64,000 bases of DNA from Synechococcales cyanobacterium CRU_2_2. GTDB taxonomy: Bacteria; Cyanobacteriota; Cyanobacteriia; PCC-9006; JAAUQQ01. The notes under the pieces are model-generated. The model was not told where the DNA came from, ran no database searches, and saw only the letters and a program-made list of their open reading frames with translations. The stretch lies in assembly GCA_012034805.1 (NCBI GenBank), contig JAAUOP010000007.1, positions 1,003 through 65,002 of the forward strand. Direction: 5' to 3'. The position numbers and the translations under genes were made by a program. Below are positions 1 through 64,000 of the stretch, piece after piece (position 1 is the stretch's first letter; the number at the start of each line of letters is the position of its first letter).

Positions 1-114
1 GAAGAGGCCATTCAAGAGCTCGATCGCTATGTGCAAAGCTGGGCTGATAAGTACCACGTTGAGGGCGGCCAGCCAATGATTATGCAACTGGTAGTCGGCG
101 AGCGCGAGGACTAG
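1..114 (+). CDS. 3' end of an unidentified CDS (partial, runs off the left edge)
   Basis: Frame 1 is open from base 1 (...EEAIQELDRYVQSWADKYHVEGGQPMIMQLVVGERED) and ends with TAG at 112-114. A hairpin terminator follows. No family recognised. Confidence 0.4.
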   Translation, partial: EEAIQELDRYVQSWADKYHVEGGQPMIMQLVVGERED

Positions 115-179
115 TTGCCCTGATGGATCAAAGGCTCTAATCCGGACTGTGTTTAACACTGTGTTCAACAAGGCCTTAA

Positions 180-204
180 GCGACCCCATCGGGGTCGCTT
201 TTTT
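180..204 (+). terminator. Rho-independent terminator
   Basis: Stem gcgacccc / ggggtcgc (8 bp, 3-nt loop) followed directly by TTTTTT. Confidence 0.6.
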
Positions 205-283
205 ACGCAACCCGAGCGATTCGAGATCTCATCCCTCCTACTGCAGAGGTCGACGCTTCGGTGGTGTGGTGTTGAGTCTCATT

Positions 284-550
284 TCAAATAGGGCAGCACC
301 AATCGGTAGTCTTCCCCACAAGCAGGCGAACCCCATGGGGAACGACGAGACCAACAAAGCCGACTAAGCTAAGGGCTACGAGAATGCAGGGAGCTGCGAT
401 CGCCACCTCCCGCCAGCCCCGGCCATTGAGGCTTCCCACTAGCCAGTTGAGCACCGACTGCGTCCGGCTTTCTTCAGAAAATAACAGCAGAATCGACTGA
501 ATTGAACCCAACAAAGTGCTAGGCGCTACGTCTCCCAATATGGCGGCCAC
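284..550 (-). pseudogene. Remnant of a FecCD/BtuC-family iron-siderophore ABC permease
   Basis: The 88-aa ORF carries the family hallmark ...GFVGLVVPHGVRLLVGK... but lacks about 170 N-terminal and about 70 C-terminal residues. The expected continuation (D-x-R-L-x-L-P) appears only in other frames downstream of the stop. Confidence 0.6.
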
Positions 551-600
551 AGGATAGACCCGGAGAGGGCTGTAATTTCATGTTGTGTTGCAGCCTCCGC

Positions 601-2256
601 TTATTCTTGGGCGGGCTGAAGCGGCTCAGGTTCAGGTTGAGGCTCGGCTGCAGGTTCGGGTTCGTAGACGGGTTCGGGTTCATAAATCGGTTCGGGCTCG
701 TAGACGGGCTCGGGTTCGGCTACAGGTTCAGGTTCGTAGACGGATTCCGCAGCCGGCTCGACCACCGGCTCTGGGACAGGTTCAGAGACAGGATCTTCTG
801 GGATGGGCTCTGGGATAGGTTCTGCAATGGGTTCGGGTATGGGCTCTGCAACCGGCTCAAACACTGGCTCTGCAACCGGCTCAAATACTGGCTCTCCGAC
901 AGATTCGGGTGTTGCTTCTGAGGGTACAGTCGGCGGAATGATGTTTTCGGGAATGGAGAGGAATGGTTTGTCTGGTGCAGGTTCTTGGGCGGTTGGGGCT
1001 TTATCCACCGGGGCTGGTCTTGCGGCCTGCCGTTCTGCTTCTCGCTGAGCAGAGATGGCGGCGTTCTGCTCGGCTTGGCGTCGCTCTTCGGCGTTCAGGT
1101 CGTTAGCTTCGAATTTGATGCGAACGGGGCGATCGCGGTCCTCTGCGGGTTGAGACTCCAGTTGACGACGCAATTTGTCTAGAAATTCCTGCTTATCACG
1201 CTCGATGGCTGCGTCAAGTTCTGGATCGCCTGTCGATCGTTCTAAGGTCAAATCAACGAGCTTACCCTTGTCGTTGTAGACCGGGCGAAAGCGTTCGGAT
1301 AGGCCTGCGGTGACGCGATCGCCACCTCTGCGTTGATAGCCGACATTGGAAGACTTTCGGGGCTTTGGCCTCGCGGGTTCAGCTTCGCGGATCGCGACGG
1401 GTTTGGGCGGCTCGGGTCTGGGCGGCTCAGGTTTAGGTGGTTCGGGTTTGGGCGGCTCGGGTTTAGGTGGCTCGGCTGCGTCGGAGCTGGCTGCATCGGA
1501 GCTGGCTGCGTCGGAGCTGGCTGCGTCGGAGCTAGCTGCATTGGCCGTGCTTGTCTTGGAACTGGCTGACTCGGTAACGATATCTGAATCTGTCTCTCTT
1601 GCAACTTCAGACAACGCCTCCGACGAAGACACTTTCGTTGGTGCAATATCCGTTGGTGCAACATCCGTTGGTGCAACATCCGTTGGTGCAATATCCGTTG
1701 GCGCAACATCCGTTGGCGCAATATCCGTTGGCACGACTTCTGATAACGCTTCGGGGGGAGACGTATCCGCCTGTCGAGCCGTCTCAGGAGAAACTTCCGG
1801 TGGCGGCTCGGCGGCGGCCTGAGGCGGTAGTGGAACTTCTTGCGGCTGGACAGTGCTCTCTGGGAAAGTCTCAACAGGACTGGTAGCAGTGGCTAGGGTC
1901 TCCGTTTGCGTCCGAGGCGAGACTTCTGGAAGGGATGCAGATTCGGGCTTAGATTCTGTCTCTGGCGCAAACTCAAACGCTTCAATAATAATTTCTTTGG
2001 CTTCCGGTTCTTGAGGCTGCTGCGACGAACCGATGCTGGTGCTCAGCACACCTCCATGCAACGCCAGTGAACCCACGACGGCTGCGCCCAAAAACCGATG
2101 CAACGATCGCGCCTCTTGCCATCGCTGAGCCGCGATCTGTCTGGCGATGTGAAATTGTGCCTCACCGACTTCGCATTGAATCTCAGTTTGTGATGAATGG
2201 GTGGTTTCGGATGCTGGTTTTTGGGGATCGGACGAATCGGCAGAGTGAACCGGCAT
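601..2256 (-). CDS. TonB-like energy-transducer protein, highly repetitive, with a long acidic C-terminal extension
   Basis: N-terminal TM anchor ([17 protein letters not shown]). (EPPKP)x5 Pro-rich spacer typical of TonB. A segment with [11 protein letters not shown] resembles the TonB C-domain. Lies next to exbB/exbD and a TonB-dependent receptor. Extra repeats: (APTD[IV])x7, (ASSDA)x4 and an EP/YEPEP tail. Confidence 0.65.
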
Positions 2257-2553
2257 AGTGCTTCCTGAAGGGTATTCACCCTCGGATCTACTTATCTTTG
2301 ACGTGCCTTCTGGAGGATGCGCTGTCTAGGGTAGATGCGTGCAGGCGGCTTGTGTGCAAGCGGTGTGGATGATTCCATGCACAGACGCTTCCATCATCTG
2401 TATCAGAGCTGTATCAGAGCCTTCCTAAGAGTACATCCCAGTAACGTAGAAGGCAACGGATCCGTTTATCCTAACGCAGGGCAACGCTTTCGGCGATCGG
2501 CTAATGGTCTCTCCTGCTATCTGGCCTCGAACTCGGGCTTGGTTTTCATGACT

Positions 2554-2579
2554 TAGTTGCAATTATTAGTTGCAATTAT
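2554..2579. promoter_or_regulatory. Perfect 13-bp tandem direct repeat (tagttgcaattat x2), candidate operator upstream of exbB
   Basis: Read directly. AT-rich and about 95 bp upstream of the exbB ATG, in the divergent tonB-like/exbB intergenic region. Loosely resembles a Fur-box hexamer array. Confidence 0.3.
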
Positions 2580-2672
2580 ATGTCATTTGCGCTTGAATCG
2601 ATTATCGGGTTGAGTGTAATTACCTAAAAAAGCGCGAAACGCCGTGACGAGACATCTTTGGGATTTGCCGCG

Positions 2673-3320
2673 ATGAGACACCTTTGGGATTTGCTGTTGG
2701 CTTCGGGGTGGACGGCTGCGCCTCTGCTTCTGTTTTCTGTGGTGGCAATCGCCTGTGCCGTGGAGCGGGGATTATTTTGGAGCCGTTTATCGAAGCGCCA
2801 GCCTCAGGTGATGCGCAGCGCCTTGAGTGCTTTGGATTCGTCGCCGGAGTTGGCGATGGAACAGCTACGCCGCAATATCAATTTGCCGGTGGCGCGTTTG
2901 TTTTTGGAAGCAATGGCCCTAGAGGACGCAAGCCCAGAGGAGTTCGCTTTGGCGGTGGAGGCTGGAGTTCAGGCTGAGCTTCCAGGCCTGAAGCGATTCA
3001 CGAATGTGTTTGATGTGATTGTGTCGTTGTCACCGCTGTTGGGTTTGTTGGGAACGGTCTTGGGGCTGATTCGCTCCTTTGCTTCGCTCAATTTAGGCGA
3101 TATTGGTGGCAGCAATTCCCTGGGGGTAACAGGGGGTATTAGCGAAGCATTGCTCTCGACGGCATTTGGGCTGATTGTGGCGATCGGAACGCTATTTATC
3201 TCCAGCATTTTCCGGGGCTTCTATGTGCGGGAGTTAGCCACGATTCAGGAATATGCCGCCAAGTTTGAGCTGCTTCATCGCCGTCGGGCAAAGCCGGAGG
3301 TCTATGCGACGTATTCATGA
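2673..3320 (+). CDS. exbB: MotA/TolQ/ExbB proton-channel protein
   Basis: Motifs PLLGLLGTVLGLIRSF and ALLSTAFGLIVAI. Three predicted TM segments. ATG at 2673 within ORF 2658..3320. Overlaps the exbD start. Confidence 0.85.
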   Translation: MRHLWDLLLASGWTAAPLLLFSVVAIACAVERGLFWSRLSKRQPQVMRSALSALDSSPELAMEQLRRNINLPVARLFLEAMALEDASPEEFALAVEAGVQAELPGLKRFTNVFDVIVSLSPLLGLLGTVLGLIRSFASLNLGDIGGSNSLGVTGGISEALLSTAFGLIVAIGTLFISSIFRGFYVRELATIQEYAAKFELLHRRRAKPEVYATYS

Positions 3321-3714
3321 TGAGCTGATCGATCGGCGGCCCGAGATTAACATTGTGCCGATGATCGATGTAACGTTTGCGCTGTTGACATTCTTTATTT
3401 TGGCGACGCTGTTTCTAACCAAGTCGGAGGGGTTGCCGGTGAATCTGCCAGTCTCCTCCCAGGCACGGTTGCAGCAGGAACCGGTGCGGATGACGATTTC
3501 TGTCGATCTTGCCGGGAAGGTCTACGTGGATAAGACGGAAGTTGCTGTTTCGGCTTTGGGCCCGCAGTTGGCGGAGGCGAAGCGAAAAAATCCGAATACG
3601 CTGGTGGTTTTGAATGCGGATGGTGGAGTGACCCACGACCGGGTGGTGGCAGTGTTGGATCAGATTCGCTCGGTGCCGGGGCTGAAGATGGCGATCGCCA
3701 CCAAACGACCTTAG
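3304..3714 (+). CDS. exbD: Biopolymer transport protein ExbD/TolR
   Basis: EINIVPMIDVTFALLTFFILAT is the typical ExbD N-terminus. ATG at 3304 overlaps the exbB end by 17 nt. Confidence 0.85.
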   Translation: MRRIHDELIDRRPEINIVPMIDVTFALLTFFILATLFLTKSEGLPVNLPVSSQARLQQEPVRMTISVDLAGKVYVDKTEVAVSALGPQLAEAKRKNPNTLVVLNADGGVTHDRVVAVLDQIRSVPGLKMAIATKRP

Positions 3715-3798
3715 GCAGAAGGTGTTGCCTCCAAGGGGCTGCGCCCCGAGAGAAGGTGCACCCGAATATTTGCAAACGTTTTTTTGAGGGTGTGGATA

Positions 3799-6365
3799 AT
3801 GAAAATGAAACGCGTTCAATTTTGTGCCGCGTTGGCGACGAATGCTGTGGTGTTGGGTTTGGGGATGGCGACGGCCCAGGCGGTGGAGGGCATAGCCAGC
3901 CTGGGTTTAGAGCCAGACCTAGAGAATACTGTGGCCCAGATAGAGAAGTTGCCGACCCTACAGACGCCAACGCTAGAAGCTGAGGTCACAGCAGTGCAGC
4001 TCAACTGAACGGCAACGGGCTTAGAGATTGTGTTGCAAACAGCGGATGGGCAACCGCTCAAGATTGATACGGCAATGTTTAGGACGGAAGGCAATGCCCT
4101 GATCGCGGAGATTCCAGCGGTATTGAAGTTGCCGGATGATGGAGCGTTTGCCGCAGAAAATTTGGCAGCAGATATTATGTCAGTCCAAGCCGTTCAACAA
4201 GATAGCGACACGATTCGGATCACAGTTCTGGGGATGGGGACTGTGCCTCAGACCCCAGTTTCATTGAAGACAGGAGGATTTACCTATGCGCTCAAGCCGA
4301 TGACGGATGAGATCGATGAGGTGGAAGAAGAAGAAATTACAGTGACGGCAGAGCGGAAGGTGGACGGCTATCGGGTGCCGAATGCCAGCAGTGCCACAGG
4401 TACCGATACCCCAATTTTGGAAACACCTTTTTCGATCCAAGTCATTCCCCAGGAAGTGATTCGAGATCAACAGGCAACAGCAATTAAAGATGTTTTGAGG
4501 AATGTTAGCGGAGTCAGCTATCGCGGTGATGTTCAGAGTCGAAGTGGCGACACGTTTATCCTACGCGGGTTTTCCGGTGTACCAGTCCTGCGTAATGGCG
4601 TGCGGCGATTTGGTGGTAGTGGCGAAGTCTCTATCCAGCCTGTGAACGAAATTGCCAATATTGAGCAAATTGAAGTGCTTAAAGGGCCAGCTTCAATTCT
4701 TTATGGCGCGATCGAACCCGGTGGATTGATCAATATCGTCACGAAAAAACCATTGTCACAGCCCCTGTTTGAGACCGAACTACAACTGGGGAATCGGGGT
4801 TTAGTTCGACCACGTTTTGATATTTCTGGCCCTTTGACTGCCGACAAAAGCATACTCTTCCGGCTCAATGGTCTCTATCAAACCGTTGACAGCGTTCGCG
4901 CGCTAGAACAGCGCGATGAGAAATTCTTGGCGGCCCCGGCACTGACATGGAGGCTAGGCGATCGCACAACGCTAAACCTTGCAGCAGAGTACGTAAAAAC
5001 AAATCGTCCGGCTGATTTTGGCCTGCCCGCAAAAGATGGTCAGGTAATCGATGTATCAATCGATCGCGTGACCAATGACCCGAGCGATTCGGTGATCAGT
5101 CGATCGTTTACCACGGGCTACACGCTAGATCATCAGCTCAGCGAGCAATGGAAACTCAAGAACAGTTTTAACTATTCCTATAGTGATTACGATTTTGGGG
5201 TAGTTTTCTACCACTTAGCTTTGATGCTGATACCGATACAGTTTTTCGAGTTCCCGCTTCTCAAGACTCGCAAACAAGAAACTATACGCTGCAAACAAAT
5301 CTAGTGGGCGAATTTGCGACAGGCAATGTTGAGCACAAGCTTCTGGCAGGCTTTGACTATACTCGCCAGATGAGTCAAGTTTTCTCAAAGGTCGATTTTA
5401 CGCCAAGTTTTCTTGATATATTCAATCCTGTCTACGCTGAATTAAAGCCGGACGAATCAACTTTGCCTGACTTTGGCGGCGATGAGGTCAAAGCAAGTAA
5501 CTGGGGCTTTTTTCTCCAAGATCAAGTTTCGCTATTCAAAAATTTGAAGCTGCTGGCTGGCCTACGCTACGATACACTGTCCCAAAAAACCGTCAACCGA
5601 CCTGGCTCCTCGATCGAAGCGGGGACAACGGAACTGGATGAGACGGCACTCACACCGCGTTTGGGTTTGTTATATCAACTGACAGATAATTTATCGCTCT
5701 ACGGCAGCTACTCGCGATCATTCACCCCCAACATCGGTAGCACCGCCACAGGTCGTCCTCTTGATCCACAAAAGGGCAAAGGGTATGAATTTGGGATTAA
5801 GACTGAACTATTCGACAGGAAGCTACTAACAACGATCGCCTACTTTGACATCACCAAGCAAAATGTCGTCGGCACGGATCCCGATTTTCCGCTCTTTTCG
5901 ATTGCGACCGGTGAGCAGCAAAGTCGTGGCATCGAACTTGATGTCGCAGGTGAACTTGCACCCGGCTGGCAGGTGATTGGATCATACGCCCATACGAACG
6001 CTAAAGTTACAGAAGATAGCGACCCAGCCAATGTCGGCAAAAAGTTATTTGGTACGCCCGACAATGCGGCTAGCCTTTGGAGCACTTACGAAATTCAGCA
6101 GGATAATTTCAAAGGATTGGGCTTTGGCCTCGGATTGAATTATGTTGGCGATCGTCAGGGTGATAACGCCAACACTTACCGTTTAGGTAGCTATGTGACG
6201 GCAGATGCGGCATTGTTTTATAAACGCGATCGCTGGCGGTTGGGCCTAAACTTAAAAAATATTGGCAATGTCAAATATATTGAAAGTAGTTTTGGTGATA
6301 ATGCATCTGGGAGCAACTTTGGCCCACCATTTACGGTGATTGGCTCCCTGTCAGTTCAGTTTTAA
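3799..6365 (+). pseudogene. TonB-dependent siderophore receptor with an N-terminal AMIN-like domain, disrupted by an in-frame TGA (4006-4008) and a frameshift near 5193-5200
   Basis: Signal peptide MKMKRVQFCAALATNAVVLGLGMATAQA. The reading ...TAVQLN*TATGLEIVLQTADGQPL is continuous across the stop. Plug motifs are present (ITVTAER..., ETPFSIQVIPQEVIRDQ). Frame 1 switches to frame 3 at a TTTTGGGG run (...DYDFG / ...FDADTDTVFRVPASQDSQTRNYTLQTNLVGEF). Ends in a terminal aromatic (SLSVQF). Confidence 0.8.
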
Positions 6366-6402
6366 TTATCATTTTCGATCCATTTCTTTAAACAAAACTA
6401 AG

Positions 6403-7074
6403 ATGCTGATGAATCGACTAATTCTAGGTTTGACCCTGATGATTAGTAGCATAATGGTAGCAGGATGCCAGCCTCCTGACTCCACGGCGATCGCTCCCAC
6501 AACTAATCCACCTGCTGCCACAACGCCTACTCCAACCACGCCCACTCTAGCAACACCATTACCCAGTTTAGCTCCCCCCATCGCTCCGCAGGTGATTTCC
6601 CCTAACGCCTACAAAGTGCCTTACCTTGGCTTCAATGGCATGTTTATGCTGAATGCCGACCAAGCCAGCTCTGTCAACGATCCGCGTAATCCCAAGCGGA
6701 TTGGTATTTCAAAAATGGAGCAAATCACATTCTACAAAGACGCCACTGGCAAAGATGCGATCGCCCGCAACTGCGAATATGTCTACATGGGTGCCGCGGG
6801 CGATCCGAAATACTATGTCGAGTTCAAAGCAACCTGGGAAATGTTTGAACTGGCCCAAGATGAGAAGCAAGATCCAGCTTGTAAGAAGTTTCAGTATCTT
6901 GTTCTGACGGCTCCCCACGGCGAGCCGACTCACATGCACATGCGATACGGGGATCAAGTATCGAGCTTTGCTGTACTCCTCAAGATGAGCAACGAGGCTG
7001 AAGATGCTGCCACATTCAATCCTTGGTTTGCGACATACTGCGGTGCAGGTAAGACCAGATGTGGCGAAGGTTAA
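6403..7074 (+). CDS. Hypothetical lipoprotein in the iron-uptake cluster
   Basis: MLMNRLILGLTLMISSIMVAGC has a signal peptide plus lipobox. A P/T-rich linker is followed by a Cys-containing globular part. No family recognised. Confidence 0.6.
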   Translation: MLMNRLILGLTLMISSIMVAGCQPPDSTAIAPTTNPPAATTPTPTTPTLATPLPSLAPPIAPQVISPNAYKVPYLGFNGMFMLNADQASSVNDPRNPKRIGISKMEQITFYKDATGKDAIARNCEYVYMGAAGDPKYYVEFKATWEMFELAQDEKQDPACKKFQYLVLTAPHGEPTHMHMRYGDQVSSFAVLLKMSNEAEDAATFNPWFATYCGAGKTRCGEG

Positions 7075-7116
7075 TCGATTTGCATGATTTTTTGAGCAAT
7101 TGGAGGAGAAATCACC

Positions 7117-8235
7117 ATGAAAGCGCGCCAACTGATGGTTAGGGCTCACGGTTTAATTGGGATTTTGATGGGATTATTCATCATCGTGGTTAGCCTCACG
7201 GGTTCGGCGATCGTCTTTCAAGCAGAACTCGATACTTTCCTCAACCGATCACTGTTTCAGGTTACGCCACAGAATCAAGTTGTTTCGGTCGATACAGTCC
7301 TCGACTCTGCCCGGTCAGCACATTCAGAATTGCCTCTATCGTTTATCCAAGTTCCAAAGACGTCTGATGCCAGCTATATTATCAACCAGCAATTGCCCCA
7401 TGAGCAGCGCTTGCAGACGTTTGTCGATCCTTATACAGGCAATGTTCTAGGATCACGAGTCTGGGAACGATCGCTTATCGGTTTTATATATGCTGTTCAT
7501 CACAATTTGTTGGCTGGCCTCACCGGGCAGATTGTCGTCGGTGTCGTCGGATTAGGGTTATTATTCATCGCGATTTCGGGCACAATGTTATGGACGGGGT
7601 GGCGGAAGCTAGCGATCGGATTCAAAATTCGTTGGAACGCGCCCTCGGCGTTACTCAACTATGACTTGCACAATGTCGGAGGATTGCTCTCGACTGTGTT
7701 TTTGGTAACAGTTGCCGCGACAGGAGTCGCGATCGTTGCATTACACTTATTGCCGATGTTGGCTCCCAGTGTAGCAACAAAAACTGCCCCAAATCAGCCG
7801 ACGCTGGCACTGAGTTACCTGATCGAAAAAGCAAATGCTGCCATGCCAGAGGGCAAGATCACTACGATCGAATTCTCGGCGCAAGATCCAGAACTACTCA
7901 CGATTCGTAAGAAACTACCGACTCAAGATACGGGACGATTCGACTTCAGCACGGTCGAGTTAAATCAATACAGCGGTGCAGTTATTGCATCGACGAAAGT
8001 TGCGAAAGCCGAAGGTCTGCATAAACTTATGACGACGATCGCTACCCTGCATTTTGGTACCTTTGGCCATCTTCCTACAAGATTTTTATATCTGTTTCTT
8101 GGATTAATGCCAACGATTCTATTCATTACAGGATTAGCCAATTTGCAACATCATCGTTTGATCGAAAATCGGCGAGAAGTCGCACTCAACTTAGCTCAAT
8201 CAGTAGAATCTTCCGTTAACTCGCACTCTGATTAA
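7117..8235 (+). CDS. PepSY-associated TM-helix (PiuB-like) iron-regulated membrane protein
   Basis: N-terminus ...AHGLIGILMGLFIIVVSLTGSAIVFQAELD, four TM segments, RBS ggaggag upstream. Context is downstream of the TonB-dependent receptor. Confidence 0.7.
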   Translation: MKARQLMVRAHGLIGILMGLFIIVVSLTGSAIVFQAELDTFLNRSLFQVTPQNQVVSVDTVLDSARSAHSELPLSFIQVPKTSDASYIINQQLPHEQRLQTFVDPYTGNVLGSRVWERSLIGFIYAVHHNLLAGLTGQIVVGVVGLGLLFIAISGTMLWTGWRKLAIGFKIRWNAPSALLNYDLHNVGGLLSTVFLVTVAATGVAIVALHLLPMLAPSVATKTAPNQPTLALSYLIEKANAAMPEGKITTIEFSAQDPELLTIRKKLPTQDTGRFDFSTVELNQYSGAVIASTKVAKAEGLHKLMTTIATLHFGTFGHLPTRFLYLFLGLMPTILFITGLANLQHHRLIENRREVALNLAQSVESSVNSHSD

Positions 8236-8308
8236 ATCATAATTGACTTAGTCTCGATACTGCCTTACAAGAGATCCATGAAGATTGCAGTAATAGAGAT
8301 AAAATAAC

Positions 8309-8689
8309 ATGGCGATAGAGGGGGAAAATCAATATGAAGTCAATCGAGATCAAGGCATTTTGCCAGCAAAAAACTACCGAGAATCACAACAGTTCTATCA
8401 AGATTTGGGATTTGCACTGAAATCGGTCGATGACGAAGTCGCCTACTTCTGCCATGACAATTGTGCGTTCTTGCTTCAGAACTTTTACCATGAAGAGTTG
8501 GCTAATCACTTGATGATGCATTTGCTGGTGGAGAATTTGGATGATTGGTGGGCACACGTACAATCGCAGGCGATCGCGGCGAAATATGCGGTGCGATTGG
8601 TGCCGCCCACGGTTCAGCCCTGGGGAATGCGGGATTTTGTGGTAGTTGACCCATCCGGAGTGCTCTGGCGAATTGGGGAAAACATTTAG
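8309..8689 (+). CDS. VOC/glyoxalase-bleomycin-resistance family protein
   Basis: ...ESQQFYQDLGF... and C-terminal PWGMRDFVVVDPSGVLWRIGE. The start is uncertain: an out-of-frame ATG at 8334 (MKSIEIKAF) would join the ORF if a T were added to a T4 run. Confidence 0.6.
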   Translation: MAIEGENQYEVNRDQGILPAKNYRESQQFYQDLGFALKSVDDEVAYFCHDNCAFLLQNFYHEELANHLMMHLLVENLDDWWAHVQSQAIAAKYAVRLVPPTVQPWGMRDFVVVDPSGVLWRIGENI

Positions 8690-8929
8690 TGAAAATATTA
8701 ATATTTAGGAATTTAGAATTGACTGCCCCCGCTCCGCATTTATGCGGCCATATCTCGGCAGTTGTGGTCGATTGATGACATTAACTTTTCCCGAGCAAGC
8801 CTATGATGAACTGTGTCAAACGAAGGAAAATATGGGTTCGATGATTGAATTCACCGATTCCGACAATCGGAGGACTTTGGGCTAGAGTTGAAGAACAGAA
8901 CAGGCCGTGAAAGATAGCCTGGGGGAATT

Positions 8930-9508
8930 ATGGCGGTGCACAATTTGGGGTTGAATGCGTTGGCGCGGCGATCGCTCGCCAGTTTGATCGTGGGTGCGGC
9001 TCTTTTGGGCGTGCCTCAGGCGATCGCCGTGCAATTCTCCGACGGCACCCGCCACTTCGCCGCTGTTCCTCGCCTCGTCAAAGTCAGCACCACCCAAAAT
9101 CAAGCCCATACCTGGGGCGGACGCTACTACATCACGGTCAGCGTGCCAGAGGATGCCAGCGAACCACTCGGCAAACTCGAGATTCGCCAAGATGAAGGCA
9201 GCGATCGCCTCGGGCCGTTTGAGTTTGACCGTACCCTGGCCTTTGTCGAGGGCGATCGCCAACGTTCTGTGCAGGTCGAGTGGGTGGAGCTCGATCGCGA
9301 TCGCCAAACCATCGCGGTGGCGTTCAATCCCCCGATTCCCCCTGGCAAAACCCTCACCCTGGGCCTCGTACCCGTGCGCACCCCCGATGCTGGTATCTAT
9401 TTGTGGGGCATTACTGCTTTTCCGGCAGGGGAGAAGGTGGCGTCCCAGTTTCTGGGCTACGGGCGGCTACATTTCTATGACGATCGCGATCGGTCGTTTT
9501 GGAGATGA
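8930..9508 (+). CDS. Exported cyanobacterial protein, DUF2808-like
   Basis: Signal peptide, then FSDGTRHFAAVPRLVKVSTTQNQAHTWGGRYYITVSVPEDASEPLGKLEIRQ, which matches my recollection of DUF2808. Confidence 0.5.
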   Translation: MAVHNLGLNALARRSLASLIVGAALLGVPQAIAVQFSDGTRHFAAVPRLVKVSTTQNQAHTWGGRYYITVSVPEDASEPLGKLEIRQDEGSDRLGPFEFDRTLAFVEGDRQRSVQVEWVELDRDRQTIAVAFNPPIPPGKTLTLGLVPVRTPDAGIYLWGITAFPAGEKVASQFLGYGRLHFYDDRDRSFWR

Positions 9509-9540
9509 CCAATTTCGGTGCTGGGCAACTTCAGCCTTGA

Positions 9541-10242
9541 CTATTTGGGCATCGGCAGCCCAAACGTCCCATGAAAATCTTCCTTGACCTTGAGGGTGAG
9601 ACGACGAGAAATTTGGCGAACCACTTGGCGGAGGAGGCGATCGCCTGTACTCTGAATCATCTGCTGGGGGAGTATTTGGATAAATCGCGGAAACTGTAGC
9701 GTTACGCCCAAATCCAGCACCCACTCCACATGGGTCATCGCCGCAACTTCCGCCTCCGTGGTCTCCACCGCACGCAGCTCTAGCACCGCCTGAAAATCGA
9801 CGCTGTAGCCCACCGACTCATACCCCGGCACGTCGATAGTGCGAATGCGATAGACCCGGTCTTCCTGGGGCAAGAGGTCTAGACCGATTTGGGGGGCGAT
9901 CGCATACCCTAGCGCCCCAAAGCTCCCAAGAGAAAGTGCATAACCCGTATTCCCGAGGGGCTTCGCTTCCATCGGAGCCGCACAGCGACGGAACCAATCC
10001 TGGTGGTTGTCGAGATAGTCCGCCACCTGCTGGGTATCCGCACACATCTCCATACAGTCTGTGAACCGACTGCGGAATTCGGTCAATGGTTTACCCTCGT
10101 CGTTACCGACTATTTGTTCCACCCCCAATCTGGCACTGGCTGCCCCCGTAGGATCCACAAAACCATTATCAACGTAATGGGATGGGTTGCGCGAGGTTGG
10201 CTGGTTTTCGAGCGGAAATTGAGAGGTGGAAGAAATTGACAT
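9541..10242 (-). CDS. DUF1997-like protein
   Basis: ...ADYLDNHQDWFRRCAAPMEAKPLG..YALSLGSFGALGYAIAPQIGLDL...RIRTIDVPG... The likely start is the internal ATG at 10242 (MSISSTSQ). Confidence 0.5.
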   Translation of the reverse strand: MSISSTSQFPLENQPTSRNPSHYVDNGFVDPTGAASARLGVEQIVGNDEGKPLTEFRSRFTDCMEMCADTQQVADYLDNHQDWFRRCAAPMEAKPLGNTGYALSLGSFGALGYAIAPQIGLDLLPQEDRVYRIRTIDVPGYESVGYSVDFQAVLELRAVETTEAEVAAMTHVEWVLDLGVTLQFPRFIQILPQQMIQSTGDRLLRQVVRQISRRLTLKVKEDFHGTFGLPMPK

Positions 10243-10578
10243 AAAACTGATGTCTGAAGTCGAACAGTGTGATTGGGACAGTGTGATTAGAACGCTTACA
10301 TCTAGAAAGACACAGTCGCTGACAGAAAGATTCCGCAACAACCACCGAAGCAAAGGGACACCTAACCTCCAGGGAAGGGACTTGGGAACGAGCCGCAGCC
10401 TTGCGACCAGAGCTGCAACTGAATCTATGAGCTGACTTCACCCTACAATGTAACGAATTTTGTAGCTTTAGCACCATAGCCGTTTTACGCAAGCCAGGGT
10501 GTCAGGCATGAACCTTACGGCTCAAGGAGACGTGAATCCACTGGCATCTGAGCCTCCAATTTGGGCGATCGCACTCTG

Positions 10579-10598
10579 CTTGAACTTTGCAGTTCAAG
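10579..10598. promoter_or_regulatory. Perfect palindrome cttgaact-ttgc-agttcaag, followed by a 20-bp tandem repeat (10604-10643)
   Basis: Read directly. Lies in the DUF1997/MarR divergent intergenic region. The palindrome is a possible MarR-type operator. Confidence 0.25.
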
Positions 10599-10832
10599 TT
10601 TTCGGGTCAGCGGCTTTGGCTTTGGGTCAGCGGCTTTGGGTCGCGGGTGAGCCATCTCGGTGAGCTCAAGATCCAGATCCACTCGCTAAACCCAAGGAGG
10701 GGGTCAAAGTCCCCATCCAATGGAGGCCTGAGCCCCCTCATCCCGCTGCCCCTGGTGGAAACTCACGACCAGTCTGATAAATTACTGGCGTTGCCCCTAG
10801 GGATAACAATCATCATTTCGGGGTTCAGTGCT

Positions 10833-11339
10833 ATGACTCGTGCGGTAGGCATCTATGACTCAATCGATCGGATCTTGGATGGCTGGGCTCAGTCTCACCC
10901 TCAACTCGACTTTTCTGCCAAAGATGTAACCCTGCGACTCCGGCGGCTCACGGCCTTGATGGAAGCGCGGTCAGCTCCAACTCTAGAACAACTCGGCTTA
11001 AAGCCCGAAATTTTTACGCTCATGGCAGAACTGCACCGCAGAGGTCACCCTTACGACAGCACACCTCGGTACCTGATGTCTTACCTGGAGATGAGTTCCG
11101 GCGGCATGAGCAATCTGCTGGATCGGGCGGAGACGAGCGACTTTATTCGGCGCGTTCCCGATCCTCTGGACGGACGCAGCGTGGTGGTTCAACTCACCCC
11201 TTTGGGGCAAGAGCGCATCGAGGCCGCACTCAAGGCTGAGACTCAGCAGGAGCAGGCTTTGTTGACCCCTTTGAGCCGTCGAGAGCGGGAAACCCTGGCC
11301 CAGCTTTTGCGTAAGCTGATTTGTGCGGCCGTGGCTTAG
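10833..11339 (+). CDS. MarR-family transcriptional regulator
   Basis: Winged-helix region ...YLEMSSGGMSNLLDRAETSDFIRRVPDPLDGRSVVVQLTPLGQE. ATG at 10833 gives a typical 168-aa MarR. Confidence 0.75.
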   Translation: MTRAVGIYDSIDRILDGWAQSHPQLDFSAKDVTLRLRRLTALMEARSAPTLEQLGLKPEIFTLMAELHRRGHPYDSTPRYLMSYLEMSSGGMSNLLDRAETSDFIRRVPDPLDGRSVVVQLTPLGQERIEAALKAETQQEQALLTPLSRRERETLAQLLRKLICAAVA

Positions 11340-11419
11340 AGGTTTAGCATCCGTATCGGCACTCATATCACTAAACTAGGTGGAGTGCTCACCTGAGCTT
11401 TGCCCTCCACGGTTGTCCC

Positions 11420-12703
11420 ATGCGTCCTCGGCAAGATCTCGCTGAACTCTTCTCAACTTTCCTGCAGCTCGAAACCGGCACTAGCGGTCGCTGGAGCCAT
11501 GAACCGACGCTCAGACGGAGCATACTTCGAGCATTGCAGCTCCAACCGAACCAGGCGGCCAAAGCGACCAACGCGTTCTGGGTTAGTTATTGGTTGGAGC
11601 AGCACCGGCAACAGCATTCATTCCCCTCGTCCGCGTCGGTCTCATCTGCGCCGACTTCATCTGGACATCGCCTCTCCCAACACCATTTACTCGCCTATAC
11701 CCAGGAAGCCTGCTATTGGGCCAGCTACCGGTTTCACAAAACAATGGCCCAGTTTGCCGCGATTTCTGATCAGACCTTGGCTGACTATTTTCAGATCGCC
11801 CAGGCCCAATTTTCCAAGGTGCTAGCTGGGTTTTCACCAGACCGGGGAGCCACCCTTGAGACCTACGCGGAGCTGGCCTTTACCCATCGTTTGAAAGATG
11901 CGGTACGACAACAGAAAACCTTGGATATTTGTAGCAACTGGTCACTGTTACGTCGAACCAGCCGAAAACAGCTTCAAGAAACCTTAGAATACCAATCTCT
12001 CTCTCCCGCTCTCCAACAGCCCTATCTGTGGGCTTGGCTCTGCTTTCGAGAGGGCTGGGTTGGGGCGTCTGCACCTGGGGCGAGGCGACGGCTGGCTCCT
12101 GCGACTGAGGATTGGCAGGCGATCGCCCAAGCCTACAACCAATCAAAACCGCCGGAGCAACCTCTGGCCACCCCCGAGCAACTCGAGCAGCGGTTAACCC
12201 AGATGGCCGCTTGGCTGCGGGCTTATCTGCATCCATCGGTTCAGTCCCTCAATCAACTGCAGTATGGTGAGGAAGGGGAAGAGCGCTTAGCAGGTCTCTC
12301 AGATCCCACCGCTTGGGCACAAAGCGAGGGTTTTGTGGGTAGCCCTTCGTTGTTGACGAATTTGATTGCCGAAGAAGAGATAAACGAACGACAACGGCAG
12401 CGATCGCAGCTCGACCAAGTTCTCGCCCAAGCGATTCAGACCCTCAAGCCCGAGTGGCAGACCGTTCTCGACTTGTACTATCGTCAGGGTCTGATTCAAT
12501 CCCAAATTGCCAAGCACATCGGGTGTTCTCAGCCATCCGTGGCGCGGTATCTGTTGCGAGCCAGGGAAGCGTTGTTGAACGCCTTGGTCACCTGGAGCCA
12601 GCAAACCTTGAATATTGTCTCGAGTCCCGATCGTATAGCCCAGCAGGGTGACGCAATGGAAGAATGGTTGATGGGGCACTATGGTTCTCAATCTAGAGAG
12701 TGA
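11420..12703 (+). CDS. Extended sigma-70-family RNA polymerase sigma factor (cyanobacterial type associated with DUF1822)
   Basis: C-terminal region 4 HTH (VLDLYYRQGLIQSQIAKHIGCSQPSVARYLLRAREAL). N-terminus MRPRQDLAELFSTFLQLE and a long insertion between the region 2-like and region 4 parts. 427 aa. Confidence 0.7.
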   Translation: MRPRQDLAELFSTFLQLETGTSGRWSHEPTLRRSILRALQLQPNQAAKATNAFWVSYWLEQHRQQHSFPSSASVSSAPTSSGHRLSQHHLLAYTQEACYWASYRFHKTMAQFAAISDQTLADYFQIAQAQFSKVLAGFSPDRGATLETYAELAFTHRLKDAVRQQKTLDICSNWSLLRRTSRKQLQETLEYQSLSPALQQPYLWAWLCFREGWVGASAPGARRRLAPATEDWQAIAQAYNQSKPPEQPLATPEQLEQRLTQMAAWLRAYLHPSVQSLNQLQYGEEGEERLAGLSDPTAWAQSEGFVGSPSLLTNLIAEEEINERQRQRSQLDQVLAQAIQTLKPEWQTVLDLYYRQGLIQSQIAKHIGCSQPSVARYLLRAREALLNALVTWSQQTLNIVSSPDRIAQQGDAMEEWLMGHYGSQSRE

Positions 12704-12712
12704 GGAGGTTTT

Positions 12713-14155
12713 ATGGCGGTCTTGAGCGAGGTGGTAGCCGATGCGCGACATTGGTGGATTCCCTTGGATCCGGAGGTCGTTCAGCGCAGCTGGCAGCACA
12801 GCCAGCGGCACAGCCAACCGGGGCGATGTTGGGATGACTACCTGGGCCGATTGTGTTTGGTTGGTCTGGCGGAGGGTTTGGCAGAATTGGAGGCGTTGGG
12901 GCTGAGCAAAATTCAACCTGGATTATCGCCAAGCCTGTCGGTTTGGACTGCCGTTTGGGAGGGAGTTGGGGGCTGCGTGCTGCGGGTTATGCCGGAGATG
13001 GTGATAGCAGAAGGTGTCACGGCTGAGGGTGTCACGGCGGAACGGGTCACGGGAAATGACAGAACGACAGACGAAATCCGGTTGGTAGTAATTCCAGGGG
13101 ATGAGATTGACGCGGAAGCCTTAGTGGTGCCCCAGGAATGGGTGGATGTGCCGGATTGGCGGGGTCACTATTATTTGGCGGTTCAGCTTTGTGGCGAGGC
13201 CGAGGCCGCCGAGGTAGGGGACGAAGAATGTGAGCCCTACGGTTTGAGAGTCTGGGGCTATGCAAGTCATCGTCAATTAAAGGAAAGGGGCGATTATGAC
13301 CCCCAGACGCGCAATTATGTTCTATCACGGCCAGACCTACAGGAGGATCTGACAGCCTTGAGTGTGACGCTGCGCCATTGCGACACCCAGGGAACTCAAG
13401 CCGTAGTGGAACCCTTAGCTGTGGTGTCAGCGGTGCAACGGGAAAATTTGCTCGAGCGCCTAGGGGATCCGGCCTTGGCATTTCCTCGGTTAGCGGTTCC
13501 ATTTGCGCTCTGGGGTGCTTTGATTCAGGATGAGGACTGGCGTAAACGGTTGTATCAGCGACGTTGTCAGGGCTGGGTGGGCCAAGTGGATGCTCAGGTG
13601 ACGCGGTTGAGTCAGTGGCTGGAGGGACAGTTTGAGCAGGGGTGGCGATCGCTCACGGATTTGCTCGGCCCAGGGACAGCATTTGCACCTCAGTTGCGCA
13701 GTGGGATGGTTGATTCGAGGGAGATTGGCCAGAGCGATCTCACCTCGGGCTTCCCGCTAAAACGCGCGAAGTCCATTATCCTGGGCGGAATTTCTGGTGA
13801 AATGACTGACGAAAGCGCCGATGATGTATCCAGAGTGATATTACTCGTTTCAGTTGTTCCCACATCAATTCAATCAGACTCAGTCTTGCAGGTGCAGGTT
13901 CAACTTCATCCTCTTTGCGGACAACAATTGCCCCCAAGGGTGCGACTCGTCTTACACGATCCAGAGCAGGTCATGGATCTACAAGCGATTGAGAGCGGGG
14001 CGGCGGATACCTATCTACAGCTCACGCCCCTCACCGGCAGGGTAGGGGAAACCTTCCAAGTGCGAATTGAGTACCCAGTCTCTAGTCAAACTCACCCCAG
14101 CCAGGAGCAAGATGCCGCAGCCCCTTGGACGGTCACTGAATTATTCCGGCTGTAA
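12713..14155 (+). CDS. DUF1822-like protein
   Basis: RBS gaggagg 6 nt upstream. The segment LVVIPGDEIDAEALVVPQEWVDVPDWRGHYYLAVQL...LRVWGYASHRQLK matches my recollection of the DUF1822 core. The stop overlaps the next ATG (TAATG). Confidence 0.6.
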   Translation: MAVLSEVVADARHWWIPLDPEVVQRSWQHSQRHSQPGRCWDDYLGRLCLVGLAEGLAELEALGLSKIQPGLSPSLSVWTAVWEGVGGCVLRVMPEMVIAEGVTAEGVTAERVTGNDRTTDEIRLVVIPGDEIDAEALVVPQEWVDVPDWRGHYYLAVQLCGEAEAAEVGDEECEPYGLRVWGYASHRQLKERGDYDPQTRNYVLSRPDLQEDLTALSVTLRHCDTQGTQAVVEPLAVVSAVQRENLLERLGDPALAFPRLAVPFALWGALIQDEDWRKRLYQRRCQGWVGQVDAQVTRLSQWLEGQFEQGWRSLTDLLGPGTAFAPQLRSGMVDSREIGQSDLTSGFPLKRAKSIILGGISGEMTDESADDVSRVILLVSVVPTSIQSDSVLQVQVQLHPLCGQQLPPRVRLVLHDPEQVMDLQAIESGAADTYLQLTPLTGRVGETFQVRIEYPVSSQTHPSQEQDAAAPWTVTELFRL

Positions 14156-16615
14156 TGGACAGGCCTATGATGGACAGCGCTTGGACGGCTCCGATACAAA
14201 CCGAAAAACAGGTCATTCTTTCCCTCGCTGGGGGGACGTTAGAGCAAGGCTTTCCAGCAGTGACGATGCAACTGAGTTCGGATCAGCCCCCGACCCAACG
14301 GCTGAAGGTAGTGGGTTCGCTCTCTCCAGCCCCCCATTTGCATCAGCTGTACCACGACTGGCGAGCTCACTATCTAGCCCTCCAGGATCGGCTCAGAATT
14401 CAGCTCGTGGCTGATCACAGCCCCAATCAGGTCTCGCGAGAACGGTTCGAACACCTGTCTGAGCGATTCGGACAGGCGTTAAATCAATGGTTGAGTCTGC
14501 CAGGATTTCATCGGATTGATCAGCAACTGCGGCTATATCTCAATCCCTCAGATCCCATTCGTCTCATTTTGGAAACCGATTGTCCACACACGCGACGGTT
14601 GCCTTGGCATTTATGGCTGTTTTTCCACGACTATCCCCAGGCTGAATTTGCCCTCGGCAGTCTCAACTACCGCCCCACTCAGGCCCCAGGTCTAGCTGCT
14701 CGCTCCAGTTCTATTCGCTCCGGTTCTATTCGCTCCGGTTCCGTGCGAGTCTTGGCAATTTTAGGAACTTCCGTCGGCATTGACGTAGAACGCGATCGCG
14801 CCCTCCTCACCCAACTCCCCCAGACGAGCTCCAATTACTGGTAGAGCCCTCGCGATCGCAACTCCACGCTGCCCTCTGGTCGGATCTAGGGTGGGATATT
14901 CTCTTCTTTGCGGGCCATAGCCAGAGCCAAGCCGGAGATAACAGCGGCCAGATTGCGATTAATGATCGCGAATCGTTGACGATTGAACAGTTGGAATATG
15001 CGCTGGGAGCGGCGATCGTCCGAGGTCTACAACTGGCCATTTTCAACTCCTGTGACGGTCTTGGCCTAGCCCGAGGCTTGGCAAATTTGAATCTTCCCCA
15101 GCTGGTGGTCATGCGAGAGCCGGTACCCGATCGCGTGGCACAAACCTTTCTGACCCATTTTTTGCAAGCGTTCTCCTCCGGGCGCTCCTTCTATGGTGCT
15201 GTGCGAGAAGCGAGGGAGAAACTTCAGGTCCTGGAAGATCAATTTCTGTGCGCGTCTTGGCTACCGGTGATTTATCAGAATCCAGCGGCGATTCCACCCA
15301 GTTGGCAAAGCTTAGCCAGTACTTCGGAGCTAGCCCTAAGCACGAATTCCCGACCTCGGACGATCGCCGCCTTGAAGTTGCACTCGGCTTTAATGCGGGG
15401 AGCGATCGCCGCGATCGTCATCCTAGGCTTACGTTACCTGGGCCTGTTACAGCCCTTTGAACTGTTAGCTTACGATCTCTTGCTCCGCCAACGCCCCGCT
15501 GAAACCACGGATCCGCGCATTTTAGTCGTGGAGGTAACTGAAGAGGACACCAACCGCTATGGCTATCCCCTAGAAGACAAACTTTTGGCTCAGTTGCTTC
15601 AAAAACTTTATCAATCCCAGCCCCGTGCGGTCGGGTTGGATATGCATCGGGCCCAGCCTCGAGGAGAAGGACGCGCCGAATTTTTAGAACAGTTTCAACA
15701 GCATCCGAGTCTGAGTACGGTTTGCTGGGGAAATCAGAATGATCAGAACTTTGCCACCCCGCCTGAATTCGATGCCGTTCAGCAAACCGAACAATTGGCC
15801 TTCAGCGATCTGTTGCCAGACCTCGCACCGTTTGCTTGGCTTTCCTCAGGAACTGTGCGTCGCCAGCTGCTTTCCGTCGATCCAAACCTAGGAGAACTCT
15901 CGGCCTGTACTGCGGTTCAGGGGCTCAGTCTAAGGTTGGCTCAAGTGTTTCTGAGCGCTGAACAGCGAACGATTCGTGTGGACGGGCAAAGACAACTGGG
16001 GTTTTGGATCAAAACGACCTTCTACCAAAGCCTGCCCCGACGAGTTGGAGCCTACCAACACCTAGATGGGCTGAGCAGTCAGATCTTGATCAACTACCGC
16101 TCAGCGCAACCCGGACAACGCGTGAACCTCGAGCAGGTATTGTTGGAGCAACTGCCACCGGAGATGGTGCGCGATCGCATTGTCCTCATCGGCACCACAG
16201 CCCCCGTGGGCGGAGATATCAAGCAAACACCTTTGGGTGAAATGCCAGGCGTTTGGGTTCATGCCCATCAGCTCAGTCAGTTGCTCAGTGCCGTTCTCGA
16301 CCAGCGCCCGCTCCTGGGGACGTTGCCCCAGTGGAAGGATTTCCAGTGGGGAGATGGGCTATGGGTAATGGTTTGGACATTCCTCGGGAGTGGCCTGGGC
16401 TGGGGTTTGAGCTGTGGCCCGACACAGCATTTACGACGCGTCCAGTCGTTGATTTGGGGAACTGGGCTGGGGGGGTCGTGGTGTTGTATGGCATGAGTTT
16501 GGGGGCGATCGCCAGGGCCTTTGGTTGCCCCTGGTTCCCTCTGTTCTCGGTTGGGGGGTGGGTTATGCCGCTAGCCTTCGTCCTAGTTTTCGTTCCGGTT
16601 TTCGTTCCGGTTTAG
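14155..16615 (+). pseudogene. CHAT-like (caspase-fold) domain fused to a membrane CHASE2 sensor domain; reading frame broken twice at homopolymers
   Basis: Candidate His/Cys dyad ILFFAGHS and LAIFNSCDG. TM helix AIAAIVILGL, then the CHASE2 signature LQPFELLAYDLLLRQRP...ILVVEVTEED...AVGLDMH, then C-terminal TM helices. Frame 1 to 3 at C5 (14817-14821). Frame 3 to 2 at G7 (16469-16475). Confidence 0.75.
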
Positions 16616-16648
16616 TCACTCCAGAAATTCACCATCCATAGGTTTGCC

Positions 16649-17409
16649 ATGAATACGACAATTCTCCCTCTCGTCAAGCACACCCCTCTGGTCAGAATTC
16701 TGAAGGGTTTAGCACTATGGACTCTAGCCTGTGGTTTTGGGACTCAGTTGATGCAACCAGCCGTTGCTCAATCAACTGTACAGCCAGCTGAGCGAAGAAC
16801 TCATCAGATTAGCCAGTCTAGACCCGCTCGATCGCGACCCTCTACCCCCAAACCACCCCGCAGTCAGCGACCCAACCAAACCCGAGCCGGGGGCTCACTG
16901 AGTGAATCCTGTTCGCGTTCTCAGCAAGTTCTGTCTGCCCTGGTTCCGACTCAAAACCCAGTCACCACTCGCAAATCCCAACCCACCGTTTGGGTTTATG
17001 TACCCTACACACCCGCTGAGATTCAACAGGCAGAGTTTGTGATCAATGTTGGGATTGCGGAAAAGAACGGTTGTATCGACAAGCGATCGCCCTTCCTCCA
17101 ACCCCTGGATTTGTCGGCCTGACCTTGCCCGCTGAAGTGAGCCTAAAACCCGGTATTCCCTATCGCTGGTACTTGACGCTGCAATGCGTCGGGCCTAAAG
17201 CTACGGCCCAGTTCAGTGTGGATGCAGGCATTCAGGTGGTTGGATCGGAACAGGGGGAGGGGACGATCGCTTGGTATGACGAGGTGGAGGCGATCGCCCA
17301 GCAGTTGCAGTTGCAGCCGGAGAATCGAGAGGTGCGCGATCGGTGGCGTCAGCGCTTGGCAGAACTCGGGCTGGCAGAACTTGCCAATCAGCCGTTACAG
17401 AAGCTTTAG
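16649..17409 (+). pseudogene. DUF928-like exported protein, one frameshift near 17061-17073
   Basis: Signal peptide. QPTVWVYVPYTPAEIQQAEFVINV... continues in frame 1 as LYRQAIALPPTPGFVGLTLPAEVSLKPGIPYRWYLTLQC, the pattern I associate with DUF928. Confidence 0.6.
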
Positions 17410-17450
17410 CCCCCGAGACTGAACCTGAGCTGTATGGGTGCATTCGCTGT

Positions 17451-17495
17451 CTATTACAACCCATTCTATTACAACCCATTCTATTACAACCAATT
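17451..17495. repeat. 15-bp tandem repeat x3 (ctattacaacc[c/a]att) spanning the stop codon of the TPR-CHAT gene
   Basis: Read directly. The third copy contains the last codons plus the stop (NWL*) of the minus-strand gene that ends at 17484. Confidence 0.9.
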
Positions 17496-20171
17496 GCCCA
17501 CCAGCACATAGGTTGCCCACACATGGGGCGTTGTATAGCCCTCCTCCAGCAACGATAACTGCGCCGATCGCAGGGCCTCCGCCCGACTGATTGCTGGATT
17601 TTGCAACGCCTCATAAAACCGTAGCATCAAAGCCGTATTCGGCACATCCTGAGCCTCCCATAGCGTCGAAACCACACTCTGAGCTCCTGCCTGCACTGCC
17701 AACCCCGCCATGCCCAAAACAGCTCGGTTATCTCCTTGAGCCGTAGAACAGGCACTCAAAACTAATAGCTCCACCGGACTCGGCGTACCTGTTCTGGCAT
17801 CGCGCCCCCGCAGCAAAGGGCCTAGTTCTTGCCCTTTGAGCAACCCTTCGTAGGCCACCACAAAGGTTTCTTCTGGATCTGAGCTAAAAACACCGTGGGT
17901 TTTGAGATGAATCGCTGAAAACGATTGGCTAGAGAGCGACTGGGTTAAATTGGCTTTGGTGAACAACTCATTGACCAAGGGCTGGGGTGTGGCAAAGAGA
18001 TTGCGAATGCCTTCGAGTTCTGGTGCGAGGTTGGCGATCGCCGGAAAACTGCGCCCTTCTAGCTCCTGGGGCCGACCCACACCACCCAAAAATACGGAGA
18101 GATTGCGCGATCGCCGTTTGGGATCAAACAATTGCAGCCGAGGCGACAAAGCCACCGCATAGCGGCTAATGAGATAATCCTCCCCGTCGTAGAGCGCGGC
18201 CATCGGAATATTGCGCAAATCTCCATCCAAGACAAACACTAAGGTTTCAACCGACTGGTCTGTGAGGGCAGACTCAAAGGGTTTGATCAACCAGTCATGA
18301 ACCGTGGTGAGGCCTGCGATCGCGTCCGGCGTCCGTCCGGGTGTGGCTAAGTCGTATCGAAGTTGTTGCAGTTGTACCTGCATATCTTTGCGTCCTAGAC
18401 GCACTTCAGTATATTGCAACGGCTGCTGGCCAGGGGGCTCTAGGATAATGACGAGGCGATCGTCCAGAATGAGCGGGTAAAGCTTGGCCGCTTTCGGATC
18501 AACGGCCACGGCCCCGAGAGCCACCGTTTGCGCCAGCTTACAACCGAGGAAATTTTCGAGTTCTGCCAGTTGCAAGGCATCAACCTGTTGAATGGCCTGT
18601 TTTAGGACAGTTTGACTGGGATTGCCGTCCTTGGCGATCGATTCGTCCAACAGCAGCGCAACTAACTCTCGGTAAACGGGCTCTACATCGTCACGGAATG
18701 AAAACTGTAATTCTGGATTACTGGAGAGTAAATCACCGCGAATAGCCGCCAAACTCGTGACCGCATCGCGATAGAGGGCGATCGCCCCTGGCAAATCCTG
18801 CTGCTGGCGCAACAGTCGTCCCAGTTGCCACTCCCAACGATAACGCAAACTTGAAAGTTGTAAGGGATCCAAGGTCAGAAGCGCCTGTTCTGTCCAATAT
18901 TGGGCCTGGGCCCATGCGCCTTGCTGCTCTAACCAGGCTCCCCGCTGACCCAAGGCATGGGCGATCGCGGCAGGATCCGCAAGGGCCTTGGCCTGTCGTA
19001 GGGCAGATTGTATCAAGGGCTCTGGATTTTGTTTGAGCTGGATCAGGCTTTCAGCCAGGTTCAGCTGGGCTTGGACAGTGGCGCGGCTGGCTGGCTGGCT
19101 GGCGAGGTAGAGCGGTAGTTGAGTCTGGAACTGGGAGGCGATCGCGATCGCCTCTGGGGCGTCCATCTCGACCAAAAGGGCCAAACGATTTAATCGACTT
19201 TGCCATTGCAACGGATGGTCTTGGGACAGGGTTTCGGATTGCCGATAAAACTGCAATGCGCTCTGTTCAGCAGCTTTAGCCTCTGCCTGTTTCCCCAAAG
19301 CTTGCCATCGGGTGCGCAAGACCTGGGCACCATTGCCCAGCTCTAGGTATGTTTTGGCTTGTTGATCGATCGCCTCTGGCGGAATCAGGCCGAGGCTTTC
19401 CTGCAGAATCTCTTGCGATCGCTGGGGTTTCCCGATCTGTCGCAAGACAGTGCCGAACAACTGCAGACCCGTGGCCCTTACGTTGGCACTCCAGGGAACT
19501 CCCTTTTGCGATGCTTGGAGTTGCTGATAGCTTTCCTCCAACTGTTCCTCGGCTTGGCCATTGAAGCCCAATGCCATCAGGGCTTGGGCATGATTAAGGC
19601 GCGTTAGCAGCTGACCCTCTGAATCGCCCGCCTCCCCATAAAAAGCCTGGGCAGACTGCCAGGCTTGCTGGGCCTGCTCTATTTTTCCCTGTGACCAATA
19701 CAATCGCCCCTGGACATTGAGAATTCGGGCTTGAATGGATGGCTTGCTGAGGGCAAGAGACGCGTTTGCAGAATCAGTTGTGACTAGGGTTTTGGCTTGT
19801 TTGAGATGAACCTCAGATTGATTCCATTGCCCGAGCTGCTGTTCGGCCAGGGCCAGATAGCTCAGGAGTAGGGCTTGGTGTTGCGGGTGAAGTTTTTGCT
19901 GTTCGAGGGCTGTTTGCCAAAGGGCGATCGCCGCTTGGAAATTTCCCTGTCCGTAGCGTTGAAGACCTTGCTCCCATACTTGTGTTGGGAATCGCTCACT
20001 GGGCGATCGTTCACTGGGCGATCGTTCACTGGGCGATCGTTCACTGGGTAACGGCTCACTCACTGGCTGGGCCCATGCAGGCAATCCGCTGAAGCCGTCA
20101 GCAATGCAAAGTATCAGGCCTAGGGAGCCAGCAGTCATTCGAGTCAGGCGAGACCAGCAACAAACAGCCAT
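17484..20171 (-). CDS. Secreted TPR-repeat CHAT-domain (caspase-like) protein
   Basis: Signal peptide ...GLPAWAQP, (SERSP)x4, long TPR-like helical repeats, and a C-terminal CHAT domain with AIHLKTHG and LLVLSACSTAQGD. Confidence 0.85.
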   Translation of the reverse strand: MAVCCWSRLTRMTAGSLGLILCIADGFSGLPAWAQPVSEPLPSERSPSERSPSERSPSERFPTQVWEQGLQRYGQGNFQAAIALWQTALEQQKLHPQHQALLLSYLALAEQQLGQWNQSEVHLKQAKTLVTTDSANASLALSKPSIQARILNVQGRLYWSQGKIEQAQQAWQSAQAFYGEAGDSEGQLLTRLNHAQALMALGFNGQAEEQLEESYQQLQASQKGVPWSANVRATGLQLFGTVLRQIGKPQRSQEILQESLGLIPPEAIDQQAKTYLELGNGAQVLRTRWQALGKQAEAKAAEQSALQFYRQSETLSQDHPLQWQSRLNRLALLVEMDAPEAIAIASQFQTQLPLYLASQPASRATVQAQLNLAESLIQLKQNPEPLIQSALRQAKALADPAAIAHALGQRGAWLEQQGAWAQAQYWTEQALLTLDPLQLSSLRYRWEWQLGRLLRQQQDLPGAIALYRDAVTSLAAIRGDLLSSNPELQFSFRDDVEPVYRELVALLLDESIAKDGNPSQTVLKQAIQQVDALQLAELENFLGCKLAQTVALGAVAVDPKAAKLYPLILDDRLVIILEPPGQQPLQYTEVRLGRKDMQVQLQQLRYDLATPGRTPDAIAGLTTVHDWLIKPFESALTDQSVETLVFVLDGDLRNIPMAALYDGEDYLISRYAVALSPRLQLFDPKRRSRNLSVFLGGVGRPQELEGRSFPAIANLAPELEGIRNLFATPQPLVNELFTKANLTQSLSSQSFSAIHLKTHGVFSSDPEETFVVAYEGLLKGQELGPLLRGRDARTGTPSPVELLVLSACSTAQGDNRAVLGMAGLAVQAGAQSVVSTLWEAQDVPNTALMLRFYEALQNPAISRAEALRSAQLSLLEEGYTTPHVWATYVLVGNWL

Positions 20172-20235
20172 CGGTCATATTCCGTGAGACAACACGCGTA
20201 TGCTCAATCTGTGTTCTCAGCTTAGCATTCTTAGT

Positions 20236-20259
20236 TTTTGTCCGAAATTTTGTCCGAAA
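20236..20259. promoter_or_regulatory. Perfect 12-bp tandem repeat (ttttgtccgaaa x2) upstream of the TPR-CHAT gene
   Basis: Read directly. Lies 65-88 bp upstream of the start at 20171, in the 96-bp gap after the FHA-like gene. Confidence 0.3.
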
Positions 20260-20267
20260 GTGTAAGT

Positions 20268-23200
20268 CTAATCCAACAGCTTGCAATGTTTGACCTGCGT
20301 GGAGGTTGTGGACTTGGCTGCAAGGATGATTTGTCCCTGGGCGTTGACGTCCCAGTGTGTGGCTTCAGCAAGCGGGTTGGGCACGGGAGTCCTGCTGGAG
20401 TGGACTTGTACTTGTGAAGCATTGAGCCCAGGGGGCAGTCGGAGATCGTCGAGGATGCTGGTACTGGTGAGGGGGGCGCTGGGGTTGGGAGGGAGGCCAC
20501 CCCGTCCGGTGACGAAAAACTCACCTTGGCTTGTTTGTCCTGTGGTGTTGGTCGTTTGGCAACCCTGGCTGGGTTGGGGAATATTGGTAGTGCTGGGGAG
20601 TTGAATCGCACCTTGGGCCGGATTGACATTCAGTCCTACTAAATTGAGGGTACCGTTGCTGCCAAACTCTGAGCTCGCGCTGATATCATTGGTCGCTTGT
20701 TGCCGTAATTGATTAAACGTTTTGCCCTTGTCGTTCAGCGTGAAATTGAGGATGCTGTTAGCATTGATGGTGACATTACCACCCCGACCCGTGAAAGCAT
20801 TGGCAATGATATCATTGTTCTCACCAGGCAAGGCCATAACAAAGGGAGCATTAATGGTGATATTGCCACCATCTCCACCGGACTGAGCCGTGCCTGCAGT
20901 GGCAGAAATCAGGCTACTTTGGTGCATGAGCAAGACATCTCTCACTCCCAAGTCAATGTAGCCACCCTGTCCAAAATCTGTGGAGGCTAGAAGTTGGCCC
21001 TCGCTATCCAAGGTTAATTGATTGGATTGAACGGAGAGGGTGCCAGCCGCTCCAGTTGCTGGTCGGGTTCCTATGAGAATACCGGTGATATTTTTGAGGG
21101 TGTTTGTAGCCAGATTAAGATCAGATGCACTCCCGGAGGCAACTGTTATCGTAGCGCGATCGCGCACCTGAACAATGGGCGATCGCACAATTAAATCGCC
21201 AGCCTTCCCTTGATCCGTCGTCTGAGCGTATAAACCACTGGCAAAGCCATCTGGATCGGTACCTTGCACTAGCAATTTTTCTGAGGCTACGACACTCAAC
21301 GTCCCGCCTTGACCTGTGGCAAATGTAGATGCTGAGATTGCGCCCCATTTTGGATTGTAAGTTGAGGTGTGGTGACGCTCAAATCGCCCGCATTACCGAT
21401 GCCAAATGTATCGGTTGAAAATGCTGTTGGCGTTCGGCCTGTGGGGGACAGAATCGATCCATCCAGACTAATCGACTCGGCGGCATTGACCGTCAAGTTA
21501 CCCCCCTGCCCCCTGCCAAATGCTGAAGTAGATAATATGCCTCCTGTCTGCAGAATGACCTGACCCGCGTTCACCGTTAAATCTCCAGCTTTACTGGGAC
21601 TAAAACTAGATGTTGCTAAACGGCTGGGAGACTTGCCATCGGGTGAGATGCCGCTAATATCGACGACACTTGCTGTAATGTTCACATTGCCGCCAAGCCC
21701 TGCTGGAGAGTCAATTGCATTAACATCGCCCGTTGTCGAGGCAATGATAGCGCCATCCCGCAATTGTAAGTGTCCCGCTTCGATCGCTACATTCCCGCCA
21801 TTCCCGGCACCAAGTGTATTAGCGACAATCTGAGACGATTGGCCTGTAGCCGATGTACCTGCCAGGGTTAGACTATCTGTAGCGACAATCGTAATGTCAC
21901 CGCCACGACCCGCCCCTACGGTACCGGCCACAATGTTGGTACCATTCTTGAGGCTGATGGTAGGAGCGCTGAGGCGAATCTCACCCGCCTGCCCTGCGCC
22001 TGCTGTACCACTATTGATCTCGCTATCCGTGAGGGCGATCGCTCCTGCTTGAATGGTGATCGCCCCGGCTTGCCCCGTTCCCGCTGTACCCGTAAGTAAA
22101 CGGCTGTTACTGGAAGCAAACGTGCCCTCATTCGTGATTTGGATATTGCCTCCATTCGCATTGCCAAAGGTCGCAGCATTCAGACTCGAGGTTGTAATAT
22201 TGCCGCTTGGGGCGAACAGTTGAATCGATCCAGCTCCTCCAGCCGCAGAGTCAGTCCGAACAAGTCCTTGGGTGGTGATATCACCGCTGGTACTGGTCAA
22301 GCGAATATCGCCCCCCTGACCCAAGCCAAAACTCCCTGAATCAATGGTGTCTTGCGTAGTAATATCTTGTGCTGCTGTGATAGCGATTGCTCCACCATTC
22401 CCGAACTGGGAGGTTGTCGTTAATTGACCCGTAATATTGACCCTGCCCGTTTCACTAGTCAAGCGAACCGTTCCTCCTGATGCCGATGAAAAGGAGATGG
22501 CTGTGAGAAATCCGGCCACAATATCGCTATATCCTGTGAGCGATATATTTCCGGGTATCAATCCATTTACATCAATGAGAGATGTCTCAATCCCCCCACT
22601 CCGACTGAGCAGTCGAATCGAACCACTAGGGGGGCCACCGAGGCCAAAGGACCGTATTGCAAAGATGCGAACATTATCCTTCGCCAAAACTGTGACATCC
22701 CCACCCCTGCCTGAGTCACCAAAAGGCCCCCGTGCTGCTATGGCACCGATATTAGCACCGCCGCGTGAATCAATCACCACAGTCCCTGCATTACCGGGAA
22801 AGCCATCTACATCAATCTCTCCCTCGACCTGAATCGAGCCACTGAGGGCAGAGTTTGGGGCGTACTGATTCGTTAGAAAAACGAGGCGATCGCTAATATC
22901 ACCGCCGTTGGCTGCTCCAATACTCCCGATCACAATGTCGGTGCTGGTTGGGGTACCTGTACTTGTGGGGGGTGGCGTAAAGCCAAGGGGAGATCCTGTC
23001 AAACTGGGGTTGCCAAAGGCAGTTGTGCCTGCCCGGATATCTAGGGTGGGACGAGCACTTCCATCGATCGCCAAGGTTGTTCCATCGGAGAGAGTCACGG
23101 TTTCCTGAAGCGACGTTGCTGGCGTACCCGCTCCTGTGAGAGTGACACGATCGGAAATCGTGACACTGCCCCCTGCCAGAATATGCAGAGATGTGCCCGT

Positions 23201-24175
23201 ATAGCTCGCAAAACTGACATCGCCGCTGGCACGAAGTACCGGGTCGTGGGGACTGACTAAACTTCCCAAAGCGCCATCCAGTTGCTCAATCCGCAGATTA
23301 CCGCCCGCTTGCCCATGGATATCTCCCAGAACTGGATTTGCGGATCGCCAGATCATATCCCTACCGGACCATAGGCCACTTTGGGGATGATTCAGGGCAG
23401 TCATTTCGACTTGGCGATCGCCTTGAATCAAAAGCTGTCCCTGTGCCGCGACCTGCAAGGGCTGCGTCAGGCTATCGCGGAGTTGCACAGTATCCGAAGC
23501 ATACAAAACTAAATCGCGTCCAGCTTGTATTTGTCCCCGCCCATCAATGCGGCTTGCCGCTAGGGTTAAGTTCTGGGGAGACTGAAGTTGCGCTCCCTCA
23601 ATTACCAAAGCTCCCGAGGCGTTCCCCCACTGCAATCCTGGTGTAACGTTCAAGGTTAGCAATGGTGGTGCTTGGGGATTTGTGGCACTGAATTTGCTGC
23701 CATTGCCAAACGTCAATGCATTAGCTGTGGTTGCCAGGAAGGAACCACCAATATCCAGCGCAGCATGGGAACCGAAGAGAATTCCATTGGGATTGAGCAG
23801 AAACAAACTGGCGCTGCCATTGGCCTTAATCAGCCCATCAATGCTGGAGGGATTACTACCTGTAACTCGAGTAAAAATCGCTTGAATTTGTGAGTCGTTA
23901 TCAAACCACGCTTGTCCCCCTGCAGGAATCGAGAATTCCTTAAAACTGTGGAACAGATTGGAACCTCGGCTCGTGCCGCCATTGATGGTGCAACCTCCTG
24001 TGCAGGGGGCGATCGCAGAGCCATTCACCTGTGTTGACAAGGTTCCATCTCCGGTGATTTGTGCCAGAGCTACAGCTGGTGAGGTGGCTAAAATAACACC
24101 ACCAAGTATCCCTAATCCGCCGCCTTTCGTAGACTGAAACCTTTGTTTTTGAAGCATATCCAGCATCCAGGTCAA
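20268..24175 (-). pseudogene. Giant TPS-domain (filamentous-haemagglutinin N-terminal domain) beta-helical exoprotein, copy 1; one frameshift near 21335-21345
   Basis: TPS motifs NLFHSFKEFSIPAGG and FLLNPNGILFG. G/T/S-rich beta-helix repeats. ORFs 21296..24175 and 20268..21299 join as ...LTIQNGAQ/ISASTFATGQGGTLSVVASEKL once one base is restored. Confidence 0.8.
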
Positions 24176-24265
24176 TAATATTACTGAGTGGGTGAAGGTA
24201 TTTTACTACTAGTAATAACGCGCGAAAGTATATGACTTCTGGCAGCCACAGCCAACCTAAGTTTT

Positions 24266-24298
24266 GTAAGGTAGTAGGGTGAAGCCCTACTACCTTAC
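24266..24298 (-). other. 14-bp stem-loop between the RTX gene and FHA-like gene 1
   Basis: gtaaggtagtaggg-tgaag-ccctactaccttac. No clear U-tract, so it may be a processing or weak termination signal. Confidence 0.35.
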
Positions 24299-24341
24299 TT
24301 ATGCTAACTGCTAACTCAACTCAACCTAGCATCACAGCAAG

Positions 24342-25235
24342 CTAGACAAAGATGAAGTCACGGGACATACTCACGTTTGTGGTGTCCTGGATAACAGCAA
24401 TCAAATCGCTATTGGAATAGACAAGGGTGTCTGTTGCAGCGCTACCGGCCAAGTTGCCGGTGCCGAGAGAATAGCTGGAGTTACCAGTAACCTCCACAAA
24501 GTCACTCGTCCAGTCCCAGTCTGCGATCGTGGCATAGCCAAAGCCCTGATAGGAAACACCCCAACCGCCACCCAGGATAAACGTGTCAGAGCCGGCACCA
24601 CCATAGAGTGTGTCGTATTCCACGCCTGACGTTGCATAACCATCAATGCGGTCATTGCCATCCCCACCGACCAAGGTGTCATCGCCACTCATGCCCAGCA
24701 GGGTATCGTTACCACCACCTCCGTACAAATAATCATGACCTGTTCCGCCATTGAGGTAATCATTGCCCTCGTAGCCACTCAGTGTGTCGCTCCCGTCACC
24801 GCCGTAAAGCGTGTCGTCTCCGTAGCCACCGAGTAGGTAATCATTGCCAGCTCCACCATCCAGGTAATCGGGTGTAAAGGCAAAGCTGCTGACCAATCCA
24901 CCATCAATGTGGTCATCGCCATTGCCACCATACAGACTGTCACTGCCATATCCGCCATAGAGTGTGTCATTACCTGAACCACCCTCTAGAATGTCGGCAC
25001 CATCTCCCCCATCCAAGTAGTCATTGCCTGACTCTCCTTGAAGCAGGTCATTACCGTAACCGCCGTAGATTGTGTCGTTGCCAGAGAAGCCTTTGAGCGT
25101 GTCGTCACCACTCAACCCATCAATGTAATCATTGCCGGAGCCTCCCCAGATAAAATCGTTGCCGGAGGTACCCGTTGCGACGAGGTCATCACTACCGAAG
25201 AAGTTGATATTGGAACCGGTTTGGTAGGTTGTCAT
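24342..25235 (-). CDS. RTX-type (haemolysin-type calcium-binding repeat) protein
   Basis: More than 15 consecutive nonapeptides of the form GGxGxDxLx (GGSGNDYIDGLSGDDTLKGFSGNDTIYGGYGNDLLQ...). 297 aa. Confidence 0.85.
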   Translation of the reverse strand: MTTYQTGSNINFFGSDDLVATGTSGNDFIWGGSGNDYIDGLSGDDTLKGFSGNDTIYGGYGNDLLQGESGNDYLDGGDGADILEGGSGNDTLYGGYGSDSLYGGNGDDHIDGGLVSSFAFTPDYLDGGAGNDYLLGGYGDDTLYGGDGSDTLSGYEGNDYLNGGTGHDYLYGGGGNDTLLGMSGDDTLVGGDGNDRIDGYATSGVEYDTLYGGAGSDTFILGGGWGVSYQGFGYATIADWDWTSDFVEVTGNSSYSLGTGNLAGSAATDTLVYSNSDLIAVIQDTTNVSMSRDFIFV

Positions 25236-25402
25236 TGCTTTATCCCTGCTGTGAATAATGTGTGTTTGAAAGGAAGTTTCGCTTGGAAAACTCGATGTTC
25301 CTTGCTTGATTTCCCTTCATGTCTCCTTGTACGAAGGAGCAAGAAGCGTTATTCACCAGGTAGAAGACAAGACCAATGAAAATCAGCCTGAATACAGCCG
25401 TG

Positions 25403-25828
25403 CTAAAGGGGTTTGACCGCAGCCAATCCAATTTCCTGTCCATGGGATAGCTCCAGGGTATGGCCATCTGGGTCCCGCAAGAAAGCCCAATACCCAATCG
25501 GATAGCCAGAATCTTGGGGAGGCTGGAGCAGTACCCCATCCTGTTTTGCCCGCTCGCACAGCAGATCCATTTGCTCTCGGCTCTCACATCCAACGCCGAG
25601 GTGGGCAAGGGGAGATAACACAGGATGAACTGTAGCGGTTTGAATCAAAACAATCGCAAAGGGACGAGTGCGATCACAAAGCCAGACCACCCCCACCCCC
25701 GTTTCGCCGTCGATGCGGCGATGAATAACCTGCATAGACGCATAGGTCGCATAAAACTCGATGCTGCTGTCAATATCTGCGACCGGGAGCGCGATGTGAG
25801 TCAGGCCAAGATCGATGTTAGCGGACAT
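25403..25828 (-). CDS. VOC/glyoxalase-family protein
   Basis: LTHIALPVADIDSSIEFY...AFLRDPDGHTLELSHG is typical of the VOC fold. Starts 25 nt after the true stop of FHA-like gene 2. Confidence 0.7.
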   Translation of the reverse strand: MSANIDLGLTHIALPVADIDSSIEFYATYASMQVIHRRIDGETGVGVVWLCDRTRPFAIVLIQTATVHPVLSPLAHLGVGCESREQMDLLCERAKQDGVLLQPPQDSGYPIGYWAFLRDPDGHTLELSHGQEIGLAAVKPL

Positions 25829-25852
25829 AAAGACCTCAAGTTCAAGATCGGT

Positions 25853-28800
25853 TTAGTTCAAAAGTTTGCAACGATTTACACCTGGAGCGGTCATGGGTTG
25901 GGCAACAAGGGTAACTTGCCCCTGAGCGTTCATTTTCCAGTGTGTGGCCTCAGCGAGCACAGAGAATGCAGGCACAACAGAAGAATCAGCGACTGAAGCA
26001 TTGAGTCCAGGAGGAATCCGCAAGTCGTCGAGGATGGTAGCGCTGTTGAGGGGGTCGCTGGGGCTAGGGGGGAGCCGCCGCGTCCAGTGGTGAAAAATTC
26101 GGCTGGGGTGGTTGGGCCGTTGCTACGAGTCGTCTCGCAGCCTTGGCGGGGTTGGGGGGTATCGGTGGTGCTCGGGAGCTGTCCAACCCCTTGAGCCGGA
26201 TCCACATTGAGCCCAGTTAAATTGAGGACACCATCGCTACCGAACTCTGAGCTGGCACTGATGTCATTGCTAGGTTGATTTCGCAACTGATCAAAGGTTT
26301 TCCCCTTGTCGTTGACGGTGAAGTTGAGGATATCATTTGCATTAATCGTAATATTGCCACCGGTGCCGCTGAAGGCATTGGCAATGATGTCGTTATTCTC
26401 GCCAGGAAGGGAGATGACAAAGGGAGACGCGATCGCAATATTGCCGCCGTTGCCTGCGCCTTGGGCACGGCCAGCCGTAGCGCTGAGCAGACTGCCATTG
26501 CGCATGATGAGGGCTTGGTCGAGGGCCAAGGTAATGTCGCCACCATTGGCGGTATTGGAATCCGCAACGATTTCACCGCTGTCAAGGAGGAGGCGAGGGG
26601 GAGTGCCGAGGTCACCGATGATGATGTTGCCAGCAGCTCCGGTTGCGGTGGAACGAACGTAGATGCCACTGTTGGGGCTAATGGGCGTGATCGGAGGAAC
26701 ACGGCTACCAAATTGGGCGCGTCGAGCGGCATAAGCGGGGTCACGACCCACGATGCGAATGTTATCTGTGACGTTGATAGCGACTGTCCCCGCCGAGCCG
26801 CTGCTATCACTCGTGGAGAGGATTTGGCCACCGTTGAGGATTGACAATTCCCCAAGCTTGAGCGTGATATCGCCGCCAGCTTGGCTGTTGATAGTCCGAG
26901 AATCCATCACAGCTCCATTGCTGATTTGAAGCTGCGCGGCCGTGAGCAAGATGTCGCCCCCTGCACCTGTCCCTGTGCTGGTGCCGATGCCTGTCCCCGC
27001 CTCCGGTGTACCATTGCCCGCGAAGATTGTGCTAGAGCGCCCGTCTAGAGGGTTGATACCATCTAGCAGAATGTCACGACCGGCTACAATCCTTATATTC
27101 CCTGCATTCCCGTCGCCACGGGTATTGGACAAGAGTGCAGCGCCATCACGCACTTCTAGTCTACCGGCTGTGGTAATCTCGACATCGCCGCCTTTACCTT
27201 TACCGCCAAATCCGACACGGCTGGCAGCGGAGCTAACAGATTCGCCATTGGGGGTAGTGCCTTGAAACAGAACGCGATCGCGGGCGTTGATGGCGACATT
27301 TCCCGCATTCCCCTCGCTAAACGTCGTGGCTGTTAGTCGAGCCCCATCCCGCACCTCTAGACTACCGGTATTAATCTCAATGTTGCCACCTGCCCCCTTG
27401 GCTCTAAATTCCACACTGCTAGCGGCAGCGCTGACAAATCCACTGGCACTACTGCCCTGAAACAGAACGCGGCCAGTTTCTCCAGACTCCGCAGAATCGC
27501 GGGTGTTGATGACAATGTTCCCAGCATCCCCCTCACCGCGGGTATTGGCCAAGAGTTGGGCCCCATCGCGCATCTCCAGGCTGCCAGTATTAATTTCAAT
27601 ATTCCCGCCCTTGCCCTTAGCCCTCACCTCAACGGTGCTAAGAGCAGCTGAAGCACCCTGGAACAGAACGCGACCGGTTTTACCAGGCTGTGTAGAGTTG
27701 AGTGTGTTAATAAGCACGCTTCCCGCATCGCCTGTCCCAAACGTACTCGCACTTAACTGTCCTCCATCTCGCACCACGACCTGTTGTGCCCGCACCTCAA
27801 CATCACCACCCCGCCCCGTTGCCCCAGGTCCGATCTGATTTGCAACCTGACTAAGGTTGCCTGCCACTGTGACCATACTCGTGGCATCGAGTCGTACCGT
27901 TCCCGCTTGGCTACTCGGTGTCCCCAACCCTCGTAAAATTCCCCCGCTTAACACGCTTGCCCCACTGACCTCAATATCCCGCGCCGTAATTGAAATATCT
28001 CCACCACCTACCCCCGCAACAAAGACCCCGGCCCCATTCTCAAACCTGACATCTCCCCGCGCTAGCCCACCGACAAATCCCAGCCCTCCATCCGATGACA
28101 ACAGCACCGTTTCCGGCTCTGCGGTGGGCCCCGCCAAGCTCCGAAGCATCGCCCCAAGTTCAACCCGTCCACCCAACGCGACCAAACGCCCCCGATTAAC
28201 CACCACCTCACCGCCTAATAATCGCAAATTCTGGGTATCAGAAACGCGCAAAACGCCTTCATTGACCGAAATTCCTGGGATCGGACGCGACGTGATCCCA
28301 AAACCACTCGGATCCCCCACAATTCGCAATAAGGGTTGGGCGTTACCTGGGTTTATCGCATCAAAGCGACTCCCGTCAGGCCACACGATCGCATCCAGTG
28401 TCGTCGCCGTAAAATCCCCCCGAGTCGTGCCCCCAATATCAAGCTGGGCATTTGGCCCAAACACAATCCCAGCTGGATTAATCAAAAAGAAATTGACCGC
28501 TGGACTCTCTGTAAAAATCAGCCCATCAATCGATGAAACCGATCCACCCACCACTCGCGCCAAAATGTTACGAATTATTGCTGAGCTTTGAAATCCAACC
28601 TGCTCACCTGTTGCCAAATTAAATCGCCCAAGACTATGGAACAAATTTCTACCAACAGTCGTTCCATCCGCCTGCTGAATCAGATAGTTTGGGCCATTTC
28701 CAAGGATCCTTGCGGATCCTAAGCTGCTATCCAGCGTGATGGTTTGTGCCACCACAGAAGATTCCAAGAATACATGTGTCCCCAGCCATATCCCAAGAAT

Positions 28801-28854
28801 CCATCTGTGTAACACTTGTGAATGACAACAAACTCGAGGACACCCCAGTATCAT
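25853..28854 (-). pseudogene. Giant TPS-domain beta-helical exoprotein, copy 2; C-terminal frameshift at a G5 run (26050-26054)
   Basis: TPS motifs NLFHSLGRFNL and FFLINPAGIVFG. After ...GRGGSPLAPATP, the paralog-matching sequence LNSATILDDLRIPPGLNAS...AEATHWKMNAQGQVTLVA...RCKLLN* continues in another frame to a stop at 25853-25855. Confidence 0.8.
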
Positions 28855-28997
28855 CGTTGTTCTCCTGAGTGATGGATCGAGAAAATAGGATCTCGCAACA
28901 CCTATTTCCGTTTATTCTACAGAACTGAGCTTCTAATGGCATCTAAGGAAGACAGAAGTATCAACCCGCAAAAATCAACAAGCTTTAATCCATGCTC

Positions 28998-29834
28998 TCA
29001 AATTTGCCAACAGTCCCTGTCGTCAGTCAACCTCGTGACAAAGCAAGTGGATTTAAGGGGCTCAAGCCGACTTGAAAAACGAATTAGCTCACGAGCATGG
29101 TTCAGAAATTCGCTATCCTCGGACAGCTGTGCAATTCCTTGTTTTGCCTCCCGCGCTAGTCGCTGGTGGTCGCTGTCATTGTCCGATCGCAACCGATCGA
29201 TCGCCGTCAAGGCCTGGGACAGTTCGCTCCGCATCTGCCGAGAAAATTGCTGTGACTTCTCCACCCAAGATCCCTCATACTCCGGGTCAAGTTGTTGCTC
29301 TAGCATCTTTGTCGTCGTTTCTAGGCGTTCCAGGCGATCGCGCAATTCCAGCACATCCTCCCGAGGATAGCGAAACTCCTGGCGAATCGAGTGCAGTCGT
29401 TGCGCCAAATACTCATAGCCTTGCAGCGTAGGCCGTAGTCCGGTCAGCAACAATGCGGCTCCAGAGCTGAGATAGCCGATGGCACTAATACCCGTGGCCG
29501 CTAGACCATAGAGCACCGCCGCCGAAAGCAGGTGCAAGATAATGGCCACCCCGAGCGATCGCCGAGCCAGGGTTGCGGCATAGCTGAGCTTTTCGGGGGC
29601 GATCGCAATCTGTCTCTCCTGGGACTGTTCCGCCTCAACCAACACATCCCGCGCCTGCAAGTGGATATTCCAGGGCACCGTCGTAATCAGCAACAGCCAC
29701 TGAAAACTCAGCCCGCCAATCACCCAATCCAGTAAGCTGCCAGTGGGCACCTGGAACCACTGCAGTACCGAAAACAGCAGCAATAAAAACAAGCCAAGCC
29801 CGAGACTCGATGGCCAGAAAGAACCGAAGAACAT
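28998..29834 (-). CDS. Hypothetical membrane protein with a C-terminal coiled coil
   Basis: Four hydrophobic segments (MFFGSFWPSSLGLGLFLLLLF...), then a heptad-like region (LELRDRLERLETTTKMLEQQL). Start chosen at the internal ATG 29834. Lies directly upstream of FHA-like gene 2 on the same strand. Confidence 0.45.
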   Translation of the reverse strand: MFFGSFWPSSLGLGLFLLLLFSVLQWFQVPTGSLLDWVIGGLSFQWLLLITTVPWNIHLQARDVLVEAEQSQERQIAIAPEKLSYAATLARRSLGVAIILHLLSAAVLYGLAATGISAIGYLSSGAALLLTGLRPTLQGYEYLAQRLHSIRQEFRYPREDVLELRDRLERLETTTKMLEQQLDPEYEGSWVEKSQQFSRQMRSELSQALTAIDRLRSDNDSDHQRLAREAKQGIAQLSEDSEFLNHARELIRFSSRLEPLKSTCFVTRLTDDRDCWQI

Positions 29835-30212
29835 GAGTAAGGCCTCTAACGACGATAGATCGAGGGTGGCTGACACAACTCCAAGTTCAGCCCCAGACTG
29901 TGCTAGTTTTCGATTTGGCCTTGAAACAGCCCTCTGATACCCACCCCTCCCATACCCACAAGGAAAAAAGGGGACTGTTCGTATTCGTGTTGGGGGTCTA
30001 TTGTGTTGGGGGTCTATCGTACAGACACAATTACTTGAGGATTCGAGGGTCACCCCCTTGACGAATCTGCCGTAATTGTTATAGTTCATGCCAAATACAG
30101 ATATCGCCGCAGATATCGCCGCGCGATCGCCCCTCTCGCTCATTCGTCATAACATCGACACTTGCACTTCAGCTGCAGAGTCTGAATCGGGGAGAGTCCG
30201 CTACGGACACTC

Positions 30213-30275
30213 CTTAATCTTTTCATAACCGAAAATTACCCTAGTCTTATTGAGTTGATTCCGTAGCCTTAATCT
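30213..30275 (+). promoter_or_regulatory. Candidate Pho-box half sites (CTTAATCT at 30213 and 30268) upstream of pstS
   Basis: Both octamers fit the cyanobacterial SphR/PhoB consensus PyTTAAPyPy(T/A). The adjacent repeats at 11-bp spacing are weak. Confidence 0.25.
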
Positions 30276-30434
30276 ATTTGGTTTTAGCTGTTACAAGTGT
30301 CACCTGTAAACACACTGAGGGTTTGCCGTTGCGCACAACCCTGTGTTTGAGATGGGTGTAATGGTTTGCCATCGCGCCCAGTGGCCCCCCGGTGGATTTG
30401 TGATTCTTTTGGTTTTGAGAAATAAGGTCAAGTC

Positions 30435-31361
30435 ATGACTCCTAAGATGAATACCCTGAAAAAAGTTGCAGCAGCTTCCGCTCTTGTCGGTGCGGTTGCT
30501 CTGGTGCCAGTGATGAGCGTCGCACAGTCCTCCAAGATTGTGAAGATAGATGGTTCCAGTACCGTTTTCCCGATTACGGAACGTGTCGCAGAAGGATTTC
30601 AGAAGGCGAACAAAGCAGTCAAAGTAACCGTGGGTGTTTCTGGCACCGGCGGCGGCTTCAAAAAATTCTGCGCTGGCGAAACGGATGTTGCCAATGCTTC
30701 TCGCCCAATCAAGGATTCTGAGAAGAAGCTTTGTGCTGAAAAGGGGATTAAGTACGTCGAGCTAGCAGTCGCACTCGATGCGCTCACCGTTGTGGTCAAC
30801 AAGAAAAATACCGCTGTTAGCAACCTGACGACTGCCGAGCTGAAGAAGATGTGGGCACCGGAAGCCCAGGGAAAAGTTACGACCTGGAACCAAGTGCGTG
30901 CAGGTCTTCCTAAGGGCAAGATGCGCCTGTTTGGCCCCGGTGCGGATTCTGGTACGTTTGATTACTTCACCGAGGAGATCAATGGTAAGGCTGGTTCTAG
31001 CCGTAAAGACTACACAGCTAGCGAAGATGACAACACCCTCGTACGCGGTGTAGAGAACGATGCGAATGGAATTGGCTACTTTGGCTATGCCTACTACCTG
31101 GCTCACAAAGATAAGCTTAAGGCTGTCTCGATCAATGGTGTTCAGCCCTCGGATGACAATGTGCTCAATGGCAAGTACAAGCCTTTGTCTCGCCCGCTCT
31201 ATATCTACGTCAGTCAGAAAGCTGCGAAGAAAGCAGAGGTTCGTTCCTTCGTGGAGTACTATCTGAGCAACGCTGGGGGAATTGTCGATAAGGTCGGATA
31301 TGTTCCTTACAAGGCAGCCTCCTATCAGCAAACCCTAGGTAAGTTCAAGACCTTCAAATAG
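30435..31361 (+). CDS. pstS: Phosphate ABC transporter substrate-binding protein PstS
   Basis: Signal peptide, KIDGSSTVFPITERVAEGF, SGTGGGFKKF. Followed by pstC, pstA and pstB. Confidence 0.9.
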   Translation: MTPKMNTLKKVAAASALVGAVALVPVMSVAQSSKIVKIDGSSTVFPITERVAEGFQKANKAVKVTVGVSGTGGGFKKFCAGETDVANASRPIKDSEKKLCAEKGIKYVELAVALDALTVVVNKKNTAVSNLTTAELKKMWAPEAQGKVTTWNQVRAGLPKGKMRLFGPGADSGTFDYFTEEINGKAGSSRKDYTASEDDNTLVRGVENDANGIGYFGYAYYLAHKDKLKAVSINGVQPSDDNVLNGKYKPLSRPLYIYVSQKAAKKAEVRSFVEYYLSNAGGIVDKVGYVPYKAASYQQTLGKFKTFK

Positions 31362-31443
31362 AGTTCGTAGTCCAGGGATTGCCTGAGGGCGAAGAGCAAA
31401 ATTTAAAGCGTTGTGAGCGCGCCAAAGGCCGGGAGAACTGAAA

Positions 31444-31486
31444 ACCCATTCAAGGGGTGGTAGGATTACTGCCCCCTTGAATGGGT
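31444..31486 (+). terminator. 14-bp hairpin between pstS and pstC (attenuator or partial terminator)
   Basis: acccattcaagggg ... ccccttgaatgggt, followed by a short T-containing tract. Confidence 0.45.
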
Positions 31487-31568
31487 ATTGTGTTGATGGA
31501 CTTTATGAATGGGTTTTGTTGATGGAGATTCTCGAGATGTTTTGCCGATATAGTTTGCTGATGTTGTC

Positions 31569-32492
31569 ATGAATGCTCAACCCTCTCCCCCCACCTCGGA
31601 TCTAGAGTATCGCTGGGGCCGCAATTTTCAGGAAAAGGCAATTGAGGCCATGCTTTTTCTAGCTGCTTTTTTGGCCGTTGCCGTGACAGCCTCCATCATG
31701 GTGATTCTCGTCACTGAGTCGGTCGGTTTATTTCAAACCGTCTCGATTGTTGAGTTTCTCACCGGAACCGAGTGGGCTCCGATGTTTGAGCCGCCCACCT
31801 ACGGGATTTTGCCCTTGGTGTGTGGCACACTCATGACATCCCTGATTGCCTTGATCGTCGCCATTCCCATGGGGACGTTGTCGGCCATGTATTTGAGTGA
31901 GTTTGCCTCACTTCGCGCACGCGAGTGGATTAAACCGAGCCTAGAGATACTGGCGGGAATTCCTACCGTTGTGTATGGCTACTTTGCGCTGCTGTTTGTC
32001 ACACCCTTGCTGCAAAAAATCTTGCCGAGCTTACCGGGTTTTAATATGCTCAGTCCCGGAATCGTCATGGGAATCATGATCATTCCGTTGGTAGCCTCGA
32101 TTAGTGAAGATGCCATGCGGTCTGTGCCTCGGGAGCTGCGGGAGGGATCCTATGCAGCTGGAGCCACTCGCTTCCAAACGGCATTAAAGGTTGTCTTTCC
32201 CGCTGCGATTTCTGGCATTTCTTCTTCCTACATCTTGTCAGTTTCTCGGGCTGTGGGAGAGACGATGATTGTGGCGATCGCAGCCGGTCTGCAACCCATC
32301 ATCACCTTCAATCCCCTAGAGCCTGCAGCGACCATTACAGCTTTTATTGTCCAAGTCAGCTTGGGGGACTTGCCCCACGGTTCAACGGCTTACCAAACGA
32401 TTTTTGCTGCAGGTTTAGTCCTAGCCTTGATGACGCTGGTTTTCAATATCTTTGGGCACTTTTTGAGCAAGCGATATCGGGAGAACTATTAG
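31569..32492 (+). CDS. pstC: Phosphate ABC transporter permease PstC
   Basis: Six TM helices, EAA-like loop ...ISEDAMRSVPRELREGSYAAGATRFQT. Confidence 0.9.
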   Translation: MNAQPSPPTSDLEYRWGRNFQEKAIEAMLFLAAFLAVAVTASIMVILVTESVGLFQTVSIVEFLTGTEWAPMFEPPTYGILPLVCGTLMTSLIALIVAIPMGTLSAMYLSEFASLRAREWIKPSLEILAGIPTVVYGYFALLFVTPLLQKILPSLPGFNMLSPGIVMGIMIIPLVASISEDAMRSVPRELREGSYAAGATRFQTALKVVFPAAISGISSSYILSVSRAVGETMIVAIAAGLQPIITFNPLEPAATITAFIVQVSLGDLPHGSTAYQTIFAAGLVLALMTLVFNIFGHFLSKRYRENY

Positions 32493-32493
32493 A

Positions 32494-33429
32494 ATGGCGA
32501 TCGCGCTCCCTGAACAGGGCCTTATTGCCCTACGCAAGTCCGTTTCTCGGCGGCAACTCTACAGCAATCTGTTCGCAATTGTTGGACTGATCTCCATTTT
32601 GGTCGCCCTGGTTGTTTTGGTCGCTTTGATTATTCACCTCTTATCTCAGGGCCTCACCAGTATAGATTGGCAGTTTCTCACTTCACCCGCCAGCAGTGAT
32701 GCCGAAGAGGCTGGGGTATTTATTGCCCTGGTGGGAAGTGGCCTGGTGATGCTCGTGACCACGACCCTAGCGGTTCCAGTGGGAATTGCGGCTGGAATCT
32801 ACCTGGAAGAATACGCCCGCAAAGGTTGGTTGGCCGACTTGATTGAAATCAATGTCACCAACCTGGCCGGTGTCCCATCGATTGTCTATGGCTTGTTGGC
32901 ACTCGGTCTATTTAAGTACGCGTTGAACCTGGGTGAAAGTATCATCACCGCTGGTTTAACCCTGGCTTTGTTGGTGTTGCCGGTCGTGATTGTAACGACC
33001 CGAGAAGCCATGCGTGCCATTCCCAGTAGCTTACGGGAAGCCGCCTATGCCCTGGGCGCGAGCAAGTGGCGCATGGTCAAAGACCACATTTTGCCCTACT
33101 CCATGGGCAGTATTTTGACAGGGATTATCATCGGCCTATCGCGGGCTATCGGCGAGACTGCACCTTTGGTCACCATTGGCGCGCTCACCTTCATCACCTT
33201 CTTGCCCGACTCCCCCATTCAGCCAACCTTCCCGTTCATTTCGTTCTCCTGGTTGCTGTCGCCTTTCACCGTGTTGCCGATTCAAATGTTCAGCTGGGTT
33301 TCTCGGCCTGATTTGGCCTTTGAAGCCAAAGCAGCGGCGGCGGGTGCGGTGCTGCTGGCTCTGACATTGCTCATGAATGGTTTTGCAAGTTTTCTGCGTT
33401 ATCGTCTCCGCAAAGGTATCAAATGGTAA
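32494..33429 (+). CDS. pstA: Phosphate ABC transporter permease PstA
   Basis: ...[27 protein letters not shown]... Starts 1 nt after the pstC stop. Confidence 0.9.
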
Positions 33430-34229
33430 GTGAAACATCTGGACATCGTTCTCAGTCTGGGATCGCCCACAAAGCCAAAGTTGAAGCCGTTAATTTGAGT
33501 TTTTACTATGGCGGTAGCAAAGCGGCAATTAAAAATGTCAGTTTAGCGATTCCTGAAAAGCAGATTACGGCCCTAATTGGCCCATCAGGCTGTGGAAAAA
33601 CGACGCTTCTGCGTTGCTTCAACCGCATGCATGATCTATACGATAACAACCGCTACGAGGGTAAAATTCTCCTTGATTCGACGGTCAATCTGATCTCGAC
33701 GAAGATTGATCCCATTGAAGTGCGGATGCGGGTTGGCATGGTTTTTCAACGGCCCAACCCTTTCCCCAAATCGATCTATGAGAACGTGGCCTATGGTCTA
33801 CGGATACGAGGTGAAAGTCGGCGACGCGTCATTGATCAAAAAGTGGAACAGTCGCTTCAACAGGCGGCCCTCTGGAACGAGGTCAAAGACCGGCTCAATG
33901 ACCAGGCTTATGATCTATCCGGCGGACAGCAGCAACGTCTTTGCATCGCCCGTGCGCTGGCCACAGACCCAGAATTGATCTTGTTTGACGAGCCAACTTC
34001 TGCGCTAGATCCGATCGCCACGGCCAATGTCGAGCAATTGATGCTGCAACTTAAAGACAAAGTCACCATGCTGGTGGTCACCCATAGTATGCAACAGGCA
34101 GCTCGCATTTCGGACTACACCGCGTTCATGTATTTGGGTGAACTGGTGGAGTTTGATCAAACCTCTAAAATCTTCAGTGCTCCGGCCCAGGAGAAAACCC
34201 GCGATTACATTGGTGGCCGATTTGGCTAA
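33423..34229 (+). CDS. pstB: Phosphate ABC transporter ATP-binding protein PstB
   Basis: Walker [10 protein letters not shown], signature [14 protein letters not shown], Walker [13 protein letters not shown]. Confidence 0.92.
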
Positions 34230-34241
34230 GCAACGAGGATT

Positions 34242-34484
34242 AAATTAACGTGAGTTCGAATTGACGAATTGCACCTCGATACCACCCGAGGTTTAAAACC
34301 CCAGGCGAATCGAAACCGCTCACGAAAGGAACTCCAGCCAGTTCCCAGCCAGATTCTTTTACCCAATCAGCGCGACTAAACCTCTCTGGGTTTCCGCCAA
34401 ATGAGCCCTCGGCTTGCAACCCAGGTCGGTGCATGGACTCTCACTAGAGCAATGGTGTCGATCCGGTCGAACTCACGTTATTTT
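34242..34484. other. 243-bp element bounded by a perfect 14-bp inverted repeat (MITE-like element or structured ncRNA)
   Basis: taacgtgagttcga at 34246-34259 pairs with tcgaactcacgtta at 34467-34480. Several internal hairpins (ggaact/agttcc, aaacc/ggttt). T-run after the right arm. No convincing ORF. Confidence 0.4.
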
Positions 34485-34677
34485 AGTTGCCTGAATTAGC
34501 ACGATACAGAATCAAACATTAACCCAAAATTAACCTTGACTGGTGACTCGCTTAATCTCTGCGTGGTGAACTGTATCTAGGTTTACTTTTCAGGTTTCCC
34601 TGACATCACTGCTGGGCGCTAGATTTTTGGTGTCTGCGCTTTGTTTTGTGTCCCGAGTTGTTACGAGCGAAAATTTA

Positions 34678-34896
34678 ATGTCTTTGCAGAACGAGGAGTT
34701 GCTAGCTCAGGCTCAGGCTTGGGGGTTTCTATGTGGGGTAGATGAGCTCGGTGAATCGGTGATTATGCCAGAGACGGATGATTGGCGAATTCAGTCTAGG
34801 GCCGATCGCTGGGTTTTGGTCGTCAGCGGTGCCTCGCAAGTTAACTTCTATCCTGAAGATGTCCTCAAGTTTCTAGAGCGTCGTCGCAAGCGCTAG
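34678..34896 (+). CDS. Small hypothetical protein (72 aa)
   Basis: ATG at 34678. MSLQNEELLAQAQAWGFLCGVDELGESVIMPETDDWRIQSRADRWVLVVSG... Strong palindromic terminator downstream. Confidence 0.45.
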   Translation: MSLQNEELLAQAQAWGFLCGVDELGESVIMPETDDWRIQSRADRWVLVVSGASQVNFYPEDVLKFLERRRKR

Positions 34897-34992
34897 GCAT
34901 CTTACTTTTAGAAATGTTGCTTTTAGGAACATTACCTTGGCGACCGTTGCAACGAAATTAACAAAGGCGAGTGATTAGCAAATCCAACCAAC

Positions 34993-35033
34993 CACCTAGA
35001 AGGAGCTAGCGACTCGCTAGCTCCTTCTAGGTG
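34993..35033. terminator. Bidirectional terminator hairpin between convergent genes
   Basis: Near-perfect 41-bp palindrome cacctagaaggagctagcga-c-tcgctagctccttctaggtg. Confidence 0.6.
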
Positions 35034-35075
35034 ACAGGGCTGTTTCTTAAGCGCGAAAACACCTGAGCAAGAATC

Positions 35076-36152
35076 CTACTGAACCGCTGCCAGGGCTTGT
35101 TCTGAACGGAACGCTTTCATGAAGAACAGGGAGGCAAAGATAGTACCGTTAGAGGCATACAGTGGTAGCTTCTGAAGCAACTTGAGAGGGGCGATCGCAC
35201 CCGACTCTTCAATCTTTGCGATCTTGAGATTGTTCTGAACGCAATTTTCTAGCTGCTCATAGAACTTCGGGTGATCCACATCCAAAATCACCGGAAAGAC
35301 TCGACCAGCAGTCTCATTGGTCTTTTTGATCACGTACTTGTCGTACTCGCGGGCGTCTAGGCCCAGGGCCTCGTAGAATTCCTTGCGCTGGACGTCGCGA
35401 ATATACATGGTCGCAAAAACAGCAAGCAGAAAGAACTTGCACCAGAGGCGCGATCGCAGCCCGTTCACGGTCCAAGGCACCGCCTTCATCACCGCATCAA
35501 AGAAATCGCCGTGGCGGTTTTCATCCTGACACCAATTTTCGAAGAAATTGAAAATTGGATAGAGGCGATTTTCGGGGTGCTGTTCCAGATGGCGATAGAT
35601 CGCAATATAACGCCAGTAGCCAATTTTCTCGGAAAGATAGGTGGCGTAAAAAATGTACTCAGGCTTGAAGAAGGTGTATTTCTTGTTGGCAGTCAGGAAG
35701 CCCAAGTCGAGCTGCATCCCAAAATCGCTCATGGCTTTGTTCAAAAAGCCCGCATGTCGTGCTTCATCCCGAGACATGAGACCAAAGCATTCGGCTAGTA
35801 GCGGATTCTTGGTTTTGAGCTTGCGGCTGAGTTCCTTGTAGAGCAAAAAGCCCGAAAACTCAGAGGTACAAGACTGCTCTAGAAACTCAACAAACACCTT
35901 TTTCGTGGCGGGATCAAGCCCTTCGGTGGATCCGTCGAATTCGGGAGTGCGCACAAAGTGGTGGCGGTTATAGTCAGCCTGGAATTCTTCTAGGATGGCC
36001 CACAGCTCATCTTCGTTGGGCGACAGATCCATCTTGGCCATCGCTTCAAAGTCGGTCGTATAGAAGCGAGGGGTAAGGATGGTGTCCTTAGCGGGTACCT
36101 TGACCCCAGGACGGATCTCTTCAGCAATGGGCTTTCTAAGGGAATCTACCAT
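35076..36152 (-). CDS. acsF: Mg-protoporphyrin IX monomethyl ester (oxidative) cyclase
   Basis: [42 protein letters not shown]..., di-iron motifs [12 protein letters not shown] and [10 protein letters not shown]. 358 aa from the ATG at 36152. Confidence 0.93.
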
Positions 36153-36402
36153 GGGGATTTTTAGAGAGTTGAGCGGCATTCATCCCCCACTCTACCAAGG
36201 GAGGACGGACTTGAGATAGACCCGCTGTGAAGAGTTGCAATATTTTGTCATGCTCTGTAACACAGTTGACCATCCCAGGCTGGGCTGCTCCGGGGTGGGC
36301 TGCTGCAGGACACGCTATCGTAAATTCCGCACCTCTGACCCGGAGCCTCGCCAGCTCAGATTCGCCACAATAGAATAGAAGATATGAGCATCTGTAGAAG
36401 CC

Positions 36403-36978
36403 ATGAGGCTCACGTCGCGTCTGTTTCGTCCACGAATGAGTTTGTCCATGAACCAGCTCAACTCGCCTCCGCAGAATAATAGTACGACCGCGATCGCCCC
36501 ATCCCAAGACGGACGCCTCACCAGCAGCTATCTGTTTTGGCTACTGTTCCTCATGGGATTTGGTGGCATCCACCGGATTTACAATGGTAAGGTTCTTACC
36601 GGCGTGCTTTGGTTTTGCACCTGGGGATTTTTTGGCATTGGCCAACTGGTCGATCTGCTCTTGATCCCCGATATGGTCGACACCCGTCGAATGCAGCTTT
36701 TGCGCGCCAACGGTGGGATTCAGCCCGGCACAATGGGTTCACAAGTCGTAGCGGCCCAGACGGTACAAGCGCCGACACGGGAGCAGCTGATGGTGCAGAT
36801 TTTGGCGGCGGCGCGATCGCACCAAGGCAGACTCACGGTTCCCCAGGCTGTTCTGGCAACGCACCTCGGCTTTGACGAAGTGGAAGGCCTCCTACTGGAA
36901 ATGCACCGTAAGGGCTATGCCTCCATGGAGAACGACATGGATACGGGTGTGATTATTTATCACTTTGTGGGGCTATAA
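36403..36978 (+). CDS. TM2-domain membrane protein
   Basis: YLFWLLFLMGFGGIHRIYNGKVLTGVLWFCTWGFFGIGQLVDLLLIPD is the TM2 signature. The start may be 36436 or 36448. Confidence 0.65.
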   Translation: MRLTSRLFRPRMSLSMNQLNSPPQNNSTTAIAPSQDGRLTSSYLFWLLFLMGFGGIHRIYNGKVLTGVLWFCTWGFFGIGQLVDLLLIPDMVDTRRMQLLRANGGIQPGTMGSQVVAAQTVQAPTREQLMVQILAAARSHQGRLTVPQAVLATHLGFDEVEGLLLEMHRKGYASMENDMDTGVIIYHFVGL

Positions 36979-37094
36979 AAAGCTGGTGCACCCTGACAGC
37001 GCACCAACTCATCTTGCTCGGGGTTATTCAGATGGTCTCGAAAGAGCATGATGCCCGATAGTGTCCAGCCTGTGTCACCCAGAAGCCAACCCGT

Positions 37095-37322
37095 CTAAGG
37101 GGTTTTGCCAGCGCAAGGCTTCGCACCTGCACAGGGTTGCTTACCGGCACAAGGAGCAGCACCCGCGCAGGGAGCCTTACCGGCACAGGGAGCAGCAACC
37201 TCACCAGACGTTTCTCCACCAGCCTCAGGGGTTGTTCCACTTGAGCAGCTCGTCGCCAAGCCACTAACACCAACACTCAACACAGAAAATGCGGCAAGAG
37301 TTGCCCAGGTTTTAACGCGCAT
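37095..37322 (-). CDS. Small exported Cys-repeat protein, probable lipoprotein, (x-P-C-A-G-x)x5
   Basis: Signal peptide ending GLATSC, then APCAGKAPCAGAAPCAGKQPCAGAKPCAGKTP, encoded by 18-bp DNA repeats. 75 aa. Confidence 0.55.
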   Translation of the reverse strand: MRVKTWATLAAFSVLSVGVSGLATSCSSGTTPEAGGETSGEVAAPCAGKAPCAGAAPCAGKQPCAGAKPCAGKTP

Positions 37323-37555
37323 ATGCTTTCTCTCGATTTACTGAAGGGTGGGCTGCTGCACAGACAGGGGGAAGACCAAAGCTGTAGCCTTGGCATCGCA
37401 GTGCAGTGGCCCACATGTATATTTGGCCGGGTGAATCTGGTTTTTTGCTGAAACCCTCCCTAACTTTCCATAAGAAACTGAGGCTCAGCAATTCAGAATT
37501 CGTTCAGTAGTGTGCGGAATGAGCGGGTACTTGTCAATCTATAAGATGGCCTTAT

Positions 37556-37637
37556 CTGGCATTATCTTTAGAATCAGGCATTGCCTTTAGAATCAGGCAT
37601 TGCCTTTAGAGCCTGGCATTGCCTCAAATTCTGGCAG
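37556..37637. repeat. Direct repeat array of about four 19-bp units (core ggcattgcctttagaatca)
   Basis: The core GGCATT recurs at 37558, 37577, 37596 and 37615, with a partial copy (GGCA) at 37633. Lies in the divergent region between the Cys-repeat protein and the cupin/two-component genes. Confidence 0.85.
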
Positions 37638-37787
37638 ACGGCTTCCTCGAGTAAGCAGATTTTCTTGAGTATCTCAGCAAACGTTCAGGATTCCGTCAGG
37701 CTTGCATCAGGCAAATGAGATTGGATGGGGGGGCTCTAGTTTAAGCCTCGTTCCCAAGGCTGGCTTGGTCCTCAGGCTGGCCAGGTT

Positions 37788-37824
37788 CTCAGCCTTGGTT
37801 TCAATTCCGGAAACCAAGGCTGAG
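37788..37824. other. Perfect 15-bp stem-loop (ctcagccttggtttc / gaaaccaaggctgag)
   Basis: Read directly. About 100 bp upstream of the cupin ATG. Flanked by related aaggctgg motifs. Confidence 0.5.
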
Positions 37825-37922
37825 GGCGATCGCACGATCAGCTATGAATCAAGATATTTCCTAACCCCTCTAGAATTGTGAAATCATCCGCACTATCTGC
37901 TAAGCCCTATCGGAGACCGACC

Positions 37923-38528
37923 ATGACGAACCAAGACTGGCATGTCACCCAAGTGGGACAGTGCATCATTCCGAGTCGGGAAGTGTTGGTTTCAGAGCCG
38001 ATCGTGCCCTATCGCCTCTATCGTTTTTTGACGGATTTGGAGGAGATTTTGCTCAAGGAGAGCGACGACGCGATCCGACTTCAGCAGATCTGCCCCCTAG
38101 TACGGCATTTGCTCGACCATTCTCCTTGGATTGAGCTGCAATTTCTGATGCCGGATCCGGAAACCGGTTGGTCTGTGAATACACTCTATGACGAGCCAGA
38201 CTACCCCCTAACCATTCAGATCGTGAGCTGGATGCCGGGGGTGAAGTCTTCGATTCATAATCATGCAACCTGGGGACTGGTAGCGGTTTTGGATGGTCAG
38301 GAAAAAAATACATTTTGGCAACAGGCGACCACTGAAGGCCTTCCCCTCAAAAAGACTGGCGATCGCATCCTAGATCCCGGCGACATCATCACCTTTATGC
38401 CCAATGCCATCCACCAGATTGAAGCCCTGGGAGACGATCCTGTGATTAGCTTGAACCTATATGGAGAGACCGAGTTTGAACAACGTTTCCAATTTGATCC
38501 AGACACCGGTGCCGCAACCTTGTTTTAG
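37923..38528 (+). CDS. Cupin-fold protein (cysteine-dioxygenase-like / COG5553-type metal-dependent enzyme)
   Basis: SSIHNHATWGLVAVLDGQEKN and GDIITFMPNAIHQIEALG are cupin motifs 1 and 2. ATG at 37923. Confidence 0.55.
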   Translation: MTNQDWHVTQVGQCIIPSREVLVSEPIVPYRLYRFLTDLEEILLKESDDAIRLQQICPLVRHLLDHSPWIELQFLMPDPETGWSVNTLYDEPDYPLTIQIVSWMPGVKSSIHNHATWGLVAVLDGQEKNTFWQQATTEGLPLKKTGDRILDPGDIITFMPNAIHQIEALGDDPVISLNLYGETEFEQRFQFDPDTGAATLF

Positions 38529-38544
38529 GGACAGGCATCTTGGC

Positions 38545-40002
38545 TTGGGTCGGAAGCCGTGGGGGAGAGCACGCTCTCTACGGGCTCAGTTGACCTCGCA
38601 AGTGGCAATCTTAGCTGCCTTGGGGCTAGGCAGCATGACCGCTTGGTCTGCGTGGCAAATGCGCAGCCTTTTGCTGGGTTCTCATCAGCGAACCTTGGAC
38701 GATGTGGGCGGTCGCTTTACTCACGATTTTTCGGTGGCCCTGGCCCAAGGTTCGGGCCTGGATACCGCAGCGGTCACCGCTATTCAGGCAGCTGTTCAAA
38801 CTGCCTCCACCAAAAACATTTTGCTGTGGGTTGAGAATCCGCAGATGGAGCTGGTGGCCAGTTCTGTGGTGGCTTCTGCCGATGCCATACAGCTCCAGGA
38901 CCTCAGAACCCACGTGAACTTTTCGAGTAAAAGCCATTTGGTGCCCATGGGCGAGCCAAGCCGATATCTGGTGGTTTGTGGCGTTGCTCTGGAGAATCAG
39001 CAACAAACTGTCGGCAACCTCTATTTGGCCTACGACGTCAGCTCCCAACACCAGGCCTATACCACCTACTTGCGCCATTTGATGATGGCCAGTCTATTGC
39101 TGTTGGGGCTATTGACCGGGGCGATTGCCCACTGCGTTCGTCAGGTCACCCAACCCCTCAAGGCCATCAGCGACACCGCCAGCAAGCTTTCTGCAACTGA
39201 TTTGAGCCCAATAACCCTTGACCAATCCCCTGAAGAGATCGCGGGCCTCATCGAAGCCTTCAACGCCATGCTGCTTCGCCTATCGGAAGCTTGGGAGAAA
39301 CAACGCCAGTTCATCAATGACGCCTCCCACGAATTGCGAACGCCCTTGACCGTCGTAGATGGTTACTTACAGAGTATTTTGCGGCGTAAAGACAACCTCA
39401 ATCTACTTCAACAAGAAGCGCTTGGTACCGCCGCCGAAGAAACCCAGCGCACGATTCACATGGTAGAGGAAATGCTGGAAATTGCCCGTGCAGACAGTGG
39501 GCAACTGGTTTTTGATCTAAAGCCAATTGTCTTATACCCCCTACTGCAGAAGACACTTCAAACCATCCAAGCGCGTCATCTGCGATCGCTCATCCTCCGA
39601 GATCCCCCAGGCCCCATCATAGTCTTGGCAGACCCTAAATATCTCCAACAAGCTCTGGTGCATTTACTCGAAAATGCCATCCAATATTCCGACCCTTCGG
39701 AGGCAATTTGCATTTCGCTAGCAGAACAGTTCGATCACGTTAGCATTACCGTTCAGGACACCGGAATAGGTATTGATCCGAAGCATTTGAATCATATTTT
39801 TGAACGCTTTTATCGAGCCGATCCGGCCCGTCATCGACAAGGTGGGACGGGTCTGGGGCTGACGATCGCCAAAGCGTGGGTAGAAGGTATGGGGGGTACC
39901 ATTGCCGTTCAGTCCCAAGTCAACCAGGGTTCTACATTTACGATTTCTCTACAAAACTACAATTTCTCTAAAAACCATGACGACCAGCATTCTTGTTGTT
40001 GA
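38545..40002 (+). CDS. Sensor histidine kinase (two TM helices, periplasmic loop, HAMP, HisKA, HATPase)
   Basis: H-box DASHELRTPLTVV, N-box LLENAIQYS, G-boxes DTGIGI and GGTGLGLTIAKAW. The start is uncertain (TTG at 38545, no ATG nearby; the frame is open from 38461). Confidence 0.8.
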   Translation: MGRKPWGRARSLRAQLTSQVAILAALGLGSMTAWSAWQMRSLLLGSHQRTLDDVGGRFTHDFSVALAQGSGLDTAAVTAIQAAVQTASTKNILLWVENPQMELVASSVVASADAIQLQDLRTHVNFSSKSHLVPMGEPSRYLVVCGVALENQQQTVGNLYLAYDVSSQHQAYTTYLRHLMMASLLLLGLLTGAIAHCVRQVTQPLKAISDTASKLSATDLSPITLDQSPEEIAGLIEAFNAMLLRLSEAWEKQRQFINDASHELRTPLTVVDGYLQSILRRKDNLNLLQQEALGTAAEETQRTIHMVEEMLEIARADSGQLVFDLKPIVLYPLLQKTLQTIQARHLRSLILRDPPGPIIVLADPKYLQQALVHLLENAIQYSDPSEAICISLAEQFDHVSITVQDTGIGIDPKHLNHIFERFYRADPARHRQGGTGLGLTIAKAWVEGMGGTIAVQSQVNQGSTFTISLQNYNFSKNHDDQHSCC

Positions 40003-40651
40003 AGATGAAGTCAAGCTAGCTCGGCTACTGGAGCTAGAATTGACCCAAGAAGGCTATGAGGTGACCGTAGCCCATGATGGCTTTGCGGGGCTAACTAGTG
40101 CTCGAAACAAGCTGCCCGATCTACTGATTTTGGATTGGATGCTGCCAGGTATTTCGGGTGTAGAAATTTGCCGTAGATTGCGATCGACGGGCATTAAAAT
40201 TCCGATCATTTTGCTCACCGCCAAGGACGAAGTTTCGGCACGGGTGGAAGGACTGGATGCGGGGGCGGATGATTATGTGGTTAAACCCTTCAGTCTGGAA
40301 GAATTACTGGCACGGGTGCGATCGAATTTGCGCAAGAGCCAACCCCAGGATGTAGAGCGGCTCGAATTTGACGATCTGCGGCTCGATCGGAAAACCAGAG
40401 AGGTCTGGCGGGGTGATCGCGCCATCGAACTCACGGTCAAAGAATACGACCTGCTGGATTATTTGCTCGCCCATCCTCGCCAAGTCATCACCCGTGACCA
40501 AATCCTGGAGAAAGTTTGGGGCTATGACTTCATGGGCGATTCAAACATCATTGAGGTCTATGTGCGCTATCTGCGCATCAAGCTTGAGGAACAGGGAGAG
40601 CCAAGGCTGATCCAGACGGTGCGAGGGGTCGGATACGTGCTGCGGAGTTAA
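39977..40651 (+). CDS. OmpR-family response regulator
   Basis: MTTSILVVEDEVKLARLL..., receiver Asp in LLILDWMLPG, winged helix ...LTVKEYDLLDYLLAHPRQVITRDQILEKVWG. Overlaps the kinase end. Confidence 0.9.
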   Translation: MTTSILVVEDEVKLARLLELELTQEGYEVTVAHDGFAGLTSARNKLPDLLILDWMLPGISGVEICRRLRSTGIKIPIILLTAKDEVSARVEGLDAGADDYVVKPFSLEELLARVRSNLRKSQPQDVERLEFDDLRLDRKTREVWRGDRAIELTVKEYDLLDYLLAHPRQVITRDQILEKVWGYDFMGDSNIIEVYVRYLRIKLEEQGEPRLIQTVRGVGYVLRS

Positions 40652-40753
40652 TCAGGTTGACGATCAATCGGGATTGGCCGAAAGAAGGGCCTGAAAGAGG
40701 GGCCAAAACAGGATAAGATCGCCCTCGACATCTTTTTCCAGTAGCCAGGGCGA

Positions 40754-41347
40754 ATGAACTTAAACAAAAATTCTCCCCAGCTTGTGCGCGATCGCCTTGG
40801 GCGACCCTACGAAATGGTTGTAACCCTCGACGGGCCAGTGAGTCGCTTTCGTCTCTATGATCGCAAAACCTTGGTGGGCGAGGCAAAGTGTCTGCGGTGC
40901 TCTGTAGCGCGGATGGAATTAGGAGATATTGCGATCGCCAACGAAGCCATCCCCACCCCCGCGAATGCTCTGATGCAGCGGTTGCGCCAGATTCCCGGCT
41001 GCCAGCATGCCCCCGTCAACTATCGAGGTCGGGGATTGGGAACAGTGTTGCTTCAGCATCTTGTGAATCATGCGCGATCGGCAGGGGCTCAGGAACTCTG
41101 GGGTGAGGTGTTTCAGCAAGATATCGAAAATGATCCAGGCTTACTCAACTGGTACCAGAACTTTGGGTTTGAACGCCATTCTCCTTCGGCTGAGGTGGGG
41201 GAAGATGTAGTGGCACTGATTTGTTTTGCACTAGATACAATAAAGTCGAACGCAACGAAATTGGATGCAACAAAATCGGATGCAACGAAATCGGACGCGA
41301 TAAAATTGGATGCAACGAGATCAGATGCAAAAACATCTATTTCCTAG
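40754..41347 (+). CDS. GNAT-family N-acetyltransferase with a repetitive C-terminal tail
   Basis: Acetyl-CoA loop YRGRGLGTVLLQHLVNHA...NFGFE. The tail (D-A-T-K-[SL])n is encoded by 15-bp repeats at about 41234-41335. Confidence 0.65.
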   Translation: MNLNKNSPQLVRDRLGRPYEMVVTLDGPVSRFRLYDRKTLVGEAKCLRCSVARMELGDIAIANEAIPTPANALMQRLRQIPGCQHAPVNYRGRGLGTVLLQHLVNHARSAGAQELWGEVFQQDIENDPGLLNWYQNFGFERHSPSAEVGEDVVALICFALDTIKSNATKLDATKSDATKSDAIKLDATRSDAKTSIS

Positions 41348-41360
41348 GCTAATTTCAAGG

Positions 41361-41929
41361 TCATGCCTCAGGTAAAACCGGTCGGGCTTCGCCGTTGAGC
41401 AACATAAAGTAAAGCTCAACGATCAGTTCTGGATGGTGCTGCTTAACCTGCTGATAGGCCTGGTTTAAATATTGAGTGTGAATCTGTTGCTCAGCCTCCA
41501 GATCATCTTTTGGCATGATTTCAAACTTACTCGCGTAGGCCCCACAATCTTGGTGGTCGAGAATGATCACCTTGCTAATTCGGTGGATTTTTTTGAAAGA
41601 GCCAGTTGATCCCAAAAGGCTTCGGCCTCAGCGGCATGGGGGAAGCCAGTCAGGGCTAGAGATGCACCGGCGAGTGCAACCCAGTCGTATGCTTGCTTCA
41701 GATTCTGACTCTCTAGAAATGATTGTTCGAAAGTAATAAAACGAAAATCAATGCAGCTCAATACGAGTGCCCTGGCCTGATAGTCAGCGGCCAGAACCGG
41801 TTTGCCTGTGAGCCAAAACCAACTCGCGATCGCCCCTCCCAGACCAGCCGCTCGCAAGAAAGCACGACGATTGAATTGATCAGAGCATCGATGACGAGAG
41901 CACTCACATGTATCAAAACACTCCCTCAT
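41361..41929 (-). pseudogene. Tat-signal beta-carbonic-anhydrase-like protein, frameshift in a T7 run (41588-41594)
   Basis: Twin-arginine motif NRRAFLRAAG. Beta-CA zinc motifs SCIDFR (CxDxR) and HQDCGA (HxxCG) are split between ORFs 41567..42076 and 41361..41615. Confidence 0.5.
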
Positions 41930-42486
41930 AGCACCAACCACCCAAACACATCCGCCACTACCAAATTCAACGTCAACTCTGGCAAGGGCGGCACGATCGC
42001 GTCTCCTCGAAAAATGCGTAGTCGCTGGGATCGATCTACAACTAAGATAGTTTCCTCTTCTGGATCTAGCAGCCAACCCAACTCTGTACCCTGCTCCGAG
42101 CAGTGCAACAAATTATCCAATGCCTTCGTCTGGCTTTGCCCAGGTGACAAAATCTCAATGGCCCAATCTGGACGAATTAAAAAGCGATGGGCCACTCGTC
42201 CCGCCTCTGTCCGAGGGATACGCCCCCAGCGGAAGACCGACACATCCGGAATCAGCGATCGCCCCCCAAACGAGCACCGCAACTCCGGGAACGCATAGAA
42301 CACTCGACCCGGCTGTCCGGCTTGATTCAGTACCTTACACAACTCAACCTGTAAACAGCTGTGTTCTCCCTGAGGCATCGGTTTTTGCCAAATTTCACCA
42401 ACCACAAACTCCGCAGGGGGCTTCGTCTCCGGCAGAGCCAGAAACGCATCTAGGGTCAATCGTGGCCGTACTATGCTGTTCGTCAT
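41926..42486 (-). CDS. Uma2-family (DUF820) endonuclease-fold protein
   Basis: ...FVVGEIWQKPMPQGEHS...PDVSVF...RPDWAIEILSPG... The stop overlaps the downstream ATG (ATGA). Confidence 0.75.
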   Translation of the reverse strand: MTNSIVRPRLTLDAFLALPETKPPAEFVVGEIWQKPMPQGEHSCLQVELCKVLNQAGQPGRVFYAFPELRCSFGGRSLIPDVSVFRWGRIPRTEAGRVAHRFLIRPDWAIEILSPGQSQTKALDNLLHCSEQGTELGWLLDPEEETILVVDRSQRLRIFRGDAIVPPLPELTLNLVVADVFGWLVL

Positions 42487-42650
42487 CGATTTTGCCCAGA
42501 CTCTACGAAGACTGTCCTAATTTTGGCACAAATTCAAAAGTCTCAAACGAAGGGTCTTGAATGAAGGTCTTGAAGGTAATGAAATCCTAAGAATTGACCC
42601 AGGGGCGATCGCCCCCGGCTACGCTGGTTCTGATCTGCTCTGGTAAATCC

Positions 42651-43936
42651 ATGCCATCGCTGCTGTCTGATGCTAACCTCCGCCTTGATGAAGCGCTCAA
42701 ACATGTTCAGCTTTCGGAAGACGCAATTTTGCGACTGCGATCGCCCAAAACCAGCCTCAGCGTCTCCATTCCCCTGCGCCGGGACGATGGCTCCCTGGAA
42801 ATCTTTCAGGGCTATCGCGTTCGCTATGATGACACACGCGGCCCCACCAAAGGAGGCGTTCGCTTTCATCCCAATGTCTCCATCGACGAAGTCCAGTCCT
42901 TGGCCTTTTGGATGACCTTCAAGTGCGCCGTTCTCGATTTACCCTACGGCGGCGGTAAGGGCGGCATCACAGTTGATCCCAAAAACCTGTCTCGTCTGGA
43001 GCTTGAGCGCTTGAGCCGGGGCTATATCGACGCGATCGCAGATTTCATCGGCCCCGATCGCGACATTCTCGCCCCTGATGTTTATACCAACGCGATGATT
43101 ATGAGTTGGATGATGGATCAATACAGCATCATCCAGCGCCAGTTTTCGCCAGCGGTGGTGACGGGTAAGCCGATCGCAGTGGGTGGTAGTCGAGGGCGAG
43201 ATACCGCGACGGCCATGGGTGCATTTTTGCGATCGAAACCCTGATGCCCAAGTTCGATCGGCGACCCCAGCAAACTCGAGTGGCAATTCAAGGGTTTGGC
43301 AATGCTGGAGCAACCTTGGCCCAGCTTTTGTTTGAGTCTGGGTACAAAGTCGTTGCAGTCAGCGACTCTCAGGGAGGAATCTATGCCCCTCTCGGATTAG
43401 ACATTCCCAGTGTTCAAGCCCACAAAAACGCTACTCGCACCATGAAGGCTGTGTACTGCGAAGGTAGCGTTTGCAATTTGGTTGAGCATCGCACTATCAC
43501 CAACGCCGAGCTGCTCGAACTGGATGTTGATATTTTGATTCCGGCAGCGCTAGAGAATCAAATCACGCCTGCCAACGCTGCCCAGATCAAAGCTCCGCTC
43601 ATCTTTGAAGTTGCCAATGGCCCGATTACAGCGGCGGCAGACGCCATTTTGCAAGCCCAGGGCTGTTGGGTGTTTCCCGATATTTTGATTAATGCCGGGG
43701 GAGTCACAGTCAGTTACTTCGAGTGGGTACAAAACCGTAGCGGCCTCTACTGGAGCGCAGAAGAGGTCGCCTTACAACTGAAGCGACGCATGGTAAAAGA
43801 AACTGAAGCAATCTGGCACATTGCCCAATCGCGCAACCTCTCGTCCCGTACCGCAGCCTATGTCCATGCCCTAGAGCGTCTGGGCGAGACCATCGAAGCC
43901 AAGGGCACCCGCGATTATTACCAGGGAGGTCGTTAG
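42651..43936 (+). pseudogene. gdhA: Glu/Leu/Phe/Val dehydrogenase (glutamate dehydrogenase), frameshift near 43218-43228
   Basis: KGGVRFHP, LPYGGGKGG (catalytic Lys box), then RVAIQGFGNAGATLA (Rossmann) in the next frame. The junction lies at ...ATAMG / IFAIETLMPK. Confidence 0.8.
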
Positions 43937-43993
43937 GTGCGCAAGCGGTAATCAGAAACCCGTCGGCCTGGCGAGTGACCGGTTTGCTGACTC

Positions 43994-44302
43994 TCAGAAC
44001 TTGGGTTGACTCCAACAGCGATCGAGATGTGAGATCAGCACCTCGCGCTGAGCAGACAGGGTCTGCAAAATGCTCCAGACTTGGAGCATCTGACCGGGGC
44101 TGTCCACTTGAATGAGAAGGGGTTGATAGGCCTTACATTGACACGTTAAGCCCAACTCAACTAAACGGCGATAAGCCTGCCATCGATCGGGGCAGTCCAC
44201 TGGAGTCAAGATCTGGGTCGGGTTCGAACTCTGATGAGGGCTGAGATTGAGCTCAGAATTTAGGTCGGAACCATTGAGAATGGGGGTTGTATCTGGGTTC
44301 AT
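43994..44302 (-). CDS. Small hypothetical protein
   Basis: ORF with the internal ATG at 44302. ...CPDRWQAYRRLVELGLTCQCKAYQPLLIQVD... Probably a conserved cyanobacterial small protein, but the family was not confidently recalled. Confidence 0.4.
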   Translation of the reverse strand: MNPDTTPILNGSDLNSELNLSPHQSSNPTQILTPVDCPDRWQAYRRLVELGLTCQCKAYQPLLIQVDSPGQMLQVWSILQTLSAQREVLISHLDRCWSQPKF

Positions 44303-44570
44303 AATTGGGATCTCCAGGGGCGTCAGGGTGTTTAAAAGGGGTGGCTCGCGAAAAGGCAAGGAAATGGGGGAAAGGGGTGAGCGATCGCGGCAATATCTTC
44401 AGGATTAAAATGCGGCACTAAAATACGTGCAGCAGCAAATTTGATCAATATTTTTCTATTGAAACCAGCTTGCAGTGACAGGCTCAGAATTGAGCCTATT
44501 TCCGCACTCTAGATGGACGCAATGCACAACCAGATCATGAAAAAGATCTTGCTGATCAACAGATGAGCAT

Positions 44571-44852
44571 TCATGCCTCATTCCCTGGCTTATGGTCCTC
44601 TTCTGAGGCTTGAATCTCACGAACCCATAGAATAATTGTGTTGTGGCTAATCCCCGTCATTCGTTCAATTTCTCGATATTTCATCCCATTCTTTCGCATT
44701 CTAATACAGATTTGTCTGACCTCATGCGAGTATCCTCGCGGATAATGAGCCTCTAAAAACTGACGTCCACAACCTTTGCAGATATAGTTTTGTCGCCCTC
44801 CTCGACGACCATTTTTACTAGTAGATTGGGACCCACAATGAGGGCAGTTCAT
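44571..44852 (-). mobile_element. Solo IS1-family InsA-like ORF (zinc ribbon plus HTH), with no transposase ORF or terminal repeats found
   Basis: MNCPHCGSQSTSKNGRRGGRQNYICKGCGRQF (CxxC...CxxC), then an HTH ...YREIERMTGISHNTIILWV. No InsB-like ORF downstream (44360-44570). Confidence 0.6.
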
Positions 44853-45086
44853 GATTCAGTTGTGCAGCTTAAAAATATCTTTAGATTCAATCATTAGCAA
44901 ACTCTAAACCTGCTGATGAGAGACCTTCTTATCCCCATCAAAACAGCCCACAACGATCCTCCAGATTTTCAAAAGAAGCTGTTAAGATTCGGGAAGGATA
45001 GCAAAGACCGACCTGAATGATTCACAGCTCTCGGTCGTTCAGTCCAGTTCAACCATGACTTAGGGTTGCAGCCCAAGGGAGATGCC

Positions 45087-45623
45087 ATGCTTACTGTCCA
45101 AACACCCCTACGTGCCTTCGGCCAAGTCGGAGAAAACGTCGTCCTCCTCGATAACTCCACAACGGAACCGATCTGCGAGGGACTCAATATTGCTCTCGCC
45201 AGTTTTCAGGGCCTCTATCTTCAATATCAAAAGCATCACTTTTCTGTGGAGGGGGCAGAGTTTTACGGCCTACACGAATTTTTCGAGGACAGTTACAAGG
45301 CCTGTCAAGGCCATGCCCATGATGTGGGCGAACGCCTAGATGGCCTAGGTGGCGTCACGGTAGCCAGTTTCACCAAGCTAGGGGAACTCTGCTGCTTCAC
45401 TCCCGAGGAAGATGGCGCATTTTCCTGTCGCCAGATGGCCGAAAACGATCTGGCGGCGGAACAGGTGGGAATTCAGATGTTGCGGCGTCACGCTGCTCAA
45501 GCGGAAAGCCTGGGCGATCGCGCCACTCGCTACCTCTACGAGCAAATTTTGCTCAAAACCGAGGAGCGTGCCTACCACCTGTCCCACTTCTTGGCACCGG
45601 ATACCCTGGTGATTCGCCGCTAG
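45087..45623 (+). CDS. dps: Dps-family DNA-protection / ferritin-like protein
   Basis: [26 protein letters not shown]...AHDVGERL are ferroxidase-centre residues of Dps. Confidence 0.85.
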
Positions 45624-45711
45624 GGCTTTATTGCTCTCTGATAGGGACTATACCCTTATTGCAAGAGCTTGTCACTAGCTTGGACAAGTTTATTGGCCAT
45701 GCCTCGAAGTA

Positions 45712-45747
45712 AAAAGCGCTGAAATCCTTGTGTTTCAGCGCTTTTTT
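45712..45747 (+). terminator. Rho-independent terminator after dps
   Basis: aagcgctgaaa-tccttgtg-tttcagcgctt followed by TTTT. Confidence 0.7.
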
Positions 45748-45968
45748 GAGATTGAAGTCCCTGAATTGCCGATCGCACTTCTTTACATTCAAGCTGGATA
45801 GTAGGCTGCTTGTACGTCAGATCATGGTTACTACTTTTGAGTTTGAGGGAGAGTTATCGGGAGGGCGATCGCACGCCTGTAATGCCCAGAACTCCTTTCC
45901 ATAAGACTTTTAAACTTTTTGAACTAATCTAGATCTGCCACGCCCGACAATTAAACCACCAAATCTAC

Positions 45969-45998
45969 TTGACAGTAACTCTCAAGTAAAATTATACT
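45969..45998 (+). promoter_or_regulatory. Near-consensus sigma-70 promoter (TTGACA-18 nt-TATACT)
   Basis: Read directly. It would start transcription near 46005, about 450 nt upstream of the next credible ATG (46456). Confidence 0.45.
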
Positions 45999-46455
45999 CG
46001 GCCTCAGGCGTAGCTTACCGATAACCATTAGCAACTTTCTCGACCCAAGGCTTTGGCGCTCTCTTTGTCTTAGATCTGCTCCCCTTCGTTGTTGAGATGG
46101 GATTACAACTGATGAACCTGCTGGCTGTTAAATTTCCAATTCAGGCACTTGCCCCACCTCGCCTTGGGCAACCTCGCTTCGAATTATCCCAAGCTGAGTC
46201 GCCCAAGGGGCGTTCGTTCACGAACGCCCCCTTGAAACCTTTCCGACTTCGTCCTCCCAGTTTGATCCCAATGCCTGGGATCATTGGCTACTTTTGGTTG
46301 TGGCACTGGGCTTCTCCATTTGGGTTTTGCGAACCTCCTGGTCTTGGCGGCAAGATTCAAAGCAGAACCGCTCGCTTCCCCATCGCTCCTCCAGTTTTCG
46401 GCGTTAGGAGCAAGCCGCGTGTTTCGTCCCTTCGCCTTGTAATGGCTAAGTTCCT

Positions 46456-47058
46456 ATGAGTTGCTCCGAGACGTTCAGCTTTAATTTAGTGGGTCAGTTT
46501 TTGGGCTATGAACTCAAAGGCTACAAACTTTATCGGATTCATCTGGGCAATGCCCAAGGTGAATATCGTCTGAAACTGAGTGGCGAAGCTCGAGATGATC
46601 TGCTTCGTGCTGCCCTGCAAGGCAACCTCCAGGTGGGGGACTGGATGCAGGTCTTTGGTCTGCAAGAGATCAAGGCCAGCGATGGCAGCACCAAGTTCAA
46701 GGTGCGTTCGATTGAGCGAACCTTGGAGCCGCCCCAGAGTCATTTGCGCACGTGGGTGCCACCGACGCTTCCAGGCCCCAAAACACAAATTTTGGTTTGC
46801 CAAAAGTCAAGCTGCTGCAAGCGAGGGGGAAAGGCGATCTGCCATGCCCTCAATCAGATGCTGAACGAACGGGGGTTGGGCGATCGCGTACACCTCAAAG
46901 CCACCGGCTGTCTTAAGCAGTGCGGCAAAGGCCCCAATCTCATCGTCGGCAAGACGCGTCACCATCAGGTGAAAGTTGGCGATATTCCCCAGATTTTGGA
47001 CGCTCACTTCCCCCCCTTGGAAGTGGAGGCAAAGCAATGTGCCGTTGCGAAGACCTAG
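46456..47058 (+). CDS. Thioredoxin-like [2Fe-2S] ferredoxin-domain protein (IdiC-like)
   Basis: ILVCQKSSCCKRGG and ATGCLKQCGKGPNLIV form the four-Cys cluster pattern of this family. Lies between dps and isiA. Confidence 0.65.
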   Translation: MSCSETFSFNLVGQFLGYELKGYKLYRIHLGNAQGEYRLKLSGEARDDLLRAALQGNLQVGDWMQVFGLQEIKASDGSTKFKVRSIERTLEPPQSHLRTWVPPTLPGPKTQILVCQKSSCCKRGGKAICHALNQMLNERGLGDRVHLKATGCLKQCGKGPNLIVGKTRHHQVKVGDIPQILDAHFPPLEVEAKQCAVAKT

Positions 47059-47187
47059 AACATCGCAATCCAATTATTTCTGTCCGAGTCGTCTTCAAGC
47101 CGATGATCAGATTTACTTGAGAAAAAATTCATTAATGTTGAAGTTTAAAACGGAGATTAACGCAAAAGTTTTCTATTTTCTCTCGAA

Positions 47188-47225
47188 ATAGCCGCAGGCC
47201 TTCCCCAGCCTGTGGCTATTTTTTG
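47188..47225 (+). terminator. Rho-independent terminator
   Basis: atagccgcaggc-cttcccca-gcctgtggctat followed by TTTTTT. Confidence 0.65.
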
Positions 47226-47372
47226 GTTATTTCTTTCAGCTGTTGCTCAATTCGTCCTTTTTGGCCACTTCCGTAAAAGCCTTTTCCAGCAAAGATTAAG
47301 AGTATTCTTGCAATTAAGATCCAGCTCAAAATAGTTATCTAGAGTACAAAATAAAATAAAACTTCATCGTTA

Positions 47373-47432
47373 CTTATTGAGAAAGATTCTAAACTAAGTT
47401 TTATCGAGCTAATGAAGTTGATTCTCAATAAG
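47373..47432. promoter_or_regulatory. 11-bp perfect inverted repeat (cttattgagaa ... ttctcaataag) in the AT-rich isiA upstream region; candidate iron-regulator site
   Basis: Read directly at 47373-47383 and 47422-47432. Each arm contains gattct. Confidence 0.3.
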
Positions 47433-47503
47433 GTTCTCGTGTCTTCTAGCTAGATGTCCCCGAGCCTTGAGGATTCTTGATCCAGTCGATACTCTCCTCT
47501 CTC

Positions 47504-47548
47504 CCGTTTGGGGGTCTGGCTTGCAAGCGACTCCCAAACGGCTTTTTT
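47504..47548 (+). other. Terminator-like hairpin plus T6, 27 nt upstream of the isiA start codon
   Basis: ccgtttggg(gg) ... cccaaacgg followed by cTTTTTT at 47543-48. RBS aggaga follows at about 47561. Confidence 0.5.
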
Positions 47549-47574
47549 CAATACGTTCGCAGGAGAACTTTTTT

Positions 47575-48606
47575 ATGCAGGCTTACGGCAACGGAACCGT
47601 TCGATATGATTGGTGGGCGGGCAACGCCCGTTTTGCGGATCGCTCTGGTTTATTTATTGCGGCTCACGTGGGGCAAGCCGCCCTGACCATGCTCTGGGCT
47701 GGCTCCTTTACACTGTTTGAACTCTCTCAATACGATGCCTCAATCCCGATGGGAGACCAGGGACTGATTTTGCTCCCTCACCTGGCGACCTTGGGTTTGG
47801 GCGTCGGGGATGGCGGTCAAGTCGCAGATTTGTATCCGTACTTTGTTGTGGGCATGGTGCACCTGATTTCTTCTGCTGTTTTGGGTGCAGGCGCTTTGTT
47901 TCATACCCTACGCTGCCCTCAAAAACTCAGCGAGGCCAGCGGTAATGCCAAAAAATTCGACTTTAGCTGGGATGACCCCAAGCAACTGGGTATGATTTTG
48001 GGTCATCATCTCCTGTTTCTGGGAGCTGGGGCATTGTTGTTTGCCTGGAATGCGTCCCACTGGGGCGGTTTGTATGATGCCAATCTGCACCAAGTTCGTC
48101 TGGTCACCGAGCCCACGCTCAACCCTGCGGTTATCTATGGCTATCAAACCCACTTTGCTTCCATCAACAATCTTGAGGATCTAGTGGGCGGTCATATCTT
48201 TGTGGGTTTAATGCTCGTAGGCGGTGGTGTTTGGCATATTTTGGTGCCACCGATGGCTTGGGCCAAGAAAGCATTGATCTTCTCGGGTGAGGCAATCCTG
48301 TCCTATTCCCTAGGCGGCATTGCCTTGGCCGGGTTCGTCGCAGCTTACTTCTGTGCGGTGAATACCCTGGCCTACCCATCGGAGTTCTACGGCGCGCCCC
48401 TTGTGATCAAGTTCGGTGTCTGCCCCTATTTTGCAGAAACGGTCGATTTGCCCAATGGTGCCCATAGCGCTCGAGCCTGGCTAGCCAATGCACACTTTTT
48501 CTTGGCATTCTTCTTCTTGCAGGGTCACCTTTGGCATGCGCTGCGGGCAATGGGGTTTGACTTTCGCAAGGTTGAAGCGTGGCTGAATGAGACGGCTAGC
48601 GCTTAG
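47575..48606 (+). CDS. isiA: Iron-stress-induced chlorophyll-binding protein IsiA (CP43')
   Basis: [24 protein letters not shown], ...[31 protein letters not shown]. 343 aa. Followed by flavodoxin. Confidence 0.9.
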
Positions 48607-48677
48607 TAAAAAGCTTTGCAGTACAGTCGTTGTTTCAACAACCTAAGTTTGGGGCCATCCATGCATGTTGTCCCCTT

Positions 48678-48711
48678 GCCTGAGCGAACTGCGGCTCCAA
48701 TTCGCTCAGGC
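48678..48711 (+). other. 11-bp stem-loop between isiA and isiB
   Basis: gcctgagcgaa-12 nt-ttcgctcaggc. Could set the isiA:isiB transcript ratio. Confidence 0.45.
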
Positions 48712-48809
48712 GACCTGAGGAATTGAGCCCTGACTCCGACACAGCTTCTGGTAGCTCAGTTCCTCTTTCTTCTTGATTGTTTCGCTCATTCTGTTTTTCT
48801 AGATTTTTT

Positions 48810-49325
48810 ATGATGATGATTGGATTATTTTACGGTACACAAACTGGCAACACTGAGACGATCGCAGAACAAATCCAGGTTGCTTTTGGCGGTGATGGCA
48901 TCGTGACCCTGCACGAAATTTCTGACTCTGATGCCAGCACCTTTGGGCAGTATCAGCAGATTATCATTGGCTGCCCGACCTGGAATATTGGTGAGTTACA
49001 AAGTGACTGGGATGATTTTTATGAAGGCGATTTGAATCAAATTGATTTTTCGGGTAAGCAGGTCGCTTACTTTGGCCCTGGGGATCAGGTCGGTTATTCA
49101 GACAATTTTCAGGATGCCATGGGCCTGCTTGAAGAAAAAATTTCGGGCCTGGGTGGGGAAACAGTGGGACATTGGCCTACGGATGGGTACGAACATGATG
49201 CTTCTAAGGCAGTGAAAAACGGTAAATTTGTCGGCCTTGCCCTAGATGAAGACAATCAGCCAGAGCTGACAGACTCACGCATTCAAGCTTGGGTGGGTGA
49301 GCTCAAGCTTATTTTTGGGGTCTAG
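48810..49325 (+). CDS. isiB: Flavodoxin IsiB
   Basis: MMMIGLFYGTQTGNTETIAEQI is the FMN phosphate loop. Long-chain flavodoxin length (171 aa). Confidence 0.92.
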   Translation: MMMIGLFYGTQTGNTETIAEQIQVAFGGDGIVTLHEISDSDASTFGQYQQIIIGCPTWNIGELQSDWDDFYEGDLNQIDFSGKQVAYFGPGDQVGYSDNFQDAMGLLEEKISGLGGETVGHWPTDGYEHDASKAVKNGKFVGLALDEDNQPELTDSRIQAWVGELKLIFGV

Positions 49326-49426
49326 AGGCATGAACACTCTAGCATTTCGATCGAGCAGACAAGAATCGTTTTCGGCATAGCCCTCCGGATCCAAACAGTC
49401 CTGGTATCTTCCTAAAGGTATTCCCG

Positions 49427-50215
49427 ATGAAACCAATGATCAATACTCAGGATGACAGTTGCGGTGTTAACAATAGTCCCATAGGGCAACACCTCCCCCT
49501 CGCTCCAACCGATGCCCTGTGGGTCAACCTCAGCCCCAATTTGTCGGTGTTTGACCAACCCCTTCTGCGAAATTTGGCCAAGCGCAGTTGTATTTCCCAG
49601 TGGCAATATATCCAGGAGGCGGATGAAGCTTGCGCGATCGAAGTTGCCCTCACACTTCTTCATGACCACCTCAAGCGCCGTGCCCAGCCGGTGCATTTGT
49701 TGGGCCATGGCGTGAGCGGGGCGATCGCCCTACTCTATGCCCGACTCCACCCCGAGCGAGTGCGATCGCTCACCCTCCTGGGCGTTGCCGAGCAGCCCGC
49801 CGTGACCTGGCACGCCCACTACTACGTGCAGCGCCACCTACTTCCCTGTGCCCAAAGCTGCGTGCTCGCGCAATTGGCCAAGAGTTTGTTCAATGACGAA
49901 CGTCCCTACCCGGCAGCGGCTTTGGTTCAGATTTTAGCGAAGGACTTGGCGCGATCGCCTCTCCTCCATTCTCTCTTTGACATTCAATCCTTGCCCCAGG
50001 GAGGTGTGCAGGTGCCCCTGATGGTGTGTGGTGCAACCCAAGATGCCATCGTTCATCCACCAGCCCTACAGGAGTGGCAACGCTGGCTCAAGCCCGGCGA
50101 TCGCCAATGGCTCTGCGAGCAAGGCGGACACTTTTTCCACTATTTTCAACCCCAGCAGGTGGGGCGGGAGGTGAGCCGGTTTTGGCGATCCTTAGCTCCG
50201 ATTCCCCAGCGCTAA
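49427..50215 (+). CDS. Alpha/beta-hydrolase-fold protein (position equivalent to isiC)
   Basis: VHLLGHGVSGAIALLYARLHPERVRSLTLLGV is the nucleophile-elbow region. Directly downstream of isiAB. Confidence 0.6.
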   Translation: MKPMINTQDDSCGVNNSPIGQHLPLAPTDALWVNLSPNLSVFDQPLLRNLAKRSCISQWQYIQEADEACAIEVALTLLHDHLKRRAQPVHLLGHGVSGAIALLYARLHPERVRSLTLLGVAEQPAVTWHAHYYVQRHLLPCAQSCVLAQLAKSLFNDERPYPAAALVQILAKDLARSPLLHSLFDIQSLPQGGVQVPLMVCGATQDAIVHPPALQEWQRWLKPGDRQWLCEQGGHFFHYFQPQQVGREVSRFWRSLAPIPQR

Positions 50216-50230
50216 TGTTGCCGCGTTTGA

Positions 50231-50249
50231 TAAAATGATAATCATTATC
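50231..50249. promoter_or_regulatory. Fur box
   Basis: taaaATGATAATCATTATC. The 15 bases at 50235-50249 are identical to positions 5-19 of the classical consensus GATAATGATAATCATTATC. Lies 78 bp upstream of the Crp-family gene start. Confidence 0.7.
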
Positions 50250-50326
50250 GTTTTATTAAGCTTCATAGAATGCTGCTGTTAGGCAACTGTATTTCGAAGC
50301 TATACTTCTCCGAGGTTTCTAGCACC

Positions 50327-50982
50327 ATGACCCGTTTTGCCTATGCCGAACCGCTTCCGGCGGTGGCTTTAAGCCTTGTTCGTGCGCCCGCTCCAGATAA
50401 ACCCAGCGGTTTCAATCAACCTGGTGAGGTAGAGCCACCCTTTCGCAAGCATTTGCGGCGTCGCGAACGGTTGCCCCTGGACTCTAGGGCGCTGTGGGAG
50501 ATTGAATCTGGTTTTTTCGGTCGCTCACCTGGGATGAAGAGGGAAATCTCACCACTCTGGGGATTTGGGGGCCAGGAGAACACATGTCGATCGCCTTCTC
50601 CACGCTTTCGCCCTTGCATTTAGAATGTCTTACCTCCGGGTGCATCCGCCAGATCTCGAACGCAATGGACAATGCTAGCCATGATGAGATTGGAGAGCTG
50701 ATGCGTTTGAGAGCCCAACGTACCGAAGAGCTGCTCTATTTTCTGCAAATTCGCTGCACTCAAACGCGTATTCGCAGGATCTTAGGGTGGCTCGCCCAGC
50801 GTTTTGGTCGCTCAACATCCACGGGCATCTTGTTGCCCTTGAGGCTGACCCACCAAGAATGGGCGGATTTGATCGGCTCGACACGGGTTACTGTAACTCG
50901 ACTGATGAAGCAGCTACAACAGCAAGGAGAATTGGAACTTTGTGGCCGCTCTTTGATCGTCCACGGCTCGCTCGTGAATTAG
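50327..50982 (+). pseudogene. Crp/Fnr-family transcriptional regulator (IdiB-like), frameshift in a T6 run (50512-50517)
   Basis: ...RALWEIESGF / FRSLTWDEEGNLTTLGIWGPGEH... (cNMP-like barrel), then the HTH LRLTHQEWADLIGSTRVTVTRLMKQL. Confidence 0.7.
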
Positions 50983-51062
50983 ATGGATGCGGATAGCGGG
51001 AAAAACTAACCTTCGTCCAGGCCGAGCCCGAGATGGCAAGCGTGGGATAAGATGGGGCACGA

Positions 51063-51758
51063 TTGTCTTGCAGGCTATCCATGACAAGAACCCACTCTAG
51101 GCTGAGAATGCGGATGAGCGTGACGCAGTTGAGCGTGACGGTAGCTAGAACATTGGTCATCACCCTGGCGATCGCCGCCTGTAGTACACCTACAACCGAC
51201 CTACCTAAAGCAGGCCCGTCCAAAACCGGCCAGCTCAAAACCGATACAGCGAGACCGAGACTCCCAGCAGTCACCGGAACACCAGCGGCTGCACCGACAG
51301 CAAGCGAGGGCGATCGCGCCAAACCCTCCCAACCCCCAGCCGAACCTTCCCAGCTCCCGGCTCATAACGTCTCCGGGCAACCAGCCGCTTCACCCAAACT
51401 AGAAGCCTCCGCTCCAGCGGCACCCGGCAAGGTTGAAGTAAAAACAGCACCCACCCAAATTGCCATCAACGCCAGCGTTTGCGGCGCGGGCGGGCAAGCT
51501 GCCTACTTCGAAACCAAAAGCCAAGCGATCTACATTTGCCGTAGCGAAAACCAATCACTCACCTACATCGCAACGCCAAAGAAACAAGGCAATTCAATTT
51601 TTTTGCCCGCCACCGCGATTCCAGACGGCGATGAAACCGCCTACATGGCAGAAGACGGAGCACGCAGGTTTTTGATCGGCCCTGTCGGCTATCGGCTCGA
51701 AGAAAACGGTAAGGCGATCGCCCAAGAAAAGGTCATTCGCGATCGCCAATTTCCCTAA
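51063..51758 (+). CDS. Hypothetical exported protein or lipoprotein
   Basis: LVITLAIAACS lipobox-like, then a P/A/T-rich linker and a globular C-terminus. The start is ambiguous (Met codons at 51081, 51108 and 51114). Confidence 0.45.
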   Translation: MSCRLSMTRTHSRLRMRMSVTQLSVTVARTLVITLAIAACSTPTTDLPKAGPSKTGQLKTDTARPRLPAVTGTPAAAPTASEGDRAKPSQPPAEPSQLPAHNVSGQPAASPKLEASAPAAPGKVEVKTAPTQIAINASVCGAGGQAAYFETKSQAIYICRSENQSLTYIATPKKQGNSIFLPATAIPDGDETAYMAEDGARRFLIGPVGYRLEENGKAIAQEKVIRDRQFP

Positions 51759-52141
51759 TGTATCGAAACCGTATCCCAGCCACCGCCCTCTTCGCCAATG
51801 GCCAAGGTCGTCACCTCAAATGGGGGTTTGATCGGATGTTCGGGCTGCTCAATGGGCAGGGGATGAGGAATGGGCTTGGGCAGAGGTCTTGGGAAGGGCG
51901 GATGAGTGGGCCGACAAATCGGAAAGGGAGGACGAATGGGGAAGCCGGGGAAGTGGCCGCCTTCTTCTCCCAGCATTTTTGTCGTTGCGATCGATAAGCC
52001 GCCACTCACCGCAGCCGCGCCACCGGAGCCTGATGAGGAATGACTCGAAGAATCATCTGGCGTTGGACGGCCTTGCGCAGGCTGCTCCAAGGACTCACAG
52101 AGCTCTAGGTCAGCTAATTCGAAGGAAAAGGGATGTCTCAT
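51755..52141 (-). CDS. Pro-rich 128-aa hypothetical protein with a duplicated TT-x-[AM]-[LI]-GEEGG motif
   Basis: RBS gaggaag upstream. MRHPFSFELADLELCESLEQ..., TTKMLGEEGG ... PFPICRPTHPPFPRPLPKPIPHPLP ... TTLAIGEEGGG. No signal peptide. Same strand as, and downstream of, the lipase/Dev operon. Confidence 0.45.
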   Translation of the reverse strand: MRHPFSFELADLELCESLEQPAQGRPTPDDSSSHSSSGSGGAAAVSGGLSIATTKMLGEEGGHFPGFPIRPPFPICRPTHPPFPRPLPKPIPHPLPIEQPEHPIKPPFEVTTLAIGEEGGGWDTVSIH

Positions 52142-52273
52142 GAAGGCTTCCTCGTCAAAGGGTCGTTCAAACGTGATTGACCTGACTTTAGCGAAATGCC
52201 CGATTTGCGGGTTGCCATCCTGGCAGAAGTTTTCGCAAGATCTAGACCCAACTCCCCAACTCCTCCTAAAGAC

Positions 52274-54061
52274 TTACCTGACGAACCGAGGCTCTTCTAA
52301 GAGCGTAAAGAGCAAGTTATTGAGAATGGCCGTATCTCGGACGAGCTTGGCGTGCTCCTGCACATAAAAACTAATTCGACTCCAAGCGATCGGAGACTCC
52401 ATCCAGGACTGCTGCTGCGTGGGGAGCTGTTCCTCCAGTAGGGCATTCCTTCTCAAAACAACGCCGTCTCCCGGCCCTTGTTGAACCATTTTGAGTTTTC
52501 CTTTGGGATCAATCGCCACGACAGCAGGCGTCAAAAAACCATCCCCGGCAATGAGTTGTAAGTTCAACCCATCCGGCAAAGAAGCAGGGCGATCTAGGGC
52601 TTGGGTGAATCGCTCAGCCCGCTTCAAACAGCGCGACAGGTACTGTCGGGCGATCGCCTGACGCGCACTGACGCCCACTACATCGGGCAGCAAATAGCGC
52701 AACACTGGGTCACTTTTGGGGGAGAGCAACCCCCAGTGCATCCGCTCCCAGAGGGAGAGGTCAAATAAATTTGCAGCCGTTTGTGTTGGGGGCTTGGTCT
52801 CACTCAGTTCTAACACAGACTGATGTCGGGTTCGAGGCAACATCTGATAAAGTGATGGGAATGTTCCCCAGGTTGCCACCATCTTATCCGGTTTGCCTGG
52901 GCCAATTCCAACTTTACCCAGCCAAGAGCCCAAGTTCATCAGGGGATCGCTACCGGGTTTAGGAGGGTTGAGAAACTTTCCTTGGGTTAATTGAACCAAT
53001 GTTTCTAAGGTTCCCCCATTGGGGGGGCCGAGTAAAATAACGCGATCGACATAGCGTGCTCCAGCCCAAGTTATTTCTGGTAGAGGCCCTTGATCCGGCA
53101 AGGGGCGATCGCCATACAGGAGAAAATATCGTGTCAGCAATCCCCCCATCGAATGGGCGATAATATCAAATTTAATCTCAGCGGGCTCAAGACCCCAACG
53201 CTCCCTATATTCTTGGCGTAAGTACTCGCTTTTTTCTAAAATAAATTCGTTTAGAAGTTGTGCATTTTCGGCATTGTCCCTGCGCCAGTCATAGGCAAAT
53301 TGAAAGCGATCAAAATTATCATCTTTAGAACGGGCTTGCCGATCATTAGCTTGTTGATGGCTAGTTTTTTGATGACTAGCTTTTTGGTTGTTGACTTGTA
53401 CTTTGGTTTGTATTGAAGAGAGCGACTTTGAAGAATCGAGATTTGAAAATTGTGATTCTGCCTCTTTTTTGGCTACATTTGCTGCATTCTGGTTTGGGTT
53501 TGGGTTTGGGTTTGGGTTTGGGTTTGAATTTGAGTTTGAATTTGGATTTGGGTTTAGGCTCTGAAAATTTAGATCTTGTAAATTTCGATCTAATGAAGAC
53601 TGACTTGAGATTGAAAGACTACCATTGACAGTGCCTAGGGCCTCAATAATTTGTCGGTAGGAGTCTCTCTCCCAAATCCATCCCAATAGATTTGTTTTGC
53701 GACTAGGCTCAACTCGGTCAAATCTAACTGTATCCGAGATTGAATTATTGTGAATCGGCAGCGCAAGTTGGGTGAAATCGCTCTTGAGACTAAACTCGCC
53801 CCAAACTTTTTCATATTTGGTATTGACGAGACTAGAACCAAACATTCCTGGAATCAAAATAACTGGATTACGAATTTTTCCAGATCGTTGGATTAAATTA
53901 GTATAAACTCTCTGTAGCTCAACATTTACTTCAGGCGATTGTTCAGGCCAAGGTATAGAAATCCGATTCGAGCCGATCACAATTAATAGAGTCAAGAGAA
54001 ACAGGAGCTTTGATGTTTGCTTAATTCGGATAAATTTGAAGACTTTTCGGATTTTATTCAA
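52274..54061 (-). CDS. Membrane-anchored alpha/beta hydrolase, LCAT/PGAP1-like lipase or acyltransferase
   Basis: N-terminal TM helix. VILIPGMFGSSLVN (oxyanion region) and DIIAHSMGGLLTRYF (GxSxG). Low-complexity insert (NP/NS repeats). Confidence 0.65.
   Translation of the reverse strand: MNKIRKVFKFIRIKQTSKLLFLLTLLIVIGSNRISIPWPEQSPEVNVELQRVYTNLIQRSGKIRNPVILIPGMFGSSLVNTKYEKVWGEFSLKSDFTQLALPIHNNSISDTVRFDRVEPSRKTNLLGWIWERDSYRQIIEALGTVNGSLSISSQSSLDRNLQDLNFQSLNPNPNSNSNSNPNPNPNPNPNQNAANVAKKEAESQFSNLDSSKSLSSIQTKVQVNNQKASHQKTSHQQANDRQARSKDDNFDRFQFAYDWRRDNAENAQLLNEFILEKSEYLRQEYRERWGLEPAEIKFDIIAHSMGGLLTRYFLLYGDRPLPDQGPLPEITWAGARYVDRVILLGPPNGGTLETLVQLTQGKFLNPPKPGSDPLMNLGSWLGKVGIGPGKPDKMVATWGTFPSLYQMLPRTRHQSVLELSETKPPTQTAANLFDLSLWERMHWGLLSPKSDPVLRYLLPDVVGVSARQAIARQYLSRCLKRAERFTQALDRPASLPDGLNLQLIAGDGFLTPAVVAIDPKGKLKMVQQGPGDGVVLRRNALLEEQLPTQQQSWMESPIAWSRISFYVQEHAKLVRDTAILNNLLFTLLEEPRFVR
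53491..53556. repeat. Hexanucleotide microsatellite (ggtttg)x6 plus degenerate copies inside the lipase CDS
   Basis: Read directly. Encodes the NPNPNPNPNPN / NSNSNS tract on the minus strand. Confidence 0.9.
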
Positions 54062-54230
54062 GTGAATAGGCGAAAAAATCTAAGCTGAGAATTCAAAGAT
54101 TTTCGACGAAAAAAATGTTTAATAAAACCATAATCTACTAGAATCGTGACTTTTCTATGAAAATTAATAATTTTAGGACGATTTTGAGATCTGACCTGAT
54201 GCGACATTCGGATTTACCTTCTCTTTGTTT

Positions 54231-54932
54231 TTAATTAAATTTTGACAAGTTCACGACTTTTAAGCAGCCATCTTCTAAATTAATAATGCGATCAGCAATA
54301 TCTAAAATCCGATTGTCGTGGGTCACAATCAAGATCGTGCAGTTTTGTTGCTTTGCAAGCTGCTGCATGAGCTCTACGATCGCCCGACCACTCACTTTAT
54401 CCAAAGATGCTGTGGGCTCATCGGCTAGAATCAGCTGAGGTTGATGTACCAGGGCACGGGCAACAGCAACTCTCTGGTTTTGTCCGCCGGAAAGCTGATG
54501 AGGATAGGTGTTGCAGTAAGCACCTAAACCAACCTGAGTGAGAATTTGTTGCGATCGCCACACTGCCTCCTCCATCCCCATCGAATTGCTCAATACCAGA
54601 GGCATTTGAACATTTTGCTGAGCAGTCAGCGCTGTGAGTAGATTGTGAGCTTGGAAGATAAAACCAATCTTCTGCCGGGTGCGCTCTAAAATCTTTTCTG
54701 AGGCTCCCTGAATCGGATGACCTAAAACCTCAAGACTTCCCGCTTGTACAGATCTTAAACCACCAATTAAAGACAGTAACGTGCTTTTTCCCGAGCCAGA
54801 GGGGCCGTTCATAATCACAATTTCGCCGGGGTGAATATCCAGATCAATCTCAAAGAGAATCTGTTTGCGTAGGACAGACTTACCGTAGTAGTGATTCAGT
54901 TTTCTGGCGCTGATGATGGGCTTTAGGGACAT
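54231..54932 (-). CDS. DevA-family ABC exporter ATP-binding protein
   Basis: Walker A GPSGSGKST, signature LSGGQNQRVAVARAL, Walker B LILADEPTASLD. MacB/LolD-like. Confidence 0.85.
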   Translation of the reverse strand: MSLKPIISARKLNHYYGKSVLRKQILFEIDLDIHPGEIVIMNGPSGSGKSTLLSLIGGLRSVQAGSLEVLGHPIQGASEKILERTRQKIGFIFQAHNLLTALTAQQNVQMPLVLSNSMGMEEAVWRSQQILTQVGLGAYCNTYPHQLSGGQNQRVAVARALVHQPQLILADEPTASLDKVSGRAIVELMQQLAKQQNCTILIVTHDNRILDIADRIINLEDGCLKVVNLSKFN

Positions 54933-54979
54933 AGGTCTAACAGATCAAGATTGGGAAAGATTGGCGATCGCTGTGAAGT

Positions 54980-56173
54980 TCAGCCATAAACATCAGCGGG
55001 GTCAAGGCGACGAAGCTTCTGGGACGCCAAGAAACCGGAAATTAGACACATCGACATTGTCAACAGAAAAACAAGATGAACCGTATTTGAGCTGGTACTG
55101 AGCACTAGTCCTGTCGCATTAGAAATTAGACGACACAACAAAACACTCAGCCAAAATCCGGGAATAAATCCAGCAATGGCAACTGTCATCGATTGGAGCA
55201 AAACGACTTGAATCAGATATAAGCGAGGATAGCCGATCGCCCGTAATGTTCCGTACTGAGGTACATTTTCATCTATGTTCGTATAAATAATATTATAGAC
55301 CATGACAATACCGACAACAAAGGCAAGCCCAGTACCCATTTCAAAGATAAAGCCAATGGCCGTCGAACGGATCCAAAATTTCGCTTCTTCTTCGAGTAGA
55401 CGCTGTTTCGTTTTGACAATAACATCTGTCGGCAATTCTTGATTTAATGCCTGAACAACTTGCTCAATATCGGCATTCGACTTGAGCTTAATTAGGCCCA
55501 GATCAACCTGTTGCGGTGAGGCTCGAATATTGCCTGCAATACCCGAGGGCTGGCTAACAAATAAATTAAAAAATGTCTGATCTCCCATGATTAAGTTGCC
55601 TTCAGCAACGAAGTTTGAACCCAGAGTAAATGTATCAGTAATCAGTACTGAATGGCCTGAAAGCTCTGCCTGTATACCAGAGTTGAGTGAACCATAAACT
55701 GCTTTTGAGCGACTATCTGCGAGAGTCGTGTAGCTTGTTTTCAGGCTTAGCTGCGCACGTTTGATCTCAGGAGTTAGAAAGACTGGGTACTCGGGATTAA
55801 AGGCAAAGATTCGAATCGGACGCTCTTCGCGGGCATTCAGGGCTCGCCAACTACCCAGCGTAATGTACAGCGGATAGGCATTTTTCACTGCTGCCATGCC
55901 TCTGGCTTGGTAGAGGCGGCTTTGGTCAAAGGTAATTTCTAGATGACTAACCCGTCGATTGCGGTGAACCATGATCAAATCGGCATCGAGCTCTCGAATA
56001 AAGGCAGCACTCGTGCTCGACACGGCGTAGCGAAAGCTGAGTTGGGAAAACATCAAAAAGACGACAAAGGCGATCGCCATTAATGCCGTCAGAAATTGAT
56101 CTCGGCGCTCAAACAAATTGTGCCAAGCGATAGAGCACTTAAAGAGAACAACCGGGATGCGCCTAAAAAACAT
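54980..56173 (-). CDS. DevC-family (FtsX-like) ABC exporter permease, copy 2
   Basis: N-terminus ...IAWHNLFERRDQFLTALMAIAFVVFLMFSQLSF. C-terminal FtsX 3-TM bundle with LRAIGY. Start at 56173 overlaps the upstream gene by 11 nt. Confidence 0.8.
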   Translation of the reverse strand: MFFRRIPVVLFKCSIAWHNLFERRDQFLTALMAIAFVVFLMFSQLSFRYAVSSTSAAFIRELDADLIMVHRNRRVSHLEITFDQSRLYQARGMAAVKNAYPLYITLGSWRALNAREERPIRIFAFNPEYPVFLTPEIKRAQLSLKTSYTTLADSRSKAVYGSLNSGIQAELSGHSVLITDTFTLGSNFVAEGNLIMGDQTFFNLFVSQPSGIAGNIRASPQQVDLGLIKLKSNADIEQVVQALNQELPTDVIVKTKQRLLEEEAKFWIRSTAIGFIFEMGTGLAFVVGIVMVYNIIYTNIDENVPQYGTLRAIGYPRLYLIQVVLLQSMTVAIAGFIPGFWLSVLLCRLISNATGLVLSTSSNTVHLVFLLTMSMCLISGFLASQKLRRLDPADVYG

Positions 56174-57323
56174 TGGCAGGATCCGCAGTAAAAATGCGAC
56201 GGGCAGCCCAACAGCCAGAGGTGCCACACATAGTCAAAGACAAGCCAAAAATCAGTCCCACTCGCCCGAGGGTCATGGCAATGGGCAATCGAGTGCTTAT
56301 CCAAATCAGCTGATAAAGCCCCAGCGAAACAAGAAAGCCGGGCACAAACCCGAGCAGCGCTAAAATTACCGCCTCCTGCAAAACAACATTAAACAAACGT
56401 TGATTGCTAAATCCGATCGCCTTGAGCACGGCATACTCTTGCAGATGCTCGCTGACGTCAGCATGGAGGACTTGATAGACAATCACACCCCCCACTAAAA
56501 CTGCCATCACAGCTCCGACACTGATCACAAAGCCTGTAGAAGTTGTTTTGACCCAGTAGGTTTGGTCTTTGGCGATCGCCTCCTGACGGCTCAAAATATT
56601 CACATTCAGCGGTAACTTTTCGCGTAAAGTTGCTAAAACAGCATCACCATCAGCTCCAGGTTCTAGTTTGATCAATCCCAAGTTAATCGCACTGAGGGAA
56701 CGTCCGGGGTGTAAACGGCTAAAGTTTTGGTCGCTGGTCAGCACAGTGCCATTGGCTCGAAGCGTATTGCTAAGGCGAAATTGACCAACAATTTCCACCA
56801 CGCGACCGCGTAGTTCTGTCCTGACACCAAGGGAGCGATCGCCAAATTCTGGCCTCGAAAACTGATTGATCAGCACCGTATCTTGGCGCTGGAGTTGAGT
56901 GGAGGAATGACTGAGTTCAAGATTTCTAAAAACAGAGTCTTGGGGCTTAAATCCAAGAATCATAATGCCCCAATTTTCCTGACTGGTCGGATTTCGCCAA
57001 GGTCCAAAGGAAATGTAAATTGGGGTCACCGCAGCAATCCCTTGAGCTCCAGCCGCCTGATAGAGAATTCGCTGATCGAACGGGTTAGAGAAACTCGCCT
57101 CCAAGGATTTGGAAGAAAGCAGCACAATGTCAAAATCTAAAGTGTCGTAGATCAAGCTCGCGGATTTCTTCACGGCTCCGAGTAAGCCGATTTGCAGAAA
57201 CATCAGAGCGGAAGCAAAGCTAATAGAAGAGACCGCCACTGCCAAACGTACTTTGTTTTGGGTCAAATTATGCCAAGGCAGGGCTGGCCCTCGCCAAGGA
57301 CGCCGCCTGATGCCGCTGGTCAT
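56163..57323 (-). CDS. DevC-family (FtsX-like) ABC exporter permease, copy 1
   Basis: LPWHNLTQNKVRLAVAVSSISFASALMFLQIGL. C-terminal LKAIGFS and 3 TM helices. ATGA overlap with the DevB-like gene. Confidence 0.8.
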   Translation of the reverse strand: MTSGIRRRPWRGPALPWHNLTQNKVRLAVAVSSISFASALMFLQIGLLGAVKKSASLIYDTLDFDIVLLSSKSLEASFSNPFDQRILYQAAGAQGIAAVTPIYISFGPWRNPTSQENWGIMILGFKPQDSVFRNLELSHSSTQLQRQDTVLINQFSRPEFGDRSLGVRTELRGRVVEIVGQFRLSNTLRANGTVLTSDQNFSRLHPGRSLSAINLGLIKLEPGADGDAVLATLREKLPLNVNILSRQEAIAKDQTYWVKTTSTGFVISVGAVMAVLVGGVIVYQVLHADVSEHLQEYAVLKAIGFSNQRLFNVVLQEAVILALLGFVPGFLVSLGLYQLIWISTRLPIAMTLGRVGLIFGLSLTMCGTSGCWAARRIFTADPANVF

Positions 57324-58492
57324 GATTCTTTTCCCGATGGGGGGGGCTCAAGCTCAATCTCGACATCAACCTGCATGTTGCTGAGCTGAGCAACGGGCTG
57401 GCTTTGATCCAGCTTGAGGGTCACTTCGACGACCCGTGCATTGGTTCGCGCGGTGGGATCGTCTCCCAAGATGTCGTTTTTAAAGACGAGTTGCCCGACT
57501 TGAACCACTTGTCCGGTGAGAGATTGGGCGAGGGCTGGGCTGGTAATTTGGGCCTTTTGCCCCAAGCGGATCAAATTCACGTCGGTTTCGAAGACTTCGG
57601 CCACAGCAACCATCCGTTGCGTATTGCCCAAGGTTAAAATGCCTTGGGCATTCACGGCCTCGCCGGGCTGGGTCAGAATTTGCAGGACTTGGCCCGGTTG
57701 TTTGGCCCGAATGATGGCTTGCTCGAGTTGGGAGGCGGCGAGGGCCTGCTCCTGTTGCGCAGTTGCTAATCCCTGGTTGATCAACGCAAATTGGGCCGTC
57801 GCCTGCTCCACACTGGTTTGAGCACTGTCAAGGGTTGTACTACGAGCCGAAATCAGTTGGGCTAAGGTCGCTTTTGCCTGACTCAAGTTTTCGGTGGCTT
57901 GGCTAACGACGAGTGATTTTTGATCGATCTCCTGTCGAGAAATTGCGCCTTGTTGGTAAAGCTGGTTGTGGCGATCGCGAGCCTGAACCGCCTGAGTCCG
58001 TTCAATTTCGAGCCTTCGCACCACAGCTTCCTGGGCCTCAATTTGCAGAGCCTGGGGACGATCAATTTGCTGGACTTGCGATCGCGCCTGACGAACCGAA
58101 ATCTGATTTAAGGCCTGCTCATGCTTAATTTTTGCCTCTAGCTCCTGCACCCGACTCTGGGCCAATTGAAGCCGGGCCTGCATTTCTGGATATTGATTCA
58201 AATAGGCCAGGATCTGGTTGGGCTTGACCCAATCGCCTGACTTGACCGCCAATGAGGCGACAGTGCTGCCCACCGGAGCCGCAATTTTAATCACCCCCCC
58301 GTCGGGTTCGACCCGACCCCGAGCGACCACCCTGGAACGAATAGTATCGTATGATACAACTGAAGCCAGGTTGTTCTGAGCGGGTCTCAGGGACTTGACG
58401 AGTACGAAAGCGGTGACCAGCAGCAACCCACAAGTCACGATGCCGCCGAGGAGGGAGAAGGGTTTTCGATCCGGAAGAGCGACCATATCCAA
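57320..58492 (-). CDS. DevB-family (HlyD-like) membrane-fusion protein
   Basis: N-terminal TM helix, lipoyl-like hairpin, long coiled coil (LQLAQSRVQELEAKIKHEQ...), beta-barrel C-terminus. Confidence 0.8.
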   Translation of the reverse strand: MDMVALPDRKPFSLLGGIVTCGLLLVTAFVLVKSLRPAQNNLASVVSYDTIRSRVVARGRVEPDGGVIKIAAPVGSTVASLAVKSGDWVKPNQILAYLNQYPEMQARLQLAQSRVQELEAKIKHEQALNQISVRQARSQVQQIDRPQALQIEAQEAVVRRLEIERTQAVQARDRHNQLYQQGAISRQEIDQKSLVVSQATENLSQAKATLAQLISARSTTLDSAQTSVEQATAQFALINQGLATAQQEQALAASQLEQAIIRAKQPGQVLQILTQPGEAVNAQGILTLGNTQRMVAVAEVFETDVNLIRLGQKAQITSPALAQSLTGQVVQVGQLVFKNDILGDDPTARTNARVVEVTLKLDQSQPVAQLSNMQVDVEIELEPPPSGKES

Positions 58493-58760
58493 ACGTTATT
58501 CAATAATTTTAAGATTTGGTCTTGAGTTCAGAACACTTGTAACCGAAGTCAGTCTCAATTTTCAGTCTCAATAAATTCAACTGAGACCCATCATTGAGTC
58601 AAGCGTCTGATAGATACTAATTTTTACTTGGCAAGACAGTGCTTTCACGGCATTTACTTTGGCTTTGTCAAAAGTTTAAGGGTTTCTAAATTTACGTCTA
58701 TCTCGCAGGCGTACCCTTGCTGACAACCCAACAACGCCTCTGCGGCACACGCCGTCCTAG

Positions 58761-58797
58761 CAAAACGCACCAGTCCCAAGATGGGAGATGGTGCGTT
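58761..58797 (-). terminator. Putative terminator of clpB
   Basis: On the minus strand, aacgcacca-16 nt-tggtgcgtt followed by TTTG. Lies 55-90 nt after the clpB stop. Confidence 0.45.
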
Positions 58798-58850
58798 GCG
58801 GATTGGATTTTGGGGTTGTGGTTTAGCCGGGTTTGGCGGGTGCGACCCCA

Positions 58851-61478
58851 TTACGGGGTTGTCGTAGTGGCGATTTCAGCCCGGAGAGCATTAAAGGCTA
58901 GGCGCTCGTTTTCCACGTCCACAAAGATGGTGTCACCTTCGCTGAACTCACTGCGGAGGATTTTCTTGGCGATCGCCGTTTCCAACTCCCGCTGAATCGC
59001 CCGCTTCAGCGGCCTTGCCCCATACACCGGGTCAAAGCCCACCTCGGCCAGAAAGTCCAAGGCTGCATCGGAGAGCTTGAGGGAGAGCTTGCGATCGTCC
59101 AACCGCTTCGCGAGTCGCTGAACCTGAATCTTGACAATCTCGCGCAGCTCCGTCTTCTTGAGACCATGGAAAATGATGGTTTCATCAATCCGGTTCAAGA
59201 ATTCTGGACGGAAATGGCCGCGCATGGCATCCATCACCCGACTGCGCATTTCCTCGTACTGGTCTTCGCCGCTCACATCCAAGATGTATTGCGAACCAAT
59301 ATTGCTCGTCATGATGATGATGGCATTGGTGAAGTCCACCGTGTGGCCCTGGGCATCGGTCACGCGGCCATCGTCCAGGATTTGCAGCATGACATTGAAG
59401 ACATCGGGGTGAGCCTTTTCAATTTCGTCGAACAGGATGACCGAGTAAGGGCGACGACGCACGCTTTCGGTGAGTTGGCCGCCTTCGTCATAGCCGACGT
59501 AGCCCGGAGGCGCGCCAATTAGCCGCGCAACAGAGTGTTTCTCCATGTATTCAGACATGTCGATGCGCACCATCGCTTCTTCGGTATCGAACATGAACAT
59601 CGCCAGAGCTTTGGCGAGTTCGGTTTTGCCGACGCCGGTGGGTCCTAGGAAGATGAAGCTGGCGATCGGTCGGTTGGGGTCTGAAAGACCGGCGCGCGAT
59701 CGCTGAATGGCATCTGCAACAGCTGTCACCGCGTCATCTTGGCCAATGACTCGCCGATGCAACTCATCTTCTAAGTTAAGCAATTTCTGCATCTCCGAAG
59801 CCACGAGCTTGCTGATCGGAATGCCAGTCCATTTGGAAATAATCTCGGCAATATCCGCCTCGGTCACCTCTTCGCGCAGCAGCGTTGCACCACTGGTTTG
59901 GGCCTCACTCAGCTGGGCTTCGGCGTCCTTGAGCTGTTGCTGAAGGGCCGTCAGGTTTCCATACTTCAGTTCAGCGGCTTTTTGCAGGTCATAATTGCGC
60001 TCAGCTTGCTGAATCTCGACATTGACCCGATCGATTTCCTCCTTAATGCCCTGAAGCTTACCAATTACGTCTTTCTCCGATTGCCACTGGGCACTCAAAG
60101 TACTCTGTTCTTCCTTGAGATCGGCGATTTCCTTGTCGAGGCGATCGAGGCGATCGAGCGAGATTTGGTCGCTTTCTTTCTTGAGCGACAGCCGCTCCAT
60201 TTCCAGTTGGAGGATCTTGCGATCGATCTCATCTAACTCCTCAGGCTTGGAGGTAATCTCCATCTTCAGCCGCGCTGCCGCCTCGTCCATCAGGTCAATG
60301 GCCTTGTCGGGGAGGAAGCGATCGCTGATGTATCGGGTCGAAAGGGTTGCTGCTGCGACTAACGCATTGTCAGAAATATTCACCCCATGGTGAACCTCAT
60401 AGCGCTCGCGCAACCCTCGCAGGATCGAAATCGTATCTTCCACCGTGGGCTGATCGACAAACACCTGCTGGAAGCGCCGCTCGAGGGCCGCATCCTTTTC
60501 AATATATTTGCGATATTCATCCAGGGTTGTTGCGCCAATGCAGCGCAACTCGCCCCGTGCCAACATCGGTTTGAGCAAATTGCTCGCATCCATCGATCCC
60601 TGGGAAGCACCCGCACCCACCACCGTGTGAATTTCGTCGATGAACAAAATAATCTGCCCCTCCGACTCCGTCACTTCCTTCAGCACCGCCTTGAGGCGTT
60701 CCTCAAACTCACCCCGGAACTTGGCACCGGCAATCAGAGCACCCATGTCCAGCGAAATCAGCTGGCGATCCTTGAGCGATTGGGGCACATCACCGCTGAT
60801 AATGCGTTGGGCAAGGCCTTCGGCGATCGCCGTTTTACCCACACCGGGCTCACCAATCAGCACCGGATTATTCTTGGTTCGGCGCGAGAGAATCTGAATC
60901 GTACGGCGAATTTCGTCATCCCGGCCAATCACCGGGTCAAGCTTGCCTGCTTTCGCTGCCTCAGTCAGATCGCGACCATACTTTTCGAGGGACTCGTATT
61001 TGCCCTCCGGATTTTGGCTGTCCACTTTTTGACTCCCCCGAATTTGTGTAATGGTCTCATGCAGCTGGTCTTCGGTGACACCGACTTCCCGCAACATCCC
61101 TTTGCCAAAGCGGCCATCGCCAGGGTAACCCAGGAGCAGGTGTTCCACGGAAATATAGTCATCTTTGAACGCCTTGCGGCAGTTTTCGGCACGATCGAGC
61201 AACGTGTCGAGCGATCGCCCCAAATAAATCGAATCATTGCCACCCGAAACCTTCGGCTGCTTGGCAATCTGCTGCTCGGTGAACGCCCGCAACCGTTCCA
61301 GGCTGACGCCCAGCTTACTAAAAATGCTGGTGGCTAAGCCTTTCTCCTGCTCGAGGAGCGCTTTGAGCAGGTGCTCGCTCTCGATGTGTTGGTGTTGCGC
61401 TTGTTTGGCGACCTCGGGAGTTTGCGCGATCGCGGCCCAAGCCTTCTCAGTAAATTGATCAGGGTTATTGGGTTGCAT
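58851..61478 (-). CDS. clpB: ATP-dependent chaperone ClpB
   Basis: Two AAA+ modules ([25 protein letters not shown]), a middle coiled coil and a Clp_N domain. The start is taken at 61478 ([14 protein letters not shown]). Confidence 0.95.
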
Positions 61479-61676
61479 GGGGCATTCATCAGAGATTTTA
61501 GGGATGTCACCATTGTAAAAAGACTGTCGCATTTGTCAGGGTCGGTCTCCACACCCTAGATTATTGGGTATCGCCGCACCAGAAACCCAAGGCGAGGTTT
61601 GAGTTCATCTGTACTTCAGTTATGATCTAAGGAGCTCAAAAGAGTACCGTAAGCACGACCCCGTGAGGGCAAAGCC

Positions 61677-62261
61677 ATGGCCGTCGCCGTTCAGCGTTTT
61701 ACGCTCGAGGAGTATCTCAAATACGATGATGGCGAAGACGGTCGCTATGAGCTGGTCGATGGGGAGCTTATCCCGATGAGCTTGGGCACGGGTCAGCATG
61801 GCAGAGCCATGAGCTGCGCAGAAAAGCGACTTCGGCAAGAGATCGACCAGGAGGAACGGCCTTGGATCGCGGAGAAAGGTATTATTGGCGTGCAATCGCC
61901 TCGGGGAACGCGATGGGACACGGTGCGGATTCCAGATGTCGTGGTGATGCTCGCGGAACAATGGGACGGCATGGAAAACCGAGAGGCCGTTATTTTGCTC
62001 AATGAGCCGCCGCCATTACTGGTGGTTGAGGTGGTCAGTGAATCAACCAAGAGGGTGGACTATCGCAGTAAGTTGTCAGAGTATGCGGTGTTGGACATTT
62101 CAGAGTACTGGATTGTCGATCCGTTGCGAGAGCGGGTGACGATTTGTGTTTTGGTGGATGGGTTGTATGACCAAGTGGTGTTTGCAGGGGAGGAGGCGAT
62201 CGCCTCAACAGTCTTCCCGAACCTGACCATGACCGCAGCCCAGATTTTGGCTGGGCGTTGA
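61677..62261 (+). CDS. Uma2-family (DUF820) endonuclease-fold protein, copy A
   Basis: FTLEEYLKYDDGEDGRYELVDGELIPM...PDVVV...LLVVEVVSEST...DYRSKLSEYAVLDISEYWIVDP. Confidence 0.8.
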   Translation: MAVAVQRFTLEEYLKYDDGEDGRYELVDGELIPMSLGTGQHGRAMSCAEKRLRQEIDQEERPWIAEKGIIGVQSPRGTRWDTVRIPDVVVMLAEQWDGMENREAVILLNEPPPLLVVEVVSESTKRVDYRSKLSEYAVLDISEYWIVDPLRERVTICVLVDGLYDQVVFAGEEAIASTVFPNLTMTAAQILAGR

Positions 62262-62291
62262 TGGGCTGGTTTTTGTGCAGATCGCGTTAGT

Positions 62292-62440
62292 CTAGCTTGT
62301 TTGGCTGAGGGCGATCGCGAAGCAGAGGTGGGCGGGGATACGGGCGTTATAGAGGCCTGTGCTAGTGGCGTTGGAGTGGAGGTTGGCTTTGGCGAAGACG
62401 GGGGTGTTGTGAGGCGGGATGAGGCGCTCGGGCTTCCTTG
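62292..62440 (-). pseudogene. C-terminal fragment paralogous to the 3' end of the degraded gene at 63071-63726
   Basis: The minus-strand frame reads ...FAKANLHSNATSTGLYNARIPAHLCFAIALSQTS*, compared with ...LAKTNLHPNATSTALYNARIPNHLCFAVALTD... in the other copy. No start codon. Confidence 0.5.
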
Positions 62441-62489
62441 AAACTGGAGTAGAATGAGCGTAGTCATGCTAGGTAGAGGCGATCGCACC

Positions 62490-63074
62490 ATGACGTTCAC
62501 TAAACCCCGGTTTGCCAGTTTTGAAGCGTATCTGATGGCGGAAGCATCCAACCTGCCAGAGGGTCGTTGTGAGTATTGGGATGGGGAATTGGTTTCGGTT
62601 ATGTCTGAATCGTTGGAGAATGAAGCGATCGCAAACTATCTTTACCTGCTGCTTGTCCAAACGGGAGTCTATCACAAACTTCTCAGCCCTGGTAAGGTCG
62701 AGATCGTCGTCAACGGTAGACCGAGAACCCGCTTTCCAGACCTAACACTCTTGGATGATGCTCATTTGGTTCTGATGGAGAGTAGTACCCGGCTGGGTGC
62801 GGCGATGCCACCGCCCCGGTTGGTGGTTGAGGTTGTTTCACCAGGTGACGAGAATTCTGAGAACTATATCCGTGACTATCAAGACAAGCGGAACCAATAC
62901 GCCGATCGCGGTATCCCTGAGTATTGGCTGATTGACCCACAGCGTTCATGGGTGATGGTTGGAACCCTAGTCTCCGGTACCTATCAGTTCGTGACCTATC
63001 AAGGCGATGATGCGATTGCATCTCCCACGTTCCCAGAGTTGAACCTGACGGCAGCGCAAGTGTTAGCGGGTTAG
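62490..63074 (+). CDS. Uma2-family (DUF820) endonuclease-fold protein, copy B
   Basis: FEAYLMAEASNLPEGRCEYWDGELVSVM...PDLTLL...RLVVEVVSPGDENSENYIRDYQDKRNQYADRGIPEYWLIDP. ATG at 62490. Confidence 0.8.
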   Translation: MTFTKPRFASFEAYLMAEASNLPEGRCEYWDGELVSVMSESLENEAIANYLYLLLVQTGVYHKLLSPGKVEIVVNGRPRTRFPDLTLLDDAHLVLMESSTRLGAAMPPPRLVVEVVSPGDENSENYIRDYQDKRNQYADRGIPEYWLIDPQRSWVMVGTLVSGTYQFVTYQGDDAIASPTFPELNLTAAQVLAG

Positions 63075-63726
63075 GGGATAGTTTGAGCGATTTTGGGGGC
63101 AAGGCTGTCGGTGAGGGCAACGGCGAAGCAAAGGTGGTTTGGAATTCGGGCGTTATAGAGGGCTGTGCTGGTGGCGTTGGGGTGGAGGTTGGTTTTGGCG
63201 AGACGGAGGCATTGGGTGGCGTAGTTTTGGAGGATTTGGGGGTGAGAATTGCGAATTCGGAGAAGTGGAGGTGGGCTTCGCCGCGCATTCCGAGGCCGGG
63301 TTCAAGGTTGAGGATGGTGGCAATGGCGTTGAAGCTGATGCCGTTTTGACTGGTATTTTGATAGATGGTGAGACTGCCCTGTTGTTGGAGTTTGGTGAGG
63401 GTGGTTTTGAGGTAGTGGCTGAGGGCTGGGCGGTTTTGGCAGAGGTTTGGGGGTCGGTAGTTGTCTGAGGCTGGGGTTTTGATGGTTTGGGTGATGGCTT
63501 CGATGATGGCTTGGATGGTGTCATCGTTGAGAGTGGTGTAGTGGCGATCGCTGATCTGGATGTCCTGCCCGTGACCGATGTGGATGTTGTATTTACTGTC
63601 GAGTTGCTGGAGAATTTAGGGGTTAGGGGTGGTGAGGTGTTGGCGCAGGGTGGTGAGGTCGGCGGGGGTGTGGGTGACGGTTTCGATGCGTTCTAGGATG
63701 ATGTGTAGTTCACTGGGGAGGGCCAT
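63071..63726 (-). pseudogene. Degraded hypothetical gene with an in-frame TAA (63616-63618) and a frameshift at a G5/C5 run (63238-63242)
   Basis: MALPSELHIILERIETVTHTPADLTTLRQHLTTPNP*ILQQLDSKYNIHIGHGQDIQISDRHY... The SKYN-IxIGxGQDIQI-DR motif recalls short N-terminal modules of cyanobacterial STAND/conflict proteins (a recollection, not verified). The stop overlaps the Uma2-B stop (TTAG). Confidence 0.4.
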
Positions 63727-63862
63727 GTGATCTCGTCAGTTGGTGAGTGAGTCATGTTGGAATTGCCACTATTGTAGCTAGATCACTCATTTCTCTCTGT
63801 TTCGAGCCTACGGCGATGCAGGATGAGCTATTGTCCTTGAACGACTGCTAACTTTGTCAAAG

Positions 63863-64000
63863 CTAGACTGAAGGGCAATCTCGCTGAATCAAGCATTGAA
63901 ACCATTTTTGATCCTTTCGATAATCGATACCGAAGGCACTCGAATGAAACCAGTGCAGCGCCTGCTCGTAGCAGCGTTCTCCCAGACCTAAGGCATTTAG
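63863..64000 (-). CDS. 3' end of an unidentified CDS (partial, enters from the right edge)
   Basis: The minus-strand frame is open from 64000: LNALGLGERCYEQALHWFHSSAFGIDYRKDQKWFQCLIQRDCPSV*. No family recognised. Confidence 0.3.
   Translation of the reverse strand, partial: LNALGLGERCYEQALHWFHSSAFGIDYRKDQKWFQCLIQRDCPSV

Follow-up and report, generated by a model that had tools for sequence, protein, structure and literature searches.

A widespread two-arm gene module of cyanobacteria with a sigma factor, a CHAT–CHASE2 protein and predicted secreted proteins

The region described here, part of a 64-kb window (the whole stretch of DNA analyzed, 64,000 nucleotides), carries a copy of a two-arm gene module that is widespread in cyanobacteria. 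The first arm belongs to the cytoplasm and inner membrane and comprises a sigma-70-family factor with three domains, the DUF1822 protein and an EACC2–CHAT/CHASE2 protein. The second arm, which is predicted from sequence to be extracytoplasmic, contains DUF928, one or more TPS-domain beta-helical exoproteins and a TPR-CHAT protease exported through Sec; an RTX protein is often added to these. The genes of the region are as follows; corrected coordinates take account of the frameshifts described below.

11420..12703, plus strand: sigma-70-family factor, 427 aa (TIGR02937 and Sigma70_r4_2)
12713..14155, plus strand: DUF1822 protein, 480 aa (Pfam DUF1822, 1e-47)
14155..16641 (corrected; ORF 14155–16496), plus strand: EACC2-like N-domain, CHAT, TM helix, periplasmic CHASE2 (predicted) and C-terminal TM helices (Pfam hits in the ORF: CHAT 3e-8, CHASE2 2e-55)
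16649..17409 (corrected; ORF 16649–17122), plus strand: DUF928 exported protein with predicted signal peptide …AVA/QS (Pfam DUF928, 2e-9)
17484..20171, minus strand: exported TPR-CHAT protease, 895 aa (Pfam CHAT 7e-50, TPR_12 2e-12)
20268..24175 (corrected; ORF 21296–24175), minus strand: TPS exoprotein 1, ~1300 aa (TPS domain 9e-54, TIGR01901 5e-26)
24342..25235, minus strand: RTX (HemolysinCabind) protein, 297 aa (Pfam 1.5e-51, 7 stretches), without a signal peptide
25403..25828, minus strand: VOC/glyoxalase-fold protein, 141 aa (Glyoxalase 8e-11)
25853..28854 (corrected; ORF 25930–28854), minus strand: TPS exoprotein 2, ~1000 aa (TPS domain 2e-33)
28998..29834, minus strand: membrane protein, 278 aa when counted from Met104 (hydrophobic segments, helical C-terminus)

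Profile-HMM searches upheld the family assignments of the first-pass annotation for the sigma factor, DUF1822, CHAT–CHASE2, DUF928, both TPS proteins, RTX, VOC and TPR-CHAT. The two gene junctions singled out there are also exactly as described: the sigma factor and DUF1822 genes are separated by 9 nt that include GGAGG (TGA-GGAGG-N4-ATG at 12703/12713), and the start of CHAT–CHASE2 overlaps the stop of DUF1822 in a TAATG at 14155.

Behind a conserved N-terminal extension of ~90 aa, the sigma factor has sigma2 and sigma4 with a sigma3-like region between them. It matched TIGR02937 (sigma70-ECF) with 81 bits over aa 90–389 (cut-off 42.9) and Pfam Sigma70_r4_2 with 4e-8; its profile matched regions 2 and 4 of SigF/FliA in the PDB, and its AF2 model (pLDDT 84.5) resembles full-length sigma2-3-4 factors (9a7s SigD, E 1e-4). 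The AF2 model of the DUF1822 protein (pLDDT 77.6) begins with an alpha/beta part, continues with helices and ends in a beta-sandwich. A search with this model returned no PDB fold at E<1e-3, and no relative was found among PDB sequences. Structure and sequence searches detected no similarity to anti-sigma domains, which counts against the mechanism proposed below. In Xenococcus an HTH/NB-ARC (STAND)–DUF1822 fusion adjoins CHAT–CHASE2 in place of the sigma factor; this replacement points to DUF1822 as the link between the protease-sensor and a transcriptional output.

In the inner-membrane CHAT–CHASE2 protein, the predicted topology places CHAT in the cytoplasm and CHASE2 in the periplasm, in agreement with the arrangement proposed earlier. 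The residues His263 and Cys308 (numbering of the orthologue on a related contig, L089) are invariant in 76/76 sequences, i.e. the L089 reference and 75 locus homologues. The His/Cys dyad is likewise invariant in all 120 homologues of the TPR-CHAT protein, in keeping with the first description of both proteins as caspase-like. The TPR-CHAT protein, 884 aa long when counted from its second Met, has a hydrophobic, signal-peptide-like N-terminus (…LPAWA/QP) followed by four PSERS repeats; most of the 120 homologues have an N-terminal hydrophobic segment.

Four of the genes in this assembly are broken by six 1-nt frameshifts, of which CHAT–CHASE2 has three and DUF928 and the two TPS genes have one each. 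The first-pass annotation had overlooked all six. Contig L089 is 95–96% identical and has all four plus-strand genes intact, including CHAT–CHASE2 with 835 aa and DUF928 with 253 aa. Relative to this contig, single nucleotides are deleted at 14825, 16474 and 16511 in CHAT–CHASE2 and at 17060, within an A-run, in DUF928. The repaired DUF928 frame agrees with homologues. An ORF at 17213–17614 was judged spurious. Reading in three frames showed that TPS exoprotein 1 is split by a frame change near 21340, and that the previously unlisted ORF 20268–21299 is its displaced C-terminus. TPS exoprotein 2 has its conserved C-terminus cut off by a frame change in a C6 run near 26074. Its true stop is at 25853–25855; the three-frame reading gives '…WKMNAQGQVTLVAQ…CKLLN' and then the stop, matching the end of TPS exoprotein 1.

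Because of the six frameshifts, this strain may lack a working module. They could be real, and the region a decaying pseudogene cluster that no longer has a function, irrespective of the role of the family in other genomes; we consider this rather improbable. Six single-base indels in 18 kb of module stand against two noticed in the other 46 kb (TonB receptor, 5304; GDH, 43244), and the four plus-strand genes are whole in the nearly identical contig. However, the search for frameshifts was far more thorough within the module, an ascertainment bias, and housekeeping genes of the window are affected as well. Most of the indel sites lie in or beside short homopolymer runs, and the source is a metagenome-assembled genome. 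The frames are otherwise clean: no further stops were seen, nor any decay of conserved motifs. Most simply, the six single-base indels are sequencing or assembly errors.

The gene neighborhoods were compared in 80 DUF1822-anchored loci, a subset of the matches in cyanobacterial genomes, which number at least 592; 43 of the 80 have complete flanks (at least 8 kb on both sides). The order sigma factor, DUF1822, EACC2-CHAT-CHASE2, with or without a following DUF928, is kept in 70–77 of the 80 loci, and a sigma factor homologue is present in 77. Among the 43 complete loci the core is nearly constant (sigma factor 41, CHAT–CHASE2 42), and the second arm is found in about half (DUF928 22, TPS 22, TPR-CHAT 20). 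The arrangement is found again in different cyanobacterial orders and is thus more than a chance juxtaposition. The two convergent gene sets, for which a functional link had been suggested, co-occur in about half of the complete neighborhoods, in support of that link, and the association holds from the other side as well: with TPR-CHAT as the reciprocal anchor, four of six loci contain CHAT–CHASE2 and four of six contain TPS.

Three genes are outside the conserved module. The membrane coiled-coil protein at the end of the region, initially counted as a member, has no match in Pfam, NCBIfam or PADLOC and no homologue in any related locus; it is a flanking gene. A MarR-like gene is also outside. 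The VOC gene, likewise first taken for a member, is missing from 80/80 DUF1822-anchored loci. The only homologue seen, a DUF4440-Glyoxalase gene, occupies the corresponding position in L083, whose TPR-CHAT is the closest relative (74% identical); the VOC gene is probably a lineage-specific passenger. The RTX gene occurs in 8 of the 80 loci and also in the TPR-CHAT-anchored loci L083, L086 and L088.

Additional evidence ties the parts of the module together. In one locus (L033) a natural TPS::CHAT single polypeptide adjoins sigma–DUF1822–DUF928. In Nostocales a promoter-like element, GTGCATAA-N18-yATAnT, with a 5'UTR precedes TPS, TPR-CHAT and DUF928 genes. Together with the STAND–DUF1822 fusion of Xenococcus, these features link the components to one another. 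The element was not found before the sigma operon, nor in the window or its Leptolyngbya-type relatives, so that the connection from the sigma factor to exoprotein promoters remains a proposal.

A chance juxtaposition of two unrelated systems, one the plus-strand operon and the other the minus-strand array, is very improbable. Ten of the 43 complete core loci have no DUF928, TPS or TPR-CHAT within 10 kb, and PCC 7375 has TPS and TPR-CHAT but no core in the vicinity. TPS or TPR-CHAT is missing within 10 kb from about half of the core loci, which counts against the mechanism proposed below. Yet the co-localization repeats in Nostocales, Leptolyngbya-like cyanobacteria, Elainella and Pleurocapsales with different gene orders and orientations; the DUF928 gene on the operon side has the same upstream element as TPS and TPR-CHAT, and L033 joins sigma–DUF1822–DUF928 directly to the fusion protein.

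The exoproteins resemble those of two-partner secretion (type Vb) in having an N-terminal Sec signal, a TPS domain with an NPNG(I) motif and a long beta-helix. The C-terminal ~220 aa of TPS exoprotein 1 are homologous to the C-terminus of TPS exoprotein 2, and this common domain, present in 38 of 88 fetched loci, may represent a periplasmic prodomain. The neighboring gene encodes a dedicated protease, and RTX co-occurs, like ACT with FhaB; the protease, in contrast to the subtilisin, DegP or CtpA of type Vb systems, is a caspase-like CHAT protein. The earlier TPS calls hold for the exoproteins, but the transporter is missing: TpsB is neither adjacent nor anywhere else in the 64-kb window, nor in any of the 88 loci examined. 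The system is thus incomplete, and these loci leave the predicted TPS export unexplained. Cyanobacterial TpsB proteins are reported as Hmw1B type (PMC4104836), and a TpsB of this type would have to be encoded elsewhere in the genome.

Among secreted effectors, RTX proteins and beta-helical exoproteins with a TPS domain are classic examples, and the TPS/TPR-CHAT/RTX arm could be a weapon for inter-bacterial competition or kin recognition (CDI/polymorphic-toxin type) that is merely regulated by sigma–CHAT–CHASE2. Many Nostoc loci have C39-peptidase ABC exporters and GG-leader peptides between the arms, and in the L033 fusion CHAT occupies the C-terminus of TpsA, the position of a CDI toxin. We nevertheless regard this as quite unlikely. 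The TPS C-termini are mutually homologous and conserved rather than polymorphic, searches detected neither a toxin domain nor a small gene of the immunity type, and CdiB is as absent from the vicinity as TpsB.

The three-gene core is known since 2021 as a computational prediction, so the novelty first claimed for the cluster was overstated. Kaur, Iyer, Burroughs & Aravind (eLife 2021, PMC8195603) described EACC2–caspase systems with an ECF sigma factor and DUF1822, in which a stimulus would activate the peptidase and lead to sigma-driven transcription. The genes are the same three, with the same domain order (N-terminal constant region, caspase/CHAT, variable C-terminal sensor); the variable sensor is here CHASE2 with TM helices. 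DUF1822 was described there as a TPR protein, whereas our model suggests the three-part architecture given above, and the factor classified as ECF has a sigma3-like middle domain in our model. DUF928, TPS and the exported TPR-CHAT are absent from the main text of that study; the extracytoplasmic arm appears only as isolated neighborhood strings in supplement file 17.

In the framing of Kaur et al., the core would be an anti-invader or abortive-infection 'conflict' system in which CHAT, triggered by the sensing of an invader, is a death or immune effector and the sigma factor acts on defence genes; the exoproteins would then be incidental. We think this unlikely for the present module. It is favored by the high variability of the EACC2-caspase C-terminal sensors, with Pkinase–CHASE2 and NACHT variants in L070 and L052 and many more in the published set (PMC8195603). 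Copies lie on plasmids, for example in PCC 7120 and N. punctiforme, both of them model strains, and exceed one per genome; the sigma factor gene of the copy on pCC7120alpha is probably alr7311. CHAT proteases work in CRISPR type III defence and in a DdvA-regulated defence island. However, no component matches any PADLOC defence model. The recurrent neighbors are secreted or surface proteins (TPS, RTX, DUF928), not nucleases or other defence effectors. Among them are also C39-ABC/HlyD, accompanied by beta/gamma-crystallin proteins that carry a GG leader, and an SdrD-like adhesin. Moreover, CHASE2 is predicted to face the periplasm, and most invader cues arise in the cytoplasm.

Two other systems combine CHAT with a sigma factor. 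The protease Csx29 cleaves Csx30, which is itself linked to an ECF sigma factor. Csx29 belongs to Craspase (type III-E CRISPR; PMC10028731) and is a precedent for a CHAT protease gating a sigma factor. Its TPR and CHAT architecture is like that of the exported protease here, but the latter has a signal peptide and is probably extracytoplasmic; the window showed no identifiable Cas7-11/gRAMP protein, and there was no PADLOC match. In Myxococcus xanthus, DdvA is a transmembrane anti-sigma factor with a periplasmic TPR-CHAT that acts with the ECF sigma factor DdvS, and its autoproteolysis has been proposed as the sigma-releasing step (PMC11506125). Both DdvA and the protein described here are membrane proteins with a CHAT protease, and each controls, or in the present case would control, its own sigma factor. 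CHAT is periplasmic in DdvA and apparently cytoplasmic here, where CHASE2 forms the periplasmic part. The cytoplasmic part of DdvA is a zinc-binding anti-sigma domain; no such domain was detected in the present system, in which DUF1822, a separate protein, is interposed. DdvS regulates CBASS/CRISPR, as opposed to the exoproteins proposed here.

A literature search found no experimental papers on any step of such a pathway, on the cell-contact surveillance first proposed for it or on the parts of the module. The best explanation of the module, to which we assign an even chance, is that an envelope signal activates CHAT, which releases the sigma factor and turns on the genes for secreted proteins. 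CHASE2 would sense an envelope or periplasmic cue; DUF928, whose gene lies directly downstream of CHASE2 in 14 of 29 cases from related loci, is a probable periplasmic partner because of this frequent coupling. Sensing would activate the cytoplasmic CHAT protease, which may cut itself, DUF1822 or the N-terminal extension of the sigma factor and so free the latter; DUF1822 would serve as an adaptor or anti-sigma-like partner. The freed sigma factor would then transcribe the exoprotein genes, and the exported TPR-CHAT may process or accompany the TPS exoprotein outside the cytoplasm.

ORF listing and profile searches bore out all of the family names that the first-pass annotation had given to the genes of the module. 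Its two gene junctions are also as claimed, with TGA-GGAGG-N4-ATG between the sigma and DUF1822 genes and TAATG between the DUF1822 and CHAT–CHASE2 genes.

Genes at the module locus (window positions, strand, product and supporting matches)
11420–12703, plus strand: sigma factor; Pfam matches region 4 only, TIGR02937 (sigma70-ECF) 81 bits over aa 90–389
12713–14155, plus strand: DUF1822 protein; Pfam 1e-47
from 14155, plus strand: CHAT + CHASE2 protein; Pfam CHAT, CHASE2 2e-55
from 16649, plus strand: DUF928 protein; profile match
17484–20171, minus strand: TPR-CHAT protein with N-terminal signal peptide; profile match
minus strand: TPS1 and TPS2, two TPS-domain proteins; PF05860 9e-54 and 2e-33, TIGR01901 detected
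24342–25235, minus strand: RTX protein; HemolysinCabind 1.5e-51 in 7 stretches
25403–25828, minus strand: glyoxalase/VOC protein; profile match
28998–29834, minus strand: membrane protein with helical tail; sequence features

No module protein matches a PADLOC defence model. The module is flanked by iron-stress-like genes (2658–8235 and 45066–49325) for ExbB, a TonB-dependent receptor, PepSY-TM, ferritin/Dps, an isiA-like PSII antenna protein and flavodoxin. A 551-aa ORF on the minus strand (601–2256), where GC content and GC skew are both high, gave no match in Pfam/NCBIfam searches.

Reading in three frames revealed that CHAT–CHASE2 shifts frame near 14820, DUF928 near 17060, TPS1 near 21340 and TPS2 near 26074. 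It follows that the ORF at 20268–21299 encodes the TPS1 C-terminus, and its last ~220 aa share homology with the TPS2 end. In L089, a contig from another sample with 95–96 % nucleotide identity to the window, the plus-strand genes are intact (sigma 427 aa, DUF1822 490 aa, CHAT–CHASE2 835 aa, DUF928 253 aa), and in alignment with it the window lacks one nucleotide each at 14825, 16474, 16511 and 17060. The window copy of the module is broken or mis-assembled. The simplest reading is assembly error: the window comes from a metagenome-assembled genome, most frameshift sites lie within or beside short homopolymer runs, and two genes outside the module are likewise split, namely the TonB-dependent receptor at 5304 (abutting ORFs for the Plug, 4030–5304, and the barrel, 5304–6365) and glutamate dehydrogenase at 43244 (42594–43244 and 43244–43936). 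The module may instead have decayed recently in this genome, with 6 indels in its 18 kb versus 2 noticed in the remaining 46 kb, although this count is biased because the module was inspected much more closely than the rest of the window.

The window and the 95 % identical L089 have different copy numbers of several short tandem repeats. These are (GGCTTAGA)n 5' of the sigma gene (~11332), an 8-nt unit (ATGGACTC)n at the CHAT–CHASE2 start codon (14154), a 15-nt repeat encoding SIRSG (14700–14745) and four PSERS repeats in TPR-CHAT (~20000–20060).

A search with a DUF1822 alignment returned at least 592 loci on cyanobacterial contigs (one genome per species), of which 80 were kept with 10-kb flanks. 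The parts of the module were counted in six-frame ORFs of these loci with window-protein queries and iterated HMMs, and also in the subset of 43 loci with at least 8 kb on both sides.

Occurrence of module parts in DUF1822-anchored loci (all loci; full-flank loci)
Sigma: 77/80; 41/43
EACC2-like N-domain: 73/80; 42/43
CHASE2: 69/80; 42/43
DUF928: 28/80; 22/43
TPS: 37/80; 22/43
TPR-CHAT: 28/80; 20/43
RTX: 8/80; 5/43
VOC: 0/80; 0/43

The order sigma > DUF1822 > CHAT–CHASE2 (> DUF928) hardly varies (70–77 of 80 loci). TPS and TPR-CHAT genes recur nearby, the latter often directly 3' of TPS on the same strand. Two of the genes listed as members did not hold up: VOC is absent from all 80 DUF1822-anchored loci, and none of the related loci has a homologue of the membrane coiled-coil protein. 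By this comparison both are passengers. The MarR-like upstream gene and ORF133, which overlaps the repaired end of DUF928, also had no homologue in any related locus, and on this ground all four were rejected as members.

Reciprocal anchoring on TPR-CHAT (n = 6 loci, Pfam-annotated contexts) gave the core, TPS and TPR-CHAT together in three loci (L083, L084 and L088). Of the others, L086 carries CHAT–CHASE2, a DUF1822 fusion and RTX, L085 has TPS and TPR-CHAT and nothing else of the module, and the sole other part in L087 is a short DUF1822 gene ~8 kb off. The occurrence of CHAT–CHASE2 in 4 of the 6 loci is far above the ~1–2 % expected by chance per given 20-kb window, a rough estimate that assumes at most a handful of such genes per genome. 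Filamentous cyanobacteria have several module copies per genome, and the module is found at 335.7–353.7 kb of the plasmid pCC7120alpha and also on pNPUN03. The Nostoc versions, that of pCC7120alpha among them, have genes for a C39-peptidase ABC exporter, HlyD and small GG-leader beta/gamma-crystallin proteins between CHAT–CHASE2 and TPS (13714–18887 in locus L024, 15487–19959 in L081); the exporter and HlyD distinguish these versions from that in the window.

The L089 orthologue of CHAT–CHASE2 consists of an N-domain (aa 1–200), CHAT (aa 205–390), TM1 (~aa 414–443), CHASE2 and C-terminal TM helices. With TM1 between the two domains, this layout places the protease in the cytoplasm and the CHASE2 sensor in the periplasm. 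The catalytic His and Cys, in 'FFAGHS' and 'FNSCDG', are invariant in 76 of 76 sequences (the L089 reference and 75 locus homologues), and those of TPR-CHAT in 120 of 120 homologues, which argues that both proteins are retained as active proteases. The region of ~190 aa N-terminal to CHAT, a putative EACC2 domain, is conserved in 73 of 80 loci.

Classical ECF sigma factors contain only sigma2 and sigma4 in ~170–200 aa. The sigma factor of the module, in contrast, has 427 aa, and its homologues share a length of ~400 aa and a conserved N-terminal extension of ~90 aa. Its AF2 model (pLDDT 84.5) aligns with full-length sigma2-3-4 factors, and its profile matches regions 2 and 4 of SigF/FliA. In a 2024 survey, alr7311 on pCC7120alpha appears under the name 'SigJ.1.1' as a sigma factor that had not been classified before; this is probably the pCC7120alpha copy of the module sigma gene. 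A classical ECF pair also includes a co-transcribed anti-sigma domain, whereas DUF1822 has no Pfam/NCBIfam anti-sigma match. In the DUF1822 model (pLDDT 77.6), the N-terminal part is alpha/beta, the middle helical and the C-terminal part a beta-sandwich. Foldseek against the PDB returned nothing below E 1e-3, with only Ig-like matches to the sandwich, and the DUF1822 profile had zero matches among PDB sequences, so that neither a TPR nor a TRADD-N identity is confirmed.

Two fusions bear on how the parts may work together. In Calothrix anomala (locus L033, 12701–19153) TPS and CHAT form a single protein of 2151 aa, in which a signal peptide, the TPS domain, beta-helix repeats, a Pro/Ser-rich linker and a CHAT domain with intact dyad follow one another. 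It contains no internal signal peptide and is therefore a true fusion, not a read-through. Its gene lies directly 3' of sigma–DUF1822–DUF928, and the locus has no CHAT–CHASE2 gene. In Xenococcus PCC 7305 (L086, 2199–4070) an NB-ARC/NACHT STAND NTPase, with an HTH domain also among the precomputed matches, is joined to the C-terminal half of DUF1822 and adjoins CHAT–CHASE2. This locus has no sigma gene. The arrangement argues that DUF1822 is a connector that would couple the protease-sensor to transcriptional output. Other EACC2–CHAT variants among the loci are a CHAT–Pkinase–CHASE2 protein (L070, 13303–16686), on a contig labelled Rhizobium that is probably mis-binned, and a CHAT–NACHT protein (L052, 17565–20807).

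In Nostocales a conserved element of ~85 nt is present 5' of TPS genes. It consists of GTGCATAA and yATAnT, 18 nt apart, followed by a conserved 5'UTR in which UUUCCU could mask the Shine–Dalgarno AGGAGA by pairing with it in a hairpin. Because a loose regular expression gave mostly coding-sequence noise, nhmmer profiles were used to map the element. They located it 5' of TPS genes or their remnants in ~25 loci, 5' of TPR-CHAT in L019 and L021, and 5' of DUF928 in L048 and L056.

Examples of the element GTGCATAA-N18-yATAnT (locus positions)
L013: 17322–17404
L019: 14044–14107
L021: 18297–18328
L048: 12500–12580

The element is the leading candidate for a promoter shared by the extracytoplasmic genes. 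No copy of it was found 5' of the sigma operon, whose ATG directly adjoins a separate conserved block, GATAGTTGCTTAAGTTCGGATCAATTTAAATTTTTAACTGCTTATG (~8700–8745 in L012, and many Nostoc loci). This block lacks an obvious Shine–Dalgarno and may reflect a very short or leaderless 5' end of the sigma mRNA. The element is also missing in the window and in loci of Leptolyngbya type. Footprinting of the window against L083, whose TPR-CHAT is 74 % identical, gave no conserved block, and a shared promoter 5' of sigma, TPS1, TPS2, RTX, TPR-CHAT and DUF928 in the window was rejected, since only chance 8-mers were common to these regions. Sigma-70-like matches in the window upstream regions did not exceed those in shuffled sequence. 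The RTX gene and TPS1 are separated by a perfect hairpin with a 12-bp stem, AAGGTAGTAGGG-CTTCA-CCCTACTACCTT (24268–24296), which may be a terminator or processing site; a sigma-70-like TTGGCT-N17-TATACT occurs downstream of it.

Judged by its sequence, the plus-strand core is a member of the EACC2-caspase system that Kaur et al. (eLife 2021, PMC8195603) described computationally. Proteins of that system join a constant EACC2 domain at the N-terminus to a caspase domain and a C-terminal part that varies and may be CHASE2. The core and that system both have a caspase-superfamily CHAT with a His–Cys dyad, a C-terminal CHASE2 sensor with TM helices, and adjacent genes for an ECF-type sigma factor and DUF1822. 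In the supplement of that study DUF1822 neighbours of the CHASE2 type are labelled 'EACC2+CASPASE+CHASE2+TM+TM', and its authors proposed stimulus-induced peptidase activation with sigma output. Their main text does not include TPS, DUF928 or the exported TPR-CHAT, which occur in isolated neighbourhood strings of supplement file 17. The module is real and more than routine annotation, but its core had been predicted before, and the novelty first claimed for it is overstated. Our literature search found no experimental study of the module, nor any functional study for DUF928, DUF1822, CHAT with hemagglutinin or PCC 7120 locus tags.

The extracytoplasmic arm resembles known secretion systems in part. 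TPS1 and TPS2 both have hydrophobic N-termini (Sec signal) and an N-terminal TPS domain, as is typical of TpsA in type Vb secretion. There, however, TpsA comes with a cognate TpsB (POTRA + Omp85/ShlB barrel). A scan of non-overlapping ORFs in the window with 150 aa or more recovered no POTRA, ShlB or Omp85 protein, and none was found either among the genes that are conserved around DUF1822 in its 80 anchored loci or in the Pfam-annotated TPR-CHAT contexts. Cyanobacterial TpsB is reported to be of the Hmw1B type (PMC4104836), and any such protein would have to be encoded elsewhere. TpsA proteins of CDI/polymorphic-toxin systems have a variable C-terminal toxin and an immunity gene, whereas TPS1 and TPS2 have homologous C-termini that gave no match in a Pfam search and show conservation across 38 of the 88 loci fetched. 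The RTX protein shares the nonapeptide Ca-binding repeats of type I substrates but has no dedicated ABC/MFP exporter in the module itself; the HlyD/FtsX/ABC genes at 54–58 kb form a cluster of their own.

The Craspase TPR-CHAT of type III-E is cytoplasmic and associated with Cas7-11/gRAMP and a CRISPR array, whereas that of the module has a signal peptide, and no cas genes were found among the window ORFs scanned. The coupling of a CHAT domain to a sigma factor has an experimental precedent in DdvA/DdvS (PMC11506125), albeit with topology and partners that differ from those of the module. Craspase (PMC10028731) is a further precedent. For FhaB, the C-terminal domain of a TpsA can undergo regulated periplasmic proteolysis.

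The most likely working model connects an envelope cue, two CHAT proteins and the sigma factor. A periplasmic cue would act on CHASE2, possibly via DUF928, and CHASE2 would switch on the cytoplasmic CHAT. Cleavage by CHAT would set the sigma factor free from a DUF1822-mediated hold, and sigma would then direct expression of DUF928, TPS, TPR-CHAT and RTX. The exported TPR-CHAT would process, or travel with, the TPS exoprotein. The analysis shows the gene content, linkage and topology of the module, its fusions and the conservation of its catalytic residues, and every causal step is one that we infer. We consider it rather unlikely that the module forms a trans-envelope two-caspase relay, in which the exported TPR-CHAT would act on TPS and/or DUF928 to give the periplasmic cue, CHASE2 would pass it to the cytoplasmic CHAT, and the three-domain sigma factor would be released from DUF1822 as a new-fold anti-sigma or adaptor.

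If true, this relay would be a new coupling of surface exoprotein state to transcription in multicellular cyanobacteria, and would involve TPS proteins with no dedicated TpsB. CHAT proteases gate sigma factors in CRISPR type III-E and in Myxococcus DdvA/DdvS; the module would be a much commoner, CRISPR-independent version. The element GTGCATAA-N18-yATAnT offers a concrete candidate promoter for its sigma factor, and PCC 7120 and N. punctiforme, both tractable by genetics, carry the module on plasmids. The module joins four families with no known function, i.e. DUF1822, DUF928, EACC2 and the TpsB-less cyanobacterial TPS proteins, into one testable circuit.

Follow-up and report, generated by a model that had tools for sequence, protein, structure and literature searches.

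[quoted passage not shown] In Anabaena sp. PCC 7120, the sigma-HetZ/PatU3/HetF system was worked out experimentally and consists of a sigma factor, a soluble inhibitor and a CHAT protease (Hu et al. PNAS 2026, PMC13342950; PNAS 2022, PMC9457339). The inhibitor is PatU3 (PMC13342950), which HetF cleaves at Arg117-Ser118 (PMC9457339), and the term used for sigma-HetZ in the original work is 'ECF-type with insertions' (PMC13342950). In the type III-E CRISPR Craspase, the TPR-CHAT protease Csx29 cuts Csx30, an inhibitor of the ECF-like CASP-sigma, and this proteolysis lifts the inhibition (Strecker et al. Science 2022, PMC10028731). Kaur et al. 2021 (PMC8195603) listed an ECF sigma factor and DUF1822 beside EACC2-caspase genes on computational grounds, in one gene-neighbourhood sentence with no experiment; DUF1822 was termed a TPR protein, and such genes were placed among counter-invader systems.

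We analysed a stretch of 64,000 nucleotides from Synechococcales cyanobacterium CRU_2_2 (the window; GCA_012034805.1 JAAUOP010000007.1:1003-65002). A previous interpretation of this DNA (the sequence-only reading) had described a 427-aa sigma-70-like protein and a 480-aa DUF1822-like protein as a candidate unconventional sigma/anti-sigma pair, and translation verified both ORFs. The gene pair is real and very widely conserved in cyanobacteria. The features of the locus are as follows.

11420-12703, + strand: long sigma-70 family factor, 427 aa; ORF starting MRPRQDLAELFSTFLQLE (TIGR02937, Pfam r4_2)
12702-12708, + strand: Shine-Dalgarno GAGGAGG for the DUF1822 gene (direct sequence reading)
12713-14155, + strand: DUF1822 protein, 480 aa (PF08852, 9.8e-48)
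14155-16600, + strand: EACC2-caspase(CHAT)-CHASE2 receptor-protease gene, frameshifted (Pfam CHAT and CHASE2, tblastn)
16649-17122, + strand: DUF928 protein, a frequent fourth cassette gene (PF06051, 1.9e-9)
17484-20171, - strand: TPR-CHAT protease, 895 aa (CHAT 7.2e-50 plus TPR)
21296-24175, - strand: exoprotein with TPS domain, filamentous-haemagglutinin type (PF05860, 8.6e-54)

The sigma stop codon (TGA, 12701-12703) and the DUF1822 ATG (12713) are separated by 9 nt, not by the 10 nt reported earlier. The strong RBS that had been described is present as GAGGAGG, whose first two bases also belong to the sigma stop codon; it ends 4 nt 5' of the ATG. The DUF1822 stop is in turn overlapped by the ATG of the CHAT-CHASE2 gene (TAATG). 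This adjoining gene, passed over in the sequence-only reading, is the key context of the pair. The second caspase-like protease gene of the cluster, TPR-CHAT, is convergent to the sigma operon and intact.

The module is a relative of a known kind, catalogued in 2021 and resembling the worked-out heterocyst switch; it is not new. The pair is not unprecedented: the gene set was already in Kaur et al. 2021 (PMC8195603), and the logic of a sigma, a co-transcribed soluble inhibitor and a CHAT protease has experimental precedents in HetZ/PatU3/HetF (PMC13342950, PMC9457339) and CASP-sigma/Csx30/Csx29 (PMC10028731). As in the set of Kaur et al. (PMC8195603), the window encodes first a sigma factor, then DUF1822 and finally a caspase protein whose N-terminal domain is constant and whose C-terminus, CHASE2 in this case, is variable; the TRADD-N fusions and trypsin-type C-termini of that set were both recovered in our searches.

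The same three roles follow in the same order as in sigma-HetZ/PatU3/HetF, those in the window being putative. Both sigma-HetZ and the window's sigma are about 400 aa long and extend sigma-2/sigma-4 at the N-terminus, in the middle and at the C-terminus; in the window's sigma, sigma-4 lies about 80 residues later and the C-terminal addition is much shorter. Like PatU3, DUF1822 is soluble and encoded just downstream in the sigma operon, although PatU3 is a proven inhibitor and DUF1822 a putative one. HetF, a CHAT protease of the membrane, has an extracytoplasmic domain and cuts after Arg, and the predicted CHAT-CHASE2 receptor would be its counterpart; hetF lies apart from hetZ, whereas in the window the protease gene directly follows DUF1822. 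The conserved Arg-Ser/Gly of the DUF1822 linker, a candidate cleavage site, is reminiscent of Arg117-Ser118 in PatU3. The Anabaena system is a heterocyst switch, while nothing ties the window's module to heterocysts. Language-model (Atlas) feature scores, which serve as leads only, stood at 0.90 for a HetZ-related cluster and at 0.82 for PatU clusters. In three Nostocaceae genomes, where the presence of hetZ is unconfirmed, the sigma family profile gave no HetZ-sized weak match; weak matches considered as HetZ/PatU proved to be P450 and unrelated proteins, and a HetR-site pattern used as a lead to hetZ gave hetP-sized ORFs (147 and 157 aa) and no 400-aa hetZ candidate.

With RpoE-RseA and SigW-RsiW the locus shares the tight spacing and apparent co-transcription of sigma and regulator; signal-dependent proteolysis as the means of release is our proposal for the window. 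The protease here is caspase-like, in contrast to the site-1/site-2 proteases of those systems, and ECF factors such as RpoE and SigW lack the extensions and insert of the 427-aa protein. As in CASP-sigma/Csx30/Csx29, the genes for a dedicated sigma, a CHAT-family protease and a soluble partner that has no classical anti-sigma domain lie together. However, the Craspase trigger is target RNA bound by Cas7-11, and that of the window would be the CHASE2 membrane sensor; Csx30 was absent among the DUF1822 structural matches, and, unlike Craspase, the locus holds no CRISPR genes.

TIGR02937 matched the sigma protein at 81 bits (cut-off 42.9; residues 90-389), and Pfam Sigma70_r4_2 (PF08281) matched residues 334-385 at 33.2 bits (cut-off 25.7), which bears out the region 4 HTH placed earlier at the C-terminus. 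Sigma-2 lies at about residues 89-170 and sigma-4 at 326-394. The remainder comprises an N-terminal extension (1-88; a beta-hairpin at 13-27, then region-1.2-like helices), a five-helix insert (173-270), a flexible linker (275-310) and a C-terminal helix (403-426). The family profile aligned regions 2.1-2.3 to SigF (1l0o_C, residues 44-106) and FliA, with the region 2 motifs D-x-F-Q...F-D/N-P...Y-A...R-D-x-L-R-Q in register, and Pfam Sigma70_r2 was matched by 75 of the 102 members of the sigma family. In the AF2 model (pLDDT 85.7), VIA-align superposed residues 18-165 on SigA domain 2 and residues 326-394 on region 4 of E. coli sigma-E (2h27_D, rmsd 1.2, 69 residues); the top whole-chain Foldseek matches were sigma-2/3/4 factors. 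Region 2 determinants, whose absence had been named as telling against the pair, were thus found by TIGR02937, profile and structure, and with the core-binding motifs present that objection does not arise. The more than 150 unassigned residues noted between the two regions amount to about 155 (about 170-325), with no match in Pfam or PDB sequences. A profile of residues 168-312 revealed neither region 3 nor any other family in the same sources, and the idea that the middle insert is sigma region 3 was dropped for lack of a sequence signal, although the model places a helical domain where region 3 would sit. On its profiles and predicted structure, the protein is a genuine sigma-70 family member with three family-specific additions. 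It is other than a plain ECF factor: its 427 aa depart from the strict ECF definition (sigma-2 plus sigma-4 with a short linker and no additional domain, typically under 250 aa), and its large extensions and folded insert do not suit the ECF label of Kaur et al. (PMC8195603). Nor does it show the recognisable region 3 of group 3 factors.

PF08852 matched the DUF1822 protein at 163.5 bits (cut-off 25), beginning at profile position 73. The EWVDVPDW...YYLAVQL core pointed out previously was located at residues 142-159. The protein is acidic (pI 4.66; family median 4.64), and its description as soluble, with neither TM helix nor zinc motif, held: the top 19-residue hydropathy was only 1.47, which indicates no TM helix, and column conservation revealed no conserved Cys/His (zinc) motif. 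The hallmarks of class I (ASD/ZAS) anti-sigma factors, an HxxxCxxC zinc motif and usually a TM helix, are therefore not those of DUF1822. No anti-sigma inhibitory (sigma-binding) domain was present among its structural matches, and the family profile gave nothing significant against PDB sequences (one match at E 4.4). DUF1822 thus differs from RseA and RsiW in anti-sigma domain, zinc motif and TM helix alike, and it was rightly said not to fit known anti-sigma classes. One weak structural match was the RsgI4 beta-sandwich sensor domain (Z 5.8).

In the DUF1822 model (pLDDT 82.9, pTM 0.71), a predicted PD-(D/E)xK-like N-domain covers residues about 5-228 and an Ig-like beta-sandwich residues 349-480, with a helical part between them. 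The model contains no TPR repeats, and this alpha/beta (nuclease-like) plus Ig-like layout is unlike the TPR label of Kaur et al. (PMC8195603). Fold matches of the N-domain were DpnI (Z 6.7), Hjc (Z 6.5 and 5.5), I-Ssp6803I (Z 6.4), D212 (Z 6.3) and NhoI (Z 5.4), all below the tool-advised Z of 8, and an Atlas 'restriction endonuclease' cluster matched residues 16-223 (TM 0.70 by target). The conserved acidic residues are E130, D133, E136, E142, D145 and D152. The catalytic D...(D/E)xK pattern is absent, the ExK position being E-L-E/R in the family, and the sole invariant Lys, K190, sits in a later helix. The window's protein deviates at conserved or near-invariant columns (E130D, E136A, D152H, N45G, W55G) and carries a lineage-specific AEGVT-type repeat insertion at residues about 97-120 (tandem repeat at 13016-13052). 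In 70 of 74 sequences residue 329 is Arg; Ser or Gly comes next, ahead of a low-confidence linker, and R329-S330, just before this disordered linker, is a good candidate for a protease site. The nuclease-like core was also considered as the sigma-binding part, presumed missing from short-form DUF1822; the short form retains a compact version of the same motifs, and the idea was dropped for that reason.

The pairing of the two genes is far beyond chance. DUF1822 lay directly downstream of the long sigma in 76 of 80 related loci (median gap 19 nt; 70 of the 76 gaps below 100 nt; some pairs overlapping), and the long sigma lay directly upstream in 28 of the 30 best-scoring DUF1822 loci. Pairwise distances of sigma and DUF1822 were correlated (r = 0.94, 71 pairs), a value reached in 0 of 999 permutations. 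The natural fusion P0314, the one HTH-TRADD-N-DUF1822 protein that turned up among the representatives, joins a sigma-region-4-type HTH, TRADD-N and DUF1822, and a CHAT-trypsin protein follows it; there was no sigma-DUF1822 fusion among 114 close matches. The functional pairing suggested earlier consequently has strong comparative support in adjacency, correlated distances and fusion, although it is not unprecedented. About half of the sampled pairs had no adjoining caspase/protease gene, unlike the caspase setting of Kaur et al. (PMC8195603); unrelated housekeeping genes follow these pairs, which makes the pair a unit of its own. The pair was also found on pCC7120alpha (Nostoc PCC 7120) and pNPUN03 (N. 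punctiforme), on both of which it stands beside the TPS-domain exoprotein, a gene present in 19 of the 80 loci. In the Limnoraphis/Lyngbya clade (4 loci), the sigma was kept without an adjoining DUF1822. Divergent DUF1822 forms come after short ECF-like sigmas. The DUF1822 family comprises 2,466 representative clusters at E <= 0.001, with up to 12 profile matches per sampled cyanobacterial genome.

When the 250-nt upstream regions of 78 sigma genes were searched for enriched hexamers, only AT-rich words stood out, with no motif common to most loci, and a sigma-70-type promoter scan upstream of the window's sigma gene gave nothing. The block TATCACTAAACT (11366-11377), which the window's closest relative has kept as well, has no second occurrence in the window. 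The 12-bp repeat at 20236-20259, proposed earlier as a promoter lead, is a real repeat; as a promoter lead it failed, with 6 matches in the window against 7 expected.

The neighbours of DUF1822 genes are sigma genes, caspase-like CHAT protease genes, or one of each. EACC2-caspase-CHASE2 was the third gene in 39 of the 80 related loci. Nineteen of 20 short-form DUF1822 genes adjoined a caspase gene, with no sigma gene; among other long-form genes, a sigma-like gene lay upstream in 17 of 20 and a caspase gene downstream in 15 of 20. The fourth position is occupied as by DUF928 in L009, L018, L019, L035, L044 and L079 too, and the TPR-CHAT gene recurs beside DUF1822/caspase genes in many loci. 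DUF1822 might instead belong to the caspase system, as an adaptor, substrate or nuclease-like effector in conflict or cell death, with the sigma only co-transcribed and raising expression of the locus. Its short form with TPR-CHAT and caspase-CHASE2 genes and no sigma gene, the TRADD-N-DUF1822 fusions (one cluster of 50 such proteins), the restriction-endonuclease-like fold matches and the counter-invader assignment of Kaur et al. (PMC8195603) agree with this. We consider it unlikely, given that about half of the pairs lie among housekeeping genes with no caspase nearby, that the (D/E)xK lysine is not conserved (E-x-E/R), that the fold scores (Z 5.4-6.7) are under the tool's secure level and that PADLOC defence models gave no match.

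The CHAT-CHASE2 gene is broken in two places, near 14825 and near 16468, by frameshifts of 1 nt each, leaving pieces at 14155-14844 and about 14817-16496 plus a C-terminal tail. The intact 831-aa orthologue L009:12662-15157 matched it by tblastn in three frames with 67-72% identity. Contigs of other public runs have an extra G at both frameshift places, both frameshifts recur in contigs that were assembled independently from one run, and an otherwise identical contig of another study is in frame at 14825. Contig C266 bears a second copy of sigma and DUF1822, riddled with stop codons. The frameshifts, this second copy and the altered near-invariant positions and repeat insertion of the window's DUF1822 would suit a decaying relic in this organism, no longer a working switch whatever the family does elsewhere. 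That the sigma and DUF1822 ORFs are full length, that the sigma retains the family-invariant residues, that a 97% identical sigma (P0003) exists elsewhere, that one contig is in frame at 14825 and that the TPR-CHAT gene is intact make a relic improbable.

A positive role for DUF1822, as the co-factor or DNA-binding subunit without which the sigma could not recognise or open its promoters, would match the strict, obligate-like pairing and co-inheritance, the likeness of the N-domain to DNA-binding PD-(D/E)xK enzymes and the fusion to a sigma-4-type HTH, but is decidedly unlikely for a uniformly acidic family (pI about 4.6, unusual for a DNA binder) that also occurs in short form with caspases and no sigma, next to a sigma already equipped with sigma-2 and sigma-4, and with a characterised cyanobacterial analogue, PatU3, that is an inhibitor (PMC13342950).

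Our main reading, to which we give a probability of roughly 0.45 as a whole, is that a dedicated sigma would be held by a cognate DUF1822 anti-sigma factor and freed by CHAT cleavage. Judging from the spacing, DUF1822 would be made in step with the sigma from one transcript. Most likely, it binds the sigma and blocks its access to RNA polymerase or promoters. Release would most likely occur when a CHAT (caspase-like) protease cuts DUF1822, with Arg329-Ser/Gly as the candidate site. In the window this cut would fall to the membrane CHAT-CHASE2 receptor, whose gene comes next, and an outside signal would thereby become transcription. Since the sequenced population has frameshifts in the receptor-protease gene, the switch may either be locked or depend on another CHAT protease.

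Several observations count against this mechanism: about half of the pairs have no adjoining protease gene, the 4 Limnoraphis/Lyngbya loci have the sigma but no adjoining DUF1822, DUF1822 is unlike any known anti-sigma fold, and the window combines DUF1822 substitutions, a broken protease gene and no shared promoter motif. The nuclease-like N-domain, which also suits an effector or DNA-binding role, is a further point against it.

More tentatively, and with all parts taken jointly, DUF1822 could be a new structural class of anti-sigma factor cut by receptor-type CHAT proteases. A degenerate nuclease-like plus Ig-like DUF1822 would hold insertion-bearing sigmas across Cyanobacteria, and a cut at the Arg329-Ser/Gly linker would give a one-protease route from extracellular signal to transcription. 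Other CHAT proteases would act in trans on the stand-alone pairs, and sigma-HetZ/PatU3/HetF would be a specialised example of a far broader regulatory principle.

Taken alone, the window is of modest importance, being one further copy, with a frameshifted receptor-protease gene, in a genome from a stromatolite metagenome. To our knowledge, no DUF1822 member has been studied experimentally under that name. The presence of the pair in the genetically tractable Nostoc PCC 7120 and N. punctiforme makes the idea directly testable. If DUF1822 is a protease-sensitive inhibitor of these long sigmas, a mechanism could be assigned to many proteins annotated as 'sigma-70 family' or 'DUF1822 family', the numerous CHAT/caspase-like proteases found in multicellular cyanobacteria would be tied to transcription, and the HetZ-PatU3-HetF heterocyst switch would be one instance of a general design.

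The long sigma-70 family gene of the window is followed directly by a DUF1822 (PF08852) gene and then by a caspase-CHASE2 gene:

11420-12703, + strand: long sigma ORF, 427 aa
12713-14155, + strand: DUF1822 ORF, 480 aa
14155 (start): caspase-CHASE2 gene, its ATG overlapping the DUF1822 stop codon (TAATG)

Nine bases separate the sigma stop codon (12701-12703) from the DUF1822 ATG at 12713, and a GAGGAGG (12702-12708) overlaps that stop codon. The N-terminus and C-terminal region 4 that the sequence-only reading had described in the sigma protein, and the EWVDVPDW...YYLAVQL core of its partner, were all present as stated. The tight pairing on which that reading was built also held in related loci. 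Searching a single genome of each species yielded at least 579 relatives of the sigma, and at 76 of the 80 loci kept a DUF1822 gene came next on the same strand (median gap 19 nt, 70 gaps below 100 nt, several gene pairs overlapping). The four exceptions, the Limnoraphis/Lyngbya loci L012, L014, L017 and L030, carried an alpha-amylase family gene in the place of DUF1822; this was the only clade seen with the long sigma and without an adjacent DUF1822. Starting from the other partner, the long sigma lay directly upstream of 28 of the 30 best-scoring DUF1822 genes found in 301 genomes of the phylum. The two proteins' pairwise distances were strongly correlated (r = 0.94, 71 pairs, not equalled in any of 999 permutations); this shows co-inheritance without partner swapping and is, alone, no proof of contact. 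We consider the pair to be a real, conserved functional unit, with a probability of about 0.97.

At 39 of the 80 loci the third gene encoded an 800-aa protein in which a constant N-terminal region is combined with a CHAT (caspase-like) domain and a membrane sensor of the CHASE2 type. Frequent near neighbours were genes for DUF928 and TPR-CHAT proteins and for TPS exoproteins. At the loci without the caspase gene, the downstream proteins sampled (25 from 21 loci) were unrelated housekeeping proteins (for example psaA/B, gyrA and penicillin-binding proteins), indicating that the sigma-DUF1822 pair is a unit of its own. In the window, a MarR-family regulator gene (10587-11339) precedes the sigma gene by 80 nt in the same orientation; no homologue of it was found at any of the 80 related loci. 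Ahead of the TPR-CHAT gene, a gap of 96 nt contains two copies of a perfect 12-bp tandem repeat, TTTTGTCCGAAA (20236-20259), and the recurrence of this motif elsewhere in the window was not beyond chance. No target promoter for the sigma factor could be defined by scanning the upstream regions of the sigma genes and the window.

The sigma protein matched the general NCBIfam sigma-70/ECF model (residues 90-389, 81 bits against a cut-off of 42.9), and Pfam placed region 4 at residues 334-385. More than 100 full-length homologues were found (390-435 aa), nearly all labelled cyanobacterial, and conservation in this family spans the first to the last residues (M1, R4, F11, F14, W25, H89, Q95-E96, D122, W206, R267, Y354, R376, L417). 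A lack of region 2 core-binding determinants would have spoken against the earlier proposal; the family profile aligned regions 2.1-2.3 to SigF (1l0o_C, residues 44-106) and FliA, and 75 of 102 family members matched Pfam Sigma70_r2. The AlphaFold model (alignment of 102 sequences, pLDDT 85.7) was predicted to be arranged as follows:

residues 13-27: beta-hairpin
up to about residue 170: helices
residues 173-270: five-helix domain
residues 275-310: low-confidence linker
residues 326-394: sigma-4
residues 403-426: final helix

Structural alignment (VIA-align) superposed residues 18-165 on mycobacterial SigA domain 2 including region 1.2 (rmsd 4.5-5, Z 9.4-9.6) and residues 326-394 on sigma-E region 4 (rmsd 1.2). 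The top whole-chain Foldseek matches were sigma-2/sigma-3/sigma-4 factors (SigD, sigma-S, sigma-32 and SigB). A profile of residues 168-312 matched neither region 3 nor any other family in Pfam or PDB sequences. Taken together, the family matches, the region 2 and region 4 alignments, the structural matches and the model layout identify the protein as a real sigma factor that differs from plain ECF factors by an N-terminal extension, a family-specific insert and a C-terminal helix.

The DUF1822 protein matched PF08852 with 163.5 bits and belongs to a uniformly acidic family (median pI 4.64) of 2,466 representative clusters at E <= 0.001. As had been noted from the sequence, it has no segment of transmembrane-strength hydrophobicity and no conserved Cys/His motif. 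In the structural model (74 sequences, pLDDT 82.9, pTM 0.71) no TPR-like fold was seen. The N-terminal half repeatedly matched PD-(D/E)xK enzymes with modest scores (DpnI, Z 6.7; Hjc, 6.5; I-Ssp6803I, 6.4; D212, 6.3; NhoI, 5.4), while the C-terminal 130 residues were modelled as an Ig-like sandwich. An independent ESM Atlas model gave a similarly modest match of residues 16-223 to a 'restriction endonuclease' cluster (TM 0.70 by target). As the fold scores are modest and the canonical (D/E)xK lysine is not conserved, we term the predicted fold nuclease-like and regard catalysis as doubtful. The window protein is itself a divergent member (E130D, E136A, D152H, N45G, W55G), and a 15-nt tandem-repeat insertion (13016-13052) encodes an AEGVT-type insertion missing from nearly all relatives. 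In-frame 15-nt tandem repeats were also observed at 14700-14741, 17450-17495 and 19991-20048, the host genes of the four being DUF1822, caspase and TPR-CHAT. Arg329 was conserved in 70 of the 74 sequences and replaced by Lys in the remaining four; the next residue is Ser or Gly, and Arg329 opens a variable linker modelled with low confidence, making it a reasonable candidate cleavage site.

The combination of sigma, DUF1822 and EACC2-caspase genes was catalogued computationally by Kaur et al. in 2021, who proposed that signal-induced peptidase activation feeds into the sigma factor (PMC8195603); a literature search with their gene-set terms found no later study. In Anabaena, the sigma factor HetZ carries insertions near its N-terminus, in its middle part and near its C-terminus, and the co-transcribed PatU3 inhibits it through contacts with two insertions and sigma-4 (PMC13342950). 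PatU3 is cut between Arg117 and Ser118 by HetF, a membrane CHAT protease (PMC9457339). In type III-E CRISPR systems, Csx30 inhibits an ECF-like sigma and is itself cleaved by the TPR-CHAT protease Csx29 (PMC10028731). Both experimental systems follow the logic that is proposed for the window. By language-model similarity only, the window's proteins resembled a HetZ-related cluster (0.90) and PatU clusters (0.82, at noise level). The suggestion that the pair falls outside known ECF/anti-sigma classes holds for the sigma factor, which is not a plain ECF, and for DUF1822, which fits no known anti-sigma class. The system itself has precedents: the locus is another instance of the gene set catalogued in 2021, and experiments published in 2022 and 2026 established the logic that it likely follows.

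Direct binding of DUF1822 to the sigma factor is probable. The full scheme, in which DUF1822 would hold the sigma factor inhibited and a CHAT protease would remove DUF1822, is more tentative, with chances slightly below even. Its competitors concern the role of DUF1822 and the state of this copy. DUF1822 might primarily be an adaptor or effector of the caspase system, a reading that we judge unlikely. Decay of the window's copy, which is compatible with any other reading, is about as improbable, and action of DUF1822 as a positive co-factor of the sigma factor is the least probable of these alternatives.

Among the other DUF1822 subfamilies, short-form genes (about 322 aa) adjoined caspase-CHASE2 in 19 of 20 cases, often together with TPR-CHAT, and had no sigma gene. 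Other long forms lay behind a more divergent sigma-like gene (380-608 aa) in 17 of 20 cases and ahead of a caspase gene in 15 of 20, and still more divergent forms lay behind short ECF-like sigmas (226-243 aa). At L164:5129-5854, a 241-aa ECF-like protein is encoded upstream of a divergent DUF1822; its best NCBIfam match, a type III-E CRISPR-associated RpoE-like sigma, was weak (E 6e-4, far below cut-off). P0314 (626 aa) is a natural fusion of a sigma-4/GerE-type HTH, TRADD-N and DUF1822, followed by a CHAT-COP23-trypsin protein (L161:1355-5727), and TRADD-N-DUF1822 proteins form an Atlas cluster of 50. DUF1822 is thus the hub of these neighbourhoods and fusions, which link it both to HTH proteins of sigma type and to CHAT proteases. 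In family f31 (1.7-2.3 Mb, same phylum, of non-photosynthetic size), nearly every small genome had a single weak Pfam match to DUF1822 (E 1e-6 to 1e-12).

Compared with the intact 831-aa orthologue of the closest relative, the caspase-CHASE2 gene of the window carries two one-base frameshifts (14817-14830 and 16460-16476). Independently assembled contigs from public runs were compared with the window: those of one stromatolite run agreed with it at the frameshifts, and those of another stromatolite run, which belongs to a different study, matched it over 1.4 kb except for one additional G after 14825 that restored the frame. In more distant relatives the additional base was present at each of the two sites, 14825 and 16468. 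Consequently, the frameshifts look like real alleles rather than assembly errors, and the sensor-protease gene looks like a natural loss-of-function allele. In the closest relative the situation is reversed (L009:10001-11294, 69% identity, complete-chromosome MAG): there, two overlapping ORFs make up the sigma gene and caspase-CHASE2 is intact. A second sigma-DUF1822 copy in the window's own genome (contig C266:1030-1910; L005, L006, L003) is decayed: several stop codons interrupt the sigma, and no more than 83 aa of DUF1822 follow. On the minus strand of contig C103 (L001:1492-3436), a third DUF1822 gene (437 aa) lies directly behind the gene of a 218-aa protein that matched Sigma70_r2 and not region 4, possibly a partner that is truncated or has diverged strongly.

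Beyond the 2021 catalogue, the sigma proves to be more than a simple ECF factor, and DUF1822 is modelled as nuclease-like plus Ig-like rather than TPR-like. Also new here are the candidate Arg-Ser/Gly cleavage site, the standing alone of about half of the pairs in our sample of related loci, the HTH-TRADD-N-DUF1822 fusion and the position of DUF1822 as the element that connects sigmas with CHAT proteases. The module would not surprise a specialist. It is widespread: pCC7120alpha of Nostoc PCC 7120 (PCC 7120 pair WP_323790861 / WP_010999862) and pNPUN03 of N. punctiforme carry the pair, annotated as 'sigma-70 family RNA polymerase sigma factor' and 'DUF1822 family protein', and its presence in model strains makes it easily testable there.

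Follow-up and report, generated by a model that had tools for sequence, protein, structure and literature searches.

A predicted receptor-protease of the EACC2-CHAT-CHASE2 family encoded beside a sigma-like factor, DUF1822 and DUF928 in a Synechococcales cyanobacterium

Introduction

Can a bacterial receptor convert a periplasmic signal directly into proteolysis inside the cell? The question is raised by a gene of the Synechococcales cyanobacterium CRU_2_2, located in a 64,000-nucleotide stretch of contig JAAUOP010000007.1 (the window; all coordinates below are positions in it). Classical CHASE2 receptors are adenylate cyclases, histidine kinases, GGDEF proteins or Ser/Thr kinases. A preliminary description of the gene, made from the sequence alone, placed a caspase-like CHAT domain upstream of CHASE2, called this architecture inverted and implied that its output logic was new. 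Here we establish the extent of the gene, its domains, its relatives and its neighbours, and ask on which proteins its product might act.

Reading frame and integrity of the receptor gene

The receptor gene, the gene that follows it and the defects in both are:

14155..16641, plus strand: EACC2-CHAT-TM-CHASE2-3TM gene, 829 aa after three single-base repairs
14825..14826, plus strand: frameshift 1, one G missing (GAC-GAG, against GACGGAG in relatives; comparison with L001)
15990..16027, plus strand: garbled patch of ~40 nt inside CHASE2, six extra single bases relative to P0001, all homopolymer extensions
16475, plus strand: frameshift 2, inside a G7 run, within the stretch of TM helices 2-4
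16512, plus strand: frameshift 3, CC against CCC in relatives, within the same stretch
16649..17409, plus strand: DUF928 gene, broken at 17061, where one A is missing; each half matches Pfam DUF928

The gene had been described as ending at 16615 and encoding a protein of 820 aa across two frameshifts. The breaks are present, but three single-base insertions, not two, are needed to read through them (14826, 16475 and 16512). With these repairs frame 1 is regained, the TAG stop lies at 16639-16641 and the product has 829 aa; the last ~45 residues of the 820-aa version were in the wrong frame because the true frame returns to frame 1. The repaired receptor aligns end to end with an intact relative of 827 aa (P0001) at 94% identity. 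The patch inside CHASE2 has a net gain of six bases, so that the frame is kept and about 17 residues are scrambled: the window has RQLGFWIKTTFYQ in place of the DNWVLDQTTLP of P0001.

The frame breaks are probably assembly errors, because L086, an NCBI assembly made independently from the same organism, has the missing G and reads through frameshift 1, because the housekeeping gene for glutamate dehydrogenase in the window is likewise split, and because the receptor gene has a dN/dS of 0.19 (neighbouring genes, 0.11-0.21); of the breaks in the receptor and DUF928 genes, frameshift 1 is the one that the comparison with L086 covered. That the frameshifts are real, and that both the receptor protease and DUF928 are inactivated in this organism, we consider quite unlikely. 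Such decay might be read from the concentration of three frameshifts and a scrambled patch in the receptor gene and of a fourth frameshift in the one that follows, with four indels of the window falling within about 1.1 kb and the sigma, DUF1822 and TPR-CHAT genes intact, and from Logan contigs of run SRR14117740, which share frameshift 1 with the window and, in contig L088, also the frameshift in DUF928. However, the window and these contigs probably derive from the same reads and are thus not independent. L086 differs from the window by no substitution and three single-base indels in 6960 bp, and its sigma gene is broken by private indels whereas that of the window is intact, a pattern of sequencing noise and not of divergence. 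Six homopolymer insertions in 40 nt that sum to +6 are also hard to explain by mutation, and the dN/dS gives no sign of relaxed constraint; judged by these substitution rates, the receptor gene has evolved under purifying selection. Both other assemblies break at 15677-15710, so the region is hard to assemble.

Domain architecture and membrane topology

The domains of the repaired receptor are:

14203..14664, plus strand: conserved N-terminal alpha+beta domain, residues ~17-170, AlphaFold2 pLDDT mostly >90
14743..15278, plus strand: CHAT / caspase-hemoglobinase fold domain, residues 197-375 (Pfam, Foldseek, hhalign)
15363..15437, plus strand: TM helix 1, residues 404-428 (AlphaFold2 helix, hydropathy peak, K/R-rich N-terminal flank)
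15450..16313, plus strand: periplasmic CHASE2 domain, residues ~433-720 (Pfam, AlphaFold2 model)
16347..16578, plus strand: TM helices 2-4, residues 732-809 (AlphaFold2 model, K/R pattern)

Pfam recovered both domains in the order first proposed: CHAT (PF12770) at residues 215-360 (E 1.1e-14, 55 bits against a cutoff of 24), with partial coverage of the profile (positions 110-269 of 289), and CHASE2 (PF05226) at residues 419-745 (E 6.8e-55, 187 bits, cutoff 26). In the AlphaFold2 model (mean pLDDT 88.3) one TM helix lies N-terminal to CHASE2 and three lie C-terminal to it, and the distribution of K and R follows the positive-inside pattern expected for an inner N-terminus, an outer CHASE2 and an inner C-terminus. 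Sequence and model together thus give the predicted order: cytoplasmic alpha+beta domain, CHAT, TM helix, periplasmic CHASE2 and three TM helices.

The N-terminal stretch of about 190 aa had been left unassigned, and residues 1-196 indeed match no Pfam or NCBIfam family. Within it W69, W112, P150, W151 and W154 are invariant in 118 homologues. By their published description and architectures, and not by a reference profile, residues ~17-170 correspond to the EACC2 domain (Kaur et al. 2021).

A putative cysteine protease

Both motifs that had been singled out in the CHAT domain are present: ILFFAGHS, with His255 (codon 14916-14918), and LAIFNSCDG, with Cys300 (codon 15051-15053). The pair is invariant in the 118 homologues (41-94% identity), as are the flanking residues G254, N298, D301 and G302; in hhalign it falls on the motifs THG and SAC of TPR-CHAT proteins, and it is still invariant in a wider sample of 54 relatives. 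The domain is modelled with high confidence as a complete caspase fold whose main sheet has six strands, and Foldseek matches it to separase (4e-9), Csx29 (9e-9), SAVED-CHAT (9e-8) and DdvA (9e-7; 8rot). The fold matches to classical caspases and metacaspases are no more than distant (E 1e-3 to 3e-2), and a metacaspase or orthocaspase assignment was rejected, since Pfam gave no Peptidase_C14 match at E<=0.01. HetF is a cyanobacterial CHAT-domain protein of cell division and heterocysts; similarity to it is local, near the CHAT catalytic region, and weak, and orthology was rejected at 22 bits against the cutoff of 1200 of the NCBIfam equivalog NF045509.

Residue conservation and fold suggest that the CHAT domain is a putative cysteine protease. 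It might instead be a pseudo-protease, a non-catalytic scaffold that recruits partners to the CHASE2 receptor, in the manner suggested by the incomplete His-Cys site of its structural match DdvA, and the partial Pfam match would agree with this. With the dyad and its flanks invariant down to 41% identity, the dyad unchanged in the wider sample and a complete fold, we regard a scaffold as highly improbable.

Distribution and variants of the family

Searches returned 6990 receptor homologues at E<1e-5; the best 120 of the 6990 all have CHAT and CHASE2, and nearly all are about 800 aa long. Matching loci in cyanobacterial species genomes number at least 595, and the N-terminal domain is present in 1316 representative clusters. 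Among 54 sampled relatives CHAT was found in 53, a C-terminal CHASE2 in 32 and a STAND NTPase (nSTAND1) in eight, seven with WD40 repeats. In two relatives, P0105 and P0117, CHAT and CHASE2 are separated by a protein kinase domain. The term inverted is therefore misleading for this architecture: across the 54 relatives what stays constant is the N-terminal EACC2-CHAT module, and what varies is the sensor at the C-terminus.

Kaur, Iyer, Burroughs and Aravind (eLife 2021; PMC8195603) named EACC2 and described EACC2-caspase-CHASE2 proteins beside an ECF sigma factor and DUF1822, in a purely computational study that also proposed signal-induced autoproteolytic activation for EACC2-caspase-X systems. 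The window protein has the same domain order, and no architectural difference was found. Its sequence features are those of EACC2-caspase-X: EACC2, a caspase fold with His and Cys, a variable C-terminus, and sigma and DUF1822 neighbours. The receptor design thus represents a very common cyanobacterial family which had been described computationally before.

Gene neighbourhood

The further genes of the locus are:

11420..12703, plus strand: atypical sigma-70/ECF-like factor, 427 aa (Pfam Sigma70_r4_2 E 4e-8; NCBIfam TIGR02937 E 7e-23)
12713..14155, plus strand: DUF1822 protein, 480 aa (Pfam E 1e-47)
17484..20171, minus strand: TPR-CHAT protein, 895 aa, with a signal-peptide-like N-terminus (Pfam CHAT E 7e-50 and TPR families)
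21296..24175, minus strand: secreted protein with TPS domain of the filamentous-haemagglutinin type (Pfam TPS; the two copies have E 9e-54 and 2e-33)
24342-25235: RTX protein (Pfam HemolysinCabind E 1.5e-51)
25930-28854: second TPS-domain copy (Pfam TPS)

The TIGR02937 (sigma70-ECF) match spans residues 90-389 of the sigma-like protein, in which an N-terminal extension is conserved and sigma2 and sigma4 are joined by a long linker; its N-terminus (MRPRQ...) is kept from the same Met in homologues of ~40% identity. DUF1822, which is 100% identical to that of the MAG Synechococcales cyanobacterium RU_4_20 (P0121), is coupled to the receptor gene as had been proposed, its stop and the start codon overlapping as TAATG (14153-14157). 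The DUF928 product is probably exported, judging from an N-terminal signal-like segment.

The arrangement recurs. DUF1822 lies directly upstream of the CHAT-CHASE2 gene in 66 of 73 loci and DUF928 directly downstream in 44 of 72; a sigma-like ORF precedes DUF1822 in 31 of 67 (own HMM), and most of the other loci have an ORF of ~230 aa at that position, two of eight of which weakly matched sigma region 2/4 in a Pfam scan. No conserved promoter motif was seen upstream of the sigma genes. The TPR-CHAT gene, convergent with the sigma operon in the window, occurs within 8 kb in 20 of 44 loci, and a TPS gene in 15 of 44. A Fischerella entry in supplementary file 17 of Kaur et al. 2021 (PMC8195603) shows the gene order of the window, including the following TPR-caspase gene. 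The same file lists HTH-DUF1822 fusion proteins. DUF928 is not discussed there, and DUF1822 is regarded as a TPR protein, whereas our AlphaFold2 model of it (pLDDT 83) combines a mixed alpha/beta fold with a beta-sandwich at its C-terminus; this model had no significant match in the PDB, including anti-sigma factors and Csx30.

Because DUF1822 and the sigma factor are tightly linked to the receptor gene, both are reasonable candidate partners or substrates, as had been suggested. Alternatively, the system could serve immunity or cell death, an invader or damage signal causing CHAT to cleave many proteins and to kill or arrest the cell, with the sigma factor as an accessory only. EACC2-caspase proteins have been placed in apoptosis and immunity networks, some of them linked to TRADD-N adaptors (PMC8195603), sister architectures carry the STAND NTPases and WD40 repeats typical of such systems, and Csx29 and SAVED-CHAT, the characterised bacterial CHAT proteases nearest to the receptor in structure, both act in phage defence. 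Yet a CHASE2 domain that faces the periplasm would not sense a cytoplasmic invader, none of the five proteins (sigma, DUF1822, receptor, DUF928 and TPR-CHAT) meaningfully matched a PADLOC 2.0 defence model, and the flanks encode surface and secretion proteins (TPS, RTX, DUF928) instead of mobile-element or defence genes. The near-constant pairing with DUF1822 and the sigma-like ORF in many loci point to a transcriptional output, and we think an immune role unlikely.

Discussion

The idea that a periplasmic signal is passed to intracellular proteolysis agrees with the topology, the invariant dyad and the caspase fold of the window protein; the implied novelty of this logic does not hold, as it was proposed in 2010 and 2012 (PMC2853523, PMC3501461) and drawn in a 2020 review (PMC7475262), and the family itself was described in 2021 (PMC8195603). 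The literature searched did, as had been supposed, contain no experimental work on a CHASE2-protease output, nor any experiment on a member of the EACC2-CHAT-CHASE2 family. The earlier papers (Jiang et al. 2010; Asplund-Samuelsson et al. 2012) concern a metacaspase-CHASE2 protein of Trichodesmium erythraeum, which shares the order of the window receptor (a cytoplasmic caspase homologue at the N-terminus, a single TM helix, CHASE2, then three further TM helices) and was likewise read as a receptor facing outwards that is coupled to a protease inside the cell. However, its protease domain was classed as a metacaspase (caspase p20 type), whereas the window protein matches Pfam CHAT, and neither an EACC2-like domain nor a sigma/DUF1822 context was reported for it. 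In the classical receptors (Zhulin et al. 2003, to the extent cited in PMC8195603) the CHASE2 module is also flanked by TM helices, but the output is a C-terminal kinase or cyclase and not an N-terminal predicted cysteine protease; an N-terminal output is not unique to the window receptor, as the kinase domains of P0105 and P0117 show.

Two characterised systems join CHAT proteins to sigma factors. In the type III-E CRISPR Craspase, Csx29 (TPR-CHAT) cuts Csx30, an inhibitor of the ECF factor CASP-sigma (Strecker et al. 2022; PMC10028731). As proposed for the window, a CHAT protease has an ECF-type sigma factor and a protein controlling that factor as its genomic neighbours, and signal-activated, site-specific cleavage leads to a transcriptional output; Csx29 is among the best structural matches of the receptor. 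Unlike the latter, Csx29 is soluble, has TPR repeats, is activated by RNA-bound Cas7-11 and carries no membrane or CHASE2 sensor, and no similarity between DUF1822 and Csx30 is detectable. In Myxococcus xanthus, DdvA of the DdvA/DdvS pair is an anti-sigma factor that spans the membrane and has a TPR-CHAT domain; its signalling has been proposed to work by proteolysis (Bernal-Bernal et al. 2024; PMC11506125). As proposed for the receptor, it combines, in a membrane protein, the CHAT fold with ECF sigma control, but its topology is reversed, with CHAT in the periplasm and a zinc-binding anti-sigma domain in the cytoplasm, and it lacks CHASE2, EACC2 and DUF1822.

On balance, we lean towards the view that the window gene is an ordinary, probably functional EACC2-caspase(CHAT)-CHASE2 member in its usual sigma-DUF1822-receptor-DUF928 cassette, and that its protease controls the co-encoded sigma factor via DUF1822. 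CHASE2 would bind a periplasmic signal, in which the exported DUF928 protein may participate; the TM helices would relay it and the cytoplasmic CHAT protease would be activated, probably by dimerisation and/or self-cleavage. The protease would then cut a cytoplasmic partner, DUF1822 being the best candidate and the long sigma-like protein the second, and thereby alter the activity of the sigma factor and hence transcription. By analogy, such a pathway would resemble the cutting of Csx30 by Csx29 to free CASP-sigma, and also SpoIIGA, which cuts pro-sigmaE following an external signal. A more far-reaching version, which we put forward only tentatively and which may well prove wrong, treats the four-gene cassette (sigma-like, DUF1822, EACC2-CHAT-CHASE2, DUF928) as a self-contained trans-membrane proteolytic pathway: the periplasmic cue read by CHASE2 might be DUF928, or a fragment made by the nearby exported TPR-CHAT protease, CHAT would cleave DUF1822 or the sigma factor, and the freed sigma factor would control the neighbouring two-partner-secretion adhesin genes.

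The receptor-protease idea is already known, and the window provides one further, poorly assembled example of it. Very little is known about the ligands of CHASE2, a common bacterial sensor, or about its signalling mechanism. CHAT proteases have lately emerged as precise switches in signalling (Craspase, SAVED-CHAT and possibly DdvA). The EACC2-CHAT-CHASE2 family joins the two in hundreds of cyanobacterial species, beside sigma, DUF1822 and DUF928. If DUF1822 or the sigma factor is indeed cleaved, this would assign a role to three domains of unknown function (EACC2, DUF1822 and DUF928) and add a new route from signal to transcription in cyanobacteria. If true, the four-gene pathway would be the first of the CHASE2-to-protease kind, and hundreds of cyanobacterial species would share a new mode of sigma control.

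Gene model of the receptor protease and origin of its frameshifts

The receptor protease (EACC2-CHAT-TM-CHASE2-3TM) is encoded as one protein spread over three overlapping ORFs in three frames of the + strand (14155-14844, 14976-16496 and 16253-16615), within the following set of genes.

Genes of the locus (window positions)
10587-11339: MarR
11420-12703: sigma-like protein
12713-14155: DUF1822
14155-16641 (+): receptor protease
16649-17409 (+): DUF928
17484-20171: TPR-CHAT, convergent

We aligned the window with L001, a 94%-identical metagenome contig which carries the intact 827-aa relative P0001, and found three single-base gaps: at 14826 (GAC-GAG in the window vs. GACGGAG in L001), at 16475 inside a G run, and at 16512 (CC vs. 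CCC). Insertion of three bases gave an 829-aa product with the stop codon TAG at 16639-16641, which aligned over its full length with P0001 (94% identity). The preliminary description, which had two frameshifts and an 820-aa protein ending at 16615, was right in substance, but its gene model needed correction (three gaps, end at 16641): numbering and domain calls hold before the final ~45 residues, which were read out of frame. Relative to L001, the window also has six surplus single bases at 15990-16027, every one a homopolymer extension.

For comparison we used the two other assemblies on record of the window's organism, L086 (NCBI GCA_012032025.1, JAAURX010000022.1) and L087 (a Logan contig of run SRR14117740). 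L087 is identical to the window across 8713-15677, the frameshift at 14826 included, and L088, a Logan contig of the same run, shares a break of the DUF928 gene at 17061 (A4 in the window vs. A5 in the relative); this agreement would fit a true pseudogene. However, L086 carries the G at 14826, which leaves the CHAT ORF open through this site, and over 6960 bp it differs from the window by three single-base indels and no substitutions. Two of these, a surplus T at 11830 and an absent G at 12118, are private to L086 and split its sigma gene into pieces of 146 and 196 aa, whereas the window sigma gene is intact. Such substitution-free indels private to single assemblies are typical of sequencing or assembly noise. 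A glutamate dehydrogenase gene (42591-43933, +) is likewise broken by a frameshift at about 43190-43241, with the ELFV_dehydrog_N and ELFV_dehydrog domains in separate frames, which suggests indel errors across the whole assembly. Both other assemblies stop at 15677-15710, a little ahead of the six surplus bases at 15990-16027, which marks the stretch as difficult to assemble. The dN/dS between window and L001 was 0.19 for the repaired receptor gene (0.10 for its first 400 codons), and 0.11 to 0.21 for the neighbouring genes. Because of the private indels, the split dehydrogenase, the assembly breaks and the dN/dS of 0.19, the organism most likely has an intact receptor protein, and a pseudogene appears quite unlikely. 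Of the four frameshifts (14826, 16475, 16512 and that in DUF928), the independent check covers the first only, and the DUF928 fragment is on record only in the window's own run. The DUF1822 protein of the window is 100% identical to that of the MAG 'Synechococcales cyanobacterium RU_4_20', and no record of the exact TPR-CHAT product was found with either of two start codons. In L005, a 6.1-Mb ENA genome carrying the 71%-identical relative P0002, the sigma gene (7319-8561) is also split over two frames; it is called intact (401 aa) in the Logan assembly of a related run, and the split is a further assembly-specific frameshift in this cassette.

Domain architecture, fold and topology

Pfam placed a partial CHAT match at residues 215-360 (E 1.1e-14; positions 110-269 of the 289 in the profile) and CHASE2 at residues 419-745 (E 6.8e-55), with no match in residues 1-196. 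The sole NCBIfam match, HetF, scored 22 bits vs. a cutoff of 1200, which rules out membership in that family. An AlphaFold2 model built from 118 homologues (mean pLDDT 88.3) showed the following elements.

Elements of the AlphaFold2 model (residues of the repaired protein)
17-170: alpha+beta domain
197-375: complete caspase-type fold
404-428: TM helix
433-720: CHASE2 domain, mixed alpha/beta
732-754, 760-787 and 794-809: three more helices

The repaired protein is therefore predicted to have one TM helix before CHASE2 and three after it, with the caspase fold in the cytoplasm, where the preliminary description had placed it; K/R clusters ahead of TM1, in the loop between TM2 and TM3, and in the tail at the C-terminus fit an N-terminus inside, CHASE2 outside and a C-terminus inside.

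A Foldseek search of the PDB retrieved separase (4e-9), Csx29/TPR-CHAT of Craspase (9e-9), SAVED-CHAT (9e-8) and the transmembrane anti-sigma factor DdvA (9e-7), while classical caspases, metacaspases, gingipain and legumain ranked much lower. The profile of the 118-sequence alignment found nothing at E<=1 among all PDB sequences, so the predicted link to solved CHAT structures comes solely from fold comparison; for CHASE2, this sequence-profile search returned no solved relative. In the model, His255 follows strand 249-253 and Cys300 follows strand 294-298. G254, H255, N298, C300, D301 and G302 are invariant in the 118 sequences and fall on the THG and SAC motifs of canonical TPR-CHAT proteins in a profile-profile alignment (hhalign) against a TPR-CHAT alignment built from the loci (a single TPR-CHAT sequence gave an uninformative result). 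Invariance, motif alignment and fold matches together confirm the caspase-like domain and its His/Cys dyad, both of which had been proposed from the sequence at first reading; that the CHAT domain is a non-catalytic scaffold is very improbable.

The N-terminal domain and its partners

Going by the published description and architectures, the N-terminal domain is the one that Kaur, Iyer, Burroughs and Aravind (eLife 2021, PMC8195603) named EACC2. Residues 1-223, searched against 1.84 billion representative proteins, matched 1316 clusters at E<=1e-3, of which 844 reached E<=1e-10, in proteins of 188 to 1767 aa; the domain nearly always starts at residue 3-5, now and then near 580 or 1036. Among 54 sampled proteins, 53 contained CHAT, 32 CHASE2, eight a STAND NTPase (nSTAND1) and seven WD40 repeats, so the combination of EACC2 and CHAT stays constant while the C-terminal sensor varies. 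The earlier emphasis on a CHASE2 sensor with an 'inverted' output is hence reversed. The N-terminal domain gave no hhalign alignment with the N-terminal half of canonical CHAT domains, and EACC2 as a pseudo-caspase-like subdomain was not supported. Two 1092-aa paralogues (P0105 and P0117) have the order EACC2-CHAT-protein kinase-TM-CHASE2, with protease and kinase domains both cytoplasmic on one CHASE2 receptor.

Distribution and gene neighbourhood

At E<1e-5, 6990 homologues were retrieved, of which the top 120 all combine CHAT and CHASE2 and nearly all have ~800 aa; many top homologues are annotated as 'CHASE2 domain-containing (sensor) protein'. A scan of one genome per species identified at least 595 related loci in Nostocales, Oscillatoriales, Leptolyngbya-like cyanobacteria, Chroococcales and Pleurocapsales. 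Among the 80 best of these, DUF1822 lies directly upstream on the same strand in 66/73 loci (90%) and DUF928 directly downstream in 44/72 (61%), with a TPR-CHAT gene <=8 kb away in 20/44 and a TPS-domain gene at this distance in 15/44. With a sigma HMM, 31/67 loci had a recognisable sigma gene upstream of DUF1822; in most of the others, that position holds a ~230-aa ORF with a conserved C-terminal segment, and two of the eight such ORFs that were run against Pfam weakly matched sigma region 2 or 4. The window has the full gene set, including two TPS genes and an RTX gene.

A ~3.2-kb segment (25864-29059) holding the second TPS-domain gene (25930-28854, -) is missing from the 94%-identical L001, hence the adhesin content of the locus differs among close relatives. 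The spacing of the DUF1822/receptor coupling is also variable: the junction is a single TAATG overlap in the window (14149-14155), whereas in L001 (8111-8140) the 8-nt unit ATGGACTC is present in about three copies (24 nt, in frame). Short in-frame tandem repeats of 15-nt and 12-nt units encode low-complexity linkers at 13016-13052, 14700-14741, 16577-16613 and 19991-20048 (in this order, AEGVT in DUF1822, SIRSG between EACC2 and CHAT, one in the receptor C-terminal tail, and PSERS in TPR-CHAT); window and L001 differ by indels at both repeat sites tested (near 13006-13020 and 19996-20006).

The sigma-like protein and DUF1822

The sigma-like protein (427 aa) is unusual in that it has a conserved ~90-aa N-terminal extension (MRPRQxxxELFSTFLQ...), which starts from the same Met in ~40%-identity homologues, and a long linker (~160 aa) from sigma2 to sigma4. 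The protein may be a pro-sigma factor, and gene callers frequently shorten it to 319 aa. By eye, no promoter motif common beyond close relatives was seen in 200 nt upstream of the sigma gene at 25 loci.

In the AlphaFold2 model of DUF1822 (pLDDT 83), the N-terminal part mixes alpha and beta elements, the middle is helical, and residues 349-479 form a C-terminal beta-sandwich. Kaur et al. (2021) describe DUF1822 as a TPR array, which this model does not show. Foldseek returned no significant PDB match for this model (no anti-sigma factor, Csx30, TRADD-N or TPR), which counts against a simple anti-sigma role. Supplementary file 17 of Kaur et al. 2021 (PMC8195603) includes DUF1822-family proteins that have an HTH fused at the N-terminus, which hints at a functional tie of DUF1822 to DNA-binding or sigma-type domains.

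A possible route from receptor protease to sigma factor

Purifying selection and tight gene linkage, together with the architecture, topology, fold and invariant dyad, were established here, and from these we infer a four-step mechanism for the cassette. CHASE2 would bind a periplasmic cue, with the probably exported DUF928 protein (encoded directly downstream in 61% of loci) as a candidate partner; the signal would pass the membrane and switch on the cytoplasmic CHAT protease, which might then cleave either DUF1822 (encoded next to it in 90% of loci) or the long sigma-like protein and so alter sigma activity. A cell-death or defence effector would be an alternative, but no PADLOC defence model matches any cassette protein, and we regard it as unlikely. 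For the proposed route to sigma, SpoIIGA/pro-sigmaE is functionally analogous, though its protease belongs to another class. Partial precedents that have been studied experimentally are Csx29, which cleaves Csx30, a blocker of the ECF-type CASP-sigma (PMC10028731), and DdvA, a transmembrane anti-sigma factor whose TPR-CHAT domain lies in the periplasm and for which self-cleavage has been proposed (PMC11506125).

The direct conversion of a periplasmic signal into proteolysis, which the preliminary description suggested, is a reasonable interpretation but had already been published as a computational hypothesis in 2010, 2012, 2020 and 2021. Jiang et al. (2010, PMC2853523) and Asplund-Samuelsson et al. 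(2012, PMC3501461) gave an identical reading of a metacaspase-CHASE2 protein from Trichodesmium, whose CHASE2 is preceded by one TM helix and followed by three, and the receptor-protease model was drawn in a 2020 review (PMC7475262). Kaur et al. described EACC2 and caspase proteins with variable C-termini, 'e.g., CHASE2', with an ECF sigma factor and DUF1822 as extra genes, and suggested that a stimulus switches on autopeptidase activity, which then feeds into the sigma factor (PMC8195603); the gene order in their supplementary listing for Fischerella equals that of the window. Our literature search found no experimental description of a CHASE2-protease output, in line with the preliminary description, and no experimental study of the EACC2-caspase-CHASE2 family. 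The locus is one more member, from an error-prone assembly, of a very large, uncharacterised family; it is not a discovery from this window, but at the level of the family it is worth experiments.

What the first reader, a model, noticed from the sequence alone, without database searches (positions are those of the whole stretch)
20268..28854. Two paralogous TpsA-like giants share a roughly 110-aa Cys-containing C-terminal module, and no TpsB partner is present
Both proteins begin with a TPS secretion domain (NLFHS...F, NP[NA]G[IV]). They then diverge through beta-helical repeats and re-converge over the last roughly 170 residues. Shared motifs there are PGENNDIIANAF.G.GGN[IV]TINAN.ILNFT[LV]NDKGKTF[ND]QLR, ISASSEFGS[ND]G.LNL.GLNV[ND]PAQG, QGC.TT, EFF.TGRGG, ILDDLR[LI]PPGLNAS, AEATHW..NAQGQ and CKLL[DN]*.

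Classical two-partner secretion needs an adjacent Omp85-type TpsB, and none is encoded in this 64-kb window. The conserved tail is not a known toxin or pretoxin motif that I recognise. It could be an anchoring, sorting or CHAT-processing module.
Basis: seen in the sequence. Interest (0 to 1): 0.6.

Follow-up and report, generated by a model that had tools for sequence, protein, structure and literature searches.

The report
Exoprotein tail that docks a protease
Two large secreted fibre proteins of a stromatolite cyanobacterium end in the same conserved two-cysteine tail, which thousands of cyanobacterial relatives also carry, and which is predicted to bind the exported caspase-like protease encoded next door, probably so that the fibres can be held on or cut from the cell surface.

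Summary
Genes A (25856-28854, minus) and B (20271-24175, minus) both start with a TPS secretion domain. They are about 35% identical through the beta-helix and about 70% identical over the last ~215 residues.

Each gene is split by a 1-nt deletion in this record. Two independent read assemblies carry the missing base in A; B is unresolved.

The tail is not private to this pair:
- It is the standard C-terminus of cyanobacterial TpsA-like proteins, with 7455 cluster representatives, always at the extreme C-terminus.
- It has two near-invariant Cys about 98 residues apart and an F..TGRGGLPPNP motif.
- No Pfam, NCBIfam or PDB match was found.

No TpsB lies on the contig, but two lie elsewhere in this 89%-complete genome. 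Orphan tpsA genes are the family norm: 18 tails against 3 TpsB in a complete relative.

The usual neighbour is instead a ~900-aa TPR-CHAT protease:
- It lies within 10 kb in 43 of 62 loci.
- It has a signal-peptide-like N-terminus in 46/46 and an invariant His/Cys dyad in 47/47.
- A complex model puts the GRGGLPPNP...LDDLRLPPGL stretch in its TPR groove (score 0.73, best control 0.00).

Best reading: a periplasmic disulfide anchor plus a protease-docking site, working like CdrA/LapG or HMW1. I found no publication on it. This scan had already noted the gene module in other genomes.

The parts
25856..28854 (-). tpsA-like gene A. It gives 1000 aa when read through the 1-nt gap at 26072-26074. 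It has a signal-like N-terminus, a TPS domain, a beta-helix and the shared tail.
   Evidence: Contigs of runs X1 and X2 both have an extra base behind 26073 that restores the frame.
27991..28740 (-). TPS secretion domain of A (residues 39-288).
   Evidence: PF05860, 116.6 bits, E 2.3e-33. TIGR01901 also matches.
25856..26499 (-). Shared tail of A (about residues 786-1000). It comprises the last beta-helix rungs plus the two-Cys module, and spans two reading frames in this record.
20271..24175 (-). tpsA-like gene B. It gives 1302 aa when read through a 1-nt gap at about 21336-21346, which lies in a G4/A4 run.
   Evidence: The read assemblies break and vary at 21342-21348.
23288..24064 (-). TPS secretion domain of B (residues 38-296).
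   Evidence: PF05860, 183.5 bits, E 8.6e-54.
20271..20912 (-). Shared tail of B (P0003 residues 130-343).
   Evidence: In the AF2 model residues 1-100 are beta-helix rungs with pLDDT about 75-85.
20271..20636 (-). Two-Cys C-terminal module of B (P0003 222-343). It contains Cys247, F..TGRGGLPPNP, a variable spacer, the EATHW..N..G.I.L hairpin and Cys339, and ends 4 residues after the last Cys.
   Evidence: Alignment A2. 7455 representatives carry it, always C-terminal. All 95 long members examined have exactly 2 Cys in their last 130 residues.
20424..20507 (-). Stretch GRGGLPPNPSAPLTSTSILDDLRLPPGL (P0003 265-292), predicted to lie in the TPR groove of the neighbouring protease.
   Evidence: complex prediction: score 0.73 in 3 of 3 runs, best control 0.00. 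The interface residues are listed.
17484..20171 (-). Exported TPR-CHAT protease gene (895 aa), immediately downstream of B. The signal peptide is about residues 1-34 (..GLPAWA|QP), the TPR solenoid about 60-545 and the CHAT domain 621-893. The catalytic residues are His759 and Cys808.
   Evidence: PF12770, 170.5 bits. Sequence. His and Cys are invariant in 47/47 homologues that sit next to tail-bearing genes. All 46 have a hydrophobic N-terminus.
24342..25235 (-). RTX (calcium-binding nonapeptide repeat) protein gene between A and B.
   Evidence: PF00353, 172 bits. The same arrangement is found in the closest relative's locus L025.
25403..25828 (-). Glyoxalase-fold protein gene between A and B.
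   Evidence: PF00903. Also present next to the tpsA gene in L025.
11375..17409 (+). Convergent companion module. It holds a sigma-70/ECF-like factor (11375-12703), DUF1822 (12704-14155), CHAT-CHASE2 (14140-16615, broken by indels) and DUF928 (16616-17409, broken).
   Evidence: Pfam hits, ORFs. The same module flanks tpsA-TPR-CHAT in Allocoleopsis, Nostoc and a close relative. DUF928 is present in 24 and CHASE2 in 22 of 62 loci.

Best explanation
A and B are two-partner-secretion (type Vb) beta-helical exoproteins. Their shared tail is the standard C-terminal end-piece of the cyanobacterial branch of this family.

Proposed mechanism:
1. Each protein crosses the inner membrane by Sec. It is then threaded N-terminus first through a TpsB channel encoded elsewhere in the genome. 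A few TpsB proteins serve many TpsA proteins.
2. The last ~120 residues carry two near-invariant cysteines about 98 residues apart. They stay on the periplasmic side as a disulfide-closed stopper that holds the fibre on the cell, as in HMW1, HxuA and CdrA.
3. Inside that loop, the conserved linear motif F..TGRGGLPPNP(..ILDDLR.PPGL) is the docking site for the TPR solenoid of the co-encoded, Sec-exported TPR-CHAT cysteine protease.
4. The protease then cuts the tail, plausibly after the conserved Arg/Lys of GRGG. The cut releases, matures or removes the fibre.

A and B keep nearly the same tail because both must fit the single TPR-CHAT of this locus.

Shown here:
- the domain architecture;
- that the tail is family-wide and always C-terminal;
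- the Cys and GRGG conservation;
- the gene linkage to the exported TPR-CHAT;
- TpsB genes present elsewhere in the genome.

Inferred only:
- periplasmic retention and the disulfide;
- binding, which rests on a model;
- cleavage and its site;
- which TpsB is used.
For: Architecture:
- Both genes have a TPS domain.
- The tail is about 70% identical between A and B, without raised synonymous-site identity.

The tail is family-wide:
- More than 4551 hits, all TPS proteins from cyanobacteria.
- The two-Cys module alone finds 7455 representatives, and the match always ends within about 13 residues of the C-terminus.
- All 95 long members have exactly two Cys in the last 130 residues.
- GRGG occurs in 244 of 263 members and GKGG in 7. 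Median Cys-Cys spacing is 98, and the last Cys lies a median 4 residues from the end.

TpsB acting in trans:
- Two ShlB+POTRA genes lie on other contigs.
- All 21 genomes with the tail also have ShlB.
- The complete relative G002 has 18 tails and 3 ShlB, with only one tail adjacent to a ShlB.
- The TPS review records TpsB proteins that serve several TpsA proteins (PMC5422565).

Protease link:
- The order tpsA then TPR-CHAT recurs in three distant cyanobacteria.
- About 11 of 18 tails in G002 sit in a cluster with a ~900-aa CHAT gene, although the genome has only 50 CHAT hits in 6.1 Mb.
- A CHAT gene lies within 10 kb in 43 of 62 loci from different species and within 5 kb downstream in 34 of 62. 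All 9 loci with an adjacent TpsB also have CHAT.
- All 46 adjacent TPR-CHAT proteins have a signal-like N-terminus, and His and Cys are invariant in 47/47.
- The complex model scores 0.73 in three runs against a best control of 0.00. That mark was reached by 51 of 78 solved complexes and 2 of 108 mismatched pairs. The interface is the TPR region (residues 61-544) with tail residues 265-292.

Precedents:
- The CHAT protease HetF cuts after Arg (PMC9457339).
- CdrA is cut off the cell by the periplasmic protease LapG (PMC4694147).
- HMW1 and HxuA have a C-terminal disulfide anchor (PMC5422565).
Against: - There is no experimental datum for any member of the family.
- The complex model is only a model. 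The tail's own pLDDT is about 40, and the controls were folded proteins, not proline-rich disordered peptides.
- No confident contact reaches the CHAT active site, so the model supports docking, not cleavage at GRGG.
- Predicted interface residues of the TPR are only marginally more conserved than the rest (0.66 against 0.60, p = 0.07).
- GRGG lies inside the presumed disulfide loop, so a cut there alone would not separate the chains.
- 19 of 62 loci have no CHAT gene within 10 kb, and 17 have none of the five companion gene types searched for. In this genome A and the C302 paralogue have no CHAT gene of their own.
- The AF2 model of the tail is poor between residues 100 and 170, so no fold supports a 'globular stopper'.
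- The signal-peptide call rests on a hydrophobicity heuristic and on reading the sequence, not on a dedicated predictor.
Confidence: 0.5

Rival explanations
1. The tail is only the structural C-terminal cap of the beta-helix, folded outside the cell with a stabilising disulfide. The neighbouring TPR-CHAT protease acts on something else, or is merely co-regulated.
For: The first ~95 tail residues model as ordinary beta-helix rungs, and the EATHW..G.I.L hairpin is modelled confidently. Also, 19 of 62 loci have no CHAT gene within 10 kb.
Against: A cap does not explain a near-invariant linear motif inside a segment that is otherwise variable in length and poorly modelled. It also does not explain the strong gene linkage to an exported protease, or the complex model that places exactly that motif in the TPR groove.
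Confidence: 0.2
2. The tail is a prodomain of the FhaB type. It stays in the periplasm and delays or controls folding of the distal part of the fibre. It is then degraded stepwise, with TPR-CHAT as the initiating protease. On this view it is a timing or quality-control device rather than an anchor.
For: The evidence is the same as for the main reading: the module is C-terminal, the protease is exported, and docking is predicted. FhaB's prodomain remains intracellular and affects the mature C-terminal domain (Noel et al. 2012, cited in PMC5422565).
Against: FhaB's prodomain is about 1200 residues, whereas this module is about 120. The two conserved Cys fit the short HMW1/HxuA-type anchor better. 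No sequence similarity to FhaB's prodomain was found, and no Pfam family is shared.
Confidence: 0.15
3. The two genes are decaying pseudogenes, and the tail similarity is a leftover of a duplication with no present function in this organism.
For: Both genes are frameshifted in the record. Read assemblies show a variant identical to the window at B's break, and none of the variants shown restores the frame.
Against: The missing base in A is present in two independent assemblies. The record also carries single-base indels in several neighbouring genes and differs from both assemblies at an intergenic site, 24262, which points to consensus errors. Apart from one break each, both frames are open over 1000-1300 codons. 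Synonymous sites in the tail are near saturation while the protein is 70% conserved, so the tail has been under purifying selection.
Confidence: 0.1
4. The tail is a polymorphic toxin or effector domain delivered to neighbouring cells, as in CdiA-CT.
For: The proteins have a TpsA architecture with a distinct C-terminal module.
Against: The module is conserved across thousands of proteins instead of being polymorphic. No pretoxin or toxin family matches. No small immunity-like gene follows; the next gene is the 895-aa protease. About half of the module is low-complexity and poorly modelled.
Confidence: 0.02

Closest known systems
CdrA/CdrB with the periplasmic protease LapG (Pseudomonas aeruginosa; PMC4694147)
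   Same: A TpsA-type adhesin is kept on the cell through its C-terminal end. It is released when a dedicated periplasmic cysteine protease cuts near that end. The protease is under the control of an inner-membrane sensor.
   Different: LapG is a transglutaminase-like cysteine protease that cuts at a di-alanine site. Here the protease is a TPR-CHAT of the caspase-like clan CD, and the conserved motif is GRGGLPPNP. The companions are DUF928, CHAT-CHASE2, DUF1822 and a sigma factor, not LapD and c-di-GMP. The protease gene sits next to the tpsA gene. Nothing has been tested experimentally.
HMW1/HMW1B and HxuA C-terminal disulfide anchor (Haemophilus influenzae; Buscher et al. 2006, as reviewed in PMC5422565)
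   Same: Two cysteines at the extreme C-terminus of a TpsA protein are thought to form a loop that cannot pass the TpsB pore and so tethers the protein.
   Different: The Haemophilus anchors are short (about 20 to 66 residues) and have no known protease-docking motif. Here the Cys are about 98 residues apart, with a conserved linear motif and a variable spacer between them. No sequence similarity was detected.
FhaB/FhaC of Bordetella with its maturation proteases (reviewed in PMC5422565)
   Same: The C-terminal part of a TpsA protein stays inside the outer membrane and is removed by proteolysis.
   Different: The FhaB prodomain is about ten times longer and unrelated in sequence, and its proteases belong to other families.
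EACC2-caspase-CHASE2 systems with ECF sigma and DUF1822 (Kaur et al. 2021, PMC8195603)
   Same: The convergent neighbour module in this window (11375-16615) is this system.
   Different: In the passages of that paper that mention CHASE2 or DUF1822, no TPS exoprotein, TPR-CHAT or DUF928 partner is described. The words hemagglutinin, two-partner, TPS and FhaB do not occur in its main text.

Membership tests
TpsA substrates of two-partner (type Vb) secretion | N-terminal TPS secretion domain with the NPNL/NPNGI-type motifs | tested here: met
   PF05860 scores 116.6 bits (A) and 183.5 bits (B) against a cut-off of 33.5. TIGR01901 also matches. NLFHS and NPAGI/NPNGI can be read in the sequences.
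TpsA substrates of two-partner (type Vb) secretion | Sec signal peptide ahead of the TPS domain | tested here: inconclusive
   Hydrophobic N-terminal segments ending ..SSVVA|Q (A) and ..AVALA|Q (B) were read. No dedicated predictor was available.
TpsA substrates of two-partner (type Vb) secretion | A cognate Omp85-type TpsB transporter with POTRA domains, classically adjacent | tested here: inconclusive
   None lies on contig C177. Two ShlB+POTRA_2 genes lie on C172 and C103. Adjacency is therefore not met, but presence in the genome is. Which one serves A and B could not be tested.
HMW1/HxuA-type C-terminal disulfide anchor | Two conserved cysteines at the extreme C-terminus | tested here: met
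   Both Cys are conserved in at least 90% of alignment rows. All 95 long members have exactly two Cys in the last 130 residues. The last Cys lies a median 4 residues from the end.
HMW1/HxuA-type C-terminal disulfide anchor | Periplasmic location of the C-terminus, with the disulfide required for tethering | not testable with these tools
   This needs fractionation, cysteine mutants and accessibility mapping.
HMW1/HxuA-type C-terminal disulfide anchor | Sequence or fold homology to the Haemophilus anchors | tested here: not met
   The profile of the tail finds no PDB chain at E below 0.8. Foldseek gives nothing at E of 0.001 or better. No Pfam family matches. HxuA's anchor is not resolved in its crystal structure (PMC5422565), so the fold comparison is weak.
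LapG-controlled adhesins (CdrA, LapA) | LapG-type di-alanine (TAAG-like) cleavage motif near the retained end | tested here: not met
   No TAAG is seen in the printed tail sequences. The conserved motif is TGRGGLPPNP.
LapG-controlled adhesins (CdrA, LapA) | Transglutaminase-like protease LapG with a LapD receptor | not tested
   The genome was not searched for LapG or LapD. The linked protease here is a CHAT-family enzyme.
CdiA-type polymorphic toxins | Pretoxin motif, followed by a variable C-terminal toxin and an immunity gene | tested here: not met
   The tail is conserved in thousands of proteins. No toxin or pretoxin family matches. The downstream gene is an 895-aa protease.
CHAT (caspase-like, clan CD) peptidases, for the neighbouring gene | CHAT domain with a catalytic His and Cys | tested here: met
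   PF12770 scores 170.5 bits. His759 and Cys808 are invariant in 47/47 homologues that sit next to tail-bearing genes.

The most novel reading that the evidence does not exclude
The tail may be the input of a trans-envelope proteolytic signalling chain.

1. The exported TPR-CHAT docks on the GRGGLPPNP motif of a surface fibre and cuts it when the fibre is engaged, strained or unoccupied.
2. The freed periplasmic tail fragment, alone or with the secreted DUF928 protein, is the long-sought ligand of the adjacent CHASE2 sensor.
3. The sensor's cytoplasmic caspase-like domain then activates the neighbouring ECF-type sigma factor through DUF1822.

The cell would thereby read the state of its surface fibres and adjust transcription.
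Probability: 0.15. Interest if true: 0.85.

Novelty: new variant of a known kind. Interest (0 to 1): 0.55.

Why it matters
- Filamentous cyanobacteria carry many TPS beta-helix exoproteins per genome (18 tail matches in the complete relative G002) and tens of CHAT proteases. Almost none of them has a known role.
- If the tail is a periplasmic anchor that an exported caspase-like protease recognises, this gives a concrete, testable substrate and docking motif for a large clade of bacterial CHAT proteases.
- It would also give a release switch for cyanobacterial surface fibres, which bears on mat, biofilm and stromatolite cohesion.
- It offers a handle on the neighbouring CHASE2 sensors, whose ligands are unknown.
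- It explains a common annotation puzzle: 'orphan' tpsA genes without a tpsB, named 'S-layer family protein'.
- It defines a domain of about 120 residues, present in thousands of sequences, that has no Pfam model.

Tried and rejected
Searches that found nothing:
- Pfam on the tail gave only a sub-threshold DUF3602 hit at the GRGG motif (E 0.02, below cut-off), and NCBIfam on the mended proteins matched only the N-terminal TIGR01901 domain. I treat the DUF3602 hit as chance.
- A PDB profile search gave only TamB at E 0.88.
- Foldseek of the AF2 model against the PDB gave nothing at E of 0.001 or better. The model is poor (pLDDT 66), so this is uninformative.
- The ESM Atlas search returned only cyanobacterial fragments of the same family, and the structural rows had TM below 0.3.

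Ideas rejected or left unsupported:
- Gene conversion between A and B as the cause of the re-convergence is rejected, because third-position identity is only 0.5-0.6.
- Greater conservation of the predicted TPR interface residues is not significant (0.66 against 0.60, p = 0.07).
- The read data did not settle B's frameshift. Both assemblies break at the G-run, and the variants shown (same length, or one base shorter) do not restore the frame.

Technical failures:
- The search for related loci with the short module alignment A2 failed because no stretch was conserved enough. I repeated it with A1.

Literature: five searches for a description of TPS with CHAT in cyanobacteria found none. The library holds open-access papers only.
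Full report
**What is in the sequence**

The window is contig C177:1003-65002 of a 5.3-Mb, 332-contig genome that is 88.9% complete. The only public runs holding it are stromatolite metagenomes. Its relatives are cyanobacteria.

On the minus strand the genes run in this order:
- gene A, 28854 to 25856;
- a glyoxalase-fold gene, 25828-25403;
- an RTX-repeat gene, 25235-24342;
- gene B, 24175 to 20271;
- a TPR-CHAT gene, 20171-17484.

A and B each start with a hydrophobic signal-like segment followed by a TPS secretion domain. PF05860 scores 116.6 and 183.5 bits against a cut-off of 33.5.

**Frameshifts in A and B**

Neither gene is a single open frame in this record.
- In A the frame changes at GGCGGC^TCCCCCC (26072-26074). 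The last 72 codons, which hold ILDDLRIPPGLNAS, AEATHW and CKLLN, lie in another frame.
- In B the 959-aa and 343-aa ORFs overlap at 21296-21392. The break lies in or beside a G4/A4 run at about 21336-21350.

Read through with X at the break, A is 1000 aa and B is 1302 aa.

I laid Logan contigs of two runs from different studies on 20200-28900.
- Both carry an extra G behind 26073 on the plus strand. This reads GGC GGC CTC CCC CCT, that is GRGG-L-PPS, which is exactly the intact reading.
- Both also differ from the record by one base at the intergenic site 24262.
- At B's break both assemblies fragment. X1 shows three 50-nt variants: one equal to the window, one a base shorter, and one with four substitutions.

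So A's frameshift is an error or minor allele of the record, and B's is unresolved. Neighbouring genes (CHAT-CHASE2, DUF928) are also split by single-base indels.

**The observation**

BLASTP of the two read-through proteins gives 39% identity over 757 columns. The last ~215 residues are far more alike.

In 60-column windows, amino-acid identity is 0.24-0.55 through the body (one window, with only 14 aligned columns, reaches 0.64). It is 0.77, 0.70 and 0.65 in the last three full windows. Third-codon identity at identical residues rises only to 0.50-0.59. The re-convergence therefore reflects constraint on the protein, not recent gene conversion.

**The tail is a family-wide module**

Searching B's last 215 residues finds more than 4551 proteins. 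All listed ones are cyanobacterial proteins with a TPS domain, or fragments of such proteins. Their sources name them 'S-layer family protein', 'filamentous hemagglutinin N-terminal domain-containing protein' or 'two-partner secretion domain-containing protein'.

An alignment of 59 tails (A1) gives two parts.
- About 95 residues of terminal beta-helix rungs: GGNITI..F..AVP.ENSDI.ANAF.G.GGN..I....SDITASS.FG..G.V. AF2 models these as strands with pLDDT of about 75-85.
- A module of about 120 residues: DP..GL..LP...C-x(~15)-F..TGRGGLPPNP, a variable spacer, IVEA.GW..N..G.V.L.A, then C and the end (A2).

A profile of the second part alone, run against 1.84 billion representatives, finds 7455 proteins at E of 0.001 or better and 5489 at 1e-10 or better. 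In all 150 listed, the match ends within about 13 residues of the C-terminus.

Of the 95 listed proteins of 650 aa or more:
- 78 show N-terminal TPS motifs, and the other 17 look like N-terminally truncated beta-helix fragments;
- all 95 have exactly two Cys in the last 130 residues.

Over 263 members:
- GRGG occurs in 244 and GKGG in 7;
- Cys1 lies a median 15 residues before GRGG;
- the two Cys are a median 98 residues apart;
- the last Cys lies a median 4 residues from the end.

No Pfam, NCBIfam or PDB sequence match covers the tail. Fold and Atlas searches gave nothing usable.

In this genome the tail also ends:
- an intact 1721-aa TPS protein on C302 (63% identical to B's tail);
- a TPS gene cut by the end of C195;
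- in divergent form, TPS proteins on C282 and C80.

**The 'missing' TpsB**

No ShlB match lies on C177. Two ShlB+POTRA_2 genes lie on C172 and C103, against nine TPS-domain matches in the genome.

In 31 related genomes, 21 have the tail and all 21 have ShlB. The complete relative G002 has 18 tail matches and 3 ShlB matches, and only one tail is adjacent to a ShlB.

In 62 loci from different species with at least 4 kb of downstream sequence, only 9 have a TpsB within 5 kb.

Orphan tpsA genes are thus the rule in this family. TpsB proteins that serve more than one TpsA are documented in other bacteria (PMC5422565). Use in trans here is an inference.

**The conserved neighbour is an exported TPR-CHAT protease**

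In Allocoleopsis franciscana, Nostoc sphaeroides and a close relative of this organism, a TPR-CHAT gene of about 860-920 aa lies beside the tail-bearing tpsA. In the first two it follows immediately. In the close relative it lies upstream, with an RTX gene between. Each locus sits beside DUF928, CHAT-CHASE2 and, in two of the three, DUF1822, with no TpsB within 10 kb.

In G002 about 11 of 18 tails sit in such a cluster, although the genome has only 50 CHAT matches in 6.1 Mb.

In the 62-locus sample:
- a CHAT gene lies within 10 kb in 43 loci, and starts within 5 kb downstream in 34;
- it follows immediately on the same strand in 18;
- all 9 loci with a TpsB also have a CHAT gene within about 3 kb of it (most often tpsA, then tpsB, then CHAT);
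- DUF928 is present in 24 loci and CHASE2 in 22.

The window's TPR-CHAT begins ...MTAGSLGLILCIADGFSGLPAWA|QP. All 46 homologues next to tails have a strongly hydrophobic N-terminal segment. The catalytic His759 and Cys808 are invariant in 47/47.

**Does the protease meet the tail?**

I folded TPR-CHAT residues 36-895 with B's last 108 residues.
- The score was 0.73 in all three runs. The best of three controls scored 0.00.
- That mark was reached by 51 of 78 solved complexes and by 2 of 108 mismatched pairs.
- The confident interface is the TPR solenoid (residues 61-544) with Cys247, G265-S274 and P276-L292 of the tail. This is GRGGLPPNPS..PLTSTSILDDLRLPPGL, the conserved linear motif.

Caveats:
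- the tail's own pLDDT is about 40;
- the controls were folded proteins, not disordered proline-rich peptides;
- no confident contact reaches the active site;
- interface residues are not significantly more conserved than the rest (p = 0.07).

The model supports docking. It does not show binding, and it says nothing on cleavage.

**Mechanism proposed**

Established knowledge gives three precedents.
- HMW1 and HxuA are held on the cell by a small C-terminal periplasmic loop closed by a disulfide (Buscher et al. 2006, as reviewed in PMC5422565).
- The TpsA adhesin CdrA is cut off the cell by the periplasmic cysteine protease LapG (PMC4694147).
- The cyanobacterial CHAT protease HetF cuts after Arg (PMC9457339).

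I therefore read the tail as a periplasmic two-Cys stopper that also carries the docking motif for the locus's own exported TPR-CHAT. The protease would then release, mature or remove the fibre, possibly by cutting after the Arg/Lys of GRGG.

This also explains why A, B and the C302 paralogue keep near-identical tails. They share one protease, whereas the divergent C282 tail has its own TPR-CHAT, only 34% identical to the window's. That last point is anecdotal.

A difficulty is that GRGG lies inside the presumed disulfide loop, so a single cut there would not separate the chains.

**Known or new**

Five searches of the open-access library found no description of TPS with CHAT in cyanobacteria. 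The paper that defined the neighbouring EACC2-caspase-CHASE2/ECF/DUF1822 system does not contain the words hemagglutinin, two-partner, TPS or FhaB.

Earlier AI notes of this scan describe the same TPS/TPR-CHAT/DUF928/CHASE2 module in several other genomes, and one of them gave me the CdrA/LapG lead. The gene module is therefore not new to this scan.

What this report adds:
- the anatomy and range of the tail;
- the finding that orphan status is the norm;
- the predicted docking of the tail motif in the TPR groove.

In kind it is a new variant of a known arrangement: a TpsA with a C-terminal periplasmic anchor and a dedicated periplasmic protease.

**Verdict**

- Observation: confirmed, with corrections.
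- First reading: partly supported.
- Best explanation: confidence about 0.5.
- Interest: 0.55.

Noticed in passing
window 24262 and 26073; also 14784-14844, 16241-16496 and 17020-17122: The record differs by single-base indels from two independent read assemblies at 24262 and 26073. Several neighbouring genes (CHAT-CHASE2, DUF928) are split into overlapping ORFs. The assembly seems to carry homopolymer-type consensus errors at roughly one per few kb.
   Followed up: partly
L018 (G000:C172) 5790-12393: A TpsB gene (660 aa; POTRA_2 + ShlB) is divergent from a gene with an N-terminal TPS domain and a C-terminal CHAT domain. In the record this gene is split into 265-aa and 1261-aa ORFs. It looks like a protease that is itself a two-partner-secretion cargo. 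It has no two-Cys tail.
   Followed up: partly
window about 20010-20070 (minus strand): Just after its signal peptide, the TPR-CHAT protein has four tandem pentapeptide repeats (SERSP SERSP SERSP SERFP).
   Followed up: no
L019 (G000:C282) 5837-10879: A short TpsA (729 aa) has a long QNNFQNN/LQNN low-complexity run and a divergent two-Cys tail (..C..SGRGGLPP..EASHW..C..). It is followed at once by its own exported TPR-CHAT (944 aa), which is 34% identical to the window's.
   Followed up: partly
L017 (G000:C302) 5520-10682: An intact 1721-aa paralogue has a Laminin_G_3 (concanavalin-like lectin) domain inserted in the beta-helix. Its tail is 63% identical to B's. No CHAT match lies within about 10 kb of it in the own-genome search.
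   Followed up: partly
window 24342-25828 and L025 8744-14205: An RTX-repeat protein gene and a glyoxalase-fold gene accompany the tpsA genes both here and in the closest relative's locus. They may belong to the cassette in this lineage.
   Followed up: no
G000 genome-wide; G002: CHAT domains are very numerous: at least 20 matches in this incomplete genome and 50 in the complete relative.
   Followed up: no
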